Positions 1 through 64,000 of a stretch of DNA of 64,000 bases are shown here, one piece after another. The notes below the pieces were generated by a model. It was not told where the DNA came from, did not search any database, and saw nothing but the letters and a program-made list of their open reading frames with translations. The translations under genes and the position numbers were made by a program. Numbering within the stretch: the stretch's first letter is position 1; the number at the start of each line of letters is the position of its first letter. Origin of the DNA: Chiloscyllium plagiosum (Eukaryota); the NCBI RefSeq assembly GCF_004010195.1, contig NC_057724.1, positions 41,086,819 through 41,150,818 on the forward strand, read 5' to 3'.

Positions 1-864
1 ACAAAGAAGATCAGAAAATCCTCTTATAAAAGTGACCTAATCCAGTATGTGTCAGAGAGTTGACTGCAAATACTTGTGGTGTTAAAAGATGTTTATAATG
101 TTGGGTTTACCTCAGGTAAACATGTGGGCTGTCATGCTTCAATGAAGCGTCATGCTGCAAATCGAGGACCACTAACCTTTGAGTCATCGCAAAAGATAAA
201 GACTTTATTAAAGTATACAAATTCCCAATTTACCTATTGAATAGATCCAGGTTAAGAGAAAACATTGACCATGTTTCTGTACATAACCAGAATATTATTT
301 ACCGCAAATTGATAGTTTCTAACCACAGGTAAACAACCATGAACTGCTGACATATAACTCTAATATTTAAAAATCTTACCCTGTTTCAAACTTACCCTTA
401 CATACACACATACGAACAGACAAAGAAACATTGGCATTATAGGTTAGAAGGAAAATGTACTGGGGAAACAGTTCAATAGCATTAGTCTTCACAGTTCAGT
501 GGAGTGTTCCTTTTGTTTTCCAAGTTCTTCATTTCTCTGACCTTTTCTTTCAAGTTCTCTCATTTCTTCAAAAGAGGCACAGAGTGACTGGTTCACAAAT
601 TTTAAAGTCTCTGACTGATCAATGGGTGAGAGAAAATAAACTGGCTTTCCTCAGAGTTTAAGTATTTTATTGACATACTTTCAATCCTTTCAGTAGTCTC
701 AGGGCTTTTGTCAGTATCATTCATATCGACAAGCTGGTCAGTTACCCAGAAGCCACTCAGATACTTTCTGTTAGGCTTATGGCCTTAGGCATTCACAACT
801 CCTCAAATCAATCAGCAACCTTTTGCTGACTGAATTTTACTTCCTATACACACCCTGGAGATAG

Positions 865-2155
865 AAACATCGAAAACAGGGACAGGAGTAGGCCATTCAG
901 TTCTTCGAGTCTGCATCACCATTCAATATGATCATGGTCGATCATGTAATCTTGGTATCCCACTCCCATCCTCTCCTCACACCCTTTGATTGCCTTAGCT
1001 GCAATGGCCACGTCCAACTCTCTCTTGAATATACCTAATGAACTGGCCCCAATAGCTTCCTGTGGGAGAGAATTCCACAGGTTCACAACTCTGAATGAAA
1101 AAATTCTCCCTCATCTCAGTCCTGAATGGTTTACCCCTTATTCTTAGACTGAAACTCTTTGTTCTGAACTTCCCCAACATTGGGAACATTCTTCTCATAT
1201 TTCCCTGTACAGTACCATCAGAACTTTATATACTTCTATGAGATCCCCCCTCAGTTTTCTGAATTCTGGTGAATACAAGTCCAGTTGATCCAATCTTTCC
1301 TCATATGTCATTCCTGCCGTCCCGGGTATCAGTCTGACGGACCTCAGTGGATTGCCTCAATAGCAAGAATGTCCATCCTCAGACAAGGCGACCAAAACTG
1401 CACACAAGACTCAAGGTGTAGCCTCACCAAGGCCCTGTATAACTGCAGTAAGACATCCATACTCCTATAGGAGAAAGTGAGGACTGCAGATGCTGGAGAT
1501 CAGAGTCGAGAGTGTGTGGTGCTAGAAAAGCACAGCAGGTCATGCAGCATCCGAGAAGCAGGAGAACTGACGCTTCAGGAGGATCCCTACTCCTATAGTC
1601 AAATCCTCTCGCTATGAAAGTCAGCATGCCATTAGCTTTCCTCACTGCCTGCTGCACCAGCATGCCAACCTTCAGTGACCATTACACAATGACACCCAGG
1701 TCTCGCTACACCTCACCTTTTCCTAAACTGCCACCACTCAGATAACAATCTGCCTTCCTGTTTTTGTGACCAAAGTGGATAACCTCACATTTATCCACAT
1801 TATATTGCATTTGCCAAGTATTTGTCCACTCAGCCAGTCTTTCCACTCACCCTGTAACCTCTTAGCATCTTCCTCACAGCACATACTGCCACATAATGTA
1901 GTGTGGTCTGCAAATTTGGAGATATTGCATTCAATTCCTTCATCCAAATTGTTAACGCATATTGAGAACAGCTGAGGTCCCAACACTGAACCCTGAGGCA
2001 CCCCACTCATCACTGCCTGAAAAGGACCAATTTATTCCAACTCGCTGCTTTCTGTCTGCCAACCACTTCTTTATCCATGTTAATACATTACCTTCAATAC
2101 CATGAGCTTTAATTTTCCTTACTAATCCCGTGTGTGAAAATTTGTCAAAAGCCAT
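865..2155 (-). mobile_element. CR1-clade LINE, 3' part of ORF2 (RT), decayed
   Basis: Fragments AFDK..H, SGVPQGSVLGPQLF, ISKFAD, KANGML.FIARG, in several frames. Confidence 0.9.
1471..1582 (-). mobile_element. Penelope terminal mini-insert inside the CR1
   Basis: gagaaagtgaggactgcagatgctggag... terminus; TSD atccatactcctatag (1455-1470) / atccctactcctatag (1583-1598). Confidence 0.8.
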
Positions 2156-3085
2156 CTCATTGTATAACTTCCCCGAGTGCTTGCAAAACAAGGGTAAACA
2201 CTACACAAAATAAGTTTCATTAACTTGCTTATTAAAAGTACAGCAATTGCTTCCTTATTCCTTTGCTTTAAATCAGCTATTTTTCCCAATTCAGATCACA
2301 ATCAAAAATGGAATAAAATAAAAAGACGTAACATGTCCAACAGCTTTTAGTGTTGTTTTCAGTTCAGAACACTTTTTGAAACAAAGAATTGCTTCAGAAG
2401 CAGGTTTTTCAGTTCATTTTGGAACACACCAATGTGAGTTTAGAAGCAAGTTGTATCTCGCTAGAAAAAGGGTTTAATGCAGTTCAGGGAATAAGTATCC
2501 TCAACATCCATGGTTTAATTTGTGAAACTTCCAAACCAAAAGCATTTGGTTAGAACTCTGCAAGTTATCAATTGTGAGAAGGTTTAGACTTTCAGGTGTG
2601 TGTAAAGGTTCATGATCGCAGACTTGAAAAGGACTCAGCAAATTGCCTCCACAGTCTAAGGCCAAGAAACTGTCAGCAGTCAATTCAACACTTAAGAGTT
2701 GATAGGGGTGCAATTTATTTGGACTTAAGTCTCTGTAATTGATATTTTCAGAAACTATGATTTGAAATTGTGTTTTACAGTGTATTTTAAGCCTTGCAAG
2801 CTGCTTTCTAGATTTAGATAGATCGGATTGTTTTTGTTTTATAAAATGTAACAAACCTCCATTCTGTTATTAAAGAAAATCTGCTGCTGCAGTTGAATGT
2901 GTCTGTGACTAGCTACCATGTTAAATAACACAATTTTAAACAAATATGGTCTTGACAGATAGATTTAATTTTGAGATCTGACTACTTCAGCAATACCATA
3001 ATACTCACATTGATATTGGTTTGATATTTAAAGTAAAAGCTAAAGTAAAAGCTGAGAGGTTGATTCTGCTATTGGGGTTGTTCAG

Positions 3086-3191
3086 GGTCTAGATTAGAGT
3101 GGTGCTGGAAAAGCAGAGCAGGTCAGGCAGCATCCGAGGAGCAGAAAAATGGACGTTTCGGGCAAAAGCCCTTCATCAGGAATGAGGAATG
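3086..3191 (-). mobile_element. Penelope terminal mini-insert carrying a hammerhead
   Basis: Perfect 14-bp TSD ttggggttgttcag (3072-3085, 3192-3205); reverse complement of 3855-3948. Confidence 0.85.
3152..3179 (-). ncRNA. Minimal hammerhead ribozyme motif, core intact (Penelope terminus, family 1)
   Basis: CTGATGA-A-GGGC-TTTT-GCCC-GAAA-CGTC. Confidence 0.75.
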
Positions 3192-3431
3192 TTGGGGTTG
3201 TTCAGTCAATTTGATTTGTTGGTTGCCATGAGAATCTTAATACAAGTCAAATTACATTGACTGGAACTTACTTGGTGGTTGGTCTTTTGGATTTAGATGT
3301 CTAACATTTAGATTTTATTGTCACGTGTACTTAAGTACAGGAGTTCAGTAAAACATGTCTAATGTCACCACACACGGCACCATCTTAAGGATAGGAGGAT
3401 GGGTTGTAGTGGGGCGTGAACCTGACCAGGT

Positions 3432-3948
3432 TGTCCCATCCTGGCACCTTCCCCTGCCACCGCAGGAATTGCGAAATCTGCATCCAGACCTCCTCCCTCA
3501 CCTCCATCCAAGGCCCTAAAGGAGCCGTCCACATCCATCAAAGTTTTACCTGCACATCCACCAATATCATTTATTGTATCTGTTGCTCCCGATGCGGTCT
3601 CCTCTACACTGGGGAGACCGGACGCCTCCTAGCAGAGCGCTTTAGGGAACATCTCCGGGACACCCGCACCAATCAACCACACCGCTCTGTGGCCCAACAT
3701 TTCAACTCCCCCTCCCACTCTGCCGAGGACATGAAGGTCCTGGATCTCCTTCACCATCCCCCTCCCCCACTCACCTATTGTACTCTATGCTACTTTCTCC
3801 CCACCCCCACCCTCCTCTAGTTTATCTCTCCACCCTTCAGGCTCTCTGCCTTTATTCCTGATGAAGGGCTTTTGCCCGAAATGTGGATTTTACTGCTCCT
3901 CGGATGCTGCCTGTACTGCTGTGCTCTTCCAGCACCACTAATCCAGAA
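3432..3948 (+). mobile_element. Penelope-like element, 5'-truncated (GIY-YIG endonuclease + 3' terminus)
   Basis: FTCTSTNIIYCICCSRCGLLYTGETGRLLAERFREH...VAQHFN is a GIY-YIG motif with upstream CxxxxCxxC. Confidence 0.9.
3858..3885 (+). ncRNA. Hammerhead motif with mutated stem III/cleavage site (family 1)
   Basis: CTGATGA-A-GGGC-TTTT-GCCC-GAAA-TGTG (consensus CGTC). Confidence 0.6.
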
Positions 3949-5545
3949 TTATTCCTACCCTGTTAGCTCAAAATTGCTTTGATTTATCTGCATGTGTCTT
4001 CCATTATTTCTGAATGGGAGTTGAGCTCACAGCTAACGTTTAACGATCACATATTGAACAGGTGAATAGCTCTCGGATAATATGCCGACAAATTAGCATA
4101 AACTATTCACTGATCTTGTGTTTATTTGTAAAGTCACTTCTGTCTTAATGTATTGTGAGGTAGACTTTCACAGAGGTTATAAGACAGGCTGAACTTTTAA
4201 GTCAGCCCATGCTGATTTTCAAACATAATCAGTTCACTCTGATTTATTTGGCTCACACTGACCCATACCTTAAATGAGCACATACTAACTTATTTCTTTA
4301 ATCAGCATACAAAGACTCACTATCTTAATTAGGCCACATTTCTCTTCAAATCAACTCTCTTGATTAGTCAACATTGTCAATGATGCTTTAATCAACCCAC
4401 ACTGACCTTTCTCCTTTAGACTATGTTGCAACAATTTTCACCAGGCATCATCCAATAGTCAAACATTCAGGTAAGATGATATGCTTTTTATACACAATAT
4501 GGAAAAAAAGGATGTTGTGAATTCAAATGGAAATATCTATGTTATGTGCCAATCAATAATTCTTGAATAACTGCATTTTCACACAGGATAAGTATTGATG
4601 TATAGGTGCTTTTTCACAGACATTATGGTCTGAATTTCCTGTATCCAACATACTCTTATTTCTACTCTAATCTCATCGACAGAAATGCAAGCAATTTGTT
4701 GAGAAACTCAAACATAAAAAGTCCAAATATAAAAACTATTATAAAGCAAATGGAAACAATTAAAGCCATTGAGACCAGAAGAGAGCACAGATACCAGACA
4801 ATACATAATGGTGACTGTTAGGTTTTAAACTTCAGCCCTAAATCCATGACCAAGTTGAAAATGGATTTTTCTGCTCTGTGCATGAGGGAGGAGCAATGTT
4901 AATAAGGAAACAGTGTATTGGTAATGTCACTGGTCTACGTGACTTGGAGGTGCTGGTGTTGGACTGGGGTGGACAAAGTTAAAAATGACACAACATCAGG
5001 CAAGAAAATAGTCTACTAATTATCACCTACCACCCAGCCATACCAAGGCCACTCAGCTTCTGACCTCATTACAGCCAGGTTCAAACATGGACAAAAAACT
5101 GAACTCCAGAGGTGAAGTGGGAGCAACTGCATTTGACAGGATGAGGTATAAAGGAGTCCTAGGAAAACTAGCGACTATAGGAATTAGGGGAATATTCTCT
5201 GATTTCTAAAATCATGCCCAGCACAAAGGAAGATATTTGACCTTACTGGAAATTTATCACCTCAGTCACAAGATGTCATCGCAGGAGATCTTCAGGGTAG
5301 GTATTTTCTAATCAACCTATTCAGAGATGTTATTGCACATCTCGGGAGCAGGTGAGATGTGAACCCAAGCCTCTTGGTTCAGAGGTAGGGACAAGAGTCC
5401 TTTTCCTCAAGGTAGTGCCTTGCACCCTATTATTATCCTGTGCATTAGCATTGACAAGAAGTGAAAGTAAAACAGCCATATAAATACTGTGGATAGAACA
5501 GCAGGTCAGAATCAATGAATTGCATACTTAGTAACTCGCATCATG

Positions 5546-5869
5546 GGGCGGCACGGTGGCACAGTGGTTAGCACTGCTGCCTCACAGCGCCAGAGACCCG
5601 GGTTCAATTCCCGCCTCAGGCGACTGACTGTGTGGAGTTTGCACGTCCTCCCCGTGTCTGCGTGGGTTTCCTTCGGGTGCTCCGGTTTCCTCCCACATCA
5701 CAAAGATGTGCAGGGTCAGGTGAATTGGCCATACTAAATTGCCCGTAGTGCTAGGTAAGGGGTAAATGTAGGGGTATGGGTGGGTTTCGCTTCGGCGGGT
5801 CGGTGTGGACTTGTTGGGCCGAAGGGCCTGTTTCCACACTGTAATCTAATCTAATCTAATCTAATCTAA
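5546..5869 (+). mobile_element. HE1-type tRNA-derived V-SINE, full length, young
   Basis: A box tggcacagtgg, B box ggttcaattcc, V-domain tgtgtggagtttgcac...gggtgctccggtttcctcccaca, (TAATC)n tail. Confidence 0.92.
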
Positions 5870-6226
5870 TGTCTCTCCAATGTCTCCTCTGGATGAATAT
5901 GTGAATAGGAAGGGAATAAAGGGATACAGATCCTGTAAATAAAGACAGTTTTAGTATAGAAGGGCAAAACGTGTCAGCGCAGGCTTGGAAGACTGAAGGG
6001 CCCATTCCTGTGCTGCACTGTTCTTTGTTTGTCCACCATCTATAATTTATAATTCAGGAATGTCAATGAATACAGTGCACTTGCTTCAATGCTTGCAAAT
6101 TCAACAACTTTCAAGAAGCCTGAAACCATCCAGTCAACAAGGTGCTTGAATGACACCTCATCCATCACTTTCAACATTCGATCCCTTTAACAATAATGCA
6201 AAGTGGTTGCAGTATGGACCATCAAT

Positions 6227-6778
6227 GCCAAGATGGCAGCAGCACAGTAGGCAGCATCTGGGCTCCTGAGACCAGGGCTCCTCCATTCCATCCATCTTTT
6301 ACATTTTATTTTCTTCTTTTCTTGTTTTTGTTTCTATTTTTCTCTTTTTTTCAAGGTTTTTTTTGTTTTTTTTCCCCTTACCTTCTGCAGAGAGCTCAGT
6401 CATGGGGATGGTGACAGAATCTGAATTCACAGCATGGCAGTGACTGGGGCCAGCAGGACTTTGATGTTCAGGGACGAAGCAGATCACGAGCTGGATGGGT
6501 TGGTCAGTGGTAAAGTGACTGGAGAACCCAGATGGCAGTTGGCGGTGAGGGACTAAGCCTAGTGTGGCAGAGAGCAAGCTCTCATGGGGAAAACATAGCG
6601 TGGAGTGACTGTGAGCACATGGCTACAGAAGGACTGTAATGTTGAACCTCTAACTTCTTCCTAGATTTTGTATCTAGGTATCATTGTATCTAAGATGGTG
6701 CTGGGAATTTTGACTTTGTACACCTTTCACTGTGTTCCTGTACTTCTGTACACATTCAATAAACCTAATTCTATTCTA
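6227..6778 (+). mobile_element. Non-autonomous retroelement-like insert
   Basis: Starts ccaagatggc, ends aataaa..attctattcta, interrupts the host LINE; its 3' part resembles 3305-3390 reversed. Confidence 0.4.
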
Positions 6779-9494
6779 TGCACAAGATGCACTATAATAA
6801 CTCATCAAGGCTCCTATGACAGCATCTTCCAAATCCACCACCGTGACCATCTAGAGGATTAAAGACAACAGATGCATTGGTAGACCATTACGTTCATGTT
6901 CCCCTCCAAACCATGCAGCATCCTGACTTGTAACTATGTCATTGCTTCTTCAGTGTCACAGGGTCAGAATCCTGAAACTCTCTCCCTCACAGCACACCCC
7001 ATGGGTTGCAGTGCTCCAGGAAAGTAGCTCACCAACACCTACTCATGAAGAGTTAGAGATGATCAATTAATGATGGTCCAGCCATCACTCTCAAAGAATC
7101 TTTTAAAAATCACATTGATGAGAAATATGAGGTAGTTGCAACTTAAGAATGACACAAACAAATGAATGAATGCATAATGATAATTTAGTGAGTACATCAG
7201 ACATTTTAACATTAACATTTATCTCTACAATAATATTTTCCACACATTAAATGCCCGTTACAAGTTTTATTTTTTAAATAATGGCTTTGTGTGAGGAACC
7301 AAAGCTCTGACTCTGTGCAGTTCCAGATCGATCTGATTAAGTATTTAGCTTCCAGCTTCCAACATATACTTTATAATTTCCACAAATGTTTTTAATATAT
7401 ACACATTTAAAGCTATACATTGCTTTCTATGTTCCACTCATTCATTCATTCATTCTGATACATCATAGAAAACTACTGAGGCTGAAAATCTCAGGACATT
7501 TCGAAGTGCAATATTTATGTATCATGATCCACATGAAAAAAAGAAAAATAAGCTTTTATTTTTATTTACTTTTAATACACAAAATAATTGATAAAAAGTC
7601 TTACAAGAATAATACTGTTATTCATGTTTGGAGGAAGCTTCTGAATAAAAGTCCTGAATTTAAAGCAAATTATCAAAAGATTTGTTTAAACACTTGGTGC
7701 AATATTTGCTAAACAAGGAAAAGAATAGCTAAGATGGAAATAAAAGAACGTGCTAGAAAAAATCAGCAGCTGTGCCAGAATGAGACATAGTTAATGTCAA
7801 AGACCATCTTCACAACTGAAAGAAGAAAGAAATGTAATCGGGTTTTCTGCAACTGGAAAGTGGGAGGTGAAGAATTACAAGGAAGGTCTTTGATAGGGAG
7901 GAGAAGAGTTTAAATGATAAATAGTCATGATACAAATGGGAACAGTAATGTTGTAGGAAAGAAAGAAATAATTTGTCCAAATGCAGTCCAAAATGCAGAA
8001 TAATGATTTGCTACTTCTGAAAGCAAAACTCTGTAAAACAAAATTAAAACTTGGTACATGAATAACAAAATAAATAAAATTAGAGATAAAGTTAACATGT
8101 TTGAAATGGTTGAATTTGATGTTGAGACCAGAAGGCTGTGAAGGGTCTAACTGAGAGATGAGGTCCTGTTCCTCGACCTTCATTGAGTTTCATTTAATTA
8201 TTGTGGCTGGCTGAGAGCAAAGATGTCAGCATGAGAACTTGGCAGAGAGTTAGAACAGCGGGAAATCACATGCTCTGGGTCCTGCTTGTGGACTGAGTTG
8301 AGCTGTTGACCTCTTTTACTAAAATGAAGCTCTGAGCTCTCCTGGAATCCAGCTTCTCCAAAATGATTTGTAGCTTGTTACCCATTTTCACTTTTGTTGG
8401 ACTATCAGGCTACTTATCTGACATCCTGTACAGGATGAGCAAAAACTCCCTTCAATTAAATACCAGGAAGGTGGATGCCATTATGTTCTATCTCTGCTTC
8501 ACTCTACTCCCAGGGCACCAACCCCACCCCTCTCCCAGTATGTTAAGAAGCTTGGTATTACATTTGACCTCAAGGTGGGCTTACAATCTCATACTCATGG
8601 CATCACTAAGACTACCAGCTCACACCCCCATCTGGCAGCTTAATATAAAATAAAGGGTACACAGCACAAACATCTGGTGCTGTCATGTTGAAGATGGTAA
8701 AAATGGTGGTGAATGATTCATTGACTGCAGCAGCTAGTGGGGTAATGATTAAGGATGAGGAGAAGCCTATTGTGGTTCTGGGAGGCAGGGGAAGGAGTGA
8801 CAGCAGGATGGTGGATGCAGATCCTTCGTTGAAGTAAAAGGAATCGCTATTGGGAAGGGCTGTATCATTACAACATATGCAACAGAAACAGTGAAACTGG
8901 AAGAATGGAATTTTATGCTAAGCAGTGGGCTATGAGTGCATCAATAGGAAAATATAGTAAAAATAAGAATAGGCACAATTAGGGATCAAAAAGAGAGTTT
9001 ACACAGAGACAAAAGGCATTGTGAAGTATTAAACGAATACTTGCCATCTGTTTTTCCCTGAAAGCAGACTTTACCTTGGCCAATCCTGACACAGAAGAAG
9101 ATGCAGTCACTAGAATGGTGTAAAATGGATAAGGAGGATGTACTGGAAAGGGTATCAGTACTTTTAAGTTGCTAAGGAATTGGGATCAGATGAGATGCAC
9201 CCAAGGATATTGAAGGAAATAAGCGTAGAAATTGCAGAGGCATTGACAATCTTGTAATCATTCCTGGATTTGGGGATTGTGTCAGAGGACTGGAGTATTG
9301 CAAACATTATGCCCTTATTCAAAAAGGGTTGTAAACATCAGTCCAGCAATTACAAAAACTAGTCAGTTTAATTTTACTCTTGTGGTAGTGGTTGTGGAGG
9401 TGCATGACAATTATTTGGAATGAAATTAATAGTCACATGACAAAATGTGAATTAATTCAGAAGAATTAGCATGGATTTTCTAAGGGAAAATCAT

Positions 9495-10391
9495 TACACC
9501 TCTTCCTACCTTACCTCCTGCAAAAATGCCAGCCCGTATTCCCAATTCGTCCACCTCTGCCGTATCTGCTCCCAGGAGGACCAGTTCCACCACAGAACAC
9601 GCCAGATGGCCTCCTTCTTTAGAGATCGCAATTTCCCTTCCCACGTGGTTAAAGATGCCCTCCAATGCATCTCGTCCACTTCCCGCACCTCCGCCCTCAG
9701 ACCCCACCCCTCCAACCGTAACAAGGACAGAACGCCCCTCGTGCTCACCTTCCACCCTACCAACTTTCACATAAACCAAATCATCCGCCAACATTTCTGC
9801 CACTTCCACACGGAACTCACCACCAGGGATATATTTCCCTCCCCATCCCTTTCTGTCTTCCGCAAAGACCATTCCCTCCGTGACTACCTGGTCAGGTCCA
9901 CGCCCCCCTACAACCCATCCTCCCACCTGGCACCTTCCCCTGCCACCGCAGGAATTGCAAAACCTGCGCCCACACCTCCTCCCTCACCTCCATCCAAGGC
10001 CCTAAAGGAGCCTTCCACATCCATCAAAGTTTTGCCTGCACATCCACCAATATCATTTATTGTATCCGTTGCTCCCGATGCGGTCTCCTCTACACTGGGG
10101 AGACCGGATGCCTCCTAGCAGAGACCTTTAGGGAACATCTCTGGAACACCCGCACCAATCAACCACACCGCCCTGTGGCCCAACATTTCAACTACCTTCA
10201 TCGCCTCCCCCACTCATCTATTGTACTCTATGCTACTTTCTCCCCACTCCCACCCTCCTCTCACTTATCTCTCCACCCTTCAGGCTCTCTGCCTTTATTC
10301 CTGATGAGGGGCTTTTGCTCGAAACGTCGATTTTACTGCTCCTCGGATGCTGCCTGAATTGCTGTGCTCTTCCTGCACCACTAATCCAGAA
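9495..10391 (+). mobile_element. Penelope-like element, 5'-truncated (RT thumb, linker, GIY-YIG, terminus)
   Basis: YTSS...CKNA.PYSQF..L.RICS, PLVLTFHP; perfect 14-bp TSD taagggaaaatcat (9481-9494, 10392-10405). Confidence 0.92.
10301..10328 (+). ncRNA. Minimal hammerhead motif, core intact (family 1)
   Basis: CTGATGA-G-GGGC-TTTT-GCTC-GAAA-CGTC, one G-U wobble in stem II. Confidence 0.75.
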
Positions 10392-11100
10392 TAAGGGAAA
10401 ATCATGTCTAACTAACTTATTGGAATTGTTTTGGAAAGGTAACAGAGCGGGTTGCTGAGGGAAGGCTATTGATGTGGTATACATGGACCTTTAAGACATT
10501 TACATTTCTGAGGAAAGGTATAGGTCATTAAAAAAAATAGAGGAGTTGGACTGTTTTCCCTAGAGAGGAGAAGGCTACGAGGAGACTTGATAGAAGTTTT
10601 CAAAACCAGGAGAGATCTGAACAGAGTAAATAGAATGAAATTGTTCCCACTTGTAAAAGGATCAAGAACCAGAGGGCACAATTTTAAAGTGTTTTGCAAA
10701 ATCAACAAATGAGAAGGCAGAACAAATACTTTTTCATACAGGATGGAGGAATGCACTAACTGCAACTCTGGTGGAGGTAGGTTCAACTGAAGCATCCAAG
10801 AGGTGTTATTTAAACAGAAACAGTGTTATGGAGAAAAGGCAGGCGATTTGTACCAGGTTAAAATGCAGATAGAGCTAATGCAGGTATGATGGACTGAATG
10901 GCCTCCTTCGGCACCATAAGTATTCTGTGATTGCCCAATTCTATCCTTCCCAGCTCATCTGCTGCTGGTACCCTCATTCGTGCCTTCATTACCTCTACAC
11001 TTGACTACTCCATGCGTTCCTTGCTGATGTCCCACATTCTACCCAAACCCAAGGACAACAAACACTTGATCATGTCATACATAATGTCATATACCACAGA

Positions 11101-11375
11101 TGTGGCACAGTGGCTCAGTGGTTAGCACTATTGCTCATAGTGCCAGGGACCCAGTTTCGATTCCAGCCTCAAGAGTGACTGTCTTTGTGAGTTTGTACGT
11201 TCTCCCTGTGTCTGCACGTGTTTGCTCTGAGTGCTCTACTTTTCTCCCACAGTCCAAACATGTACACGTTTGGTGGGTTAGCCATAGTAAAAACACCATG
11301 CAGGGTTATGGAGATGGAGTGAGTCTGAGTGTGACGCTCTTCAGAGGAATGTTGCAGACATGTTGGGCTGAATGG
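11101..11375 (+). mobile_element. HE1-type SINE, diverged
   Basis: gtggctcagtggttagcact head and V-domain similarity to 5546-5869. Confidence 0.8.
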
Positions 11376-11384
11376 CAACTTTCA

Positions 11385-12063
11385 TAGGTGACTCAGTGGT
11401 TAGCATTGCTGTCTCGCGGCACCAAGGTCCCAGGTTCAATACCACTCTCAGGTGACTGTTTGTGTGGAGTTTGCACATGCTCCCTGTGTCTGCATGAGTT
11501 TCTTTCGGATGCTCTAGTTTCCTCCCCAGTCCAAAGATATGCAGGTTAGGAGGAATGGCTAAGCTAAATGGGCGGCACGGTAGCACAGTGGTTAGCACTG
11601 CTGCCTCACAGCGCCAGAGACCCGGGTTCAATTCCCACCTCATGGGACTGACTGTCTGGAGATTGCACATTCTCCCCGTGTCTGCGTGGGTTTCCTCCGG
11701 GTGCTCCGGTTTCCTCCCACAGTCCAAAAATGTGCAGGTCAGGTGAATTGGCCATGCTAAATTGCCCGTAGTGTTAGGTGCAGGGGTAAATGTAGGGGAA
11801 TGGGTCTGGGTGGGTTGCGCTTCGGCGTGTCAGTGTGGACTTGTTGGGCCGAAGGGCCTGTTTCCACACTGTAAAGTAATCTAATCTAATCTAATCTAAA
11901 TTGCCCACAATTTCCAGGAATGTGCATTAGCCATGGGAAATGCAGGGTTACAGGGATAAGGTAGGGGTCTAGGTCTGGGTGGGGTGCTCTTCGAAGAGTT
12001 GGTGTGGACTAGATAGATCAAATGGCCTGCTTCCTTACTGTAGGGATTCTATGATCTATGATT
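11385..12063 (+). mobile_element. HE1-type SINE interrupted by a younger HE1 copy
   Basis: Body runs to gctaaat (11569) and resumes tgccc at 11902, ending in tagggattctatgatctatga. Confidence 0.8.
11570..11895 (+). mobile_element. HE1-type SINE, full length, young, nested
   Basis: Close match to 5546-5869, (TAATC)n tail, ctaaat duplicated on both sides. Confidence 0.92.
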
Positions 12064-12829
12064 ATTGTGTTTCATTCACCCATCACCCACTGTTTAGTAC
12101 AAAATAAAGGAAACTATTCTAAAGGGTGTGAAGCAGAGACCCATCCATGTATATATACAGAAGTCATTAAAGGTGGCAGGATAGGTTGAGAGAGCTGTTA
12201 ATAAAGCATACAGCATTTTAGGCTTCACTAATAGAGATGAAGAGCAGCAATGCTATAATGAACTTATATGAGACTCTGGTTAGACTTCAGTTGGAGCATA
12301 ATGCACAGTTCTTGGCATTGCTGGTTCACACTGAATTTTGATTAAGTAAAATCTTGATTTAAAATTTTCATCCTTATTTTCAAATCCCTCTATAATCTCA
12401 CTCTTCCCTATATCTGGAATCTTGTCCATCCTCACAATCTTCTGAAATATGTGTCCCGCTAAATCTAGCCTCTCGGAATCTCTGATTTTAATTGCTCTAC
12501 CACAGGTGGTTATGCCTCCAGTTGTCCAGGCTCTAATCTCTGGAATATCTGCCATACACCTCTCTGCCACTCTATTTCACTTACTTCAAATTAAACACTC
12601 CTTATAACTTACCTCCTTGATCGCTGAATCCAATATCTCATATAAGGTTTAATGTTTTGTTTCGCACTGCAAAATTCTCCAGAGAAACATCTTTGGCATT
12701 ATATGACATCTGAAGATGTCATGTAAGTAGGGTGTTGCTTTATTATTTCAGGCCCAGAAATATGTTAGAACCAAATTATTTTCTGCATATCAGGTTCATA
12801 ACAATTTTAGTTTCAGGAGTATTACTTAG

Positions 12830-13277
12830 AGCCATGGAGTCATAGAGATGTACAGCATGGAAACAGATCCTTGGGTCCAACCTGTTCATGCCAACCAGAT
12901 ATCCCAACCCAATGTAGTCCCACCTGCCAGCACCCAGCCCATATCCCTCCAAACCCTTCCTATTCATATACCCATCCAAATGCCTCTTAAATGTTGCAAT
13001 TTTACCAGCCTCCACCACGTCCTCTGGCAGCTCATTCCATACTCGTACCACCCTCTGCGTGAAAAAGTTGCCCCTTAAATCTCTTTTATATCTTTCCCCT
13101 CTCACCCTAAACCTATGCCCTCTAGTTCTGGACTCCCTGACCTCAGGGAAAAGACTTTGTCTATTTACCCTATCCATGCCCCTCATAATCTTGCAAACCT
13201 CCATAAGGTCAACCCTCAGTCTCCGACGCTCCAGGGAAAACAGCCCCAGCCTGTTCAGCCTCTCCCTATAGCTCAAA
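12830..13277 (-). mobile_element. CR1 (HER1-like) 3' end
   Basis: LSYRERLNRLGLFSLERRRLR.DL.EV.KIMRG...NFFTQRVVRVWNELP; (CTATGA)-type tail. Confidence 0.92.
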
Positions 13278-14499
13278 TTATAGCAAATAATTTCAAGGAT
13301 GGAGGGAAAATCTACTACAGGTCTATCTAAAAACAAGAACTGTACAAGCTTTAATACTGACTAAAGTGTATTAACTGTAAGGGTGAAAGCAGATCAGCAA
13401 ATTTCATACTGGATATGAAATAATATTGCCTTGAATTACTAAACCCTGAAATGGAGTGACATGTATCAAGAAATCAAAAATAAACACTACTAAGCTATGA
13501 ATCAGTCACGAACAAGGCATGCCGACCAACCTGAAGGAAGCAACCAATACAGTGTGCATGTGAAGATCATCAAGTGCAGACACACAGGATATATTGAATA
13601 AACAATTACAAGTTCTGGTCTGCTGGCACTTAATGTCCTGGTCCAATAGAAAGAAGATGTCTGAACATTTGCCAGATCTTACGTGATCATTACTATCATC
13701 AACTAACCAAGACTTGAAGACTCTAGGCTGTAGTTGTGTTACTTCTTCAGTCATTACATTAGTTTCTAAATAAAGATAATCTGTGTGCAAAATACCATGT
13801 CCATGCATTTCTGGTGAGAGAGCTCCCGATCTACAAAGCCCACTCTAGCATCCTAAATGGAAAGTGTCTAAAGTACATGGTAACTATAAACATAACACTG
13901 AACAGACTAGCACAACAACAGTTGTTATTACATTATGCATCAACCTATTGCTTATAATTAATTGTTAGTTCCTTGGATAATTGCAATTTTAGAATATAAT
14001 TAGCATTAATTAAAAATGATCACTGCAATTTTGTCATTACATATATATTCAATAAAAAAAATGTTTTGACCTCCACACAGTACATCCAGATTGATAGACC
14101 TGGTAGGGCATATAGTTTAAGGTATTAATAATGGAAAGATAAATGTTACAAGACAAATAGCATTGCGCTGTAATGAACTCTCCTTCATATAAATTACATG
14201 ACACCTTTAGAACCAAAAGCTTCCAGCTGAGACCCTACTTGTGGTTTTTCTTCCACCGGACCCAAACTACAATATAGCGATGTAATGGGGCCAAAATGTT
14301 GTGGCTCTTTGTTCATCTACTGTTATTTTTGTTGGTTCATGAGCATTGGAAGTATTGGCAATAACAGGCATTTAGGATACCATTGCAACTTCTGTGCAGC
14401 AGCTACCACGAACAGCAGTGCAATAACATTCATCTTTGCATTATGGGCATATCCAGCTGGGACAAAGTCACAAATATGGCAGCGCTCTCAGAGGCATAG

Positions 14500-14880
14500 C
14501 CCCCAACTAAGTGTGCTGGCAGTTTCAGAGGACGGTGCACATTTGCAAGATAGAAACCTGAAGGATGTACTACATAATGAGGTAGTCAGAACTAGATGAC
14601 CACTGGTATGGCGCCTAAGGACTGCTTCAAGGATGCTTGCAAGAGAGACATGAATGCATTGATTGTCACATCTTAGCTGGTCAAAAGAGAGAAATAATGA
14701 CACCACCCAGGGGCACACGTGCATTCCTTGGATGATCAATTATACTGCAGCTTGCTAAAAGGCACCACTGCTGAAAGCAAAAGGCCCCCAACATCATTGG
14801 GCAACTTCATGTGGGGCAGTTGTGGCGGATTCTGCATCTCAAGGACAGCATTCAGCTAAAATGCACCAAGTGGAGCTACC
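14500..14880 (+). mobile_element. Probable RTE-clade LINE 3' fragment, old
   Basis: Decayed R..KD.L..E.....R..G.P...FKD.CKRDM pattern. Confidence 0.45.
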
Positions 14881-15982
14881 TCACCTAAATGGTTTCTTTG
14901 CTGCACATCCATCATCTCTTGCAGATAAAGGAATGCAAGCACACAATGGAGCAGCAAAGTCAGTCATTACTCAGTCAAGAGGAACTTTCAGTGCAGGAGG
15001 GAGGAATGAGAGGAAGAAAACTCATTGATACTAAAGTTAGTAGACTTCAAATAATCTTAAATAAGTTGGCACCATTTGCAAAGCCAACAGTAAGAACAGC
15101 ATGAATAGATGATATGTGTTCTGTTAAGGTGAATAAAGACTTGTAATTTTACCAGGAACATTTCTTGCAGTTTTTTTTTAAACAAAGACAGCTTTTGCTT
15201 ACTTATTAAAACATAAATAAGAAAATTCTGTCAGCATAATGCACCTTTGATGAAAATCGTGATTCAAATCTCAGTTCACCACAATAATAGAGATTAGAAA
15301 ATCTTCACCACCACTTTACATGTTTTTACCTTCACTGTTGTTATCTTCAACCCCCCTCTGTAATTTCCTCCTTGATTGAGTCATGAGGTATATGATTTGG
15401 AAAGGAATGTGAAGATGATGGCATTTTATTTCTCCTGCTGCACCCCTCTTTCTAGATGTTTGAGGTTGTAGTTTTAGGAGGTATATCCAGAGAATCCTTG
15501 GGGACTTGCTGCAGTGCATCCTGAAAATATGATATGTTGCAACACAGCACATAGTGGTGGAGCGGTTAGATTTTATGTTCATGTAGATGCCAAAACTAAT
15601 ATACTGTTTTATTCTGGATGCTATCAAAGCAGTCAAGTCTTATTGCAGGTATTTCCATCCAGGAAAGTGGAAGATATTCCAGTGCACTCCTGATTTACAC
15701 AATATAGATGTTAGGGAGATTTTGGGAAGACAGGAGATGAGCAACTTGTGCAGAATGTCCACCTTCTGACGTGCTCTGGTAACTACTATATTTATGTGCC
15801 TGGCTCAGTTCAGTTTCTGGTCAATGATGAGCCTAGCATGTTGATGGTGAGAGATTCAATGATGGCTTAAGCTGGAAGGAAGAAGCTATAAAAAAAAACT
15901 GAACTTCATTCAGGACAAAGCACTTCACTAAGCTGAATATCCAGTCTCTCCACTATTGAACATTATGGCTGCAATGTGTGAT

Positions 15983-16039
15983 AGCTAGAAGATCCACACT
16001 TACTTAAACAGCTAGAAGATCCACACTTACTTAAACAGC
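15983..16039. repeat. Perfect 27-bp tandem duplication
   Basis: agctagaagatccacacttacttaaac x2. Confidence 0.95.
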
Positions 16040-16982
16040 ATTATTCTGACCTATGGCCTCTACCACCTATATCAAAAGCAATACAACAACAACAGCAGCA
16101 CCTCTACATTCCCCTTCGTTTCACCCCTTATTTGCACATATTTTACTTTCCCTTCACTATTATTAAAACTCGTCAAATTCTACAGTTAGCATCATCATGT
16201 TAATACTGTAGCCATTCAGTTGTGAAATCTTTCACCAATATCTTGCCAAAGATTCGTAAGGGTGCTGCACAAATTCATTATGTTTCACCTCAGCTGTTGC
16301 TAAAAAAAACTGCATTATATCTCAGATGGTACATAAATTGATCCACCAAATTGACTTATATCAACAAGTTCTAAATATATCAGCATAATTGAGGTCTACA
16401 CAAGATATAGAATGAACTAAAGAAACTTTTCCTGCTAACTATTGAAGTAATTAAGAAATAACAATTGCCTATTAACCTTCAAGTCATCAGGGTTAGCTTT
16501 CATGCACTGTTAGAGATGGTCTCTGTCTTACACCTGCGTGTTGTGAATGTTAATTGCCACTTTTCAGGCCTAGACTGGAAATTGTTCTAGACATGCTATT
16601 TGTTGGAAATGCAAATTGAGCTGACAAGATATAGTTATCAGCAAAAAGCCACATTAATAACCGAATAGAAGGTCATTGATGAAGCATTTGAAATTTGTTA
16701 GGCCTAGGGCACTACAGGGGAAGAGCTCCTGCTCCTACAGCTGGGGCAGAAATGATCAACCATTAACTATCTTTCTTAGTGCCTGGTATGATTTCAAGTA
16801 CTACAGTAGTCCCCCAGGCCCTATTTACTTCATTTTTAATATGGTACGACGATATCACGTTTGGTCATATAATGCATTGATATCCAGGGCTATCCACACA
16901 CATCTCAGCTGTAGGATTCAATTTTTCCATTGATGTTTGCATCACAGTTGTAATGAGGGTTTAGTGGAACATGACTAGAACA

Positions 16983-17033
16983 CGAAGGGCCTGTTTCCAC
17001 TCTGTAGGTAATATAATCTAATCTAATCTAATC
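16983..17033 (+). mobile_element. HE1-type 3' tail only
   Basis: cgaagggcctgtttccac..gta + (TAATC)n. Confidence 0.7.
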
Positions 17034-17680
17034 ACTGGTGAACAAGATTCTGATGAATAAGTGCTCCTTAGTAAAGTTGTGTCTTTGAATGTCTTTGCTG
17101 TGAATTGGTAATAAGTCGATGAAGTTACCCCTTATAGCACTGATTTGTATTGCTTTTTATGAGCAGAACATTGACATTTTCCGCATTTTGGAGCTGAAAT
17201 CGCTACAATATAATAAATGCATTGGAACAGTGTAGCTATGTGTGTTACATTGGATCTCAGGTTTTCAGTGTATTGAGTAAAATGTTGGGACTTGTTAATT
17301 CTTTTTTGCCATGGACTTAGTATTCATTGAAATAGCTGAAGATCAGAATCCATCCCAGTGAGAATCTAAGAAATAAAAACATGGGAGCAAGAGTCAGCCA
17401 TTTGGCCCCTTGAACCATTTCCATCTTTTCCAGGAGGCAGCTAAGAAATATCCACTTGAGCACTTTGGGGCAGGTTTATTCTAGGATCACATTGGTAAAT
17501 GACTAGATATAGGCCAGATCAGACATCGGTTCAATCACGTAACCATTCTACTATCCATAGAGTCATGAACTGGTCAGAATTTGATAAAAATTCAATTTTT
17601 AACAAAATGTCCTTCGTCGGTACATTATTACCTTTCTTATATTGATTGAGTACTTTAAGTTAATAGGCAAGCTGCCAACC

Positions 17681-18080
17681 TTGGCTCATTTGTAACACTC
17701 TAGCCTTCAGTCAGAACATCATGGGTTCAAACCTCTCTAGAGACTGAAGTTAATAACCTGAGATTGACACATAGTGGTACAATTGAAGGAGTGCTGTTGT
17801 CAGCATGTACTGCCTTTCAGATGACATGTTGAACCAAGGTCTTGCTTCTGCAGGTGGAGAAAATCCTGTGGCATTATTTGAAGAAGAGTAGGGAAATTCT
17901 TCATCTGTTTTGCTTAGTATTATATTATAAACAACATCAGCAAAGTAGATTATCTGCTTACAAATTTAATTAATGCTTGTATGACATAGCTGTGTGCAGA
18001 TTAGTTGCAATGTTTCCCTATACCACAAAAGCAATGGCTGTAAACTGATTTGTGATGTTCCAAAGCTGTGAAACATGCTA
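17681..18080 (+). mobile_element. Old tRNA-headed DeuSINE-like element
   Basis: A box tggctcatttgtaa, B box gggttcaaacc, then gaaggagtgctg...tgcctttcagatgacatgttgaaccaaggtc resembling the recalled Deu core. Confidence 0.55.
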
Positions 18081-18124
18081 TTAATTATGCAATCTATATT
18101 ATCCAAACTTTCTACTTTTCCAGC

Positions 18125-20895
18125 TTTGAAAGAAGGGTATTTCCTCAATAAACTGAAATTGGCTGAAAGAGGGACTGGACTGGCAGCTGAATGTCCCAGG
18201 ATTTAGAAGTTTCAGGTGAGAGAGAGAAAGAGGTGAAAGGGTTGGGGAAGTTGCTGCACTGGTAAAGGAGTATCTCACAGTTGTACTCAGGGAGGATACA
18301 TCAGAGGACTCGTGCAGCAAGGCAATATGGGTAGATCTCAGGAAGAGGAAAGATGAAATCACAATGTTGCAGGTATACTAAATGCTTTCCAACAGCCAGC
18401 AGGAGATAGAGGAAAGAATATGTTGACAGATTTTGGAAAGATATAAAACAGCAAGGTTGTTGTGGTGGGTGATTTTAACTTCCCCTATATTGACTGGGAC
18501 TCACTACGTGCTAGGGGTTTGGATGGGACAGAATTTGTAAGGACCATTCAAGAAGGGTTCTTGACACAGTATGTAAACTGTCCAACCAGGGAAAGGGTTA
18601 TACTGGACCTGGTTTTGAGAATTGAGCCTGGCCAGGTGAGTGAAGTTTTGGTGGGAGTATATTTTGGGAGTAGTGACCATAATACTGTGAATTTTAAGGT
18701 ACTCATGGATAGGGTTAACAGCATCCTTGGGTGACGATGTTAAACTGGGGGAAGGCAAACTACAAAAATATTAGGCAGGAAATGGACAATTTTGATTGGA
18801 GGTGGCTGTTTGAGGGTAAATTTACATCGCACATCTGGGAATATTTCAAATGGCAGTTGAGAAGAGTTCAGGAGTGGCACCTTCCTGCCAGAAAGAAGAA
18901 TAAGTACAGCAAGTTACATGAATCTTGGATGACCAGAGATGTTATGACCTTGGTCAAAAAGAATAAAGGAAGCATACGTAAGGTCAAGGAGGGTGGGAAC
19001 TGATGAAGCCCTTTAAGTATATAAGGAAAGTAGGAAAAAACTTAAACAAGGAATTAGAAGGGCTAAAAAGGGTCATGAAAAGCCATTAGCAAACAGGATG
19101 AAGGAGAATACCAAGGCTTTGTATACATATATAAAAAGCAAGAGGGAAGCCAAGGAAAGGGTTGGCCCACTCAAGAACAAAACAAGGAGCCTCTGTGTGG
19201 AGCCAGAAAAGGTAGGTGAGCTCCTAAACAAATACCTTGTGTCCGTATTCACCAAAGAGAAGCAATTGGTGGTGGATGATCTTAGAGAAGGGAGTGTCGA
19301 GTTTCTAAGACAAGTTGCTATTAAAAAAGAAGAGGTGTTGTCCATCTTAAAAAAAAATTATGGTTGAGAAGTCCCCAGATCCTGATGGGGATGTATCCCA
19401 AAATATTACGGGAGGCAAAAGAACAAATTGCTGGAGTTTTGACAGACATCGTTGTATGCTCTTTGGCCACAGGTGAGGTCCAGAGGACTGCAGAATAGCC
19501 AATGTTGTCCCACTGTCTAAGAAGGGTAGCAGGAATAATCCTGGAAGTTACTGACCTATGAGTCTTACATCGGTGATAGGGAAATTATTGGAAAAGATCT
19601 ATACCCATTTAGGGACAAGATCTATACCCATTTAGAATCAAATAGGCTTATTAGCCATAGACAGCATGGTTCTGTGTGGGGGAGGGGGTGCCTCACTAAC
19701 TTGATTGAGTTTTTTGAGGTGACAAAGATGATTAATGTGGGAAAAGTAGTTGATGTTACCTATATGGACTTCAGTAAAGCCTTTAAAAAGATCCCTCATG
19801 AAAGACTGGTACAAAAGTTGAAGTCACATGGTATCAGGGGTGAGCTGGCAAGATGGATACGGAACCAACTTAGTCATAGGATACAGAGGATAGAGGTGGA
19901 AGGCTGCTTTTCAGAATGCAGGGTTGTGACTAGTCGTGTTCCATAGGGATCAGTGCTGGGACCTCTGCAGTTTATGACCTGCGTTAATGATTTGGAGGAC
20001 AACGTAGCTGGGCTAATTAGTAAGTTTGCAAACGATACAAAGATTGGAGAAGTTACCGATAGTGAGGAGGATTGTCAGATGATACAGCAGGGTATAGATC
20101 ATTTGGAAGCATGGGTAGAAAAATGACAGAGTTTAATCCAGACAAATGTGAGGTGATGCATTTTGGAAGGTCAAGTACAGGTGGAAATTATACAGTGAAT
20201 GGCAGAACCCTTAGGAGTATTAATATGCAGAGTGATCTTGGTATGCAGGTCCACAGATCACTGAAGGTGGTAGTGCAGTAAAAATAGGCCTATGGCATGC
20301 TTGCCTTCATTAGAAGGGGCATTGAGTATAAGGAATAACAAGTTATGCTGCAGCTGTATAGAACTTTAGTTAGGCCACACTTGGAATATTGCATACAGTT
20401 CTGGTCACCACACTACCGGAAGAATGTGGAGGCTTTGGAGAGGGTATGAAAAAGGTTTACCAAGATGTTGCTTGGTATGGGGGATTTTAGCTATGAAGAA
20501 AGGTTGTATAGACCGGATTTGTTTTCACTGGAACGCAGGAGATTGAGGGGTGACATGATAAACATTTATAAGATTGTGAATGGCATGGATAGAGTGGAAA
20601 GTACTGGCTTTTTCCCAGGATGGAGGGGTCAATTACTAGGGAACACAGATTCAAGGTATTGGGGGAAGGAGTTTAAAAGAGATGCGTGAGGCAAGTTTCT
20701 CACACAAAGGGTGAAGAGAACATGTTGCTAGATAAACTGGTGGAAGCAAATACAATAGCAGCATTCAAGAAGCACCTGGACGAATACGTGAATAAACAAG
20801 GAATAGAGAGATAGGTTTAGTATGGAAGAGCAAAATGTGGTGGTGCAGGCTTGGAAGGCTGAAGGGCCTGTTGTTGTGCTGCATTGTTCTTTATT
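18125..20895 (+). mobile_element. CR1 LINE, nearly whole ORF2 (APE endonuclease + RT), frameshifted
   Basis: VGDFNFP.IDW, PTR...ILDLVL, GSSDHN, CLTNLIEFF, YMDFSKAF, FNPDKCEVMHFGR, FSLERRRLRGD in order. Confidence 0.95.
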
Positions 20896-21174
20896 TGAAA
20901 CATATGCTTCCTGCTTTCTATAATTGAGTAGCTCTTAACCTGATTAATTTAGAAGAAAGTAGTTGGGGATTATATTTGCCTATACTATATAAGATTGGCT
21001 ATGTAGGACTATAAAGATCATGGCATTTGATTAATCAGTTCTGCTCCGTTCACTGACATTATGACCCAGGCCTGAAATGGTGTGGCGAACACTGCACATC
21101 TCAGGTTCCACTTGGGAGATCTGCACCAGTTGGCTTGCTGGCACAAAAGCTGATGTTAGTTAATTGGATGGAAA

Positions 21175-22490
21175 GAACATAAGAACATAAAAAATAAGAA
21201 CATAAAAAATAAGAACAGGAGTAGGCCATCTGGCCGTTCGAGCCCACTCTGTCTTTCAATATGTTTATGGCTGGTCTTTTCATGGCCTCAGCTCCATTTA
21301 CCCACCCTTTCTCCCTAACACCTAATTCCTTTACTGTTCAAAACTGTATCTATATGAGCTTTGAAAACATTTACTGAGGAAGCCTCAACTATTTCACTGG
21401 GCAAGGAAATCCATAGATTCACAACCCTTTGGGTGAAGACGTTCCTTCTCAATCAGTCTTAAATCTGCTCCCCCTAATTTTGAGGCTATGCCCTCTTGTC
21501 CTAGTTTCACCCACCAATGGAAACATCCTCTCTACCTCTATCTTATCTATTCCCTTCATAATTTTATATGTTTCTATAAGATCCCCTTTGTTCTTCTCAA
21601 TTCTAATGAATATAATCCCAGTCTACTCAGTCTCTCCTCATAAACCAAACCCTCAACACCGCAATCAATCTGGTGAACCTCCTCTGCACCCCCTCTAGTG
21701 CCAGTACATCCTTCCTCAAGTAAGGAGACCAGAACTGCTCACAGTACTCCAAGTATTGTCTCATCAGCACCTTACATAGCTGCAATATAACCTCCCTGGT
21801 TTTAAACTCAATCCCTTTATCAATGAAGGACAAAATTCCATTTGCCTTTTTAATGACCTGTTGCACCTGCAGACCAACCTTCTGTGATTCATGCACAAGG
21901 GCACCCAGGTCCCTCTGCACAGCAGTGTGCTGTAATTTTTTACCATGCAAATAACTGTCCTTTTTACTGTTGATCCTATCAAAATGGATGTCTTCACATT
22001 TATTAATATTGTACCCCACCTGCCAGATCTTTGTTCACTCATTTAAAGTACCTATGTCCCACTGCAAAGTTTCACAGTCCTCTGCACACTTAGTCCTACC
22101 TTTCATCTCAATGTCATCTGCAAACTTTGACACACTGCACAAGGTCCCCAAATCCAAATCGTCTATGTAAATTGTGAATAATTGCAGTCCCAACACTGAT
22201 CCCTGAGGCACACATCACTGATCGCCAACCAGAAAAACACTCGTTTATTCCCATGTTTTGCTTCCTGTTAGTTAACCAATCCTCTATCCATGCTAATCCA
22301 TTACCTGTAACATCACGCATCTTTAGCTTATGCAGCAGCCTTTTGTGTGGCACTTTGTCGAATGCCTTTCGGAAATCTAGATACACCATCTACTGGGTCC
22401 ACCATGCTCGTAATGGTTTCATAGAATTCCAATAGATTAGTTAAGCATGACCTGCCCTCAATGAACCAATGCTGCTTCTGTCCAACAGGA
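21175..22490 (-). mobile_element. CR1 LINE 3' part
   Basis: VYLDFRKAFDKVPHKRLL, QRDLG.LVHES, LEYC.QFWSPYLRKD; (TTCTTATG)-like tail. Confidence 0.92.
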
Positions 22491-24127
22491 CATGATTCAT
22501 TTTTGGAGGTGCTTGTTGAACTAGGAATTTCGAGGAGAAATAAGGCCTTTTTATTTCATAATGCCATTGATATCTTGATAACAGGACAGGATTATTCAGC
22601 AATAGTAGCAGATCAAGATATTTTTATGGAACCAGTAGGAACAGAATTTTTTCAGTTGATGAATTCTTCAGTAAGCTGCTACTGAAGAGTTTTAACGGGA
22701 GGTTGGCTTGGAGTTCTCCATTTCTTCATCATTCCTAGTACCAGCAGTGTCATCTCCTTCAATTTACACTATGGCTTCAAAAAAGTGTTACCCTGTGCAA
22801 CAAACCAATATCACATATGACTTGCCTTCTCAGAAAATTCAAAGGATTCAATGAGATGTACCCAAACAGAAGAGAACTCCAACAGCCTACCCAATAAGGA
22901 CTTATGAATTCAAATGTAGTGTTGTTAAGCCTCTGAGCACATTTTAACAGAACAAAATAGTACACAGACCTTTACAGTAATACAATAAAGTAAAATTTGA
23001 CATTATGTTAATTAATTCAATGTTCCAACAGATGACCAAGGCATGTTCAAAGTGATAAGTTTTAAAATGTGAGTATTAAAGGAGGAAACAGTTGTAGAGA
23101 GGTTTGAGAAGTGAATTCAACAGCTCAGGGCCTTGGTTACTGAAGACGTACTGATTAAAATTGGAGATTCTCAAGAGCCCAGAATTAGATGAGCTCAGAT
23201 ATCCTGAAAATGTAGAGGTTGCAGTTAACATAGGTCAAGGGTGATGAGTGAAATAGTGTATCAAACAAATGAAGACATGGACAGCAGAGTTCTGGATATC
23301 CTCAAATTTATAGAAAGCATAATATTGGAGACTTTATTGACAGACAGAGTTGGAACAGTCAAGTCTAAAATAGAGTTGCTCATCTAGAAGCAGCCACCCA
23401 TTCACTTGTCTTGCAGTTACAAAGAGGGATGGAGTGGTTGGAGCAACAGAAAGTGGAGGGTCAGAGACTGAAATGTAGCAGAGGACCACTGCAATAAAAA
23501 AAAATCATGTTTTCCTTCCAAATCCGCATGCAAACGATTCTTATGTCACTCCCGTGATTCTTTCACCTTTGCTCTAAACATCATTTATATGTGATCACTT
23601 GTACATGTAAATTTCTGATTTTAGATCTAAATTTTCTTTTTGCTGATTTGTTCTGTGGCCCTGTGCCAAGCTGTTAATTCATAAAAGATCTTTTATTGTA
23701 TTTCACAGCCTTCATGTCTCCAACACTGACTTTATATGCAGTACTCACTCTCAATTATGCAAATTATCACACATGAGGCAACATCAACCCAAATGGCAAA
23801 AATGCTAAACATTCCTTCATTGAAGCAACATCGCTTGTGAAAGCATGAAAGGAGCAATATAACCTTAGGATCAAGATGGGCTTCATCACACTTGTAACCG
23901 AATCTCATCACACATCTCACCATGGCCCATGCCATTCAGGCCCTTATAATACCTCATCTTTAAAAAGCAATGCAAATGCTGCATAATTGGGTTATTCTAA
24001 AGTAGGATATGAGAAAATAATTGAAATACCCAAATATCCCGGGCCAGCTGTGCACATCCTTTTAGTTGTCTAGTGATAAAAACATTAGTGAGGGAGATTT
24101 CTAACAAAAAATATTATTAACACAAGG

Positions 24128-24570
24128 TCATAGAGCATGGTAACAGACCCTTTGGTCCAACTAATCCATGCTGACCATGTTCCCAAACTAAACTAGTCCC
24201 ATTTGTCTGCTTTTGGTCCATATGCCTCGAACCTTTCCTATTCATGTACGTATCCAAATATCTTTGAAATGTTGTAAGTGTACCTGCATCCACTACTTCC
24301 TATGGCAGTTCATTCCACACACAAACCACTCTGTGTAAAAAGGTCACCCCTCATGTCCTCTTTAAAAACTCCATCCTTCTTACCTTACAAATATGTCCCC
24401 TAGTTTAGAACTGCCACCCCAGAGAAAAGATCCTGGTCATTCACCTCCTCTATGCCCCTCATAATTTTATAAATCTCTATAATGTTATCCCTCAACCTCC
24501 GCCGCTCCACTGAAAAAAGTCCCAGCCTATTTTTCTCTCAAATCCTCCATCCATAGCAACATCCTGGTAG
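24128..24570 (-). mobile_element. CR1 (HER1-like) 3' fragment, diverged
   Basis: Similar to 12830-13277. Confidence 0.8.
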
Positions 24571-24725
24571 TCAATTTTGAAGTGGCACTGTTCATATCAC
24601 TTTGGAAGATGGAACAATCACTCAACAGCTATTGATAATTCACATACTGCATAATCAAATTTTATTTTTATAAAATGGGCAATTAGGATTTGCATTGGGT
24701 GAGTCAATAGTAATCATAGAATGAC

Positions 24726-24776
24726 AATTGGTTAATTATTTGACAGAAACAAATAATTGGTTAATTATTTGACAGA
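24726..24776. repeat. 22-bp direct repeat, 29-bp period
   Basis: aattggttaattatttgacaga x2. Confidence 0.9.
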
Positions 24777-26829
24777 GATCTGGGAAAGAATGGATGTTGA
24801 GTCTAATTATGTGTTCTTCAGAAGACCCAATGCACTGTACTCTTGTACAATTCTCCAAAATGAGTGTATGCAAGGTAGTCTGGTATTGATATCTTTGGTA
24901 TCCATAATAATCAGTTATGTAAACCATCTGCACAGAAGCAGCATATAATGAATGTTTCCACTGGGATTAAGAATGCTTTGAGCTCAAAACAAGAGGTAAT
25001 AGAATCAGTTTGCCTTTGGGAAATTTGGCAAAAAATGTTTGGAACAGTGCTGAGAATATTCAGATCTCAGGATTCTCTACTTTCTCAAATCAGTGTGCAT
25101 TTCACTTGCATCATCAGTAATCTTGTGTTGTCACAGTATCTGCACAAGTGACTGCCTCTCAAAGAGTACACCACAGGTCATTGTTGGCACATACATGAAG
25201 CAAGTCCATCAGGTCAGTCACTAAAGTATCCTGTACAGCTTTTCAAATATACTTGCCGTTGTAGTATTCATTTGTCCAGATGAGTAACTAGTACATTAGA
25301 TCAGATTCAGCAGAAAACAAGGCATGAATTATTTCATTGTTCACTGCAAACAGTAAACAACTAAAACAAACAGCAGTTCTACCAATATATGCACTTAACT
25401 GCTGCATTAAAAGGAAAAAACAAACAATAATCTCTATATGTAGTTACTACTCTGTTTAAACTGAAGGGTTTAGCTGTTGTGTTCTACCGTCTTACATCTG
25501 TTCATCTTGCAGTTCCTTCACAACCACACTCTCACTAGTGCTTACTTGAAATGGCCAAAAAGGGCATCATTGTTTTCTTAAATCAGAGAGTGGCAGTTTA
25601 GTGGGTGTTGGTGAGCTGTCTTCTTGAATTACTACTGTCCGACTGGTGTAGATAAATCACCTAATGCTCTTCAGGAGAGTACCAGGATTTGCTGTGCTGA
25701 TTCTTCTCTACCTTGTCATTCCTCCAATACATTGATTCCAGCTCTATGTATGAGCATGAGCTTAGACTGAGTCAGTACAACAGAGCTGAAGGGTTATCTA
25801 TACATAAGCCAACATGCAAAATCTGAGGTCAAGACAAACAGGAATTTGCATCTGCAACATGCATTTCTGTATGTCAGTCTTGAGACAGCAGCACAATTCA
25901 TGTACTCTTACTTCCATTCTCCTTATTTACAGTTGCACCTGCTAGTATTCTGTAAGCCTTCAGGCTAAAGTGAAACTAGGGAAACCAATGAAAGTTAATA
26001 AGACATGTGGGACTCATTATTATCAAAACAAAGTTAGTCAAGCAATTTATATTTCTAAGTACAGTGAGAAAGCTATTTACATGTCAATGGCCAGGGATTT
26101 ACAATATGCAGAAGCTTTCAAGCACTGCAGTCCCTCAGCAGATTCATCCTTAAGGTATAAATGAGCATGAAACTCAGATAAACTATTCAAGCTGCAGTTA
26201 CTCTCAAGTTTCCAGGAGATTCTGTAATTATATATACAGATAACATATACTGACTGATTTTAGAAGATTATCAGTACATCAATGGAAGTGTAATAGCAGC
26301 AAGGCTACTATGGAACACTGCTCAGGATCTCCCAAGTCCAAATCTCAACCTTACGGAAGAGTTATAGAACTGTTGGGTAGAATTCTGTGGAGGCCTTTCA
26401 TCAGGGTAGAAAACCTCAGGGGATGGAGTCCAGCCTGCCGAGAGCTGAAGAGTTCTATACTCAGCTGTAGATGTTGCCTGTAACACACCACTCAAGGCCT
26501 CAGATTGTGGAGACTCCCAGGTGCTGATAGGAAAAGGAATGCAAGATAGACATTGTGGGGAAGGAGGGTCAACAGTAAGAGAAGATTGGTAGCTCTCATT
26601 GCTTTTTCCATGCTGCATCCATCAATTGGGCATGGAGTTTCATACTCTCTGCATGTCCAGTGCCCCAATAGCTGCTGGGTTAATGTCAGGGATTGGGTTA
26701 AGGCACTTGAATGCGCATTAACTAATTAATTGGCAGTGATGTGGTATGGCCATCCACCAGCCTTCCTATGATATGTTTAATTGTAGTGAAGATAGGAAGG
26801 CAACGTGATCCACATACATGAACTACTAT

Positions 26830-27090
26830 TCATCCTTCAATCAAGTCACCCCTCGGTCTTCCAAATTTCCTTTGAAATAAGACTAGTTTGTTCAACTCAC
26901 TCATTCCAAGTATCAGTCTTAAAAAAAAATCCTCTGTACCACCTCCAACATATTTATATTTCCTTAAATAAGGTGACCAAAACTGTAAACAGCATTTGAA
27001 ATGTGTTCTCAGCAATGCCCTGTGTAACTGAAGCATAACATACTTTCACGTTTAATTCATCTCATAATAAAAGATAGCATCCCATTAGAC
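26830..27090 (-). mobile_element. Short CR1 RT fragment
   Basis: MLQLHRALLRTH..CC.QFWSPYLRK ... RGDLIE. Confidence 0.75.
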
Positions 27091-27929
27091 TTACGATAAT
27101 GATTATACTCCATTTCACAATGAATGATGGTTTATTACAGCATTTATCTTCACTGCAGAACATGAGGAAAATATCTGGTGTGTTCTGAAAATCATAGTAT
27201 GACAACCTCACTAAATATGCCTGCCTTTCAGGAGAGTGTAATTCTCAGGGAATAATAACAATCTTGAGTGGTCCAAAACTAATCTAACACAACAGGGTCA
27301 ACAGTGTCATGTCCTCCACTTTTCGGGCCAGCCACACAGTATTTGTCCAATGTTACATTTTCCAAAACCTCTTCTCATCTCAATCTTGTCTCAGCCAGTA
27401 AAAGGTGCTTTTTCATACAACCCTGGAGGTTACATATTCACTTTTTTCCCTACAGCAAGGCCACCTGCTGTTGCTTACTACTTCACTTTCGCAACACAAG
27501 GTGAAAATCCCATTATTCAAGCAAACTGCTCACACAAATGGCAGCCCAGCACTTACACTGGAATACTGAAAAGATGCTCCACTCTGATTCATTCAATAGC
27601 CCAGTACTCAGCAATAGAAGATTATAACCACAGGTACAACAAATCTATTGGGCAAATTGAAAACCTCTCCAAAATGTAGTCAGATTAGTAGTTACCAAAA
27701 TCTTCACATCCTTTAAAGTGACAATCTTCTAATAAAGGATCATCTCAAATTAGTTTGGAACAATCCACCAGATGTGAAACCATTCAGGAGGAATTCATTT
27801 TTATAATTATCAACCCAATCACACAAATTAGATATCATCTGTATGCCATTAATGGCAGAATACATCTTTCAACTGCATTGCGTTTTCAAACAGCTCTGTG
27901 ATTAAAATCAAAGACCTGAGTCTTTGAAT

Positions 27930-29580
27930 ATAGAACCAGAAAACCATAGATATAATACAGTACAGAAGTGGGCCATGGGACCTATTTTGTCCATGTCAAC
28001 CCCAAGACCCAGATGCTCTTTCTAATCCTATCATCCTACACACGGTCCATGGCTCTGCAGATTACTGTACTTAAGATCCAGGTACTTTTTAAAAATGAGT
28101 TTAGGGTCTCTACCAACTCAGGCAGTGAATTCCAGACACTCACCACCCTCTATGTCAAAAAGCGTTTCCTCGCATCCCTTCTAATCCTTCTGCCACTTAG
28201 CTTGAATCTCTGACCCCTGGTTTTTCAATCTCTGCCAAGGGAACAAGTTCCTCCTGTCTACTTTCTCGAGTCATAGAGTCATAGAAATATACAGAATGGA
28301 AACAGACCCTTCGGTCCAACCTATCCATGCCGACCAGATATCCCAACCCAATCTAGTCCCACCTGCTAGCACCTAGCCTATATCCCTCCAAACCCTTCCT
28401 ATTCATACACCCATCCAAATGCCTCTTAAATGTTGCAATTGTACCAGCCTCCACCACTTCCTTTGGCAGCTCATTCCATACACGTACCACCCTCTGCGTG
28501 AAAAAGTTGCCCCTTAGGTCTCTTTTATATCTTTCCCCTCTCACCCTAAACCTATACCCTCTCGTTCTGGACTCCCCTTTCTCAATCATGTCTCCTCATA
28601 GTCTTTTCTGTTCCAAGGAACATAACTCCAACTTCTCCAATCTTTCCTCATAGCTACAATTCTCCAGCCCTGGCAACACTCTAGTAAATCTTCCCTGCAC
28701 TCTCTCTAGAACAATTACCTCCTTCCTGTAATGTGGTGACCAAAACTGCACACAATACTCCAGTTGTGGCCTCACTAGTGTCTTATAGCCTTGCCAGTTT
28801 CATTATCATATCCCTATTTTTGCATTCATTACCTTTGCCAATGAAGGAAATCATTCCATATGCTTTCTTTATAACTTTATCTTCCTGCACTATTATCCTT
28901 AGGGGCCTCTGCACTATTATCTTTAGGGGCCTGCACATCAAGATCTCTCACTTCATCTACCCTCTCAGTACATTCCCATTTATTGTGTATTCCCTTTTAT
29001 TGTTTGACTTTCCTAAATAGATTACCTCACACTTATCAGAGTTGAACTCCATCTACCACTTCCCTGCCCACTCCACCAACCCATTTATATCATTGTTGAA
29101 CATCCAGCCATTTTTAACGTATACAGCCAATCTTTGGGTTGCCTGCAAATTTCCTAATTGTGCACCCCCATATTCAAGTCCAAATCATTCATGCATAGAA
29201 GGAACAGCAGGGATCCCAACCCTGAGCCCGGCGGAGCACGACTTTAGACAGCTTTCCATTCATAAGGGCAGTCATTGACCATTACCCTTTGCTTGCTGTT
29301 ACTGAGCCAATCTTTGACAGATTACCATGTATCCCACAGGCTTTTACTTTTTTGACCAGTTTGCCTTGTGGGACCTTGTCAAGTGCCAGACTAAAATCCA
29401 TATACTGTTGATAATATCCAATGAACTACCTTCATTGATCCTCCTTGTCACTTCCTCAAAGAATTCAATCAAATTTGTAAGGCATGACCTTCACTTAGCG
29501 AAGCCATGCTGACTAACCAAGACTCTTCTACGCTTTTCTAAGTGACAGATTTTCTGATGTCTCAGGATTGATTCTAATAA
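27930..29580 (-). mobile_element. Older CR1 3' part with a young HER1-like 3' end nested at ~28269-28577
   Basis: RT-region DNA (ttgtgggaccttgtcaa, cctcaaagaattcaatcaa); nested copy closely matches 12840-13135. Confidence 0.85.
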
Positions 29581-29923
29581 TTACACATATGTCCTAACCA
29601 TTCTCCTGGTGGAAGTATAGAGCATTTTTCATGTAAATGGGATGGGGCAGCTACGCATGAGTTCAGGGAGAAAGTTTCAGAGAAGGCACTAACGCCTCAA
29701 GTATCAGTCACCAATGAAGGAAAATTCCATGGGGAGAAGGGATGGAGTCAGGGATGTGGCCCATGGAAGAGCAGAGACTAAGGAGCAATGGGTGGACAGT
29801 AAGGTTTGGGTGTAGAAGCAGGAAAGAAGGAAGCTGTGAAGTAATCTGGAAAAAGAGGACTGTTAAAGACAGGACAGGTAAGTGGGGGGGTTTCAGGTAG
29901 AATCGGGTATAGGTGGCAGATAT

Positions 29924-30228
29924 TGGTTAGCGCTGCTGCCTCACAGCACCAAAGACTCGGGTTCAATTCCCGCCTTGGGCAACTGTCTGTGTAGAGTTTG
30001 CACATTCTCCCATGTCTGTGTGGGTTTCCTCTGGGTGCTCCGGTTTCCTCCCACAGTCCAAAGATGTGCAGGTTAGGTGAATCGGCCGTGCTAAATTGCC
30101 CGTAGTGTTAGGTGAAGGGGTAAATGTAGGGGGATGGGTCTGGGTGGGTTGCTCTTCGGAGGGTCGGTGTGGACTTGTTGGGCTGAAGGGCCTGTTTCCA
30201 CGCTGTAAGTAATCTAATCTAATCTAAA
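29924..30228 (+). mobile_element. HE1-type SINE lacking the first ~20 nt
   Basis: B box, V-domain and (TAATC)n tail. Confidence 0.9.
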
Positions 30229-31583
30229 TTGGATTTAAGTAATTTTGATGTGAACATAGGAGGTATGGTTAGTAAGTTTGTAGATGACCCCAAAATTGGA
30301 GGTGTAGTGGACAGCCAAGAAGGTTACCTCAGAGTACAACGGGACCTTGATCAGATGGGCCAGTGGGCTGAGGAGTGGCAAGTGGGTGTAAGTTTACATA
30401 AATGTGAAGTGCTGCGTTTTGGAAAGGCAAATCAGGACAGGACTTATACACTTAATACTAAGGTCCTGGGGAGTATTGCTGAACAAAGAGACCTTCCAGT
30501 GCAGGTTCATGGTTCCTTGAAAGTAAAATTACAGTTTGACAGAATAGTGATGGTGGCATTTGGTATACTTTTCTTTATTGATGAATGCATTGATTTTGAG
30601 AGTTGGGAGGTCATGTTGCAATTGTAAAGGACATTGGTTAAGCCAATTTTGGAATTTTTTTGTGAGCAGTTCTGGTCTCCCTCCTATCAGAGGAATGTTG
30701 TAAACTTGAAAGAGTTCAGAAAAGATTTACAAAGACGTTGGAGAGTTTGAACTATGGTAGAGGCTGAATAGAATGGGGCTATTTTCTCTACAGCGTTGGA
30801 GGCTAAGGGGTGACCTTCTAGAAGTTTGTAAAATCATGAGGGGCATATATAGGGTAAATAGAAAAGGACTTTTCCCCAGGGTAGCAGAGTCCAAAACTAG
30901 AGGGCACAGGTTTAAGACGAGACAGGAAAGAGGAAACAGGAAAGAGCATCGGAGTCTGAGGGGTGACCTCATAGAGGTTTACAAGATCATGAGGGGCATG
31001 GATAGGATAAGTAGACAAAGTATTTACCCTGGGACTGGGGAGTCCACAACTACAGGACATAGGTTTAGGGTGAAAGGTGAAAGATATAAAAGAGCCCTAA
31101 GGGGCAACTTTTTCACGCAGAGGGTGGTACGTGTATGGAATGAGCTGCCTGAGGAAGTGGTGGAGGCTGGTACAATTGCAGTATTTAAGAGGCATTTGGA
31201 TGGGTATATAAATAGGAAGGTTTGGAGGAATATGGGCTGGATGCTGGCAGGTGGGACTAGATTGGGTTGAGATATCTAGTCAGCATGGATGGGTTGGACC
31301 GAAGGGTCTGTTTCCATGCTGTACACCTCTATGACTCTATGACCTAAGGGGTGACTTTTTCATGCAGAGGTGCATGTATGGAATGATCTACCAGAGGAAG
31401 CGGTGGAAACTGGTACAATACAAGATTTATAAAGCATCTGGATGGGTATATGAATAGGAAGGGTTTAGAGGGATATGGGTCAAGGGCTGGCAAATGGGAC
31501 TAGAGTAATTTATGATATCTGGTCGGTGTGGACGAGTTGGACGAAGGGGTCTGTTTCAATGCTGTACACCTCTATGACTCTAA
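30229..31583 (+). mobile_element. CR1 3' part with a second CR1 3' end nested at ~30950-31341
   Basis: VSKFVDD.KIGG; duplicated LRGDL.EV.KIMRG; two ctctatgactct tails. Confidence 0.9.
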
Positions 31584-32928
31584 GTCGGACAATTCCTGGG
31601 ATGTTCTACATTGGCAGGAACAACCTGCATGGGTGATTGAGGAAGGAATTGGTATGAGCAGCAATACAGAGTTGTGTTAGGCACTGAAAAGATTGGGTTC
31701 CATCTTTTTAATGGTGAAAAAAATTCTGGGTTATCCATAATGATGTTGAACAAATTGTCATATGTTTATGGAGTCAAAGGTGGTGGAGTACAGGCTGAAA
31801 TATTTGTCACTAATATGTATCCTAGCCAAACATCCATAAAAAGCATTGCCAGTTGTAACACATTAAAAATAAAACCAGTGAATCCAGAATGGAGTCATTG
31901 ATGTCATAGAAAACTCTATTCAACATGGTTTTGAGGCATAAGCTAAAGGGGTTTGTGGAGGGCATCAATGAAGAGTTGGGCATCTAGCAGCATGCAAAGA
32001 AAGGTTTAATGTCTGTACCACTGGTTGGGGGAATGGTCAAGATGATCTTTGAGCAAGAGGTAATGATGGCAATTTTAAAGTTCAAGGAAAGTGTGCATAT
32101 TACTACTGAAAACGTATCAGGTGTAGGCTTGAGTGCTTCTGAGATTATTTCTTCATCTCTCCTTCTTGGTGTAGTACACACCTTTTTACTAGACAGAGAA
32201 GTTGGTTATTGCCTGAAGCACATTTGGAATTCAAGCCCAAATTACTTGCTCCCAAACTATTTTCGTAACGACAGATGGAGTAGTCCTGTACATCCTCATT
32301 AAGATAAATGGAAAACTGTTAACTTGTCTTCTGTCACAACTATGCGTTACTTTAAGAACCACCAATTGGACAACTGAGGAATGTGAGCAACTACTGAACT
32401 TGAGAAACTTGTGCGAATTTGTGATGTGTCTGTCTCGCTTTCATACCAAGATCCCAACAAGCAGACTGTTTGAGTCAATGGGCCCAATTTTAACTCTGTA
32501 TAAGAGAGTGTGTTTTGAATGAGTTAAGCACTGTGTCTCAGATCCCTTTGAGGGAATCATAAATCCTTCAAAATGAATTTACGTTCTCCTCATTTCATCA
32601 CTGAGAGAAAGTTGAGATAAAATCAAACTTCATTCCAAATGTTTGAATGAGTCTGCAATAGAACTTGTACCAGGAAAGTTAGAGATTGAATATTTATCTC
32701 CATTGAGAAATAAAATATTCGTCAACACACTGGCAAACATAAAAACTTTTAGTGTCTTTTTCTCTTTCTAGAGATATTGACTGTTTCCCTGTATGTATTC
32801 CTTTCTGTGTCTGGTGAGCTATTCTCTGGTGCACAGTAGATAATTTCTGTTAGAATACTACAGTGAACAAAATGCATGGTATCAAGTGCATGTCATCACT
32901 ATAAAATATATCAAACTCTATTCAAAAG

Positions 32929-32961
32929 ACACACATACACACACACAAACATACACACACA
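32929..32961. repeat. (CA)n imperfect microsatellite downstream of exon A1
   Basis: acacacatacacacacacaaacatacacacaca. Confidence 0.9.
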
Positions 32962-33077
32962 TTTTGGCTTTAACTCGCAGTTTCCATGTGGTTAATTGCA
33001 GCTTAATGATGAAGCTTGTTGCTTGTGTTGAGAATGCATGCTCGCTCCTCCCCATGTGATACCAGGTTTCTACCTAC

Positions 33078-33137
33078 CTCCTTTTCTACATATTTTCTTG
33101 TTGGGTTTTCTTGTGCATTCCTTCGATATTCTTTTTA
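33078..33137 (-). CDS. NLGN3: Neuroligin-3 splice-site A1 cassette exon (60 nt, VKRISKECTRKPNKKICRKG)
   Basis: Not in the ORF track. Minus strand reads ttttattcattttacag|TAAAAAGAATATCGAAGGAATGCACAAGAAAACCCAACAAGAAAATATGTAGAAAAGGAG|gtaggt. Phase 1-1, in frame with the upstream exon. Matches the mammalian NLGN3 A1 insert (VKRISKECARKPNKKICRKG, recalled) with one substitution. Confidence 0.93.
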
Positions 33138-33224
33138 CTGTAAAATGAATAAAATACTGCAAAATAACATGAGGCTCCATCAGACAAAATAGGAGCATGC
33201 AATCACAACCATTTCACTTCCCCT

Positions 33225-33309
33225 ACATACACACATACACAGGCAGACAAACAGACACGCATACTTTCACACACACAGACAGACACACGCACACACAGAC
33301 TCTCACACA
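33225..33309. repeat. (CA)n-rich imperfect repeat upstream of exon A1
   Basis: acatacacacatacac...acacacagacagacacacgcacacac. Confidence 0.85.
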
Positions 33310-34559
33310 AAACCTGTTTGCAGAAATATTCAGTTGTCCCAGGGCACAGCTGGTCCATGCTGTTCAAGCTGTCAATGCAGTACCACTCCAATATGAGAAG
33401 AATATTTAAACTGGTCAACATGAACTCTCTCCCCTGTCATTTCCCTATCTCTTAAAGAGAGGGGTCATGTAGTAACATTTTAGGCTTCAGCTAGAACAAG
33501 CCTCATTTAAAAAAAAGCCCCATTTTTCAAATGCTTCAAGTGAAGAATAAACTATGAATGTCCATTCAGGAATTCTGAAAAAGAGTCTTATTTGAAATGT
33601 GAGCCCATTTTGCCTGTTGGTCAGATACATATTGATGGCTCTGTGCCAACCTTTCCTTTTTTATTCCAGAATAATTGTTTACAGGTTTCATTTCTGGTTC
33701 CTTGGGGTGGGTGAGTTTTCAAAACAAAACTTAAAGTTGTTGTACCTGAACAGGTGCATTTGTGATGGCTTGCTCAAATCTGAAAAAAGACATTTACAAC
33801 TTTACAACTGATATCAAATACAGAAAATCATCATTAATGCGTCCAAAATTTTGCAATATGAAAAGGCACTACTTCTTCCAGCCTTTGCAATATTCATAAA
33901 TGCTGTGTTTCACTAGTTTGTCAATCACTAGCAATGCATAGGATCAGTCTGTGTGGAATCCCAACAATGGTACCATCACAGTGTCATTTGCTGTTTATTG
34001 TTCTCAGTCAGGAAATTTCCAGGAATTCTACTCCTTAAGCGAGTCAACATTACTCAGATTATATCAACAATCCCTATAATCTATTCCGGTAATTCAAAGT
34101 GTTAATATTCTGCATGTCAAACAAAATACATTTGGGTAACTATATTTCCCATAGGTTTCATCCATATCCTTCCATGCTCTATAATAGTTAATACATCTTC
34201 TGACTCAGTAAACATTTTTTTTAACCATTTGGTCAAATACTCTAATATCTGCTGTATGGCTTAGTGTCACATTTTGATTAATAATACACTGTAAAACAAC
34301 TTGGGATATTTTATTACAATAAATGCACTCTATAATTATATATATTGTTTTTTGAAGACAGAAAGTTGGATTTTCGCCCAATTAATTCATCTTTTTCTGC
34401 ATCATGAGCTACTCAGGCATCAGCACAAATTGCATGGTAATGATAAAATATCTTCTTTTTTCCCTTCTTCTAAAGTTGCTGATGACTTGCTGAGATATAG
34501 TTCCATAGTTGCTCGTCATTATTCAAAACTTATCCATCAGGCTATTCTCTGTGTATGAA

Positions 34560-36080
34560 CCGAAAGGAGTCCACCGGATCCACTTTGTCACTAATCGTAT
34601 TCCCACTCACTGCTGACAACTAAGATTCCCTTTCTTGACTCCATGTTCGTTAGCATTATGAAAAGGTTCTCAATTATCTGATTCTGCTCATCTCTCCTTA
34701 ACATCTGCTTATTATATTTGTCCTTAAAGAAACAACACATGACCTCCTCCAACCTTGCGAACAGTTGTCCCATCTCCAACCTGCCATTCCTTCCCAAAGT
34801 CCTTGAATATGTTCTTTCCTCTGAAATTTATGCTAACCTTTCTTGAGACTCCATAGTCTAATCTATCTAATCTCCTTGTCAAAGCATCAACTCTGCTCTA
34901 ATCAATTCCTCAAATGACAGACTATGTGATTGTGACAAAGGCAAATTATCCCTCCATGAAGTCCTTCACTTGTCTGCAGAGTTAGCCACAGTTGACACGC
35001 CATCCTCCTCCAAAGCTGTTCGAACATCCTCAGCTTGGCAGCACTGCATTCATCTGGCTCATTTCTATCTACTTAATCATAGTCAGAACATCGCCATCAT
35101 TGGTTTCTTTTCACAATCCCACAAATGTAACCCTCGTGTCCACCATGGAATATATCCTTGGCCCCCTCCAATTTCTCATCCAGACATTGCCCCTTAGCTA
35201 CAGAGTATCAATTTCCATGCGTATTCTAACAATATCTATATCCACCTTACCATCATATCGCTTGACACCTCCACTATTTCCACTATCTCCAAGCTGTTTG
35301 TTTTCTTGCAGTGATTAATTCTGATATCGGTACTGGAGGAGACAAAACTTCCTCCAATTAAATTCTGAGGAGGCCAAGGTTTCCACTTTCTAGCCTCTGG
35401 TTCAACTCTTCTCCCTGCAACAATCTGAGGCTGAACTGGACTGCACATATCTGTCATATCTGACCCCAAGGTGAGCAATCAAACACTTAGCTGTCTCATC
35501 ATTAACGATCTATTTCTACCTCCAAGGCACTGTCCCACTCATTTCCTGAGGCAAATCGTCTTCTGCTGCTGCGATTCTCCTGCATTTGGTTATTTTCAGA
35601 CTTGACACTTATAACACATTCATGATTAATGTCCTACACAATTTACCTTTCGTAAACTTGAGATCATCCAAAATTGTGCAGCCTGTGTTCAAACTCGCAG
35701 GAAGTTCCATTGACCCCCAAGCCTGTGTTAACAGAGCTACAATGGCTCCTAGTTAAGCAACGTTTCCATTTTGAACTCCTCTTACTTTTTGTTGAACCCA
35801 TTCTCAACTGTCCCCTTCCAATCACTAATTATCTCAGCCCTAAAATCTTGTTGAGTTTGATGTTGAGTATCCTCCATTTTTATTATTCCAACTTGGCTGC
35901 CAATTCTCTAAGTTCCGGAATTTCCACCCTAAACCTCTCCACATTAGTTTTCTCCTTTTAAGGCATTCCTTGAAACCCATCCCATTTGGCCAAGCTTTTG
36001 ATCATCTACCAGTATCTATTTCCTCGTGGCTCTATGTTTTGAATCACTTTAACATGTTCTATAATTTTAAAGATGCTTTA
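34560..36080 (+). mobile_element. Old L2-clade LINE RT region and 3' end
   Basis: LDPL / PISNLPFLPKVLE / GPL.FLI / KL.IIQNCAA / P.L.ELQWL.V..R..F motifs, heavily decayed. Confidence 0.7.
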
Positions 36081-36429
36081 TAAGTTAAGGCATGGACTTT
36101 GTGAGGAAGTTCATGCACATTTCCCATATTTATCTAAATCCCATCTTCTTATAGAATTCCCTGCTAAAATCTATGTTAGTTGCTTCTAGATATTTAGTAA
36201 TTTTATTTTTAAACATTTAAATTTTTCTGTACAACAGATAAATTACAATTACTTGAATTACCATGTTCTTTCTTGCAAATGTATATTACATTGTACTCTT
36301 TACGTTCTCTGACACCCTCAATTGCTCCAGCTTCCCTTCATGATTCTTTGGTCGCATCACATCCTGTTCTCCTTTAGCTCTACCAACTCCTACATCCTAC
36401 ATTACATTTGTAATCTACTCCAAATTAAA

Positions 36430-37349
36430 ATTAAAAATCACACAACACCAGGTTATAGTCCAACAGGTTTATTTGGAAGCACAAGCTTTCTAAGCGCTGC
36501 TCCTTCATCAGGTGGTTGTGGAGTATAATATCGTAAGACACTGAATTTATAGCAAAAGTTTACAGCATGATGCAACTGAAATTATTTATTGAAGAAGACC
36601 TGGATTGTTTGTTAAGTCTCTCATCTTTTAGAATGACCACGTTGGTTTCAGTTCTTTCTTATGTCAATCCCAGAGCTTTTTTTTAAAAGTTACATTCTCA
36701 AGTGAACTTTAACAATAGGTGGTTGTCAGCTCAGAAAATGCATTGAAGGTGTGAGAGGCCCTGTGTGAGGCTGTCTGTGCCCCAATGTTCACACTGATTC
36801 TATTTCTAAAAAAGAGACTTACAGAATCGTACATGGCTTTATGCAGTTTGTGAGCAAAATAAAATATAACTCTGCAAGTATAAATTCACCCCACAAACGT
36901 GTGTGTGTGAGAATGTGGGTGTGGGGTGGGGGGGGTATGAGTGTGAGAGTGTGTGTATGTGTATGTGTGTGATTGTAAGTGTAATCAGGTATAAGTCTGT
37001 GAGAGGGTGTGTGTGTGGGTGTTGAGTGTGGATGTGTATGTGTGAGCATACGAGAGAGAGCTTGTATACAAGTCAGGGTCTGCTTGAGTGTATGGGTCTG
37101 AAGGAGTGAAAAAAACATGGTCATTCTAAAAGAGACACTTAACAAACAATCCAGGTCTTTTCTCAATATATGATTTCAGTTGCATCACACTGTAAACTTT
37201 TGCTATAAATTCTGTGTTTTATGATCTTATACTTAGGAGCAGCGCTCTGAAAGCTAGTGCTTCCAAATAAACCTGTTGGACTCTAACCTGGTGTTGGGTG
37301 ATTTTTAACTTTCTACACCCCAGTCCAACACCAGCACCTTCAAATCATG
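36430..37349. mobile_element. Penelope-like (family 2) insert with ~200-bp inverted termini and an internal (GT)n tract
   Basis: 36431-36643 is reverse-complementary to 37114-37308; TSD actccaaattaaa (36417-36429) / actccaaatcaaa (37350-37362). Confidence 0.8.
36483..36511 (-). ncRNA. Minimal hammerhead motif (family 2), stem II base damaged
   Basis: cac-CTGATGA-A-GGAGC-AGC-GCTTA-GAAA-GCTT-gtg; stem I cac/gtg; the partner copy near 37235-37259 reads GGAGC-AGC-GCTCT-GAAA-GCTA-gtg but lacks CTGATGA. Confidence 0.65.
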
Positions 37350-38028
37350 ACTCCAAATCAAATTCTCTTCATCATTCCTAATTAAATTTAAACTGATCTC
37401 CCTAACAATCCATAATACCTAAATATCATTTTCAGTAAGACTCATGCTGTGTTAATACAACTCTTCTTAACTCTTCACTCCATCTAATTCAAATCTACTA
37501 TTCTTCAATTATTTTTACCATTATCTATTTATTCTACTTACTCATGATAACAAAATCTATCACTGCTTACCCAACACTTTACCAAAATCCACTTCTCATT
37601 AGTCCCACTCATAATTCCAGCCCCATTTATATGTAAATCAAGTTTAATCCCCTCAACTAAAAAGAATGATGTGCAGAAATGGTTAAAGTCAAGCTGAGTG
37701 CACTCACCTTACTGATTATACTGACCGATTATCATCTACTGAATCCAATTTATCAAAATCATATCCAGTGATTTTGAAACTTAGCAAGATTTTGGTTCAC
37801 AACCCCATAAATTAACATTAAGCCCCTTGAAAGTAACGTCTACAAATTTACAGCCTGTTTTCAATTCCAGTGCTAAAGTTGGCAAAAAATGGTGAGGCTT
37901 GCATCAAAAACCAACGTATTTTCTTTTAAGTTACTTGAAATGAGTGTTCGTCCCAGGTCTATGACCAGACTACATTCACTCTTCTCAGGTTCATCACCCT
38001 TCCCTCGGGTTCATCTAGCCCGATTCTC

Positions 38029-38056
38029 CTGATGAAAGGCTTACGTCCGAAATATC
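38029..38056 (+). ncRNA. Hammerhead motif, diverged (family 1 variant) within a ~100 bp Penelope terminal fragment (to ~38120)
   Basis: CTGATGA-A-AGGC-TTAC-GTCC-GAAA-TATC. Confidence 0.55.
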
Positions 38057-39753
38057 GATTCTCCTGCTCCTTGGAATGTGCCTGTCTTGCTGTGCTTTTC
38101 CAGTACCACACTTTTTGACTTCATCTACCCCTGGTCTAGCCTATTTAAAGCAACCATGACGAGCAATCTGCATGAGAATCAATTTTCTTGCAAATGTGGA
38201 CTTCATTCTTTGACACTTTGCTAAACTCTGCCCTTAGCAACAGCTTTCAACGTGAAACAAACTTCCCAGCTTGTGTTTATTAAGTAAATAATGCTTCGAA
38301 TAATTGCCTCATCTCATTAACTTGAATATGAGTCTAGCCCAGTTTCTGCACTGGATATAAAATTATTTCTATTTGTGACATTTTGAATTTCAGTGGAAAA
38401 AATGTCTACAGTACAAATTTAGGCATTTTAACGTGTAAACCAACTCAGAGACGATAAGGATGAATTATATGAGAAATTGAAATGTTACACAGGCCACTCG
38501 AAGTGGTCTGAACCTAACGACACATAATAGTAACTCTGAAATGTTCTTAAAACTTCACAAAATTATTATGGCGCAGAAGGCAACCATTCAGCTACTGTGT
38601 CTGCATTGGCTCTCTAAGCATTTTAATTTAATGTCAATCTCTTGCCTTTTCTCATAAGCCTGCACATTTTTTCTATTTAAATAATCGTCCAATATTCTCC
38701 TGAATGTCTTAATTGAACTTCCAGAGAGTGCATTTCAGATTCTAACTGCTCACTGTGTGAACTTAGTCCACCTTTTCTTACATTTTCCCCAGTGCTGATA
38801 TTATTCACATTGATGAATCAAATTATTAATGAAATAAAGCAAGCATAGTCCACTGTGAAACCCCTGTATCATTGACTAGCACAATTATTTACATAGCAAT
38901 CAATGTTCACAACCATTTTTGAGGAACTAGCCCCTGCCCTGACAAGTATCATGAGAGTCGCTCTCTGACATGAGGTCTCAGTAAAAGATGAGGTTAAACT
39001 CAGCAGTTTTAATCATTTTTGATGCAAATATAGACAAGTTCATGCCTAATATTAACAAATGTATTACACTGTATGAATGACTGGCACGAGCATGAGGATA
39101 ACTTGCACTGATATGTAGGCTTTTTCTTTTACCAATTCATGGATAGTTGATAGTGACCCATGGACAATCTACAGTGATTGATGATAATCTGTATGAGTCT
39201 TGCAAAGTTGGTTCAGGGTCTTTGCGGATGAACAATATGCTCTCTTCATATTCTGAGTTCTAAGAAGTGAACTAAATCATAAATAAACACCAAACTGCAA
39301 ACTAATCCTCTGGATTTGAGAGTGATTTTGCAGCAGACATTCAGTCACAACCCATGTATGTCCTGGGAGAATATTTCTGCAATCACCCTTCACAAACTTT
39401 CCAAACCACTTGTCCCCTCACACATTACTGTGTGAATCCCAAACCCTGCGAATTAATCGTGTGGTCAATGCACCTGTCTTGAGACTTTTTGCAGTGATGA
39501 TTCGCTTTTGGTTGTCAAACTGTGCCAAAGAAACAAAAGAGGAACCATAACAGTGCCATAGACAGTAAGAGATATAAAGGTCAAAGTAAGGAGAAGCCAC
39601 AACATGAGCTACATAACAATTGCATGCAGGAGGGGGATGGGATGGGGTCAGGTGCGAAATAGGAAACCATCTCATGCTTAAAAAGCAACATACAGACAAA
39701 ACAGGAACAAAGAACCAGACAAAGAAGCATTGGCTCATCCGCTACTGACTCAC

Positions 39754-40246
39754 CATCCTCTGTAGGAACATAGATGTTTAGATACAAACAGTCTTCATTT
39801 TGATCCTGGATGTAGGTTGCAACTATATCCAAATTGGCCGTGAACCAGATTGGTAACATGATTTCTGGTACTATACCATGAATGTTTTGCGGACAGACAG
39901 GAGCAAAATGAGTTACGTTACGTATTCTAGACCAAGAGGGTGGAGGTTCTGGTGGTTGGAACCTTTTCTCTCCAGTAGGAGCACTTGCATATGGAACTCC
40001 CAGGTACTGATCCACTGGCCCAAGTATGTCACTTGGCAAGGGAATTCGGATTCCCCGTAGTTTTCCATAATGTGTATTCACAGTTGGGTAATTGATCTGA
40101 CCCTCCAGCACTATGACCCTGACAGCAAAGCTGAATATCCAGAGAGCAGCACTACAGTCTACATTGAAGAAAATGGTGACTATGCGATATAAAAAGGATA
40201 CAGGACAACTCCATCTTGTATGAAGAAACATCGTACACGATGCCAT
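39754..40246 (-). CDS. NLGN3: Neuroligin-3, first coding exon (signal peptide + start of cholinesterase-like domain), 493 nt, phase-1 donor
   Basis: Translation ...[71 protein letters not shown]...[31 protein letters not shown] matches neuroligins; [19 protein letters not shown] and [13 protein letters not shown] are NLGN3-type. ATG at 40246 has strong context (ataATGG). Donor GAG GAT G|GTGAGT at 39753 is the conserved neuroligin junction before splice site A. The track ORF's TTG start and its tail after PTED are artefacts. Confidence 0.93.
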
Positions 40247-40506
40247 TATTGGATTCTCAGCAATATAAATTCCAAAAGTCCTTGGTGCCAATGAATAACT
40301 GTAGTAACTCCAAAAGTCATCGAGAGAGTGCTTCTTATCTTGTAACTCTGATTCTTATTCAGCTGTCAATCCATAGTTGAGCTGTAAAGCCAAATAGCCA
40401 TCCTGCAGTAGAATCTTTCTCTGGAAGTTTCAGATCTGGAAGATGCACATCATGTCACCCAAGATAAGTGTAATTCTTCTCTTGCATTTCAATTTCAAAA
40501 CAAATC
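40247..40506 (-). other. NLGN3: Probable 5'UTR part of the first coding exon of NLGN3
   Basis: Good acceptor tttatttctctttacttatcacag|G with AG at 40508-40507. Neuroligin first coding exons typically carry a few hundred nt of UTR. No transcript evidence. Confidence 0.6.
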
Positions 40507-43113
40507 CTGTGATAAGTAAAGAGAAATAAATTTAACTTGTGCACCCATACATGAAACTCTGTATGTCGGGAAGAGATAAAAATGGATTTTAAAAAATGCA
40601 GCAAATGAGTAAACACAGATGAACAGTCATTAAAGCCTGAACCACTCAAATGTGCTATTTTATTCATTAAGAGGAACACAGTGTTTAACCTTGATCAGAT
40701 GACACCTTTCATTTAAAACACACCTTCATATTTCAGTTAGAAGCCAGACCTAAATCTTCTGCCCACATTTCTCTACTCCAAGGGGCTATTAAAGGAGATT
40801 GTAAGCCATAACAAGGATTCTTCCTTTTACTCTCATGAGATACCTCAGCAGAACTCTCAGGGAGTTAAACGATGGCATGAGTTCTAAATCTTTACTAGAA
40901 CAAGGTGATCAATCCAGATGAATTACCCTCGCGTGATGAGCAGTAACCAAAATTTTAAAACTTAATATTTATGTATTTAAGACTTAATGGCATGGCACTT
41001 TTACATTTCAAATGTGCAAGCTGGGCCAGGTTGAGGTGATCATCCTCATAAACCCAGATACAGAAATAACAAACTGATCCTGATGTCTCAAATTTGGGAT
41101 GAGCTATCTAGCCTGTGGCACAGTGGATGAGGAAACACAACTTAGCAACTTTTGTACTGATGTAGCAGAGTTCTTGGAACTTCAGAGACACTGTATATAG
41201 ACAATTAATTTACAATTAGAACTTAATGACTGATGAAGGCATTTCTAAAATTTGAAGTGACCCAATGGAACTAAAATCACAATATAATTATTTTCAGGTC
41301 AGCTGTTAAAATGGTGCTAGAAATTACAATAGAAAAATCAATGTAGATTTTCTAATATGATTGCAGTATGCATCCAAATGATTAGAGACATATTTGCCCT
41401 GACATGGACAGAAACAAGACTTTTTTGACTCAAGTTTCCAAGGTCAGCATATTATCAATTATATATAGCAAAAGATGCAGATTTAGACATGTGGTGGAAG
41501 TAGAAAATTATATATCATTGAAATTTAAAGGATGGAGATAATTAATGGTTGCAAGGAGTTCCTGCTGCATCACTGCATACTTTATTGCATGCCTGCTGAG
41601 AGAAAGAGTCAAGCTTCAAGCTGTAAATGAGTATACTGTCACTGAACGCACCAGCTCAATGCTGCATGGCAGTTCTGTTATACTTGGAGCAGATGGCACT
41701 TATCTACAAGTGGATTTGTCAGGGCTCAGAATATGTAAAGATAGTTCCCCAAAATAGATATACCAGAACTTTTAGTATCAATGATGGTGCAGTCAATCAG
41801 GGTACACTGGCAGTTGATAAGTCCATGTATAAATTATTTTTTGCAGTGCCATTGAAAACCTGGCAATTAGTTGCACCTTGTTTTTCAGAGCATCCAACAC
41901 ATCAGTTAGTTAACATACTCCTACCTTGATAGTGCTATTGTTCCTGTTGTACCAGCTTGCTTTGGGTATCAGAGCCTGCATCCCTCAAACTGTCAAAATG
42001 GGACATGTTCATCTCTTTCTTGTTATTTTCCTTCTCCGTGCCACTCCTACTCTGACCTCTCTATTCTCAGCCATCACCATTGTTCCAACAAAACTCAACA
42101 GAAACTCAAGGAACAGCACATCATCATAATTATGTTGCAGACTCAACATTAAAGTTCAACAACTTCATAACAACCGTTACTCCCAGTTTTTTGAAGACCG
42201 TGTTCTGGTAATGATTCTGTTGTTCACTTTATCACTCTTGCTTTTCAACCTACCAGAACTTCCATTTTGTCCTTTCTATTCCCTCAGCCCTTTCTATGTC
42301 TCTGCTGGTTTAAAGCCTGTTACACTGGAAGCATTGTCTAGTTCTGATGAAACAGCATTGCTCCTAACACTCAGCTGGATTTTGGATGCCTTTTCTGCTG
42401 TGTTTGTGGCGGGGAATTGAAATACAGGGTAGGTGCTCACTCTGAACTCATCCCAAAAAAAGGTTGTCAGTTACTGCAATTGACAGGACACCAACCATAT
42501 ATAGATAAATAGGTGTTAATTGAATCTGTTAAAAATTCAATTGACCTGATAATACACTGCCACACAATCATACAGTTGGCATGACCAGTTACGTGGCAGT
42601 CAGCTGCCCATTTTTAAAAATTTTTTTAAAAAGGAGGAACCAAGGCTGATCATCATCATCATCAGGGGATGCCCTTCATGGATTGGGACATTCCTACTCT
42701 CTCCAGGGTTGGCAATGCTCTCTAAAATCCATTACCAAACCCCTCACCATATCCCACTCTGAAAGCCAGTGATACTTTCACTGTTCAATACCCCTTACCT
42801 GGTTTAGGATTTAAGCTGAAATGATTAATTGGCATTATGAAATAGGCTTTGCCCATCAGGAGAAATAAAAGCTCCTCGGGAGGAGATAACTAGTTCTCCA
42901 AGAGTTTCTAAAGATTTGTTGGTGCTTTGTGCTTGTTACCAATGCTGTTCTAACAATTATAATGTGAACTTACTCTTGTCTCATAAGAGAAATGAGAAAT
43001 ATGTAATAAATTTATTTCATATTCATCAAGATTGAGCCTTTCTTCTGCTTAAGGCATCATGTGGACATTCTTTTCCACATGGTATCAGTTGCCTTGACTG
43101 ATACCAAAAGGCT

Positions 43114-43445
43114 GGGAGAAAGTGAGATCTGCAGATGATGGTGATTAGAATCAAAAAGGGTGTGGTGCTGGAAAAGCACAGCCAGTCAGGCAGCATCCGA
43201 GCAGTAGCAGAATCAACGTTTCAAGCTTAAGCTCTTCATCAGGAATGAGGGGGTGGGGCTGGGAGGAAGGTAGCAATAGGGAGACAAAGTAGGAGGTGAA
43301 GGTAATAAGTCGGAGTGGAGGGTGGAGCGGATAGGTGGGAAGGAAGATGGACAGGTAGCACAGGTCAAGAGGGCAGTACCGATTTGGAAGGTTGGATCTG
43401 GGATAAGGTGGAGGAAGAGGAAATGCGGAAACTGGTTCACCACTT
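43114..43445 (-). mobile_element. Penelope 3' terminal fragment
   Basis: Similar to 54357-54700 and 1471-1582; contains a hammerhead. Confidence 0.85.
43215..43242 (-). ncRNA. Minimal hammerhead motif, core intact (family 1 variant)
   Basis: CTGATGA-A-GAGC-TTAA-GCTT-GAAA-CGTT; stem II differs from other copies but still pairs. Confidence 0.7.
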
Positions 43446-44289
43446 CATTTCCCCACTTCATCTGACATTATAAGAGCTAACAGCTTGTGAGGGCAGGACC
43501 CCCTCTGTAGTGAGTGGGGCAAGTTCCAGGCTGCCCTTGTGAACACCATTTAAAGCGAGTATCACTGCAGAGTAGACATTTATTTCACTGACCTACTTTT
43601 AGTCGGGGGTTGGACAGTCTGCACACTTCCTGCTAATGCAGATTGCTCTACTCCTCTGCCTCCATAGATGCTCCCTAAACAACTGAGTATTTCTAGACTT
43701 TTCAGTTTGTATTGTTCTCTCTAACTGAAGATGCATATGTATGGCTACTGACTATTATGTGAAAAGTACTCTTAGAGAAATGGGACTTGTTTCCATTCCC
43801 TACATTACACTCCTTCTTTCAGACATAACAGTTAGAAGGATTCCCAGTGGAGGCAGAAGTAAAATTTCAAATAAATCTGAACAGAGCCTTGTTAGAACCC
43901 AAATATGCAAAGAAGAAGAAAAAAATCAAAATCTCTAAAAGATATTTACCTTATTATCATTTTCAGGATCATTCTTGTATTTGAAAACAATTTTGGGTAA
44001 ACATTTCACAAAGGCATAATAATAATTAGATATGCTGCTCGGAACACATTTGCAGGATGTCCATTTCCACAAATAAAATGTAAATAATTCTCTCACATAT
44101 TTCATCTAAGTGTTTCTCACAAAGTCATCTCTAACCAATGGAAATATTGCCTTTGAGGGAAACTAAGCATTACAGTAAAATAACCTTTCAATTCCACAAC
44201 ATTAAGTAGTCAGAGAACAAATAAAAGAAGTGACTGGGCTTAAAATAGAGAATTCCAGTAAAATGGTAAAGATTCTATATGACTATTTC

Positions 44290-44830
44290 TCACAAGTATC
44301 TGCAAAGAAAGTCTTAAGCTGTGTGCCCTCTTAAAGAAAACTAGTCCACAAAAAGATCAATGACTTTATCCTAGAGTAGTTTTGAACATGACCAAACAAA
44401 AAAAACGCTTAGGGTGGATGGCATTTATGTCTGAATACTGAGGCAGAGAAGGAAACTTTGAGTCACTGATGACTATTATTGAGAAGTCAATAGACACTGG
44501 AGACATGCCAGTCGATTGAGAACAGGCGAATATTGTTCCCACTATTGAAAAGAAAGGATGATGGACCAGACACAGGAAACGACAGAGCCATTAATCTTAC
44601 ATTCATTCCATGCAAAATAGTGGAATTGGTTGTCAGAATAAACTAAGTATCATTTACACAATGGTAAACTAATTTACAGCAGTAAATGTGGACTCAAATG
44701 AACCTTGCTGAGCAACCTTCTCATCTTCTCTGGGGAAATGACAGCTACAGTGGATGTGGGAAACCTTATGACATTGTGTATCTCAACTGTCAAAAGGCTT
44801 TTGGCAAATGTCCATATGAAATGTTAGCAA
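44290..44830 (+). mobile_element. Ancient CR1 RT fragment
   Basis: P.D.R.ANIVP, GN.R.INLT.IPCKI.E, DIVYLNCQKAF.K.P patterns. Confidence 0.65.
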
Positions 44831-46409
44831 AAGGCGAGGTGGTGGTGTAATGGTAATATAATTGGACTAGAAATCGAGGCTCATGATCTTGGAACATGGG
44901 TTTAGAATCCCACCATGGCAAACAGTGGGATTTGACTTCAATAAAATCTGTGGTAATCTATTAGTGATCAATTGTCAATTCTTGTGAAAACACATTTGGT
45001 TCACTTACGTGCTTTAGAGAAGAAAATCTTCAATGTTTACCTTGTTTGACCTACATGTGACTCCAGACCCACAGCAATGCAGTTGGTTCAGAACTACCTT
45101 TTGAAATGGCCAGGAGGTCACTCAATTGCATTACTACAATATCTGAAGAAAGAAATGAAACTGTATAGATCACCTGAAATTGAACAAGATACTGGAAATG
45201 CGGCAATAGCAAACCTATCCAAACTGACCTCACAAAGTCCTCCCAATGAAATCTGGTAGCTTTTGCCAAAATTGGGAGAGCTGTCCCGTAGACTAGTCAA
45301 GAAACAGCCTGACACAGTCAAACCAAAAAATGATTCTGAACATCACAATCCTTGAGTATGTCCTATGACAGGACAGACCAATGAGAGGTGATGGTGGCAC
45401 AGTGATTTACAGCTGGAAGGGAGTCACCCTGGAAATTCTCAACCTTCACTCCAGACCGAGCATCAGGTCAAACAATGGACAAGGAAACCAAGGCAATCAC
45501 AAGTAACCTTTACTGACTAAGCTTATCTGTCCTGAAAGACATAGCTACTAACAGGGTCTGTGACAGGTGTAAGGGAACCCAGAATGAAATACTTACATAA
45601 TCTCATTCTCACTAATGTACCTATCACATGTACATCCATCGATGACAGTTGGAGTGGTTGGAGTGAATACCTTACATTCCTTGTGGAGGTGAAACCCAGC
45701 ATTTATCTTAAGGATATGCTGTCTCTTGATCGCCATGATAAATGGAACAGACTTCAACCAGATCTCACAACTCTAAACTGGGCATCCATGAGACATTGTG
45801 GACCATCAGAAGCAGCAGAATTGTATTCATCTAAAATCTTCAAAGTCCTGGTGCCACACTCCACTATTCCCATCAAGCCAGGGAAATAACCTTGGTTAAA
45901 AAAAAAAGTGCAGGAGGGCATGCCAGGAATAGCATTAAGCATGTCTAAAACTGAGGTGTGAACCTACAACACAAGACTACTTGCATGCCAAACAGCAGAA
46001 GCAGATGCAATATACAGGATTAACCAATCTCCCAACCAACAGATTATATCTAAGATTTGCAGTGCTACCACATACCGCCATGAATGGTGGCAGACAATTA
46101 CACAACTAACCTGAGAATGAAGTTCCGCATATTTTCCCACCCTCAATAATAGGGGAGACCAGCACATTAGTGCAAAAGATAAGGCCAAAGTATTTTCATC
46201 CAACTTCAGCCAGAAGTGCCAAATAGGTGATCCTCCTCCTCTGAGGTCCTCAGCATCACAGATGCCAACTTTATCCAAATTAATTCATGCCATATCATAT
46301 CAAAAAATGGCTGAAGACACTGGATACCACAAAGACTGTGGTGTCTGATGATATTTCAACAATAAGGGAAAACACTCCAGTGGTTACAGTCATACTTAGT
46401 ACAAAGGAA

Positions 46410-46583
46410 ACTAGAAAAGCACAGCAGGTCAGGCAGCATCCAAGCAGCATGAGAATCAAGGTTTCGGGCATAAGCCCTTCAGCAGGAATGAAATGTCAAC
46501 TCTCCTGCTCCCTGGATGCTGCCTGACTTGCTGTGCTTTTCCGGCACCAGGGTGATCTCCAGCATCTGCAGTCCTCACTTTCT
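46410..46583. mobile_element. Penelope terminal mini-insert, head-to-head inverted, mutated hammerhead (46485-46458)
   Basis: 46413-46455 pairs with 46500-46542; TSD cttagtacaaaggaa (46395-46409) / cttagcacaaaggaa (46584-46598). Confidence 0.85.
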
Positions 46584-46649
46584 CTTAGCACAAAGGAAGC
46601 AAATTGTTGGTTGTTTGGAGCACAATTATCGTGGCTCAAGCATATGTCT

Positions 46650-47336
46650 TGTGATGATGCTGTGGCTTTAAAGTTATTTTGTCCTGTTTTGAAGAGAGAT
46701 AGTAAGGCAGAGATAAAGATAAATCTACCAAAACTACTGGAGTCAACAGTTTGTGAGGCCTGGGTTTTTTTTCTTAAAAATTTGAACAATACAGGCACCC
46801 TGGGCGGGTGTGGCCCGCTTGCAAAGATGAGGATTTCTAGTTTTTGTTTAGATTTTTGATTCAGCTTTAAGCGCCTGTTGTTGTTGACTTGAAGAAGTAG
46901 AAGCTATCTTTTCTCTCTCTCGGTTACAGCTAGATCCTGGGGTTTCTCTCTGCTGCTGGGTAACCTGTGAGACAAGCCTATTTGTTTGAATTTTCCTTTT
47001 TGTCAAGGGCTGCGTTTATGGGATGTTACTATATTGGAACAGTTATTTAGTAACAAGTACTGAATCTATTATTCTGTTAAATTTTCCAATAAACTTAATT
47101 TATTCTACGTTATTCTTTCTTTTGCTTGTATTTTAACTATAATGTTTCAGTAACTTGTGTTTTTACTTAAGGTCGAGTTGTTTGACCAATCGCATTTAGT
47201 CATAGAATCATAGAGATGAACAGCATGGAAACAGATCTGGAACGAGGCACTTCACATTTGCCTTTAAAGCAAGATCAATTTAGGGTCTAGACTATGTTCT
47301 TAAAATATTTTGCAGAGTCTGTTCTGGTCCAGAACA
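46650..47336 (+). mobile_element. Probable solo LTR
   Basis: Starts TGT, ends ACA, internal AATAAA near 47088, cleanly interrupts the host LINE just before its GVPQGS-type codons; TSD not clean. Confidence 0.5.
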
Positions 47337-48671
47337 CTTTGTAGGAGGTCCTCAGTGTAGTATCCCAGGCACAACCTTTTTCAGCTAATTTCAAATGACA
47401 TTCTCTCCATCACAAAGGTCAGAAGTGGGGATGTTCACTTATGATTGCACAATGTTCAGCCCCATTAGTGACTCCTCAAATGCTGTGTCAGTATGCAGCA
47501 AGACGTGGACAATATTCCTGTTTGTACTGCTAAGTTGCAAGTAAGATTTGTGCCACACAAATATCAGACAATGACTCTCTCCAACAATGCCAATACCCCT
47601 TCACCTTCATTGGCACAATCATCACTGAATCCCTCATTATCAACCTCCTGGGAGTTACCAATGACTAGAAACTGGACAAGCTATATCCATACTAGCATTA
47701 TGAGAATAGGACGCAGTCTAAGAGTTCTGCAGAGAGTAATTCCTGTCTCCCAATGCCTGTCCACCATCAACAATCACAAGTATGACGCAATATTCTCCAC
47801 TTGCTGGGATGAATGCAGCTTTCAAGAAATTCAACACTATTCAAAGCAAAACAGCCCACTGGACTGGCATCCCATCAATAACCTTCAGCATTCACACACT
47901 TCCATACTCTTACAGTGTGACAGCATTGTATACCATCTTAAAGATGCATTGCGGTTTCTCACCAAGGTTCCTCTGACGGCACCTTCCAAACTGTGACCTT
48001 TATTACTTAAAAGCCAAGGAGAGCTGTTATATTGAAATAAATTCCCCTCCAAGCCCCTCACCATCTTGACTTGGAACTGTATTGCTTGTTCCTTCACTGT
48101 GGCCAGATCATATCCTTGCAAAATGCAACTTTATAGCACTATGTGTGTACCTACCCCTAAAGACAACAACAGTTCAAGACAGCAGCTCACCACATTCTCC
48201 AGGGCAGTTATGGATGAGCAATAAATGTTGGCCTGATTACACATTCCATAGGCAATTTAAATTTACAATAAATTTCAAAAATAGGGTTAAAAATCTGACT
48301 GAACAATAGGAGAAACATAAGCTCACTAATATGATATCAGGTTAAGAAAATGCAGTGAATCAAGTATCCCAAGGCTCTTAGCTCAAATCAGATTCAGAAT
48401 AAAATTCACAAAATGGTCAAATGTGGATAACAAATAGAATCAAAAGAGACAATTTGGAAATTACAGAATATGATAAGTATGTTAAGCAAGAAGTTTGAAT
48501 ACTCGTGAATGGAATGGAATGCAACTGTGAAGTACTCTACATAAAAAAAAATAGGCAACTCACACATTTCATAAATAATGTTGAAACAGTTTGGAATGAA
48601 GCTGAGAGATACTTTGGAATAGGAGCCTTAAGAGTAGATAGGACAGTGAGTTTTAAGAAGATTTGAGGTTC

Positions 48672-48895
48672 TGGATGTAGATTTGCTCACTGAACTTGAA
48701 GGTTCATTTTCAGGCGTTTCATCATCATCCTACTAGGGAACATCTTCAGTGAGCCTCCAGATGAAGCCTAAACACAAATAGAAAGCGGGCTACACCACCA
48801 GTGTTTCATCTGGAGGCTCACGGATAACGTTACCTAGTATGGTGACAAAACGTCTGAAAACGAACCTTCCAACTCAGTGAGCAAACCTAAATCCA
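48672..48895. mobile_element. Penelope-like (family 3) inverted terminal pair, ~95-bp arms, each with a decayed hammerhead
   Basis: 48672-48766 is reverse-complementary to 48804-48895; combined consensus tca-CTGAAGA-T-GTTACC-TAGTAT-GGTGAC-GAAA-CGTC-tga. Confidence 0.7.
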
Positions 48896-49484
48896 TAGGT
48901 AGGATAGAGTTTGATCATGTGTTATAGTATAAAAGTGGGTGATGGCAAAGCAGCAGCCCATTTTAAATCCCAGTCAATGTTTATTTTGCTTGAAGTCACT
49001 GGAAATGAAAACTGGGAGAGATGTAAAATGGGATGCTAGTTTACCAGCACCTACTTGACACCATCACAGAGACCAGATCAGTTTCAATATGTTTAACTCA
49101 TGTATAGCAGTAATCACAAAAATAAAAAGATATTGAAATACAAAGCAAAAATAGTAGAATACAACTTATAGGAGGTAATGATTAAACTGTAGCATTCTGA
49201 ATAGATCAAATAGAACATCATTTTTGCACTTTGAAGAAATAACAGGTTCATTCAAACCCTGGAGGCAGTGCAGCCATAAAGAAAGCCTGAGTAGACGAGG
49301 GATGAAAATTTCCTCAGAACAGCTTCTGCTTCACTGCCACAACTTCATCAGAAACCCGGTGGAAGCTTCATCAACATTTTCAGAGAAGTGGGACAGCAGA
49401 AGCTCTGATGAAATACCCAGTAAAGATTTTGCAAATGAAGTGTGTACGGGAGCAATCCGATGGCAATAAATGATCTTTTTAAGA

Positions 49485-51586
49485 GTTGGAGAGTCATATA
49501 CCATGGAAGCAAACCCTTTGGTCTAATTTGTCTGCACCGGCCAGACATCCAAATCTGACCTATCCCTATTTGCCAGCATTTGGCCATATCCCTCTAAACG
49601 CTGCCTTTTAAATGTTGTAACTGTACCCGTCTCCTTCTCCACTACCTCCTCTGGCAGTTCATTCCATTCACACACCACCCTCTGCATGAAAGCATTATCT
49701 CTCAGGTCCTTCTTAAACCGTCATTTGTACAAATGATTTGGATGTGAACATAGGAGGTATAGTTAGTATGTTTGCAGATGACACCAAAATTGGAGGTATA
49801 GTCGACAGTGAAGAAGGTTACCTCAGAGTACAACGGAGTCTTGTTCAGATGAGCCAATGGGCTGAGGAGTGGCAGATGGAGTTTAATTGAGATAAATGTA
49901 AGGTGCTACATTTTGGAAAAGCAAGTCTTAGCAGGACTTGTACACTTAATGATAAGGTCTTGGGGAGTGTTGCTGAACAAAGAGCCCTTGGAGTGCAGGT
50001 TCATAGCTCTTTGAAAGTGGAGTCACACAGGTAGATAGGTCAGTGAAGAGACATTTGGTATGCTTTTCTTTATTAGTCAGAGCATCGAGTATAGGATTTG
50101 GGAGAGTATTGGTTTAACAGACATTGGTTAGGCCACTTATGGAATATTGTGTGCAATTCTAGTCTCCTTCCTATCTGATGAATGTTGTAAAACTTGAAAG
50201 GGTTCAAAAAAGATGATATTAAAAGGTTGAAGGGTTGAGCCATAGGGAGAGAATGAATAGGCTGGGGCTCATTTCCCTGGAGCGTTGGAAGCTGAGTGGT
50301 GAACTTATTGGGATTTATATAGGTAGGGTAAATAGACAAGGTCTTTTCCCTAGGGTGGGAAGTCCAGAACTAGAGGACATAGGTTAAGGTGAGAGGGGAA
50401 AATTTTACAAGGACCTATGGGACAACGTTTTCATGCAGAGGGTGGTACTTGTACGGAATGAACTTCCAAAGGAAGTGGTGGAGACTGGTACAATTGCAAC
50501 ATTTAAAAGGTATCTGAATGGAGGGATATGGGCCAAGTCCTGAAAAATGGGACTAGATTAGTTTATGATATCTGGTCGGGCAATGATGAGTTGGACCAAA
50601 GGGTCTGTTTCCATGCTTTACACCTTCATGACTCGAAATCATTGCCCTTTCACCTTTTACCTATGTCCTCTAGTTTTGGACTCCCCCACATCCTATTCAT
50701 GTCCCTCATGATTTTATAAACCTCTATAATATCATCCCTCAGCCTTCAATTCTCCAGGAACAATAACTTGAGCCTATTCAGCCGCTCCCTATAACTTAAA
50801 CCCTCTAGTTCCAGCAACATTCTTGAAAAGCTTTTCTGTCCCCTCTCAAATTTAACAAAATCCTTCCTCTCGTAGGGCGACCAGAATTGAAAGCTGTATT
50901 TTAAAAGTAGCCTCATCAATGTCCTGTACAGTTGCAAAATGACCTCCCAACTCCTTTACTCTGACCAATGTAGCCAAGCTTCTTCACCATCCTGTTGACC
51001 TGCAACTTTGCTTTCAAAGAACTGTGCACCTGCACCCCTATATTCAACAACACTCCCCAGGGCCCTACATTAAGTCTTTACGTCCTGTTCTGGTTTGCCT
51101 TATCAAAATGCAGCACCACACACATACCTAAATTATTCTACCACTCTTCAGCTCATTGCCTCATCTGATCAAAGTCCCATTGTACTCTAAGATAATCATC
51201 TTCATTGTCCACTACACCACCTATTTTGGTATCTTCTGCATACTAACTATATTCACACTCAAATCATTTATATAAATGACAAAAAGCAGTGGATCCAGCA
51301 CCAATCCTTGTGGTGCACCAATGGTCACAGCTCTCCAGTCTGAAAAGCAACATTCTACCACCACCCTCTGACTCCTATCTTCAAGTCAATTTTGTATCCA
51401 ATTGGCTAGCTCTCCCTGGATTCCATGTGATCTAACCTTATGAACCATTCTACATTGTTGCACCTTGTCGAACACTTTGCTAAAGTCCGTATAGACAATG
51501 TCTATTGCTGTGCCTTCATTAATCTTCTTTGTCGCCTCTTCAAAAAACTCAGTCAAGCTCACGAAATATGATTTCACATATAACAA
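49485..51586 (-). mobile_element. CR1 3' half, split by an oppositely oriented CR1
   Basis: 3' end at 49485-49718 continues at ~50640-51586 (LTEFFEE.TK.I.EG.A.DIVY.DFSK.FDKV). Confidence 0.85.
49720..50635 (+). mobile_element. CR1 3' part inserted in the opposite orientation
   Basis: NDLDVNIGGIVSMFADDTKIGG through the 3' tail. Confidence 0.9.
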
Positions 51587-51624
51587 AGATTATAGGAAAG
51601 TTTCACCTGTAATATTACTTTAAA

Positions 51625-51875
51625 AGGGGACATAAATTTAAGGTGAAGGGTGGAAGGTATAGGGGGGATGTCAGGAGTAGGTTCTTTACCCAGAGAGTGC
51701 TGGGGGCATGGAATGCGCTGCCTGTGGGAGTGGCAGAGTCAGAATCATTGGTGACCTTTAAGCGGCAATTGGATAGATACATGGATAGGTGCTTAAGCTA
51801 GGACAAATGTTCAGCACAACATCGTGGGCCGAAAGGCCTGTTCTGTGCTGAACTGTTCTATGTTCTATATTCTAA
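51625..51875 (+). mobile_element. CR1 3' end of another subfamily
   Basis: GHKFKV.GGRYRGDVRSRFFTQRV.GAWNALP; (GTTCTAT)n tail. Confidence 0.8.
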
Positions 51876-51899
51876 AAGAAGTGGAACTCATAAAATAAT

Positions 51900-52100
51900 C
51901 AAAAAACTGCACTTGCAGGAAATCTGAAACAAAAACAGAGGATTGGAGAAACTCAGTAGGTCTAGCAGCATCTGTAGAGAATAAACCAGAGTTAATGTTT
52001 CAAGGCCTGTGATCCTTCATCAGACATCATTCATCATTCATTTTTTGCACTTGCTGCTAGACCTGCTGTGTTTTTCCAGCAATCTCTGGGTTTTGTTTCA
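51900..52100. mobile_element. Penelope-like (family 4) terminal fragment with short inverted arms
   Basis: 51924-51968 pairs with 52053-52100; hammerhead remnant between them. Confidence 0.55.
51994..52023 (-). ncRNA. Decayed hammerhead motif (family 4)
   Basis: CTGATGA-AGGATCACAGGCCTT-GAAA-CATT; stem II imperfect. Confidence 0.45.
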
Positions 52101-52166
52101 AAGAAACATGTAAAAGTCAACTTGAAGACTGATGTCAGGAGGCCTTCTTAACAAGTAATGATCAAG

Positions 52167-52458
52167 ATGGGTGGCAAAGTGGCTCAGTGGTTAGCACTGC
52201 TGCCTCACAGCGCCAGGAACCTGGGTTCAATTCCGGACTCAGGTGACTGTGGAGTTTGCACATTCTCCCTCAGTCCAAAGATGTGCAGGTTAGGTGAACT
52301 GGCCATGCTAAATTGCCCATAGTTTTCAGGGATGTGTAGTTTAGGTGCGTTTGTCAGGGGAAATGTAGGGGAAAAGCTCTAAATGGGATACTCTTTGGAA
52401 GATTGGTGTGGACTTATTGGGCCAAATGGCCCTTTTCCACACTGTAGGGATTCTATGT
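52167..52458 (+). mobile_element. HE1-type SINE with internal deletion
   Basis: A and B boxes, truncated V-domain, gtagggattctatg tail. Confidence 0.85.
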
Positions 52459-53954
52459 AGAATAAACCTCCAGCTACTGCACTGGAGGAAATTATTTCAG
52501 GAATGTGCTGAAACATTCTTGAAAATATTTCAAAAATATTCCTGCACTTTAGAATATTCCTGCATCATATACTTAGGTGCAATCTTCTAAACACCACCAG
52601 AAAAATCAAGCACTGGTCATCTTAAAGACAAGAGGTGGAATCTTGTGCCAGCAACAGGGATTCTCACCTATCACCTGTAGAGTTAGAGAAAGCCCTTTGT
52701 AATCTCATTTTAGGAAGGCCCACCATGTCAATGGTGTAGGTTTCTCTTGGATCAAGGACCACAGGGCAGGTATCCAGCCTAGCATGGAAACAAAGATTAC
52801 TGCCAGTATGAAGTTCACCCAATACCTGAGGATCATCACTGGGTAACAAGGTAAAAATGTCTGAAGGTGGCATGGAAGGGTTAGATAGATCAGGCTGGTG
52901 AGAAAATGGGGTCAGCACTAAGGTGTAAGTATTGTCCTCCTCCCTTGAATGAGTGAGGATCACATCACCAAATCCCCACCTTGCCCAAGGAGGCCATAAG
53001 CAACTCTATATGACTGTGCACCTTTCATTATGAGCACTCCCCAACTCATCATTACCTTGCAGTCATTAGTCTATACTTGCTGTTTCTCCTATTCACTTAT
53101 ACTCAGCACAGCATCTGAAACCTTGTTACCATCTGTCTCCATAAGGTCTACAGGTAGAATCTGAATGTTACTACCTAGTTGGGCAAGTGTGTAAAATGGC
53201 ACATATGAGGTGATTGGTTAGATAATTAATGATACATAGCTCATTTTCAACTCTTCAGGTTAAAAAGGGCATTAACAGTCAAAAATCCAGCTTGATTTGG
53301 CTCCACTCAACTCCACGACATGTTTCCGGAAATTGCACATTTTTCTGAGACATGGGAGAAAGAATCTGTGGAGCATAGAACACAAATTTGAAATGGGAGT
53401 CTTTCTTTTTCATTTGTAAAAGATAGAGAAAGTTGTCATACAGTTTTCTGTCCTTCAAAACCCATTTAAACCCCTCAAAACACATCTTAAATACCATAAA
53501 ACTATATTTAAACACCTTCAAGCTCCAGGCCCCTCAACCCCTTTATCCTGCCTTCATCGCTGCACTCCTTTCAATTGTTTTAAGCTCCTCTTTCCCCTTT
53601 CTATCCGCTTACCCCTTTAATCATCTCCATTCAACTCACCCCACCCCCCTGCTAACTCGGTCACTAACTACCTGCTATAAACACAACTCACAAATCTATA
53701 AAAACATCTGAAAATCTTTGACAAGCTCATGCAATCTGTGAAAATGAACAAACAGCACTTTATAGCTACTAAAAAATCCTCTTCAGACATTCATAGATCT
53801 GCCAAAGTAAACGAGCTGTCATTCTGCTAAATACCTGTGCAATAAAACTCTGTTGAGCAGAATCAGTTAGAGATTCTGAAGACAAACAAAAACATTAAAA
53901 TGGTCAAACAGATAGCTGTGTTAAACTTTAGGGAACCTATATTTTTCTAATCAA

Positions 53955-54047
53955 CCTGTTCAGAGATGTATTACACACCTCTGGAGCAGATGGGACTCGA
54001 ACCAGTGTCTCCTGGTCCAGGGGACACTACCACTGCATCACAAGAGG
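53955..54047 (-). mobile_element. Short tRNA-derived SINE-like element (related copy at ~5320-5398)
   Basis: Minus strand gtgatgcagtggtag (A box) and ggttcgagtcc (B box); no complete cloverleaf. Confidence 0.55.
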
Positions 54048-54415
54048 GACTCGAGGAAACAATGAAAGAATTCAGAACATTTTGCACAATCAGACCTGAT
54101 TTCAGATTGTACAAATTTGAAAGGTTCATACAATGCAGAATAGCACTTTATCCAGGAGACAATCTGCTCTAAAGTATCTGAAAACCTTTCTACTTTTACA
54201 ATGGTTTTCTTTCCCTTGACAGTTTGCCAGTTGTCAGCTATAAAAGTCCAGCCCTCACATTCCTTAATAGTCATATACTTTGTTAAAATTATCATTGACT
54301 GTATAAAGGTTATATTATGACATTTCATAACAACCAGTGGACAAGCCTTTTATACTGGACTAGTGGTGCTGGAAGAGCACAGCAGTTCAGGCAGCATCCA
54401 AGGAGCTTCGAAATC

Positions 54416-54443
54416 GACGTTTCGGGCAAAAGCCCTTCATCAG
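54416..54443 (-). ncRNA. Minimal hammerhead motif, core intact (family 1), at the 3' end of a young Penelope copy
   Basis: CTGATGA-A-GGGC-TTTT-GCCC-GAAA-CGTC. Confidence 0.8.
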
Positions 54444-54782
54444 GAATAAAGGCAGTGAGCCTGGAGCATGGAGAGATAAGCTAGAGGAGGGTGGGGGTGG
54501 GAGAAAGTAGCATGGAGTATAATGGGTGAGTGGGGGAGGGGATGAAGATGATAGGTCAGGGAGGAGAGGGTGGAGTGGATAGGTGGAAAAGAACATAGGC
54601 AGGTAGGACAAGTCTGGACAAGTCATGGTGACAGTGCTGAGCTGGAAGTTTAGAACTAGGGTGATGTGGGGGAAGGGGAAATGAGGAAACTGTTGAAGTC
54701 CACATTGATGCCCTGGGGTTGAAGTGTTCCGAGGCGGAAGATGAGGCGTTCTTCCTCCAGGCATCTGGTGGTGAGAGAGCGG

Positions 54783-54899
54783 NNNNNNNNNNNNNNNNNN
54801 NNNNNNNNNNNNNNNNNNNNNNNNNNNNNNNNNNNNNNNNNNNNNNNNNNNNNNNNNNNNNNNNNNNNNNNNNNNNNNNNNNNNNNNNNNNNNNNNNNN
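54783..54899. other. Assembly gap (117 N)
   Basis: Run of n inside the Penelope copy. Confidence 1.
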
Positions 54900-57506
54900 G
54901 GGAGCGGTCTTTGCGGAAGGCGGAGAGGGGTGGGGATGGAAATATATCCCTGGTGGTGGGGTCTGTTTGGAGGTGGCGGGAATGTCGGCGGATGATTTGG
55001 TTTATGCGAAGGTTGGTAGGGTGGAAAGTTAGCACCAGGGGCGTTCTGTCCTTGTTGTGGTTGGAGGGGTTGGGTCTGAGGGCGGAGGTGCGGGATGTGG
55101 ACGAGATGCGTTGGAGGGCATCTTTGACCACGTGGGAAGGGAAATTGCGGTCTCTAACGAAGGAGGCCATCTGGTGTGTTCTATGGTGGAACCGCTCCTC
55201 TTGGGAGCAGATACGGCGGAGGCGGAGGAATTGGGAATACGGGATGGCATTTTTGCAGGAGGTAGGGTGGGAAGAGGTGTAATCCAGGTAGCTGTGGGAG
55301 TCGGTGGGTTTGTAGAAGATGTCAGTGTCAAGTCGGTCGTCATTAATGGAGATGGAGAGGTCCAGGAAGGGCAGGGAGGTGTCAGAGATGGTCCAGGTAA
55401 ATTTAAGGTCGGGATGGAATGTGTTGGTGAAGTTGATGAATTGCTCAACCTCCTCGCGGGAGCACGAGGTGGCGCCAATGCAGTCATCAATGTAGCGGAG
55501 GAAGAGGTGGGGAGTGGTGCCTTTTATACTTTCAGAGGATCACTTTCTCCAAACCAATATTTATCAAGTGCTTCAACCACCAAATCCCACCTTTTTCCAT
55601 TAAAATTGTAGAAGCTTGGAAGTGTCAATGTAAAAAGAATAAAAATAGCTGGCATAAGAAAATGGAAAACTCCGATCCAGATCTCGCTGCTATTTTAAAA
55701 TCTAACACAGAACATTTTGGACCTGCATCGGAATAGGGGATCCCAGCTCCAAATTTTCATTCAAATCTAAATTGCCAGAATAAAAAGCCATAGCACTTTC
55801 AAATTCAAAGCCGTAATTTTGACTGATTCTGTTGCCTTGAGCTGATTAGGCTAACCTGGGCCATGATCACAACTTGGACCACAACAAAATAGAATACAGA
55901 AGTACAGAGTACTAAATTATGTAATCCATTACAGTTCCTGTCAAATTGCTGTCTACAGAAATGCAACACGAAGGGAGATGAATAATTGATGTCAAACATT
56001 CTTCCCAAGTTCCATCTAATTTTTAAAGAAGAACTTAAGCAGAAATCTGCATAGTCCCTACGAGAGCATAAGACTTTCAAACATGAATTATACTTTGAAA
56101 TGTTGGGACCTGGGGATTGAACACTGTAACAAGTAGTGAAAATTGCAAGTCAGCATAATCCCAGAGGACCGTAGGGTTATTCTCTCATTAGAAGATGATG
56201 ACTAGTGCTGACTTTAACCTGAGGGTCACCATACCTCAGGTGAGGGGTGAGATTTAGAAGCAGGGTCTTTGCAGTGATCTCAGCTGGCATAGGAATTGGA
56301 CCTCTGTTTGTTTCAACACTCTATGTCACTAACCAGCCATCCAACCAACAGAGCAATGCCAGTTGCTAGGTGCATTACCATATTGACACATTGTGATTAT
56401 GTGGGGGGTGATATTCATATTTTTGATATCATAATTTAATAATATTAACCAGAGATCTCACTTGAGCAGTGGGCACATGACAAGAAACTTGCAATGTATG
56501 TGACCAGAGTAATTAACTAACAGCACGTGCAGCTGATTTCCTCTTGCATGTAGGTTATGGACAGACTAGTACTAACTGCTGACAATAGTCTTTCCCACTC
56601 ACCAAAAAGGACTATGTTAATTACCTGAAATGACTGGGTGTCAGAAAGTGATATTTTTGAAAAATCTGTAAATCAATACCATTAGAGATCCACACAAATA
56701 CTTTCTGCTGTTAAGTTGTTGCTGCTGTTGCTTGGCAAACTGAACTCTATCAAGCAGTAGCTGAATGGCAAGTATCTGACCCTAACTGATACTTCCTCTT
56801 GGTACAATATCCTTACAAAATAAATATGAAGCCACTGATTCCAAAATTGTCACTGACATCATCTTCTTTGGAGATCTTCCCGCCGTGGCCTTTAAATTTG
56901 TAGCCCCCATCTTCAAAAAGCCTATTTCTACCTCCCTCCCAGGGAGCACAATGAGATTGCCCTGGCAGATGCAATATTTCAGCTGTTCTTGCACATGTGA
57001 ACTGATATATTTCTGTTTAATTCTATATATATCCCTTCTATACCCTATTCCGTCCTGTATTTAGGACTCATTGATATTTTAACAGTTTAACAGTTTGACT
57101 TGACAAAGCAAGTATACAAATCAGTAAAGATTAATGGTAGGTCAGAGAATTTGGCAGATTTTAAGAACCAGCAAATAATGACTAAGAATATAATGAAGAT
57201 ACAAAAAGAAAGGTATGAGAGAAAGCCTACTAATAATACAAAAACACAGAGTAAGAGATTATACAAATATTTGAATAGGAGATGAGCAACTAAAGCTCGT
57301 GTTGTTTTTCTAAAGATCTAATCTAAGGCATTGATAATGGAAAATAAAGAAATGGTGGAAGTGTTAACAAGTATTTTGACAAAAGGCAGTGAAAATTTCC
57401 CAAAGGTAATTGAAAATCAAGAGGTGATAGTGCAGGATGAGCTTAAGACAATCACCATTGCCAGGGAAAAGGCATTAGGGAAACCTGTGGACTTAAAGGC
57501 TGACAA

Positions 57507-60500
57507 GTCATAGAGTCATAGAGATGTACAGCATGGAAACAGACCCATCAGTCCAAACCGTCCATGCCACCAGATATCCCAACCCAATCTAGTCCCATCT
57601 GCCAGCAGCTGGCCCATAACATTCTAAACCCTTACTATTCATAGACAAATACCTTTTAAATGTTGCTATTGTACCAGCCTCCACCACTTCCTCTGGCAGC
57701 TCATTCCATACACGTACCACCATCTGTGTGAAACAGTTTACCCTTAGGACTCTTTTATATCTTTTCCCTCTCACCCAAAACCTATGTCCTCTAGTTCTGG
57801 ACTCCCCCACCTTAGGGAAAATATTTTGTCTACTTATCCTACCCATGCCCCTCATAATTTTATAAACCTCCATAAGGTCACCCCTCAGCCGCCTCTGCTC
57901 CAGGGAAAACAGCCCCAGCCTGTTCAGCTTCTCCCTATAGCTCAAATCCTCCAACCCTGGCAACATCCTTATAAATCTTTTCTGAACCCTTTCAAGTTTC
58001 ACAACATCTTTCTGATAAGAAGGAGACCAGAATTGCATGCAATATTCCAACAGTGGACAAACCAATGTCCTGTACAGCCGCAACATGACCTCCCAACCCC
58101 TATACTCAATACTCTGATCAATAAAGGAAAGCATACCAAACTATCCTATCTACCTGTGACTCCACTCTCAAGGAGCTATGAACCTGCACTCCAAGGTCGC
58201 TTTGTTCAGCAACACTCCCTACAAACTTACCATTAAGTGTATAACTCTTGCTAAGATTTGCTTGCCCAAAATCTGAATTAAACTCCATCTGCCACTTCTC
58301 AGCTCATTGCCCATCTGATCAAGATCCTGTTGTAATCTGAGGTAACCTTCTTCGCTGTCCATCACACCTCCAATTTTGGTGTCATCTGCAAACTTACTAA
58401 CTATACCTCTTATGTTCACATCCAAATCATTTGTATAAATGACGAAAAGTCGTGAACCCTGCACTAATCCTTGTGGCACACCACTGGTCACAGGCCTCCA
58501 GTCTGAAAAACAACCTTCCACCACCACCCTTTGTCTTCTACCTTTGAGCCAGTTCTGTATCCAAATGGTTAGTTCTCCTGTATTTCATGAGATCTAACCT
58601 TGCCCACCAGTCTCCCATGGGGAACCTTGTCAAACGCCTTACTGAAGTCCATATAGACCACTGCTCTGCCCTCATCAATCCTCTTTATTACTTCTTCAAA
58701 AGACTCAATCAAGTTTGTGAGACATGATTTCCCATGCACAAAGCCATGTTGACTATCCCTAATCATTCCTTGCCTTTCCAAATACATGTATATCCTGTCC
58801 CTCAGGATTCCCTCCAACAACTTGCCCACCACCAACGTCAGGCTCACTGCTCTGTAGTTCCCTGGCTTGTCCTTACCACCCTTCTTGAACAGTGGCACTA
58901 CATTGACCAACCTCCAGTCTTCTAGCACCTCACCTGTGACTATTGATGATACAAATATCTCAGCAAGAGGCCCATCAATCACTTCTCTAGCTTCCCACAG
59001 AGTTCTAGGGTACACCTGATCAGGTCCTGGGGATGTATCCACCTTTATGCATTTCAAGACATCCAGCACTTTCCCCTCTGTAATATGGACATTTTAAAGA
59101 TGTCGCCATCTATTTTCCTACATTCTATATCTTCCATGTCCTTTTCCACAGTAAATACTGATGCAAAATACTCGTTTAGTATCTCCTCCATTTTCTGTGG
59201 CTCCACATAAAGGCCGCCTTGCTGATCTTTGAGGGGTTGGGGAGAAAGTGAGGAGATGTCACCATCTATTTCCCTACAGTCTATATCTTTCATATCCTTT
59301 TCCACAGAAAATACTGATGCAAAATATTCATTTAGTGTGGCTCCACACTCTCTACGGAAAGCTGATCTTTGAGGGGCCCTATTCTCTCCTTAGTTACCCT
59401 TTTGTCCATAATGTATTTGTAAAAACCCTTTGGATTCTCCTTAATTCTATTTGCCAAAGCTATCTCATGTCCCCTTTTCGCCCTCATGATTTTCCTCTTA
59501 AGTATACTCCTACTTCCTTTGTACTCTTTGAAGGATTCACTCGATCTATCCTGTCTATACTTGACATATGCTTCCTTCTTTTTCTTAACCAAACCCTCAA
59601 TTTCTTTAGTCATTCCCTATACCTACCAGCCTTTTCTTTCACCGTAACAGGAATATACTTTCTCTGGATTCTCGTTATCTCATTTCTGAAGGCTTCCCAT
59701 TTTCCAGCCGTCCCTTTACCTGCGAACATCTGTCCCCAATCAGCTTTTGAAAGTTCTTGCCTAATACTGTCAAAATTGGCCTTTCTCCAATTTAGAACTT
59801 CAACTTTTAGATCTGGTCTATCCTTTTCCATCACTATTTTAAATCTAATAGAATTATGGTCACTAGCTCCAAAGTGCTCCCCCACTGACACCTCAGTCTA
59901 TTTTTGGAAAGCTAAAATCCCCGACCATAACCACCCTATTATTCTTACAGATAGTGGAAATCTCCTTACAAATTTGTTTCTCAATTTCCCTCTGACTATT
60001 AGGGGGCCTATAATACAATCCCAATAAGGTGATCATCCCTTTCTTATTTCTCAGTTCCACCCAAATAACTTCCCTGGATGTATTTCTGGGAATATCCTCC
60101 CTTAGCACAGCTGTAATGCTATCCCTTATCAAAAATGCCACTCCCCCTCCTCTCTTGCCTCCCTTTCTATCCTTCCTGTAGCATTTGTATCCTGGAATAT
60201 TAAGCTGCCAGTCCTGCCCATCCCTGAGCCATGTTTCTGTAATTGCTATGATATCCCAGTCCCAAGTTTCTAACCATGCCCTGAGTTCATCTATCTTCCC
60301 TGTTAGGCCCCTTGCATTGAAATAAATGCAGTTTATTTATTAGTCCTACCTTGTCCCTGCCTGCCCTGACTGTTTGATTTTCTTTTATTCTCAACTGTAC
60401 CAGTCTCAGATTGATCTCTTTCCTCACTATCTCCCTGGGTCTCACCCCCCCCTCAACCTTACTAGTTTAAATCCTCCCAAGCAGCTCTAGCTAATTTCCC

Positions 60501-61850
60501 TGCCCGTATATTAGTCCCCTTTCTAATTGAGGTGCAATCCGTGCTTCTTGCACAGGTCACCTCTACCCCAAAAAAGATTCCAGTGATCCAAAAATGTGAA
60601 TCCTTCTCCCATACACTAGCTCCTCAGCCATGCATTCATCTGCTCTATCATCCTATTCCTGCCCTCACTAGCTCGTAGCACCGGGAGTAATTCAGATAAT
60701 ACTACTCTCAAGGTCCTCCTTTTTAAATTTCTGCCTAACTCTCTGTAATCTCCCTTCAGAACCTCAACCTTTTCCCTTCCTATGTCATTGATTCCAATGT
60801 GGACAATGACCTCTTGCTGGCCCCTCTCCCCCTTGAGAAAATTCTGCACCCTCTCTGGGACATCCTTGATCTTTGCAACACACCATTCTGATTTTTCGCT
60901 GCTGGCCACAGAAATATCTGTCTGTACCTCGGACTAGAGAATCCTCTAACACAATTAATCTCTTGGAGCCCGATGTACCCCTCATTGCATTTGAACCAGT
61001 CTCAGCACCAGAAACTTGGCTGTTCGTGCTACGTTCCCCTGTGAATCGAACACCCCCTACATTTTCCAGAACAGCATACCTCTTTGAAATGGGGATAGCC
61101 ACAGAAGACTCCTGTACTAACTGCCTATCTCTCTTACCTTTCCTGGAGTTAACCCATCTTTGTGACTGTATCTATGACTTTTCCCCCTTCCTATAACTGC
61201 CATCCGTCACATACTGTTGCTGTTGCAAATTCCTCATCGCCTCTAACTGTCTCTCCAACTGATCCATTTGATCTGATAGGATTTGCAATCAACAGCATTT
61301 ATTGCAGATATAATCCACAGTAACCCGTAAACTCTCCTTAAACTCTCACATCTGACAAGAAGCGCATAAGCCTCCACTAAAGACCATTTTTCTCCTTCAC
61401 AATCTATAGATCCAGAAAATAACACCACCTTATTCCTCTATAAAACACTGCTCAGGTTAAATTAATAGTTATGGCTTATATTTTAAGTTTAATCAAGAGA
61501 CATATCTCAAGAAACATATAATCAAGAAAGAACCCACTCTACTCATTACTGCAGACTTTCTGTAGGCCAGAAAACTATTCACTTATCTGTTTCTGTGCTG
61601 TGACGACACCCAAACAGTTCCTCCAAGATCAGTTGTGAATTTTGCTGTTTGTTAATTTTCCCAGATACACTCAAATGTCCAGTGATACATGAATTCAAAC
61701 AGCAATGGTAGTAAGTGTGCAGGTTCACTGTGGTGTCAGTTTCTTTCTTTCTCTCTCTCTGTCTCTCTCTTTCCTGCACTGACCTCACCAGGTGCTTCAT
61801 TTCTCTGTACCTCTCCCTTTTTAAAACTGCTGTTGTTTTGACTATTTTCC
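57507..61850 (-). mobile_element. Near full-length CR1 (HER1-like) LINE: 5'UTR, ORF1 with SGNH-esterase domain, ORF2 APE+RT; frameshifted
   Basis: ORF1 IVLEDSLVRGTDR.FC, VIVHIG.NDIG, NAWL; ORF2 YFNARG, GLYYRPP, GDF.FP.ID, SDHN, SPGPD..YPR.L, QHGF..GKSCLTNL, SGVPQG, SKFADD; (CTATGA) tail. Confidence 0.95.
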
Positions 61851-63049
61851 CCAGAACTGAATGGCCAGTATTCTTAGGTTTTAAAAGAAGTTACACGCCA
61901 AATAAAAGATGTGAACGGTACAATCTTCCTGTTGTATTGTCGCATAGCATGTGCAAAATACTTATTATGTACATGTATATGATGTCATCACTGTACAATG
62001 ACATGTGACCTAATGGTATGAAACTCTCAGGCTCCAGTTTACAGAGCTTCATGTTCTGGCAACATTTCAAACTGAAGGACGGGTGCAACTCTATATTGCT
62101 CAGATTTGAGCCCAGACATGAAAGTGCCTGAGACTGTAATCTGCATATTTAGATACCAGTTACTATAATAAAAGCTCATTGAATTTCTCAGCATTACATG
62201 ATTCCTGTCTTGTGCATAAAATTGTCATACCATGCCATCTGTATAGGCTTTCAGCTGTTAAACAACAGGTCTTCACTACCCTGAATACAGGTCCAGTCAG
62301 ATTCACTACTTTCCTCCAACTTGTAGAAATCATTCTCACATTGAGCAACTTCTTCTGCCACGCCACTTATTTCCTGCAAATAAAATTTGTTGCTATATTT
62401 ACCCACATTATTTTGTTTAATTTCAATCCTTCTGAAGCTCCCTTTTCTCACTTCTTTTTGCAAGACATTGCTGACTCTATTCATGATATTACCTACTCCT
62501 GATCTGAACTGGAAATTTCATTGAAATTTTGAAACAAAGCCTTTGCATTTGAATGATTTATCTACAACTCTTCCTTTTCCTTCCTTGAATTGTCAGTCTC
62601 TACGCTATTTTTTAACTGCTATTCACTGCAAGCGAAGTTAATCCAATAAAAATCATGATTACACTTCTTCACACTCTACTTCTTGTTAAGACACTACTCA
62701 ATTCTCCCACTTCTCCACCTCTATTGGGAGAAGTAGGTGCATCTGTAGAAAGTACCTGAACTTTGAGTAAATTTCACGCAGTGTTTTTGTTGATGGATGA
62801 ACTACAGACACCAAAATGTGTTAATGAAGGGCAAGTTACCTGAATTCTTTGCACCAGAGAGCAGTCACGTCACTTAGGACAGGTCTTCTGATTTGTGGTC
62901 AACAATCAGAAATGGAAGGACGTATCTGCAAGTGAGACGGTTAAGGTAATCCAGCGGGTGTGAATGCTAGTCTCCGTAATTGCCCAATAGCTCAGAGGTT
63001 CGCTCAGCCTGTTTGGATGTGAGCAGGGGCTGCAGGGTGGATGATCAAA

Positions 63050-64000
63050 CTGACCATGCACTATGGACAGAACGCAATTCAAATGGAAAGAACCACAGGA
63101 ACATAATAGTAGTAGGGAATAGCAAAGTGAGGGAAATGGATATCATTCTCTGCAATGAGTGAGAGTCCAGACAACCATGTTGTTTGGTTCAAGACATCGG
63201 CCCAGGTTTGGAAAGGAATTGGCAGTGAGAGGGAGAAGATCCAGTTATTGTGGCCCATGTAGTGATACAGGTAGAATTAAAAAACAAAGCGTATGAGGAG
63301 CTAAGCATTAAACTAAAAAGCAATTCCTCACAAAGTTATGTTCTCCAGATTGACATAGGATGCATACGATTAGAGAGCGATAAATACATGGCACAAAGAC
63401 TAGGGTTGAAGTGATTTCTAGTTTGTGAACCACTGTTACTATACCAGGTAAATTGGGCTTATACCATTGGAACGGTCTACATCAGTGTTCTTGCAAACCA
63501 CACAACTATGGAAATAGAGAAGTTTCAAACTAAACTTAGCAGGCAATCGATCAAATCTGAAAAGACATAATATATCAAAGAGTGAAGCTAAGGTAAGAGA
63601 GAAAACAATATTATTATGGGAAATGAAGGTCATAAAATGGCAGAAAGGGTCAAAGAGAAAAAAAAGATGACACCAACAATAAAAACTACATGTTATAAAA
63701 ATAACAAAGTGATAAAACTAAAAGCTCTATATCTGAATGCACAGAGCTATAATGAAGTAATTGTACTAGTACTTAGGTAAATGAGTTGATAGCACACGTT
63801 GGCCAAATAAATACAATCTGATACCAAAAGATGCCAAAGAGTAGGTTTCTGAACATTGAGAGGTATATGATATTCAAGAAGATTTGAAAACTTGGTAACA
63901 ATATGGGGGTGGGTAAGGACCATTAATCATGGATGGTATTTGTGCAATAGTTAGAAATGACATTGGTTCAGAAGTTCAGGATGTAGTGGTGATAAAGAAA
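63050..64000 (+). mobile_element. Ancient CR1 ORF1/ORF2-start remnant
   Basis: IVVGNSKVR.MD.ILC; LKALYLNA.S; LNIE.Y.IFKK patterns. Confidence 0.6.

Follow-up and report, generated by a model that had tools for sequence, protein, structure and literature searches.

Minimal hammerhead ribozymes in the pLTRs of metazoan Penelope-like elements (PLEs) were described in 2014 by Cervera and de la Peña (PMC4209133), and their monomers are inactive in vitro. In the Poseidon element of Anolis carolinensis (PAc), the ORF starts at stem II, two 3′ ends define a tail, uncut RNA is the main template, and cleavage is dispensable in vitro for insertion (PMC11167929). The role of the PLE hammerhead is called unclear in PMC8557442. 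EN+ PLE units (PMC8557442, PMC3846280) show 5′ truncation, an inverted 5′-truncated partner, a 30–40-bp tail, and a GIY-YIG domain at the C terminus, and an initiator-like motif is present in a rotifer pLTR (PMC3846280). Animal non-LTR retrozymes carry type I hammerheads related to those of PLE pLTRs and are present in the sole chondrichthyan sampled, according to a 2026 preprint (bioRxiv 10.64898/2026.07.22.740005).

The window analyzed here is a 64,000-nucleotide stretch of the genome of the shark Chiloscyllium plagiosum, in which an initial annotation had listed 12 motifs as minimal hammerheads of four Penelope families. On re-reading, all 12 are found at the positions and on the strands assigned to them. 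Very probably they represent type I hammerheads of the minimal kind, carried by the terminal repeats of four PLE families, and the window copies are mostly short, decayed insertions that are likely inert passengers. The Penelope attribution in a shark is borne out, since all families are tied to a PLE reverse transcriptase (RT) and a GIY-YIG endonuclease (EN), and a host exon matches a Chiloscyllium punctatum neuroligin at 99% identity. The features are as follows.

1500..1579, minus strand: extra family 1 tail outside the initial list, in which remains of the core's 3′ half persist
3152..3179, minus strand: family 1 hammerhead with an intact core and stem II and a broken helix I (C in place of G1.1)
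3394..3949, plus strand: 5′-truncated Neptune-type PLE with GIY-YIG remnant (PF01541, matched at 3410-3817), 3′ UTR, pLTR, and tail
3858..3885, plus strand: dead family 1 hammerhead, with position 17 changed to G and the CpG at 15.2 decayed
9456..10394, plus strand: 5′-truncated Neptune-type PLE with RT thumb, CX4CXXC linker, GIY-YIG, pLTR, and tail
10301..10328, plus strand: family 1 hammerhead, near-intact (bulge G, single G-U in stem II)
33079-33138: neuroligin-3 exon
36427..36656, minus strand: family 2 pLTR fragment containing the hammerhead 36483-36511
37101..37317, plus strand: family 2 pLTR fragment, CTGATGA half of the core deleted; the remnant at 37235-37256 is stem II and GAAAGCTA only
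38029..38056, plus strand: family 1 group hammerhead, stem II broken, G10.1-C11.1 included
39734..40246, minus strand: first coding exon of neuroligin-3, identical at the above level to the Chiloscyllium punctatum neuroligin
43161..43434, minus strand: older family 1 subfamily copy containing the hammerhead 43215-43242 (A-U at 10.2-11.2, G-U closing pair, U17)
46405..46549, both arms: fold-back pair of family 1 pLTR tails; the minus arm has a dead hammerhead at 46458-46485 (A6C and a change at 16.2), and the plus arm starts at GAAA
48663..48898, both arms: two pLTR tails of family 3 (Poseidon-type) forming a fold-back pair, each with a dead hammerhead; U16.1C and a 3-nt insertion break the core at 48713-48749 (minus), and U4G, G8A, and G12A break it at 48821-48854 (plus)
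51925..52100, both arms: two tails of family 4 (older Neptune-type) forming a fold-back pair, with a decayed hammerhead truncated at C3 at 51994-52023 (minus)
54350..55539, minus strand: 5′-truncated Neptune-type PLE with RT (YIDD motif), endonuclease end, pLTR, and tail; an assembly gap lies inside it at 54783-54899
54416..54443, minus strand: letter-perfect family 1 hammerhead, with cleavage predicted to follow C17 (54416) and a helix I of 2 bp, U-U, and 1 bp

Only the copy at 54443 is letter-perfect among the 12 inspected. Those at 10301 and 43242 are intact save one wobble pair, and those at 38029, 36511, and 52023 have the core letters with a damaged stem II. The core (CUGANGA, GAAA, U16.1, and H17) is kept in seven of the 12 copies and broken in five; the listing as hammerheads holds for the class, which is far above chance, but not for every site. 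The family 3 motif as first given is a composite that neither window copy carries; it does occur at other places in the genome. For family 2, the copy at 36511 does have the core and the cac/gtg helix I, but its closing pair 10.1-11.1 is broken, and 37235 is without CTGATGA. The window copies are mostly decayed and likely inert. Near-intact copies that share a strand lie too far from each other in the window for a cis dimer; 11 kb separates the nearest. The retrozymes of the preprint are defined by tandem units each with a ribozyme, whereas the window holds no same-strand tandem units but solo and inverted copies only.

The genome-wide counts bear on whether the motifs are chance matches or a descriptor artefact. 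In an unbiased sample of 80 × 10 kb, the minimal-hammerhead descriptor gives 76–82 matches versus 0–2 in the reversed sequence (82 versus 2 in one count, 76 versus 0 in another) and 0–4 in five Markov controls. The window gives six, versus a control mean of 0.06. One of the six, at 43725, looks accidental, as the chance reading would have it; but tail-anchored searches, in which the motif is not part of the query, still recover it upstream, and the family patterns are abundant in the genome with no match in the reversed controls: 15,996 for the exact family 1 30-mer, and 4,194, 667, and 358 for the family 2, 3, and 4 patterns. These counts, the descriptor controls, and the tail-anchored recovery refute the chance reading, whose probability is negligible. 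A same-strand partner lies less than 1 kb away for 14 of 76 descriptor matches in the unbiased sample.

Extrapolation from the 800-kb sample gives about 3 × 10^5 motifs per genome, roughly one intact-looking motif per 10 kb, compared with about 4,000 in coelacanth and 9,000 in Xenopus (PMC4209133), counts obtained with different descriptors. Since the motif class is already known, the finding itself adds a shark to the list, with an unusually large load. The claim that the motifs are unannotated is right only in a narrow sense: in an Rfam scan with E values allowed up to 10, no curated hammerhead model matched (just two weak chance matches), and Table S1 and Fig. S3 of PMC4209133, as far as available, hold no chondrichthyan; however, the 2026 preprint has hammerhead retrozymes and PLEs in one chondrichthyan. 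Our literature search, confined to openly accessible text, found no report of PLE hammerheads in sharks and, with the same coverage, none of 5′ ends or caps at PLE hammerheads.

The motifs of all four families lie in pLTRs linked to PLE RT and GIY-YIG EN; tblastn finds RT followed collinearly by C-terminal EN, while Pfam gives no RT family in the two family 1 RT pieces searched. Families 1, 2, and 4 are Neptune-type and family 3 is Poseidon-type, the Neptune-type call following from a CX2-5CXXC linker that Nematis shares as well, so that a Nematis placement would be compatible too. The linker, shared with published EN+ PLE units, is present in family 1, decayed yet recognizable in families 2 and 4, and absent in family 3. 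The RT upstream of the family 2 loci L322 and L330 is 28–30% identical to that of family 1, and collinear RT and EN (37–53%) are found at four of 30 family 4 loci. In each family, the motif lies downstream of the GIY-YIG/RT frame and, in 5′-complete copies, at the start of the ORF. In the 5′ family 1 copy L248, the motif is followed by an open frame whose first in-frame AUG is well downstream of the ribozyme. In family 3, the ORF opens with ATG at A9-U-G10.1 in 10 of 13 5′ copies; the bulged U is part of what reads as the ORF's AUG. This start at stem II is shared with PAc: the distance from the A of the AUG to C17 is 28 nt in family 3, and the PAc cut site is 26 bp past the start codon. Unlike PAc, families 1, 2, and 4 are Neptune-type, and the family 1 AUG is displaced as described.

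As in PAc and EN+ PLE units, the shark copies have a tail: two fixed 3′ end points in each family are 35–40 nt apart. They also share the 5′ truncation and inverted 5′-truncated partners of EN+ PLE units, as well as the mainly solo copies and opposite-strand pairs of PMC4209133. About half of the copies are in fold-back pairs (110 of 199 family 1 copies are fold-back arms). One candidate for a full-length element, L171, was rejected, its 5′ part being an inverted fragment, and 12 loci chosen for long open frames are mostly assembly gaps.

The architecture should be compared with the published one. The extra base after A9 is found, as the initial annotation had claimed, in 83 of 88 descriptor matches, unpaired between A9 and G10.1; it is A in families 1, 2, and 4 and U in families 3 and 5. 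The viroid precedent (CChMVd) invoked for it is unneeded, because the base belongs to the published PLE consensus (PMC4209133). The loopless palindromic stem III is in part confirmed: positions 15.2/16.2 are palindromic in 57 of 88 matches, but 22 carry the CpG-decay product (CA/TG). The closing pair 10.1-11.1 is G-C in 81 and G-T in nine of 96 family 1 copies. The core, the bulged base, G10.1-C11.1, and the palindromic helix III without loop 3 are all shared with PMC4209133; this is the published signature and is not new. Of the motifs in Fig. S3 of that paper, the Acropora Neptune one is similar to family 1 and the Clonorchis one to family 3. Helix I is 3 bp in families 2, 3, and 5 and 4 bp in family 4 and one family 1 subfamily. 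In the commonest family 1 subfamilies it is 2 bp, U-U, and 1 bp; only 2 bp lie beside the core, unlike the motifs in PMC4209133.

The stems had also been described as covarying. This holds between families, where the pairs differ at 2.1-1.1 (C-G/A-U/U-A), 2.2-1.2 (U-A/A-U/C-G), and 15.2-16.2 (C-G/G-C); within family 1, pair counts made by script over 96 tail-anchored copies show a single double change, G-C to A-U at 10.2-11.2 in five of 96. In a ranking of 561 column pairs this one comes 12th, and subfamily links outside the structure score above it. Family 1 changes that distinguish subfamilies avoid the core and stems: with columns classed by hand, non-CpG subfamily variants occur in none of 26 structurally constrained columns versus eight of 28 free columns of the same alignment (p = 0.0045). 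In individual family 1 copies, decay reaches core and stems alike, and CpG is lost at G12, 15.2, and 16.2. In keeping with inert copies, the hammerhead in the predicted folds lies 6 kcal/mol above the free fold for the monomer and 14 kcal/mol above it for a natural tandem dimer, and fold-back pairs are locked in hairpins.

The positions where copies begin bear on the role of the ribozyme. In an interval around C3, reaching from 8 nt ahead of it to 6 nt past it and picked after earlier 5′-end data, 105 of 199 family 1 copies (fold-back arms among them not being independent) and 25 of 49 family 2 copies start, 8–10 times background. No excess starts at the cut site (6/199 in family 1, 0/49 in family 2), and family 3 has no 5′-edge peak (1/18 copies). 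Among single family 1 copies, 34 of 89 are in the peak, and 3–4 of those 34 have repeat-like upstream DNA. Starts gather at the ribozyme's 5′ edge rather than its cut site, a pattern that speaks for uncut RNA as the template; the copies were likely made from capped, uncut RNA. Such clustering, and the extra G described below, are not described in the available portions of PMC8557442 and PMC3846280. The map serves as an in vivo test of the PLE hammerhead's role drawn from genomic DNA only, and predicts an exact transcription start. A circular RNA, cut and then religated, would leave no cut-site trace in it.

The base before the family 1 junction ATTCC is G in 74 of 100 copies (background 0.38–0.40), and that before the family 4 AGTT is G in 41 of 70 (p 0.003–0.01). 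The excess is absent in a small unbiased set (6 G, 7 A, and 1 T at exactly −32). An untemplated G at every junction was rejected, because many of the G's are the last bases of the target-site duplication or of the inverted partner. The excess G is likely a copied cap, judging from these junctions.

The pile-up could instead reflect integration chemistry, with target ends in (G)ATT annealing to the element's ATTCC, or RT fall-off after unwinding the ribozyme, the template possibly being cut, re-ligated circular RNA; we regard this as a real, if somewhat doubtful, possibility. PAc does cut at 5′-ATT-3′ (PMC11167929), the peak is broad (−36 to −22), and at eight of the 16 loci that are not fold-backs and have R preceding ATTCC, the duplication terminates in G, GA, GAT, or GATT, two of the eight being one duplicated locus. 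However, family 2 peaks at CAC and family 4 at AGTT, neither of which is ATT, and about seven of 22 G junctions, judged by eye, carry a G matching neither partner nor target. The ORF-bearing L248 also starts at this A, four bases before C3, and contigs from another run join back to that same base. A stalled polymerase would be expected 3′ of stem II, but no excess is found there.

With a capped start, the life cycle may be drawn as follows. In a master element, transcription likely begins with helix I's first base. The element protein would start reverse transcription inside the tail, as the lizard Poseidon element does in vitro, and would copy the capped, uncut RNA to its 5′ end, giving many short ribozyme-plus-tail copies. 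The ribozyme likely cuts only when paired copies join via the 4-bp palindrome or when held by the element protein. Such a cut would strip the cap and, in family 3, the AUG; the ribozyme is therefore likely to act on transcripts of the element itself, in regulation or processing, and not on host RNA. We tentatively propose, at somewhat short of even confidence, that Neptune-type transcripts start capped at this base, that the short copies, which number tens of thousands, are complete reverse transcripts made from the capped, uncut 5′ end, and that the ribozyme is a protein-gated decapping switch removing a leader of 32 nt with its cap (plus the start codon in the Poseidon type), a feedback brake whose cut RNA is not a template.

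It is unlikely that the motif is retained in these families as a promoter, start-codon, or protein-binding element with catalysis lost. Its site is also that of the likely transcript start and, in family 3, of the AUG; the commonest family's helix I is just 2 bp plus U-U; PAc insertion in vitro did not need cleavage; and Naiads thrive without a hammerhead (PMC8557442). Against these points, five families whose stems differ and still pair keep every catalytic position, and position 17 follows the NUH rule (C, A, or U) in them, and the PAc motif cleaves with protein and shows C3G/G8C rescue.

Neuroligin-3 extends to about 174 kb below the window start, and window 1-39733 is therefore intronic except for the exon 33079-33138. 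Nine motifs or fragments fall within its introns, several on the sense strand. Given also roughly one descriptor match per 10 kb genome-wide, solo intronic copies might be active ribozymes that cut host pre-mRNA, such as that of neuroligin-3, with a regulatory role. Reads of RNA run X19 span the motif on both strands (1,171 and 1,209), with no pile-up of starts or ends in what is a fragmented poly(A) single-cell library that says nothing on cleavage; run X20 has zero reads over the motif. However, the sense-strand intronic copies of the window are damaged (helix I at 3179, closing pair at 36511), copies decay over core and stems as described, monomers are inactive in vitro (PMC4209133), and PAc required its protein (PMC11167929). 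Nor is there sense-strand depletion in neuroligin-3, one gene with low power (14 sense and 14 antisense tail copies; 5 sense and 8 antisense descriptor matches). Host cutting is thus very improbable. The 3152..3179 copy, on the sense strand of a neuroligin-3 intron, is solo, starts at the ribozyme 5′ edge, and has a 16-nt candidate target-site duplication.

All 12 sites at which the initial annotation placed minimal hammerheads of four families were inspected on both strands. A motif exists at each of them, though their condition differs and five are broken in the core (window positions):

54443: letter-perfect motif
10301 and 43242: core kept, stem II with a wobble pair
3179: core and stem II kept, first pair of helix I lost
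38029, 36511 and 52023: core letters kept, stem II damaged
3858: core broken, G17
46485: core broken, A6C
37235: core broken, CTGATGA deleted
48749: core broken, U16.1C and an insertion
48821: core broken, three core changes
4940-5000, minus strand: family-2 tail (the 3' extension of a Penelope-like element, PLE) without a remaining ribozyme, absent from the annotation

No hammerhead match within the window was found in Rfam. The observation is partly confirmed, and its interpretation as the shark versions of PLE hammerheads is supported.

The carriers of the motifs are PLEs. Three 5'-truncated family-1 bodies in the window contain a reverse transcriptase (RT), a CX4CXXC linker and a GIY-YIG endonuclease, and at L248, a locus elsewhere in the genome, a copy that carries an ORF begins directly with the family-1 motif. 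A collinear RT with 26-30% identity to family 1 is located upstream in 3 of 30 family-2 loci found by the endonuclease region, and collinear RT and endonuclease (37-53% to family 1) are found in 4 of 30 family-4 loci; site 52023 was assigned to family 4 by its tail. In family 3, the linker is absent and the endonuclease is Poseidon-like. Clade calls (Neptune-type for families 1, 2 and 4) follow the linker criterion given in PMC8557442. Among the matches listed for an N-terminal probe, the family-3 motif lies at the ORF start in at least 13 of 30 loci; A9, the bulged U and G10.1 make up the opening ATG of the frame in 10 of the 13. Families 1-3 each possess two fixed 3' endpoints, 35-40 nt apart, which constitute the PLE tail; two such ends are equated with two internal reverse-transcription start sites in PMC11167929.

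Family 3 has a sister, the fifth family seen (L035, L045, L070, L081, L209 and L238), which likewise has the bulged U within the frame-opening AUG, with a mismatch in stem II. At L252:882-1230, a family-1 3' tail joins an inverted tail and the ORF-bearing 5' end of another subfamily, forming a chimeric insertion. In the family-1 ORF at L171, the N-terminal domain is separated from the RT by a long low-complexity region rich in Thr, Ser and Pro, and assembly gaps adjoin this region in many copies.

A minimal-hammerhead descriptor was run on a sample of the 3.56-Gb assembly, namely 80 stretches of 10 kb at fixed offsets in its 26 largest contigs, which together hold 768,676 called bases. It matched 82 times, compared with 2 matches in the reversed sequence and 0-4 in each of five Markov controls. 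With a tighter descriptor the count was 76, and 0 in reversed sequence; helix III is palindromic in 50 of the 76, and 22 also have at least three helix I pairs. If the sample is typical, these counts correspond to about 3.4 x 10^5, 2.2 x 10^5 and 1 x 10^5 copies per genome, respectively. The exact family-1 pattern has 15,996 genomic matches, and the patterns of families 2 and 4 have 4,194 and 358 (reversed controls, 0 each). The family-3 motif originally described combines parts of two dead copies but is correct, with matches at 667 genomic places.

The claim that the stems differ between families and still pair holds across families 1-4. Pair 2.1-1.1 is C-G, C-G, A-U and U-A, and pair 2.2-1.2 is U-A, A-U, C-G and U-A, in families 1-4, respectively, while pair 15.2-16.2 is C-G or G-C; since the families are unalignable outside the core, this is a structural comparison and not an R-scape test. 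Within family 1, the claim reduces to one compensatory change. The group was collected by tails alone, with 215 matches, of which 199 have a junction that is free of gaps and can be mapped; 112 extend past C3, and 96 gap-free ones were kept. The change, G-C to A-U at 10.2-11.2, occurs in 5 of the 96 (p=4.5e-5, 12th of 561 column pairs) and is a single ancestral event.

Family-1 subfamily variants are located at N7, loop 2, the outer helix I pairs and the flank, occupying 8 of 28 free columns versus 0 of 26 constrained columns (p=0.0045, columns classed by hand). The excess core conservation, whose absence had been named beforehand as refuting, is thus present at the family level. Individual copies decay throughout, chiefly at CpG sites. 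Because variants spare the constrained columns while single copies decay everywhere, the sequences argue that selection acted on master elements rather than on inserted copies.

The positions where copies begin should be noted. They were mapped in 1.31 Mb of sequence, with tails as anchors and long natural copies as references for the extension; coordinates are relative to the predicted cut site (C3 = -28). Family-1 starts fall at -36 to -22, an interval picked after a first look at the data, in 105 of 199 copies (0.064 per base versus a background of 0.0065), 110 of the 199 being non-independent arms of fold-backs (inverted pairs of element copies). At the cut site itself (2 nt to either side), 6 of 199 copies start, the background expectation. 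The template may be a cut-and-religated circular RNA, which would leave no trace at the cut site. Clustering at the 5' edge of the ribozyme is also found in single family-1 copies (34 of 89, versus 2 at the cut site) and in family 2 (25 of 49, versus 0), and no such peak appears among 18 family-3 copies. Repeat-like DNA lies upstream of 3-4 of the 34 edge-starting singles.

The modal start is the A four bases before C3, within TCATTCC or TTATTCC, or TCAGTTC in family 4, and contigs from another run likewise join back to this A. All three contexts fit the initiator consensus YYANWYY. For fly Penelope, PMC2377424 reports an internal promoter with an initiator. A purine precedes the start A in 5,394 young copies, and it is G in 74 of the first 100 listed (38-40 expected). 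The excess is weaker in family 4 (41 of 70, p 0.003-0.01), where 18 of 20 G loci are without element-like upstream DNA, and is absent from a small unbiased set (6 G, 7 A, 1 T). Among 30 loci inspected, the G often ends a target duplication or inverted partner and, judged by eye, matches neither in about 7 of 22. In L1 and SVA copies of full length, an extra G is the sign of a cap that was reverse-transcribed (PMC2912911).

We propose that transcription would start at helix I, and that internal priming in the tail would copy capped, uncut RNA into short solo copies. The ribozyme would cut solely when dimeric or when assisted by the protein of the element, as PMC4209133 and PMC11167929 suggest; cleavage would then strip off the cap, together with the AUG in family 3. 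The predicted hammerhead fold of the 54443 monomer is -5.2 kcal/mol versus -11.4 for the free fold, with about -2 from the 4-bp helix III. At L205, two intact family-3 motifs lie in natural tandem on one strand, 387 nt apart, and could serve directly in a dimer assay; their predicted dimer fold lies 14 kcal/mol higher than the free fold. Long hairpins are predicted for the three fold-back pairs of the window. Both strands of the motif are covered by RNA reads, at about 50 times the depth seen at the ORF start, and read ends do not accumulate at any point; the library is of a type that cannot reveal cleavage.

Every structural feature noticed in the window is defined by the minimal hammerhead set of PMC4209133, so that the shark motifs join a class already described; no chondrichthyan appears in the accessible part of its list. 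A preprint (10.64898/2026.07.22.740005) describes hammerhead retrozymes in one chondrichthyan. Our literature search found no report of shark PLE hammerheads or of copy 5' ends at PLE hammerheads. The chief value lies in the testable 5'-end record, more than in the motifs themselves.

The host gene is neuroligin-3 (minus strand, 214 kb span); its first coding exon identifies the host as a bamboo shark or a close relative. Beyond the two exons listed, the others reach as far as 174 kb below the start of the window:

39734-40246, minus: first coding exon, sharing 99% identity with a protein from Chiloscyllium punctatum and 87-92% with neuroligin-3 of other elasmobranchs
33079-33138, minus: second coding exon (60 nt)
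5546-5857, 11189-12051, 29905-30221 and 52169-52455: tRNA-derived SINE copies (repeat families D2, D4, D8, D12), presumably HE1 SINE
57506-61171 (minus), 12776-13360, 28268-28715 and 30223-31580: LINE fragments, which we take to be CR1-like

Positions 1-39733 are neuroligin-3 intron apart from the 60-nt exon. Tail copies in the gene number 14 sense and 14 antisense, and descriptor matches 5 and 8; this near-even split indicates no visible purge of sense copies, at little statistical power. RVT_1 and Exo_endo_phos domains are found at 58572-60336 in the LINE fragment.
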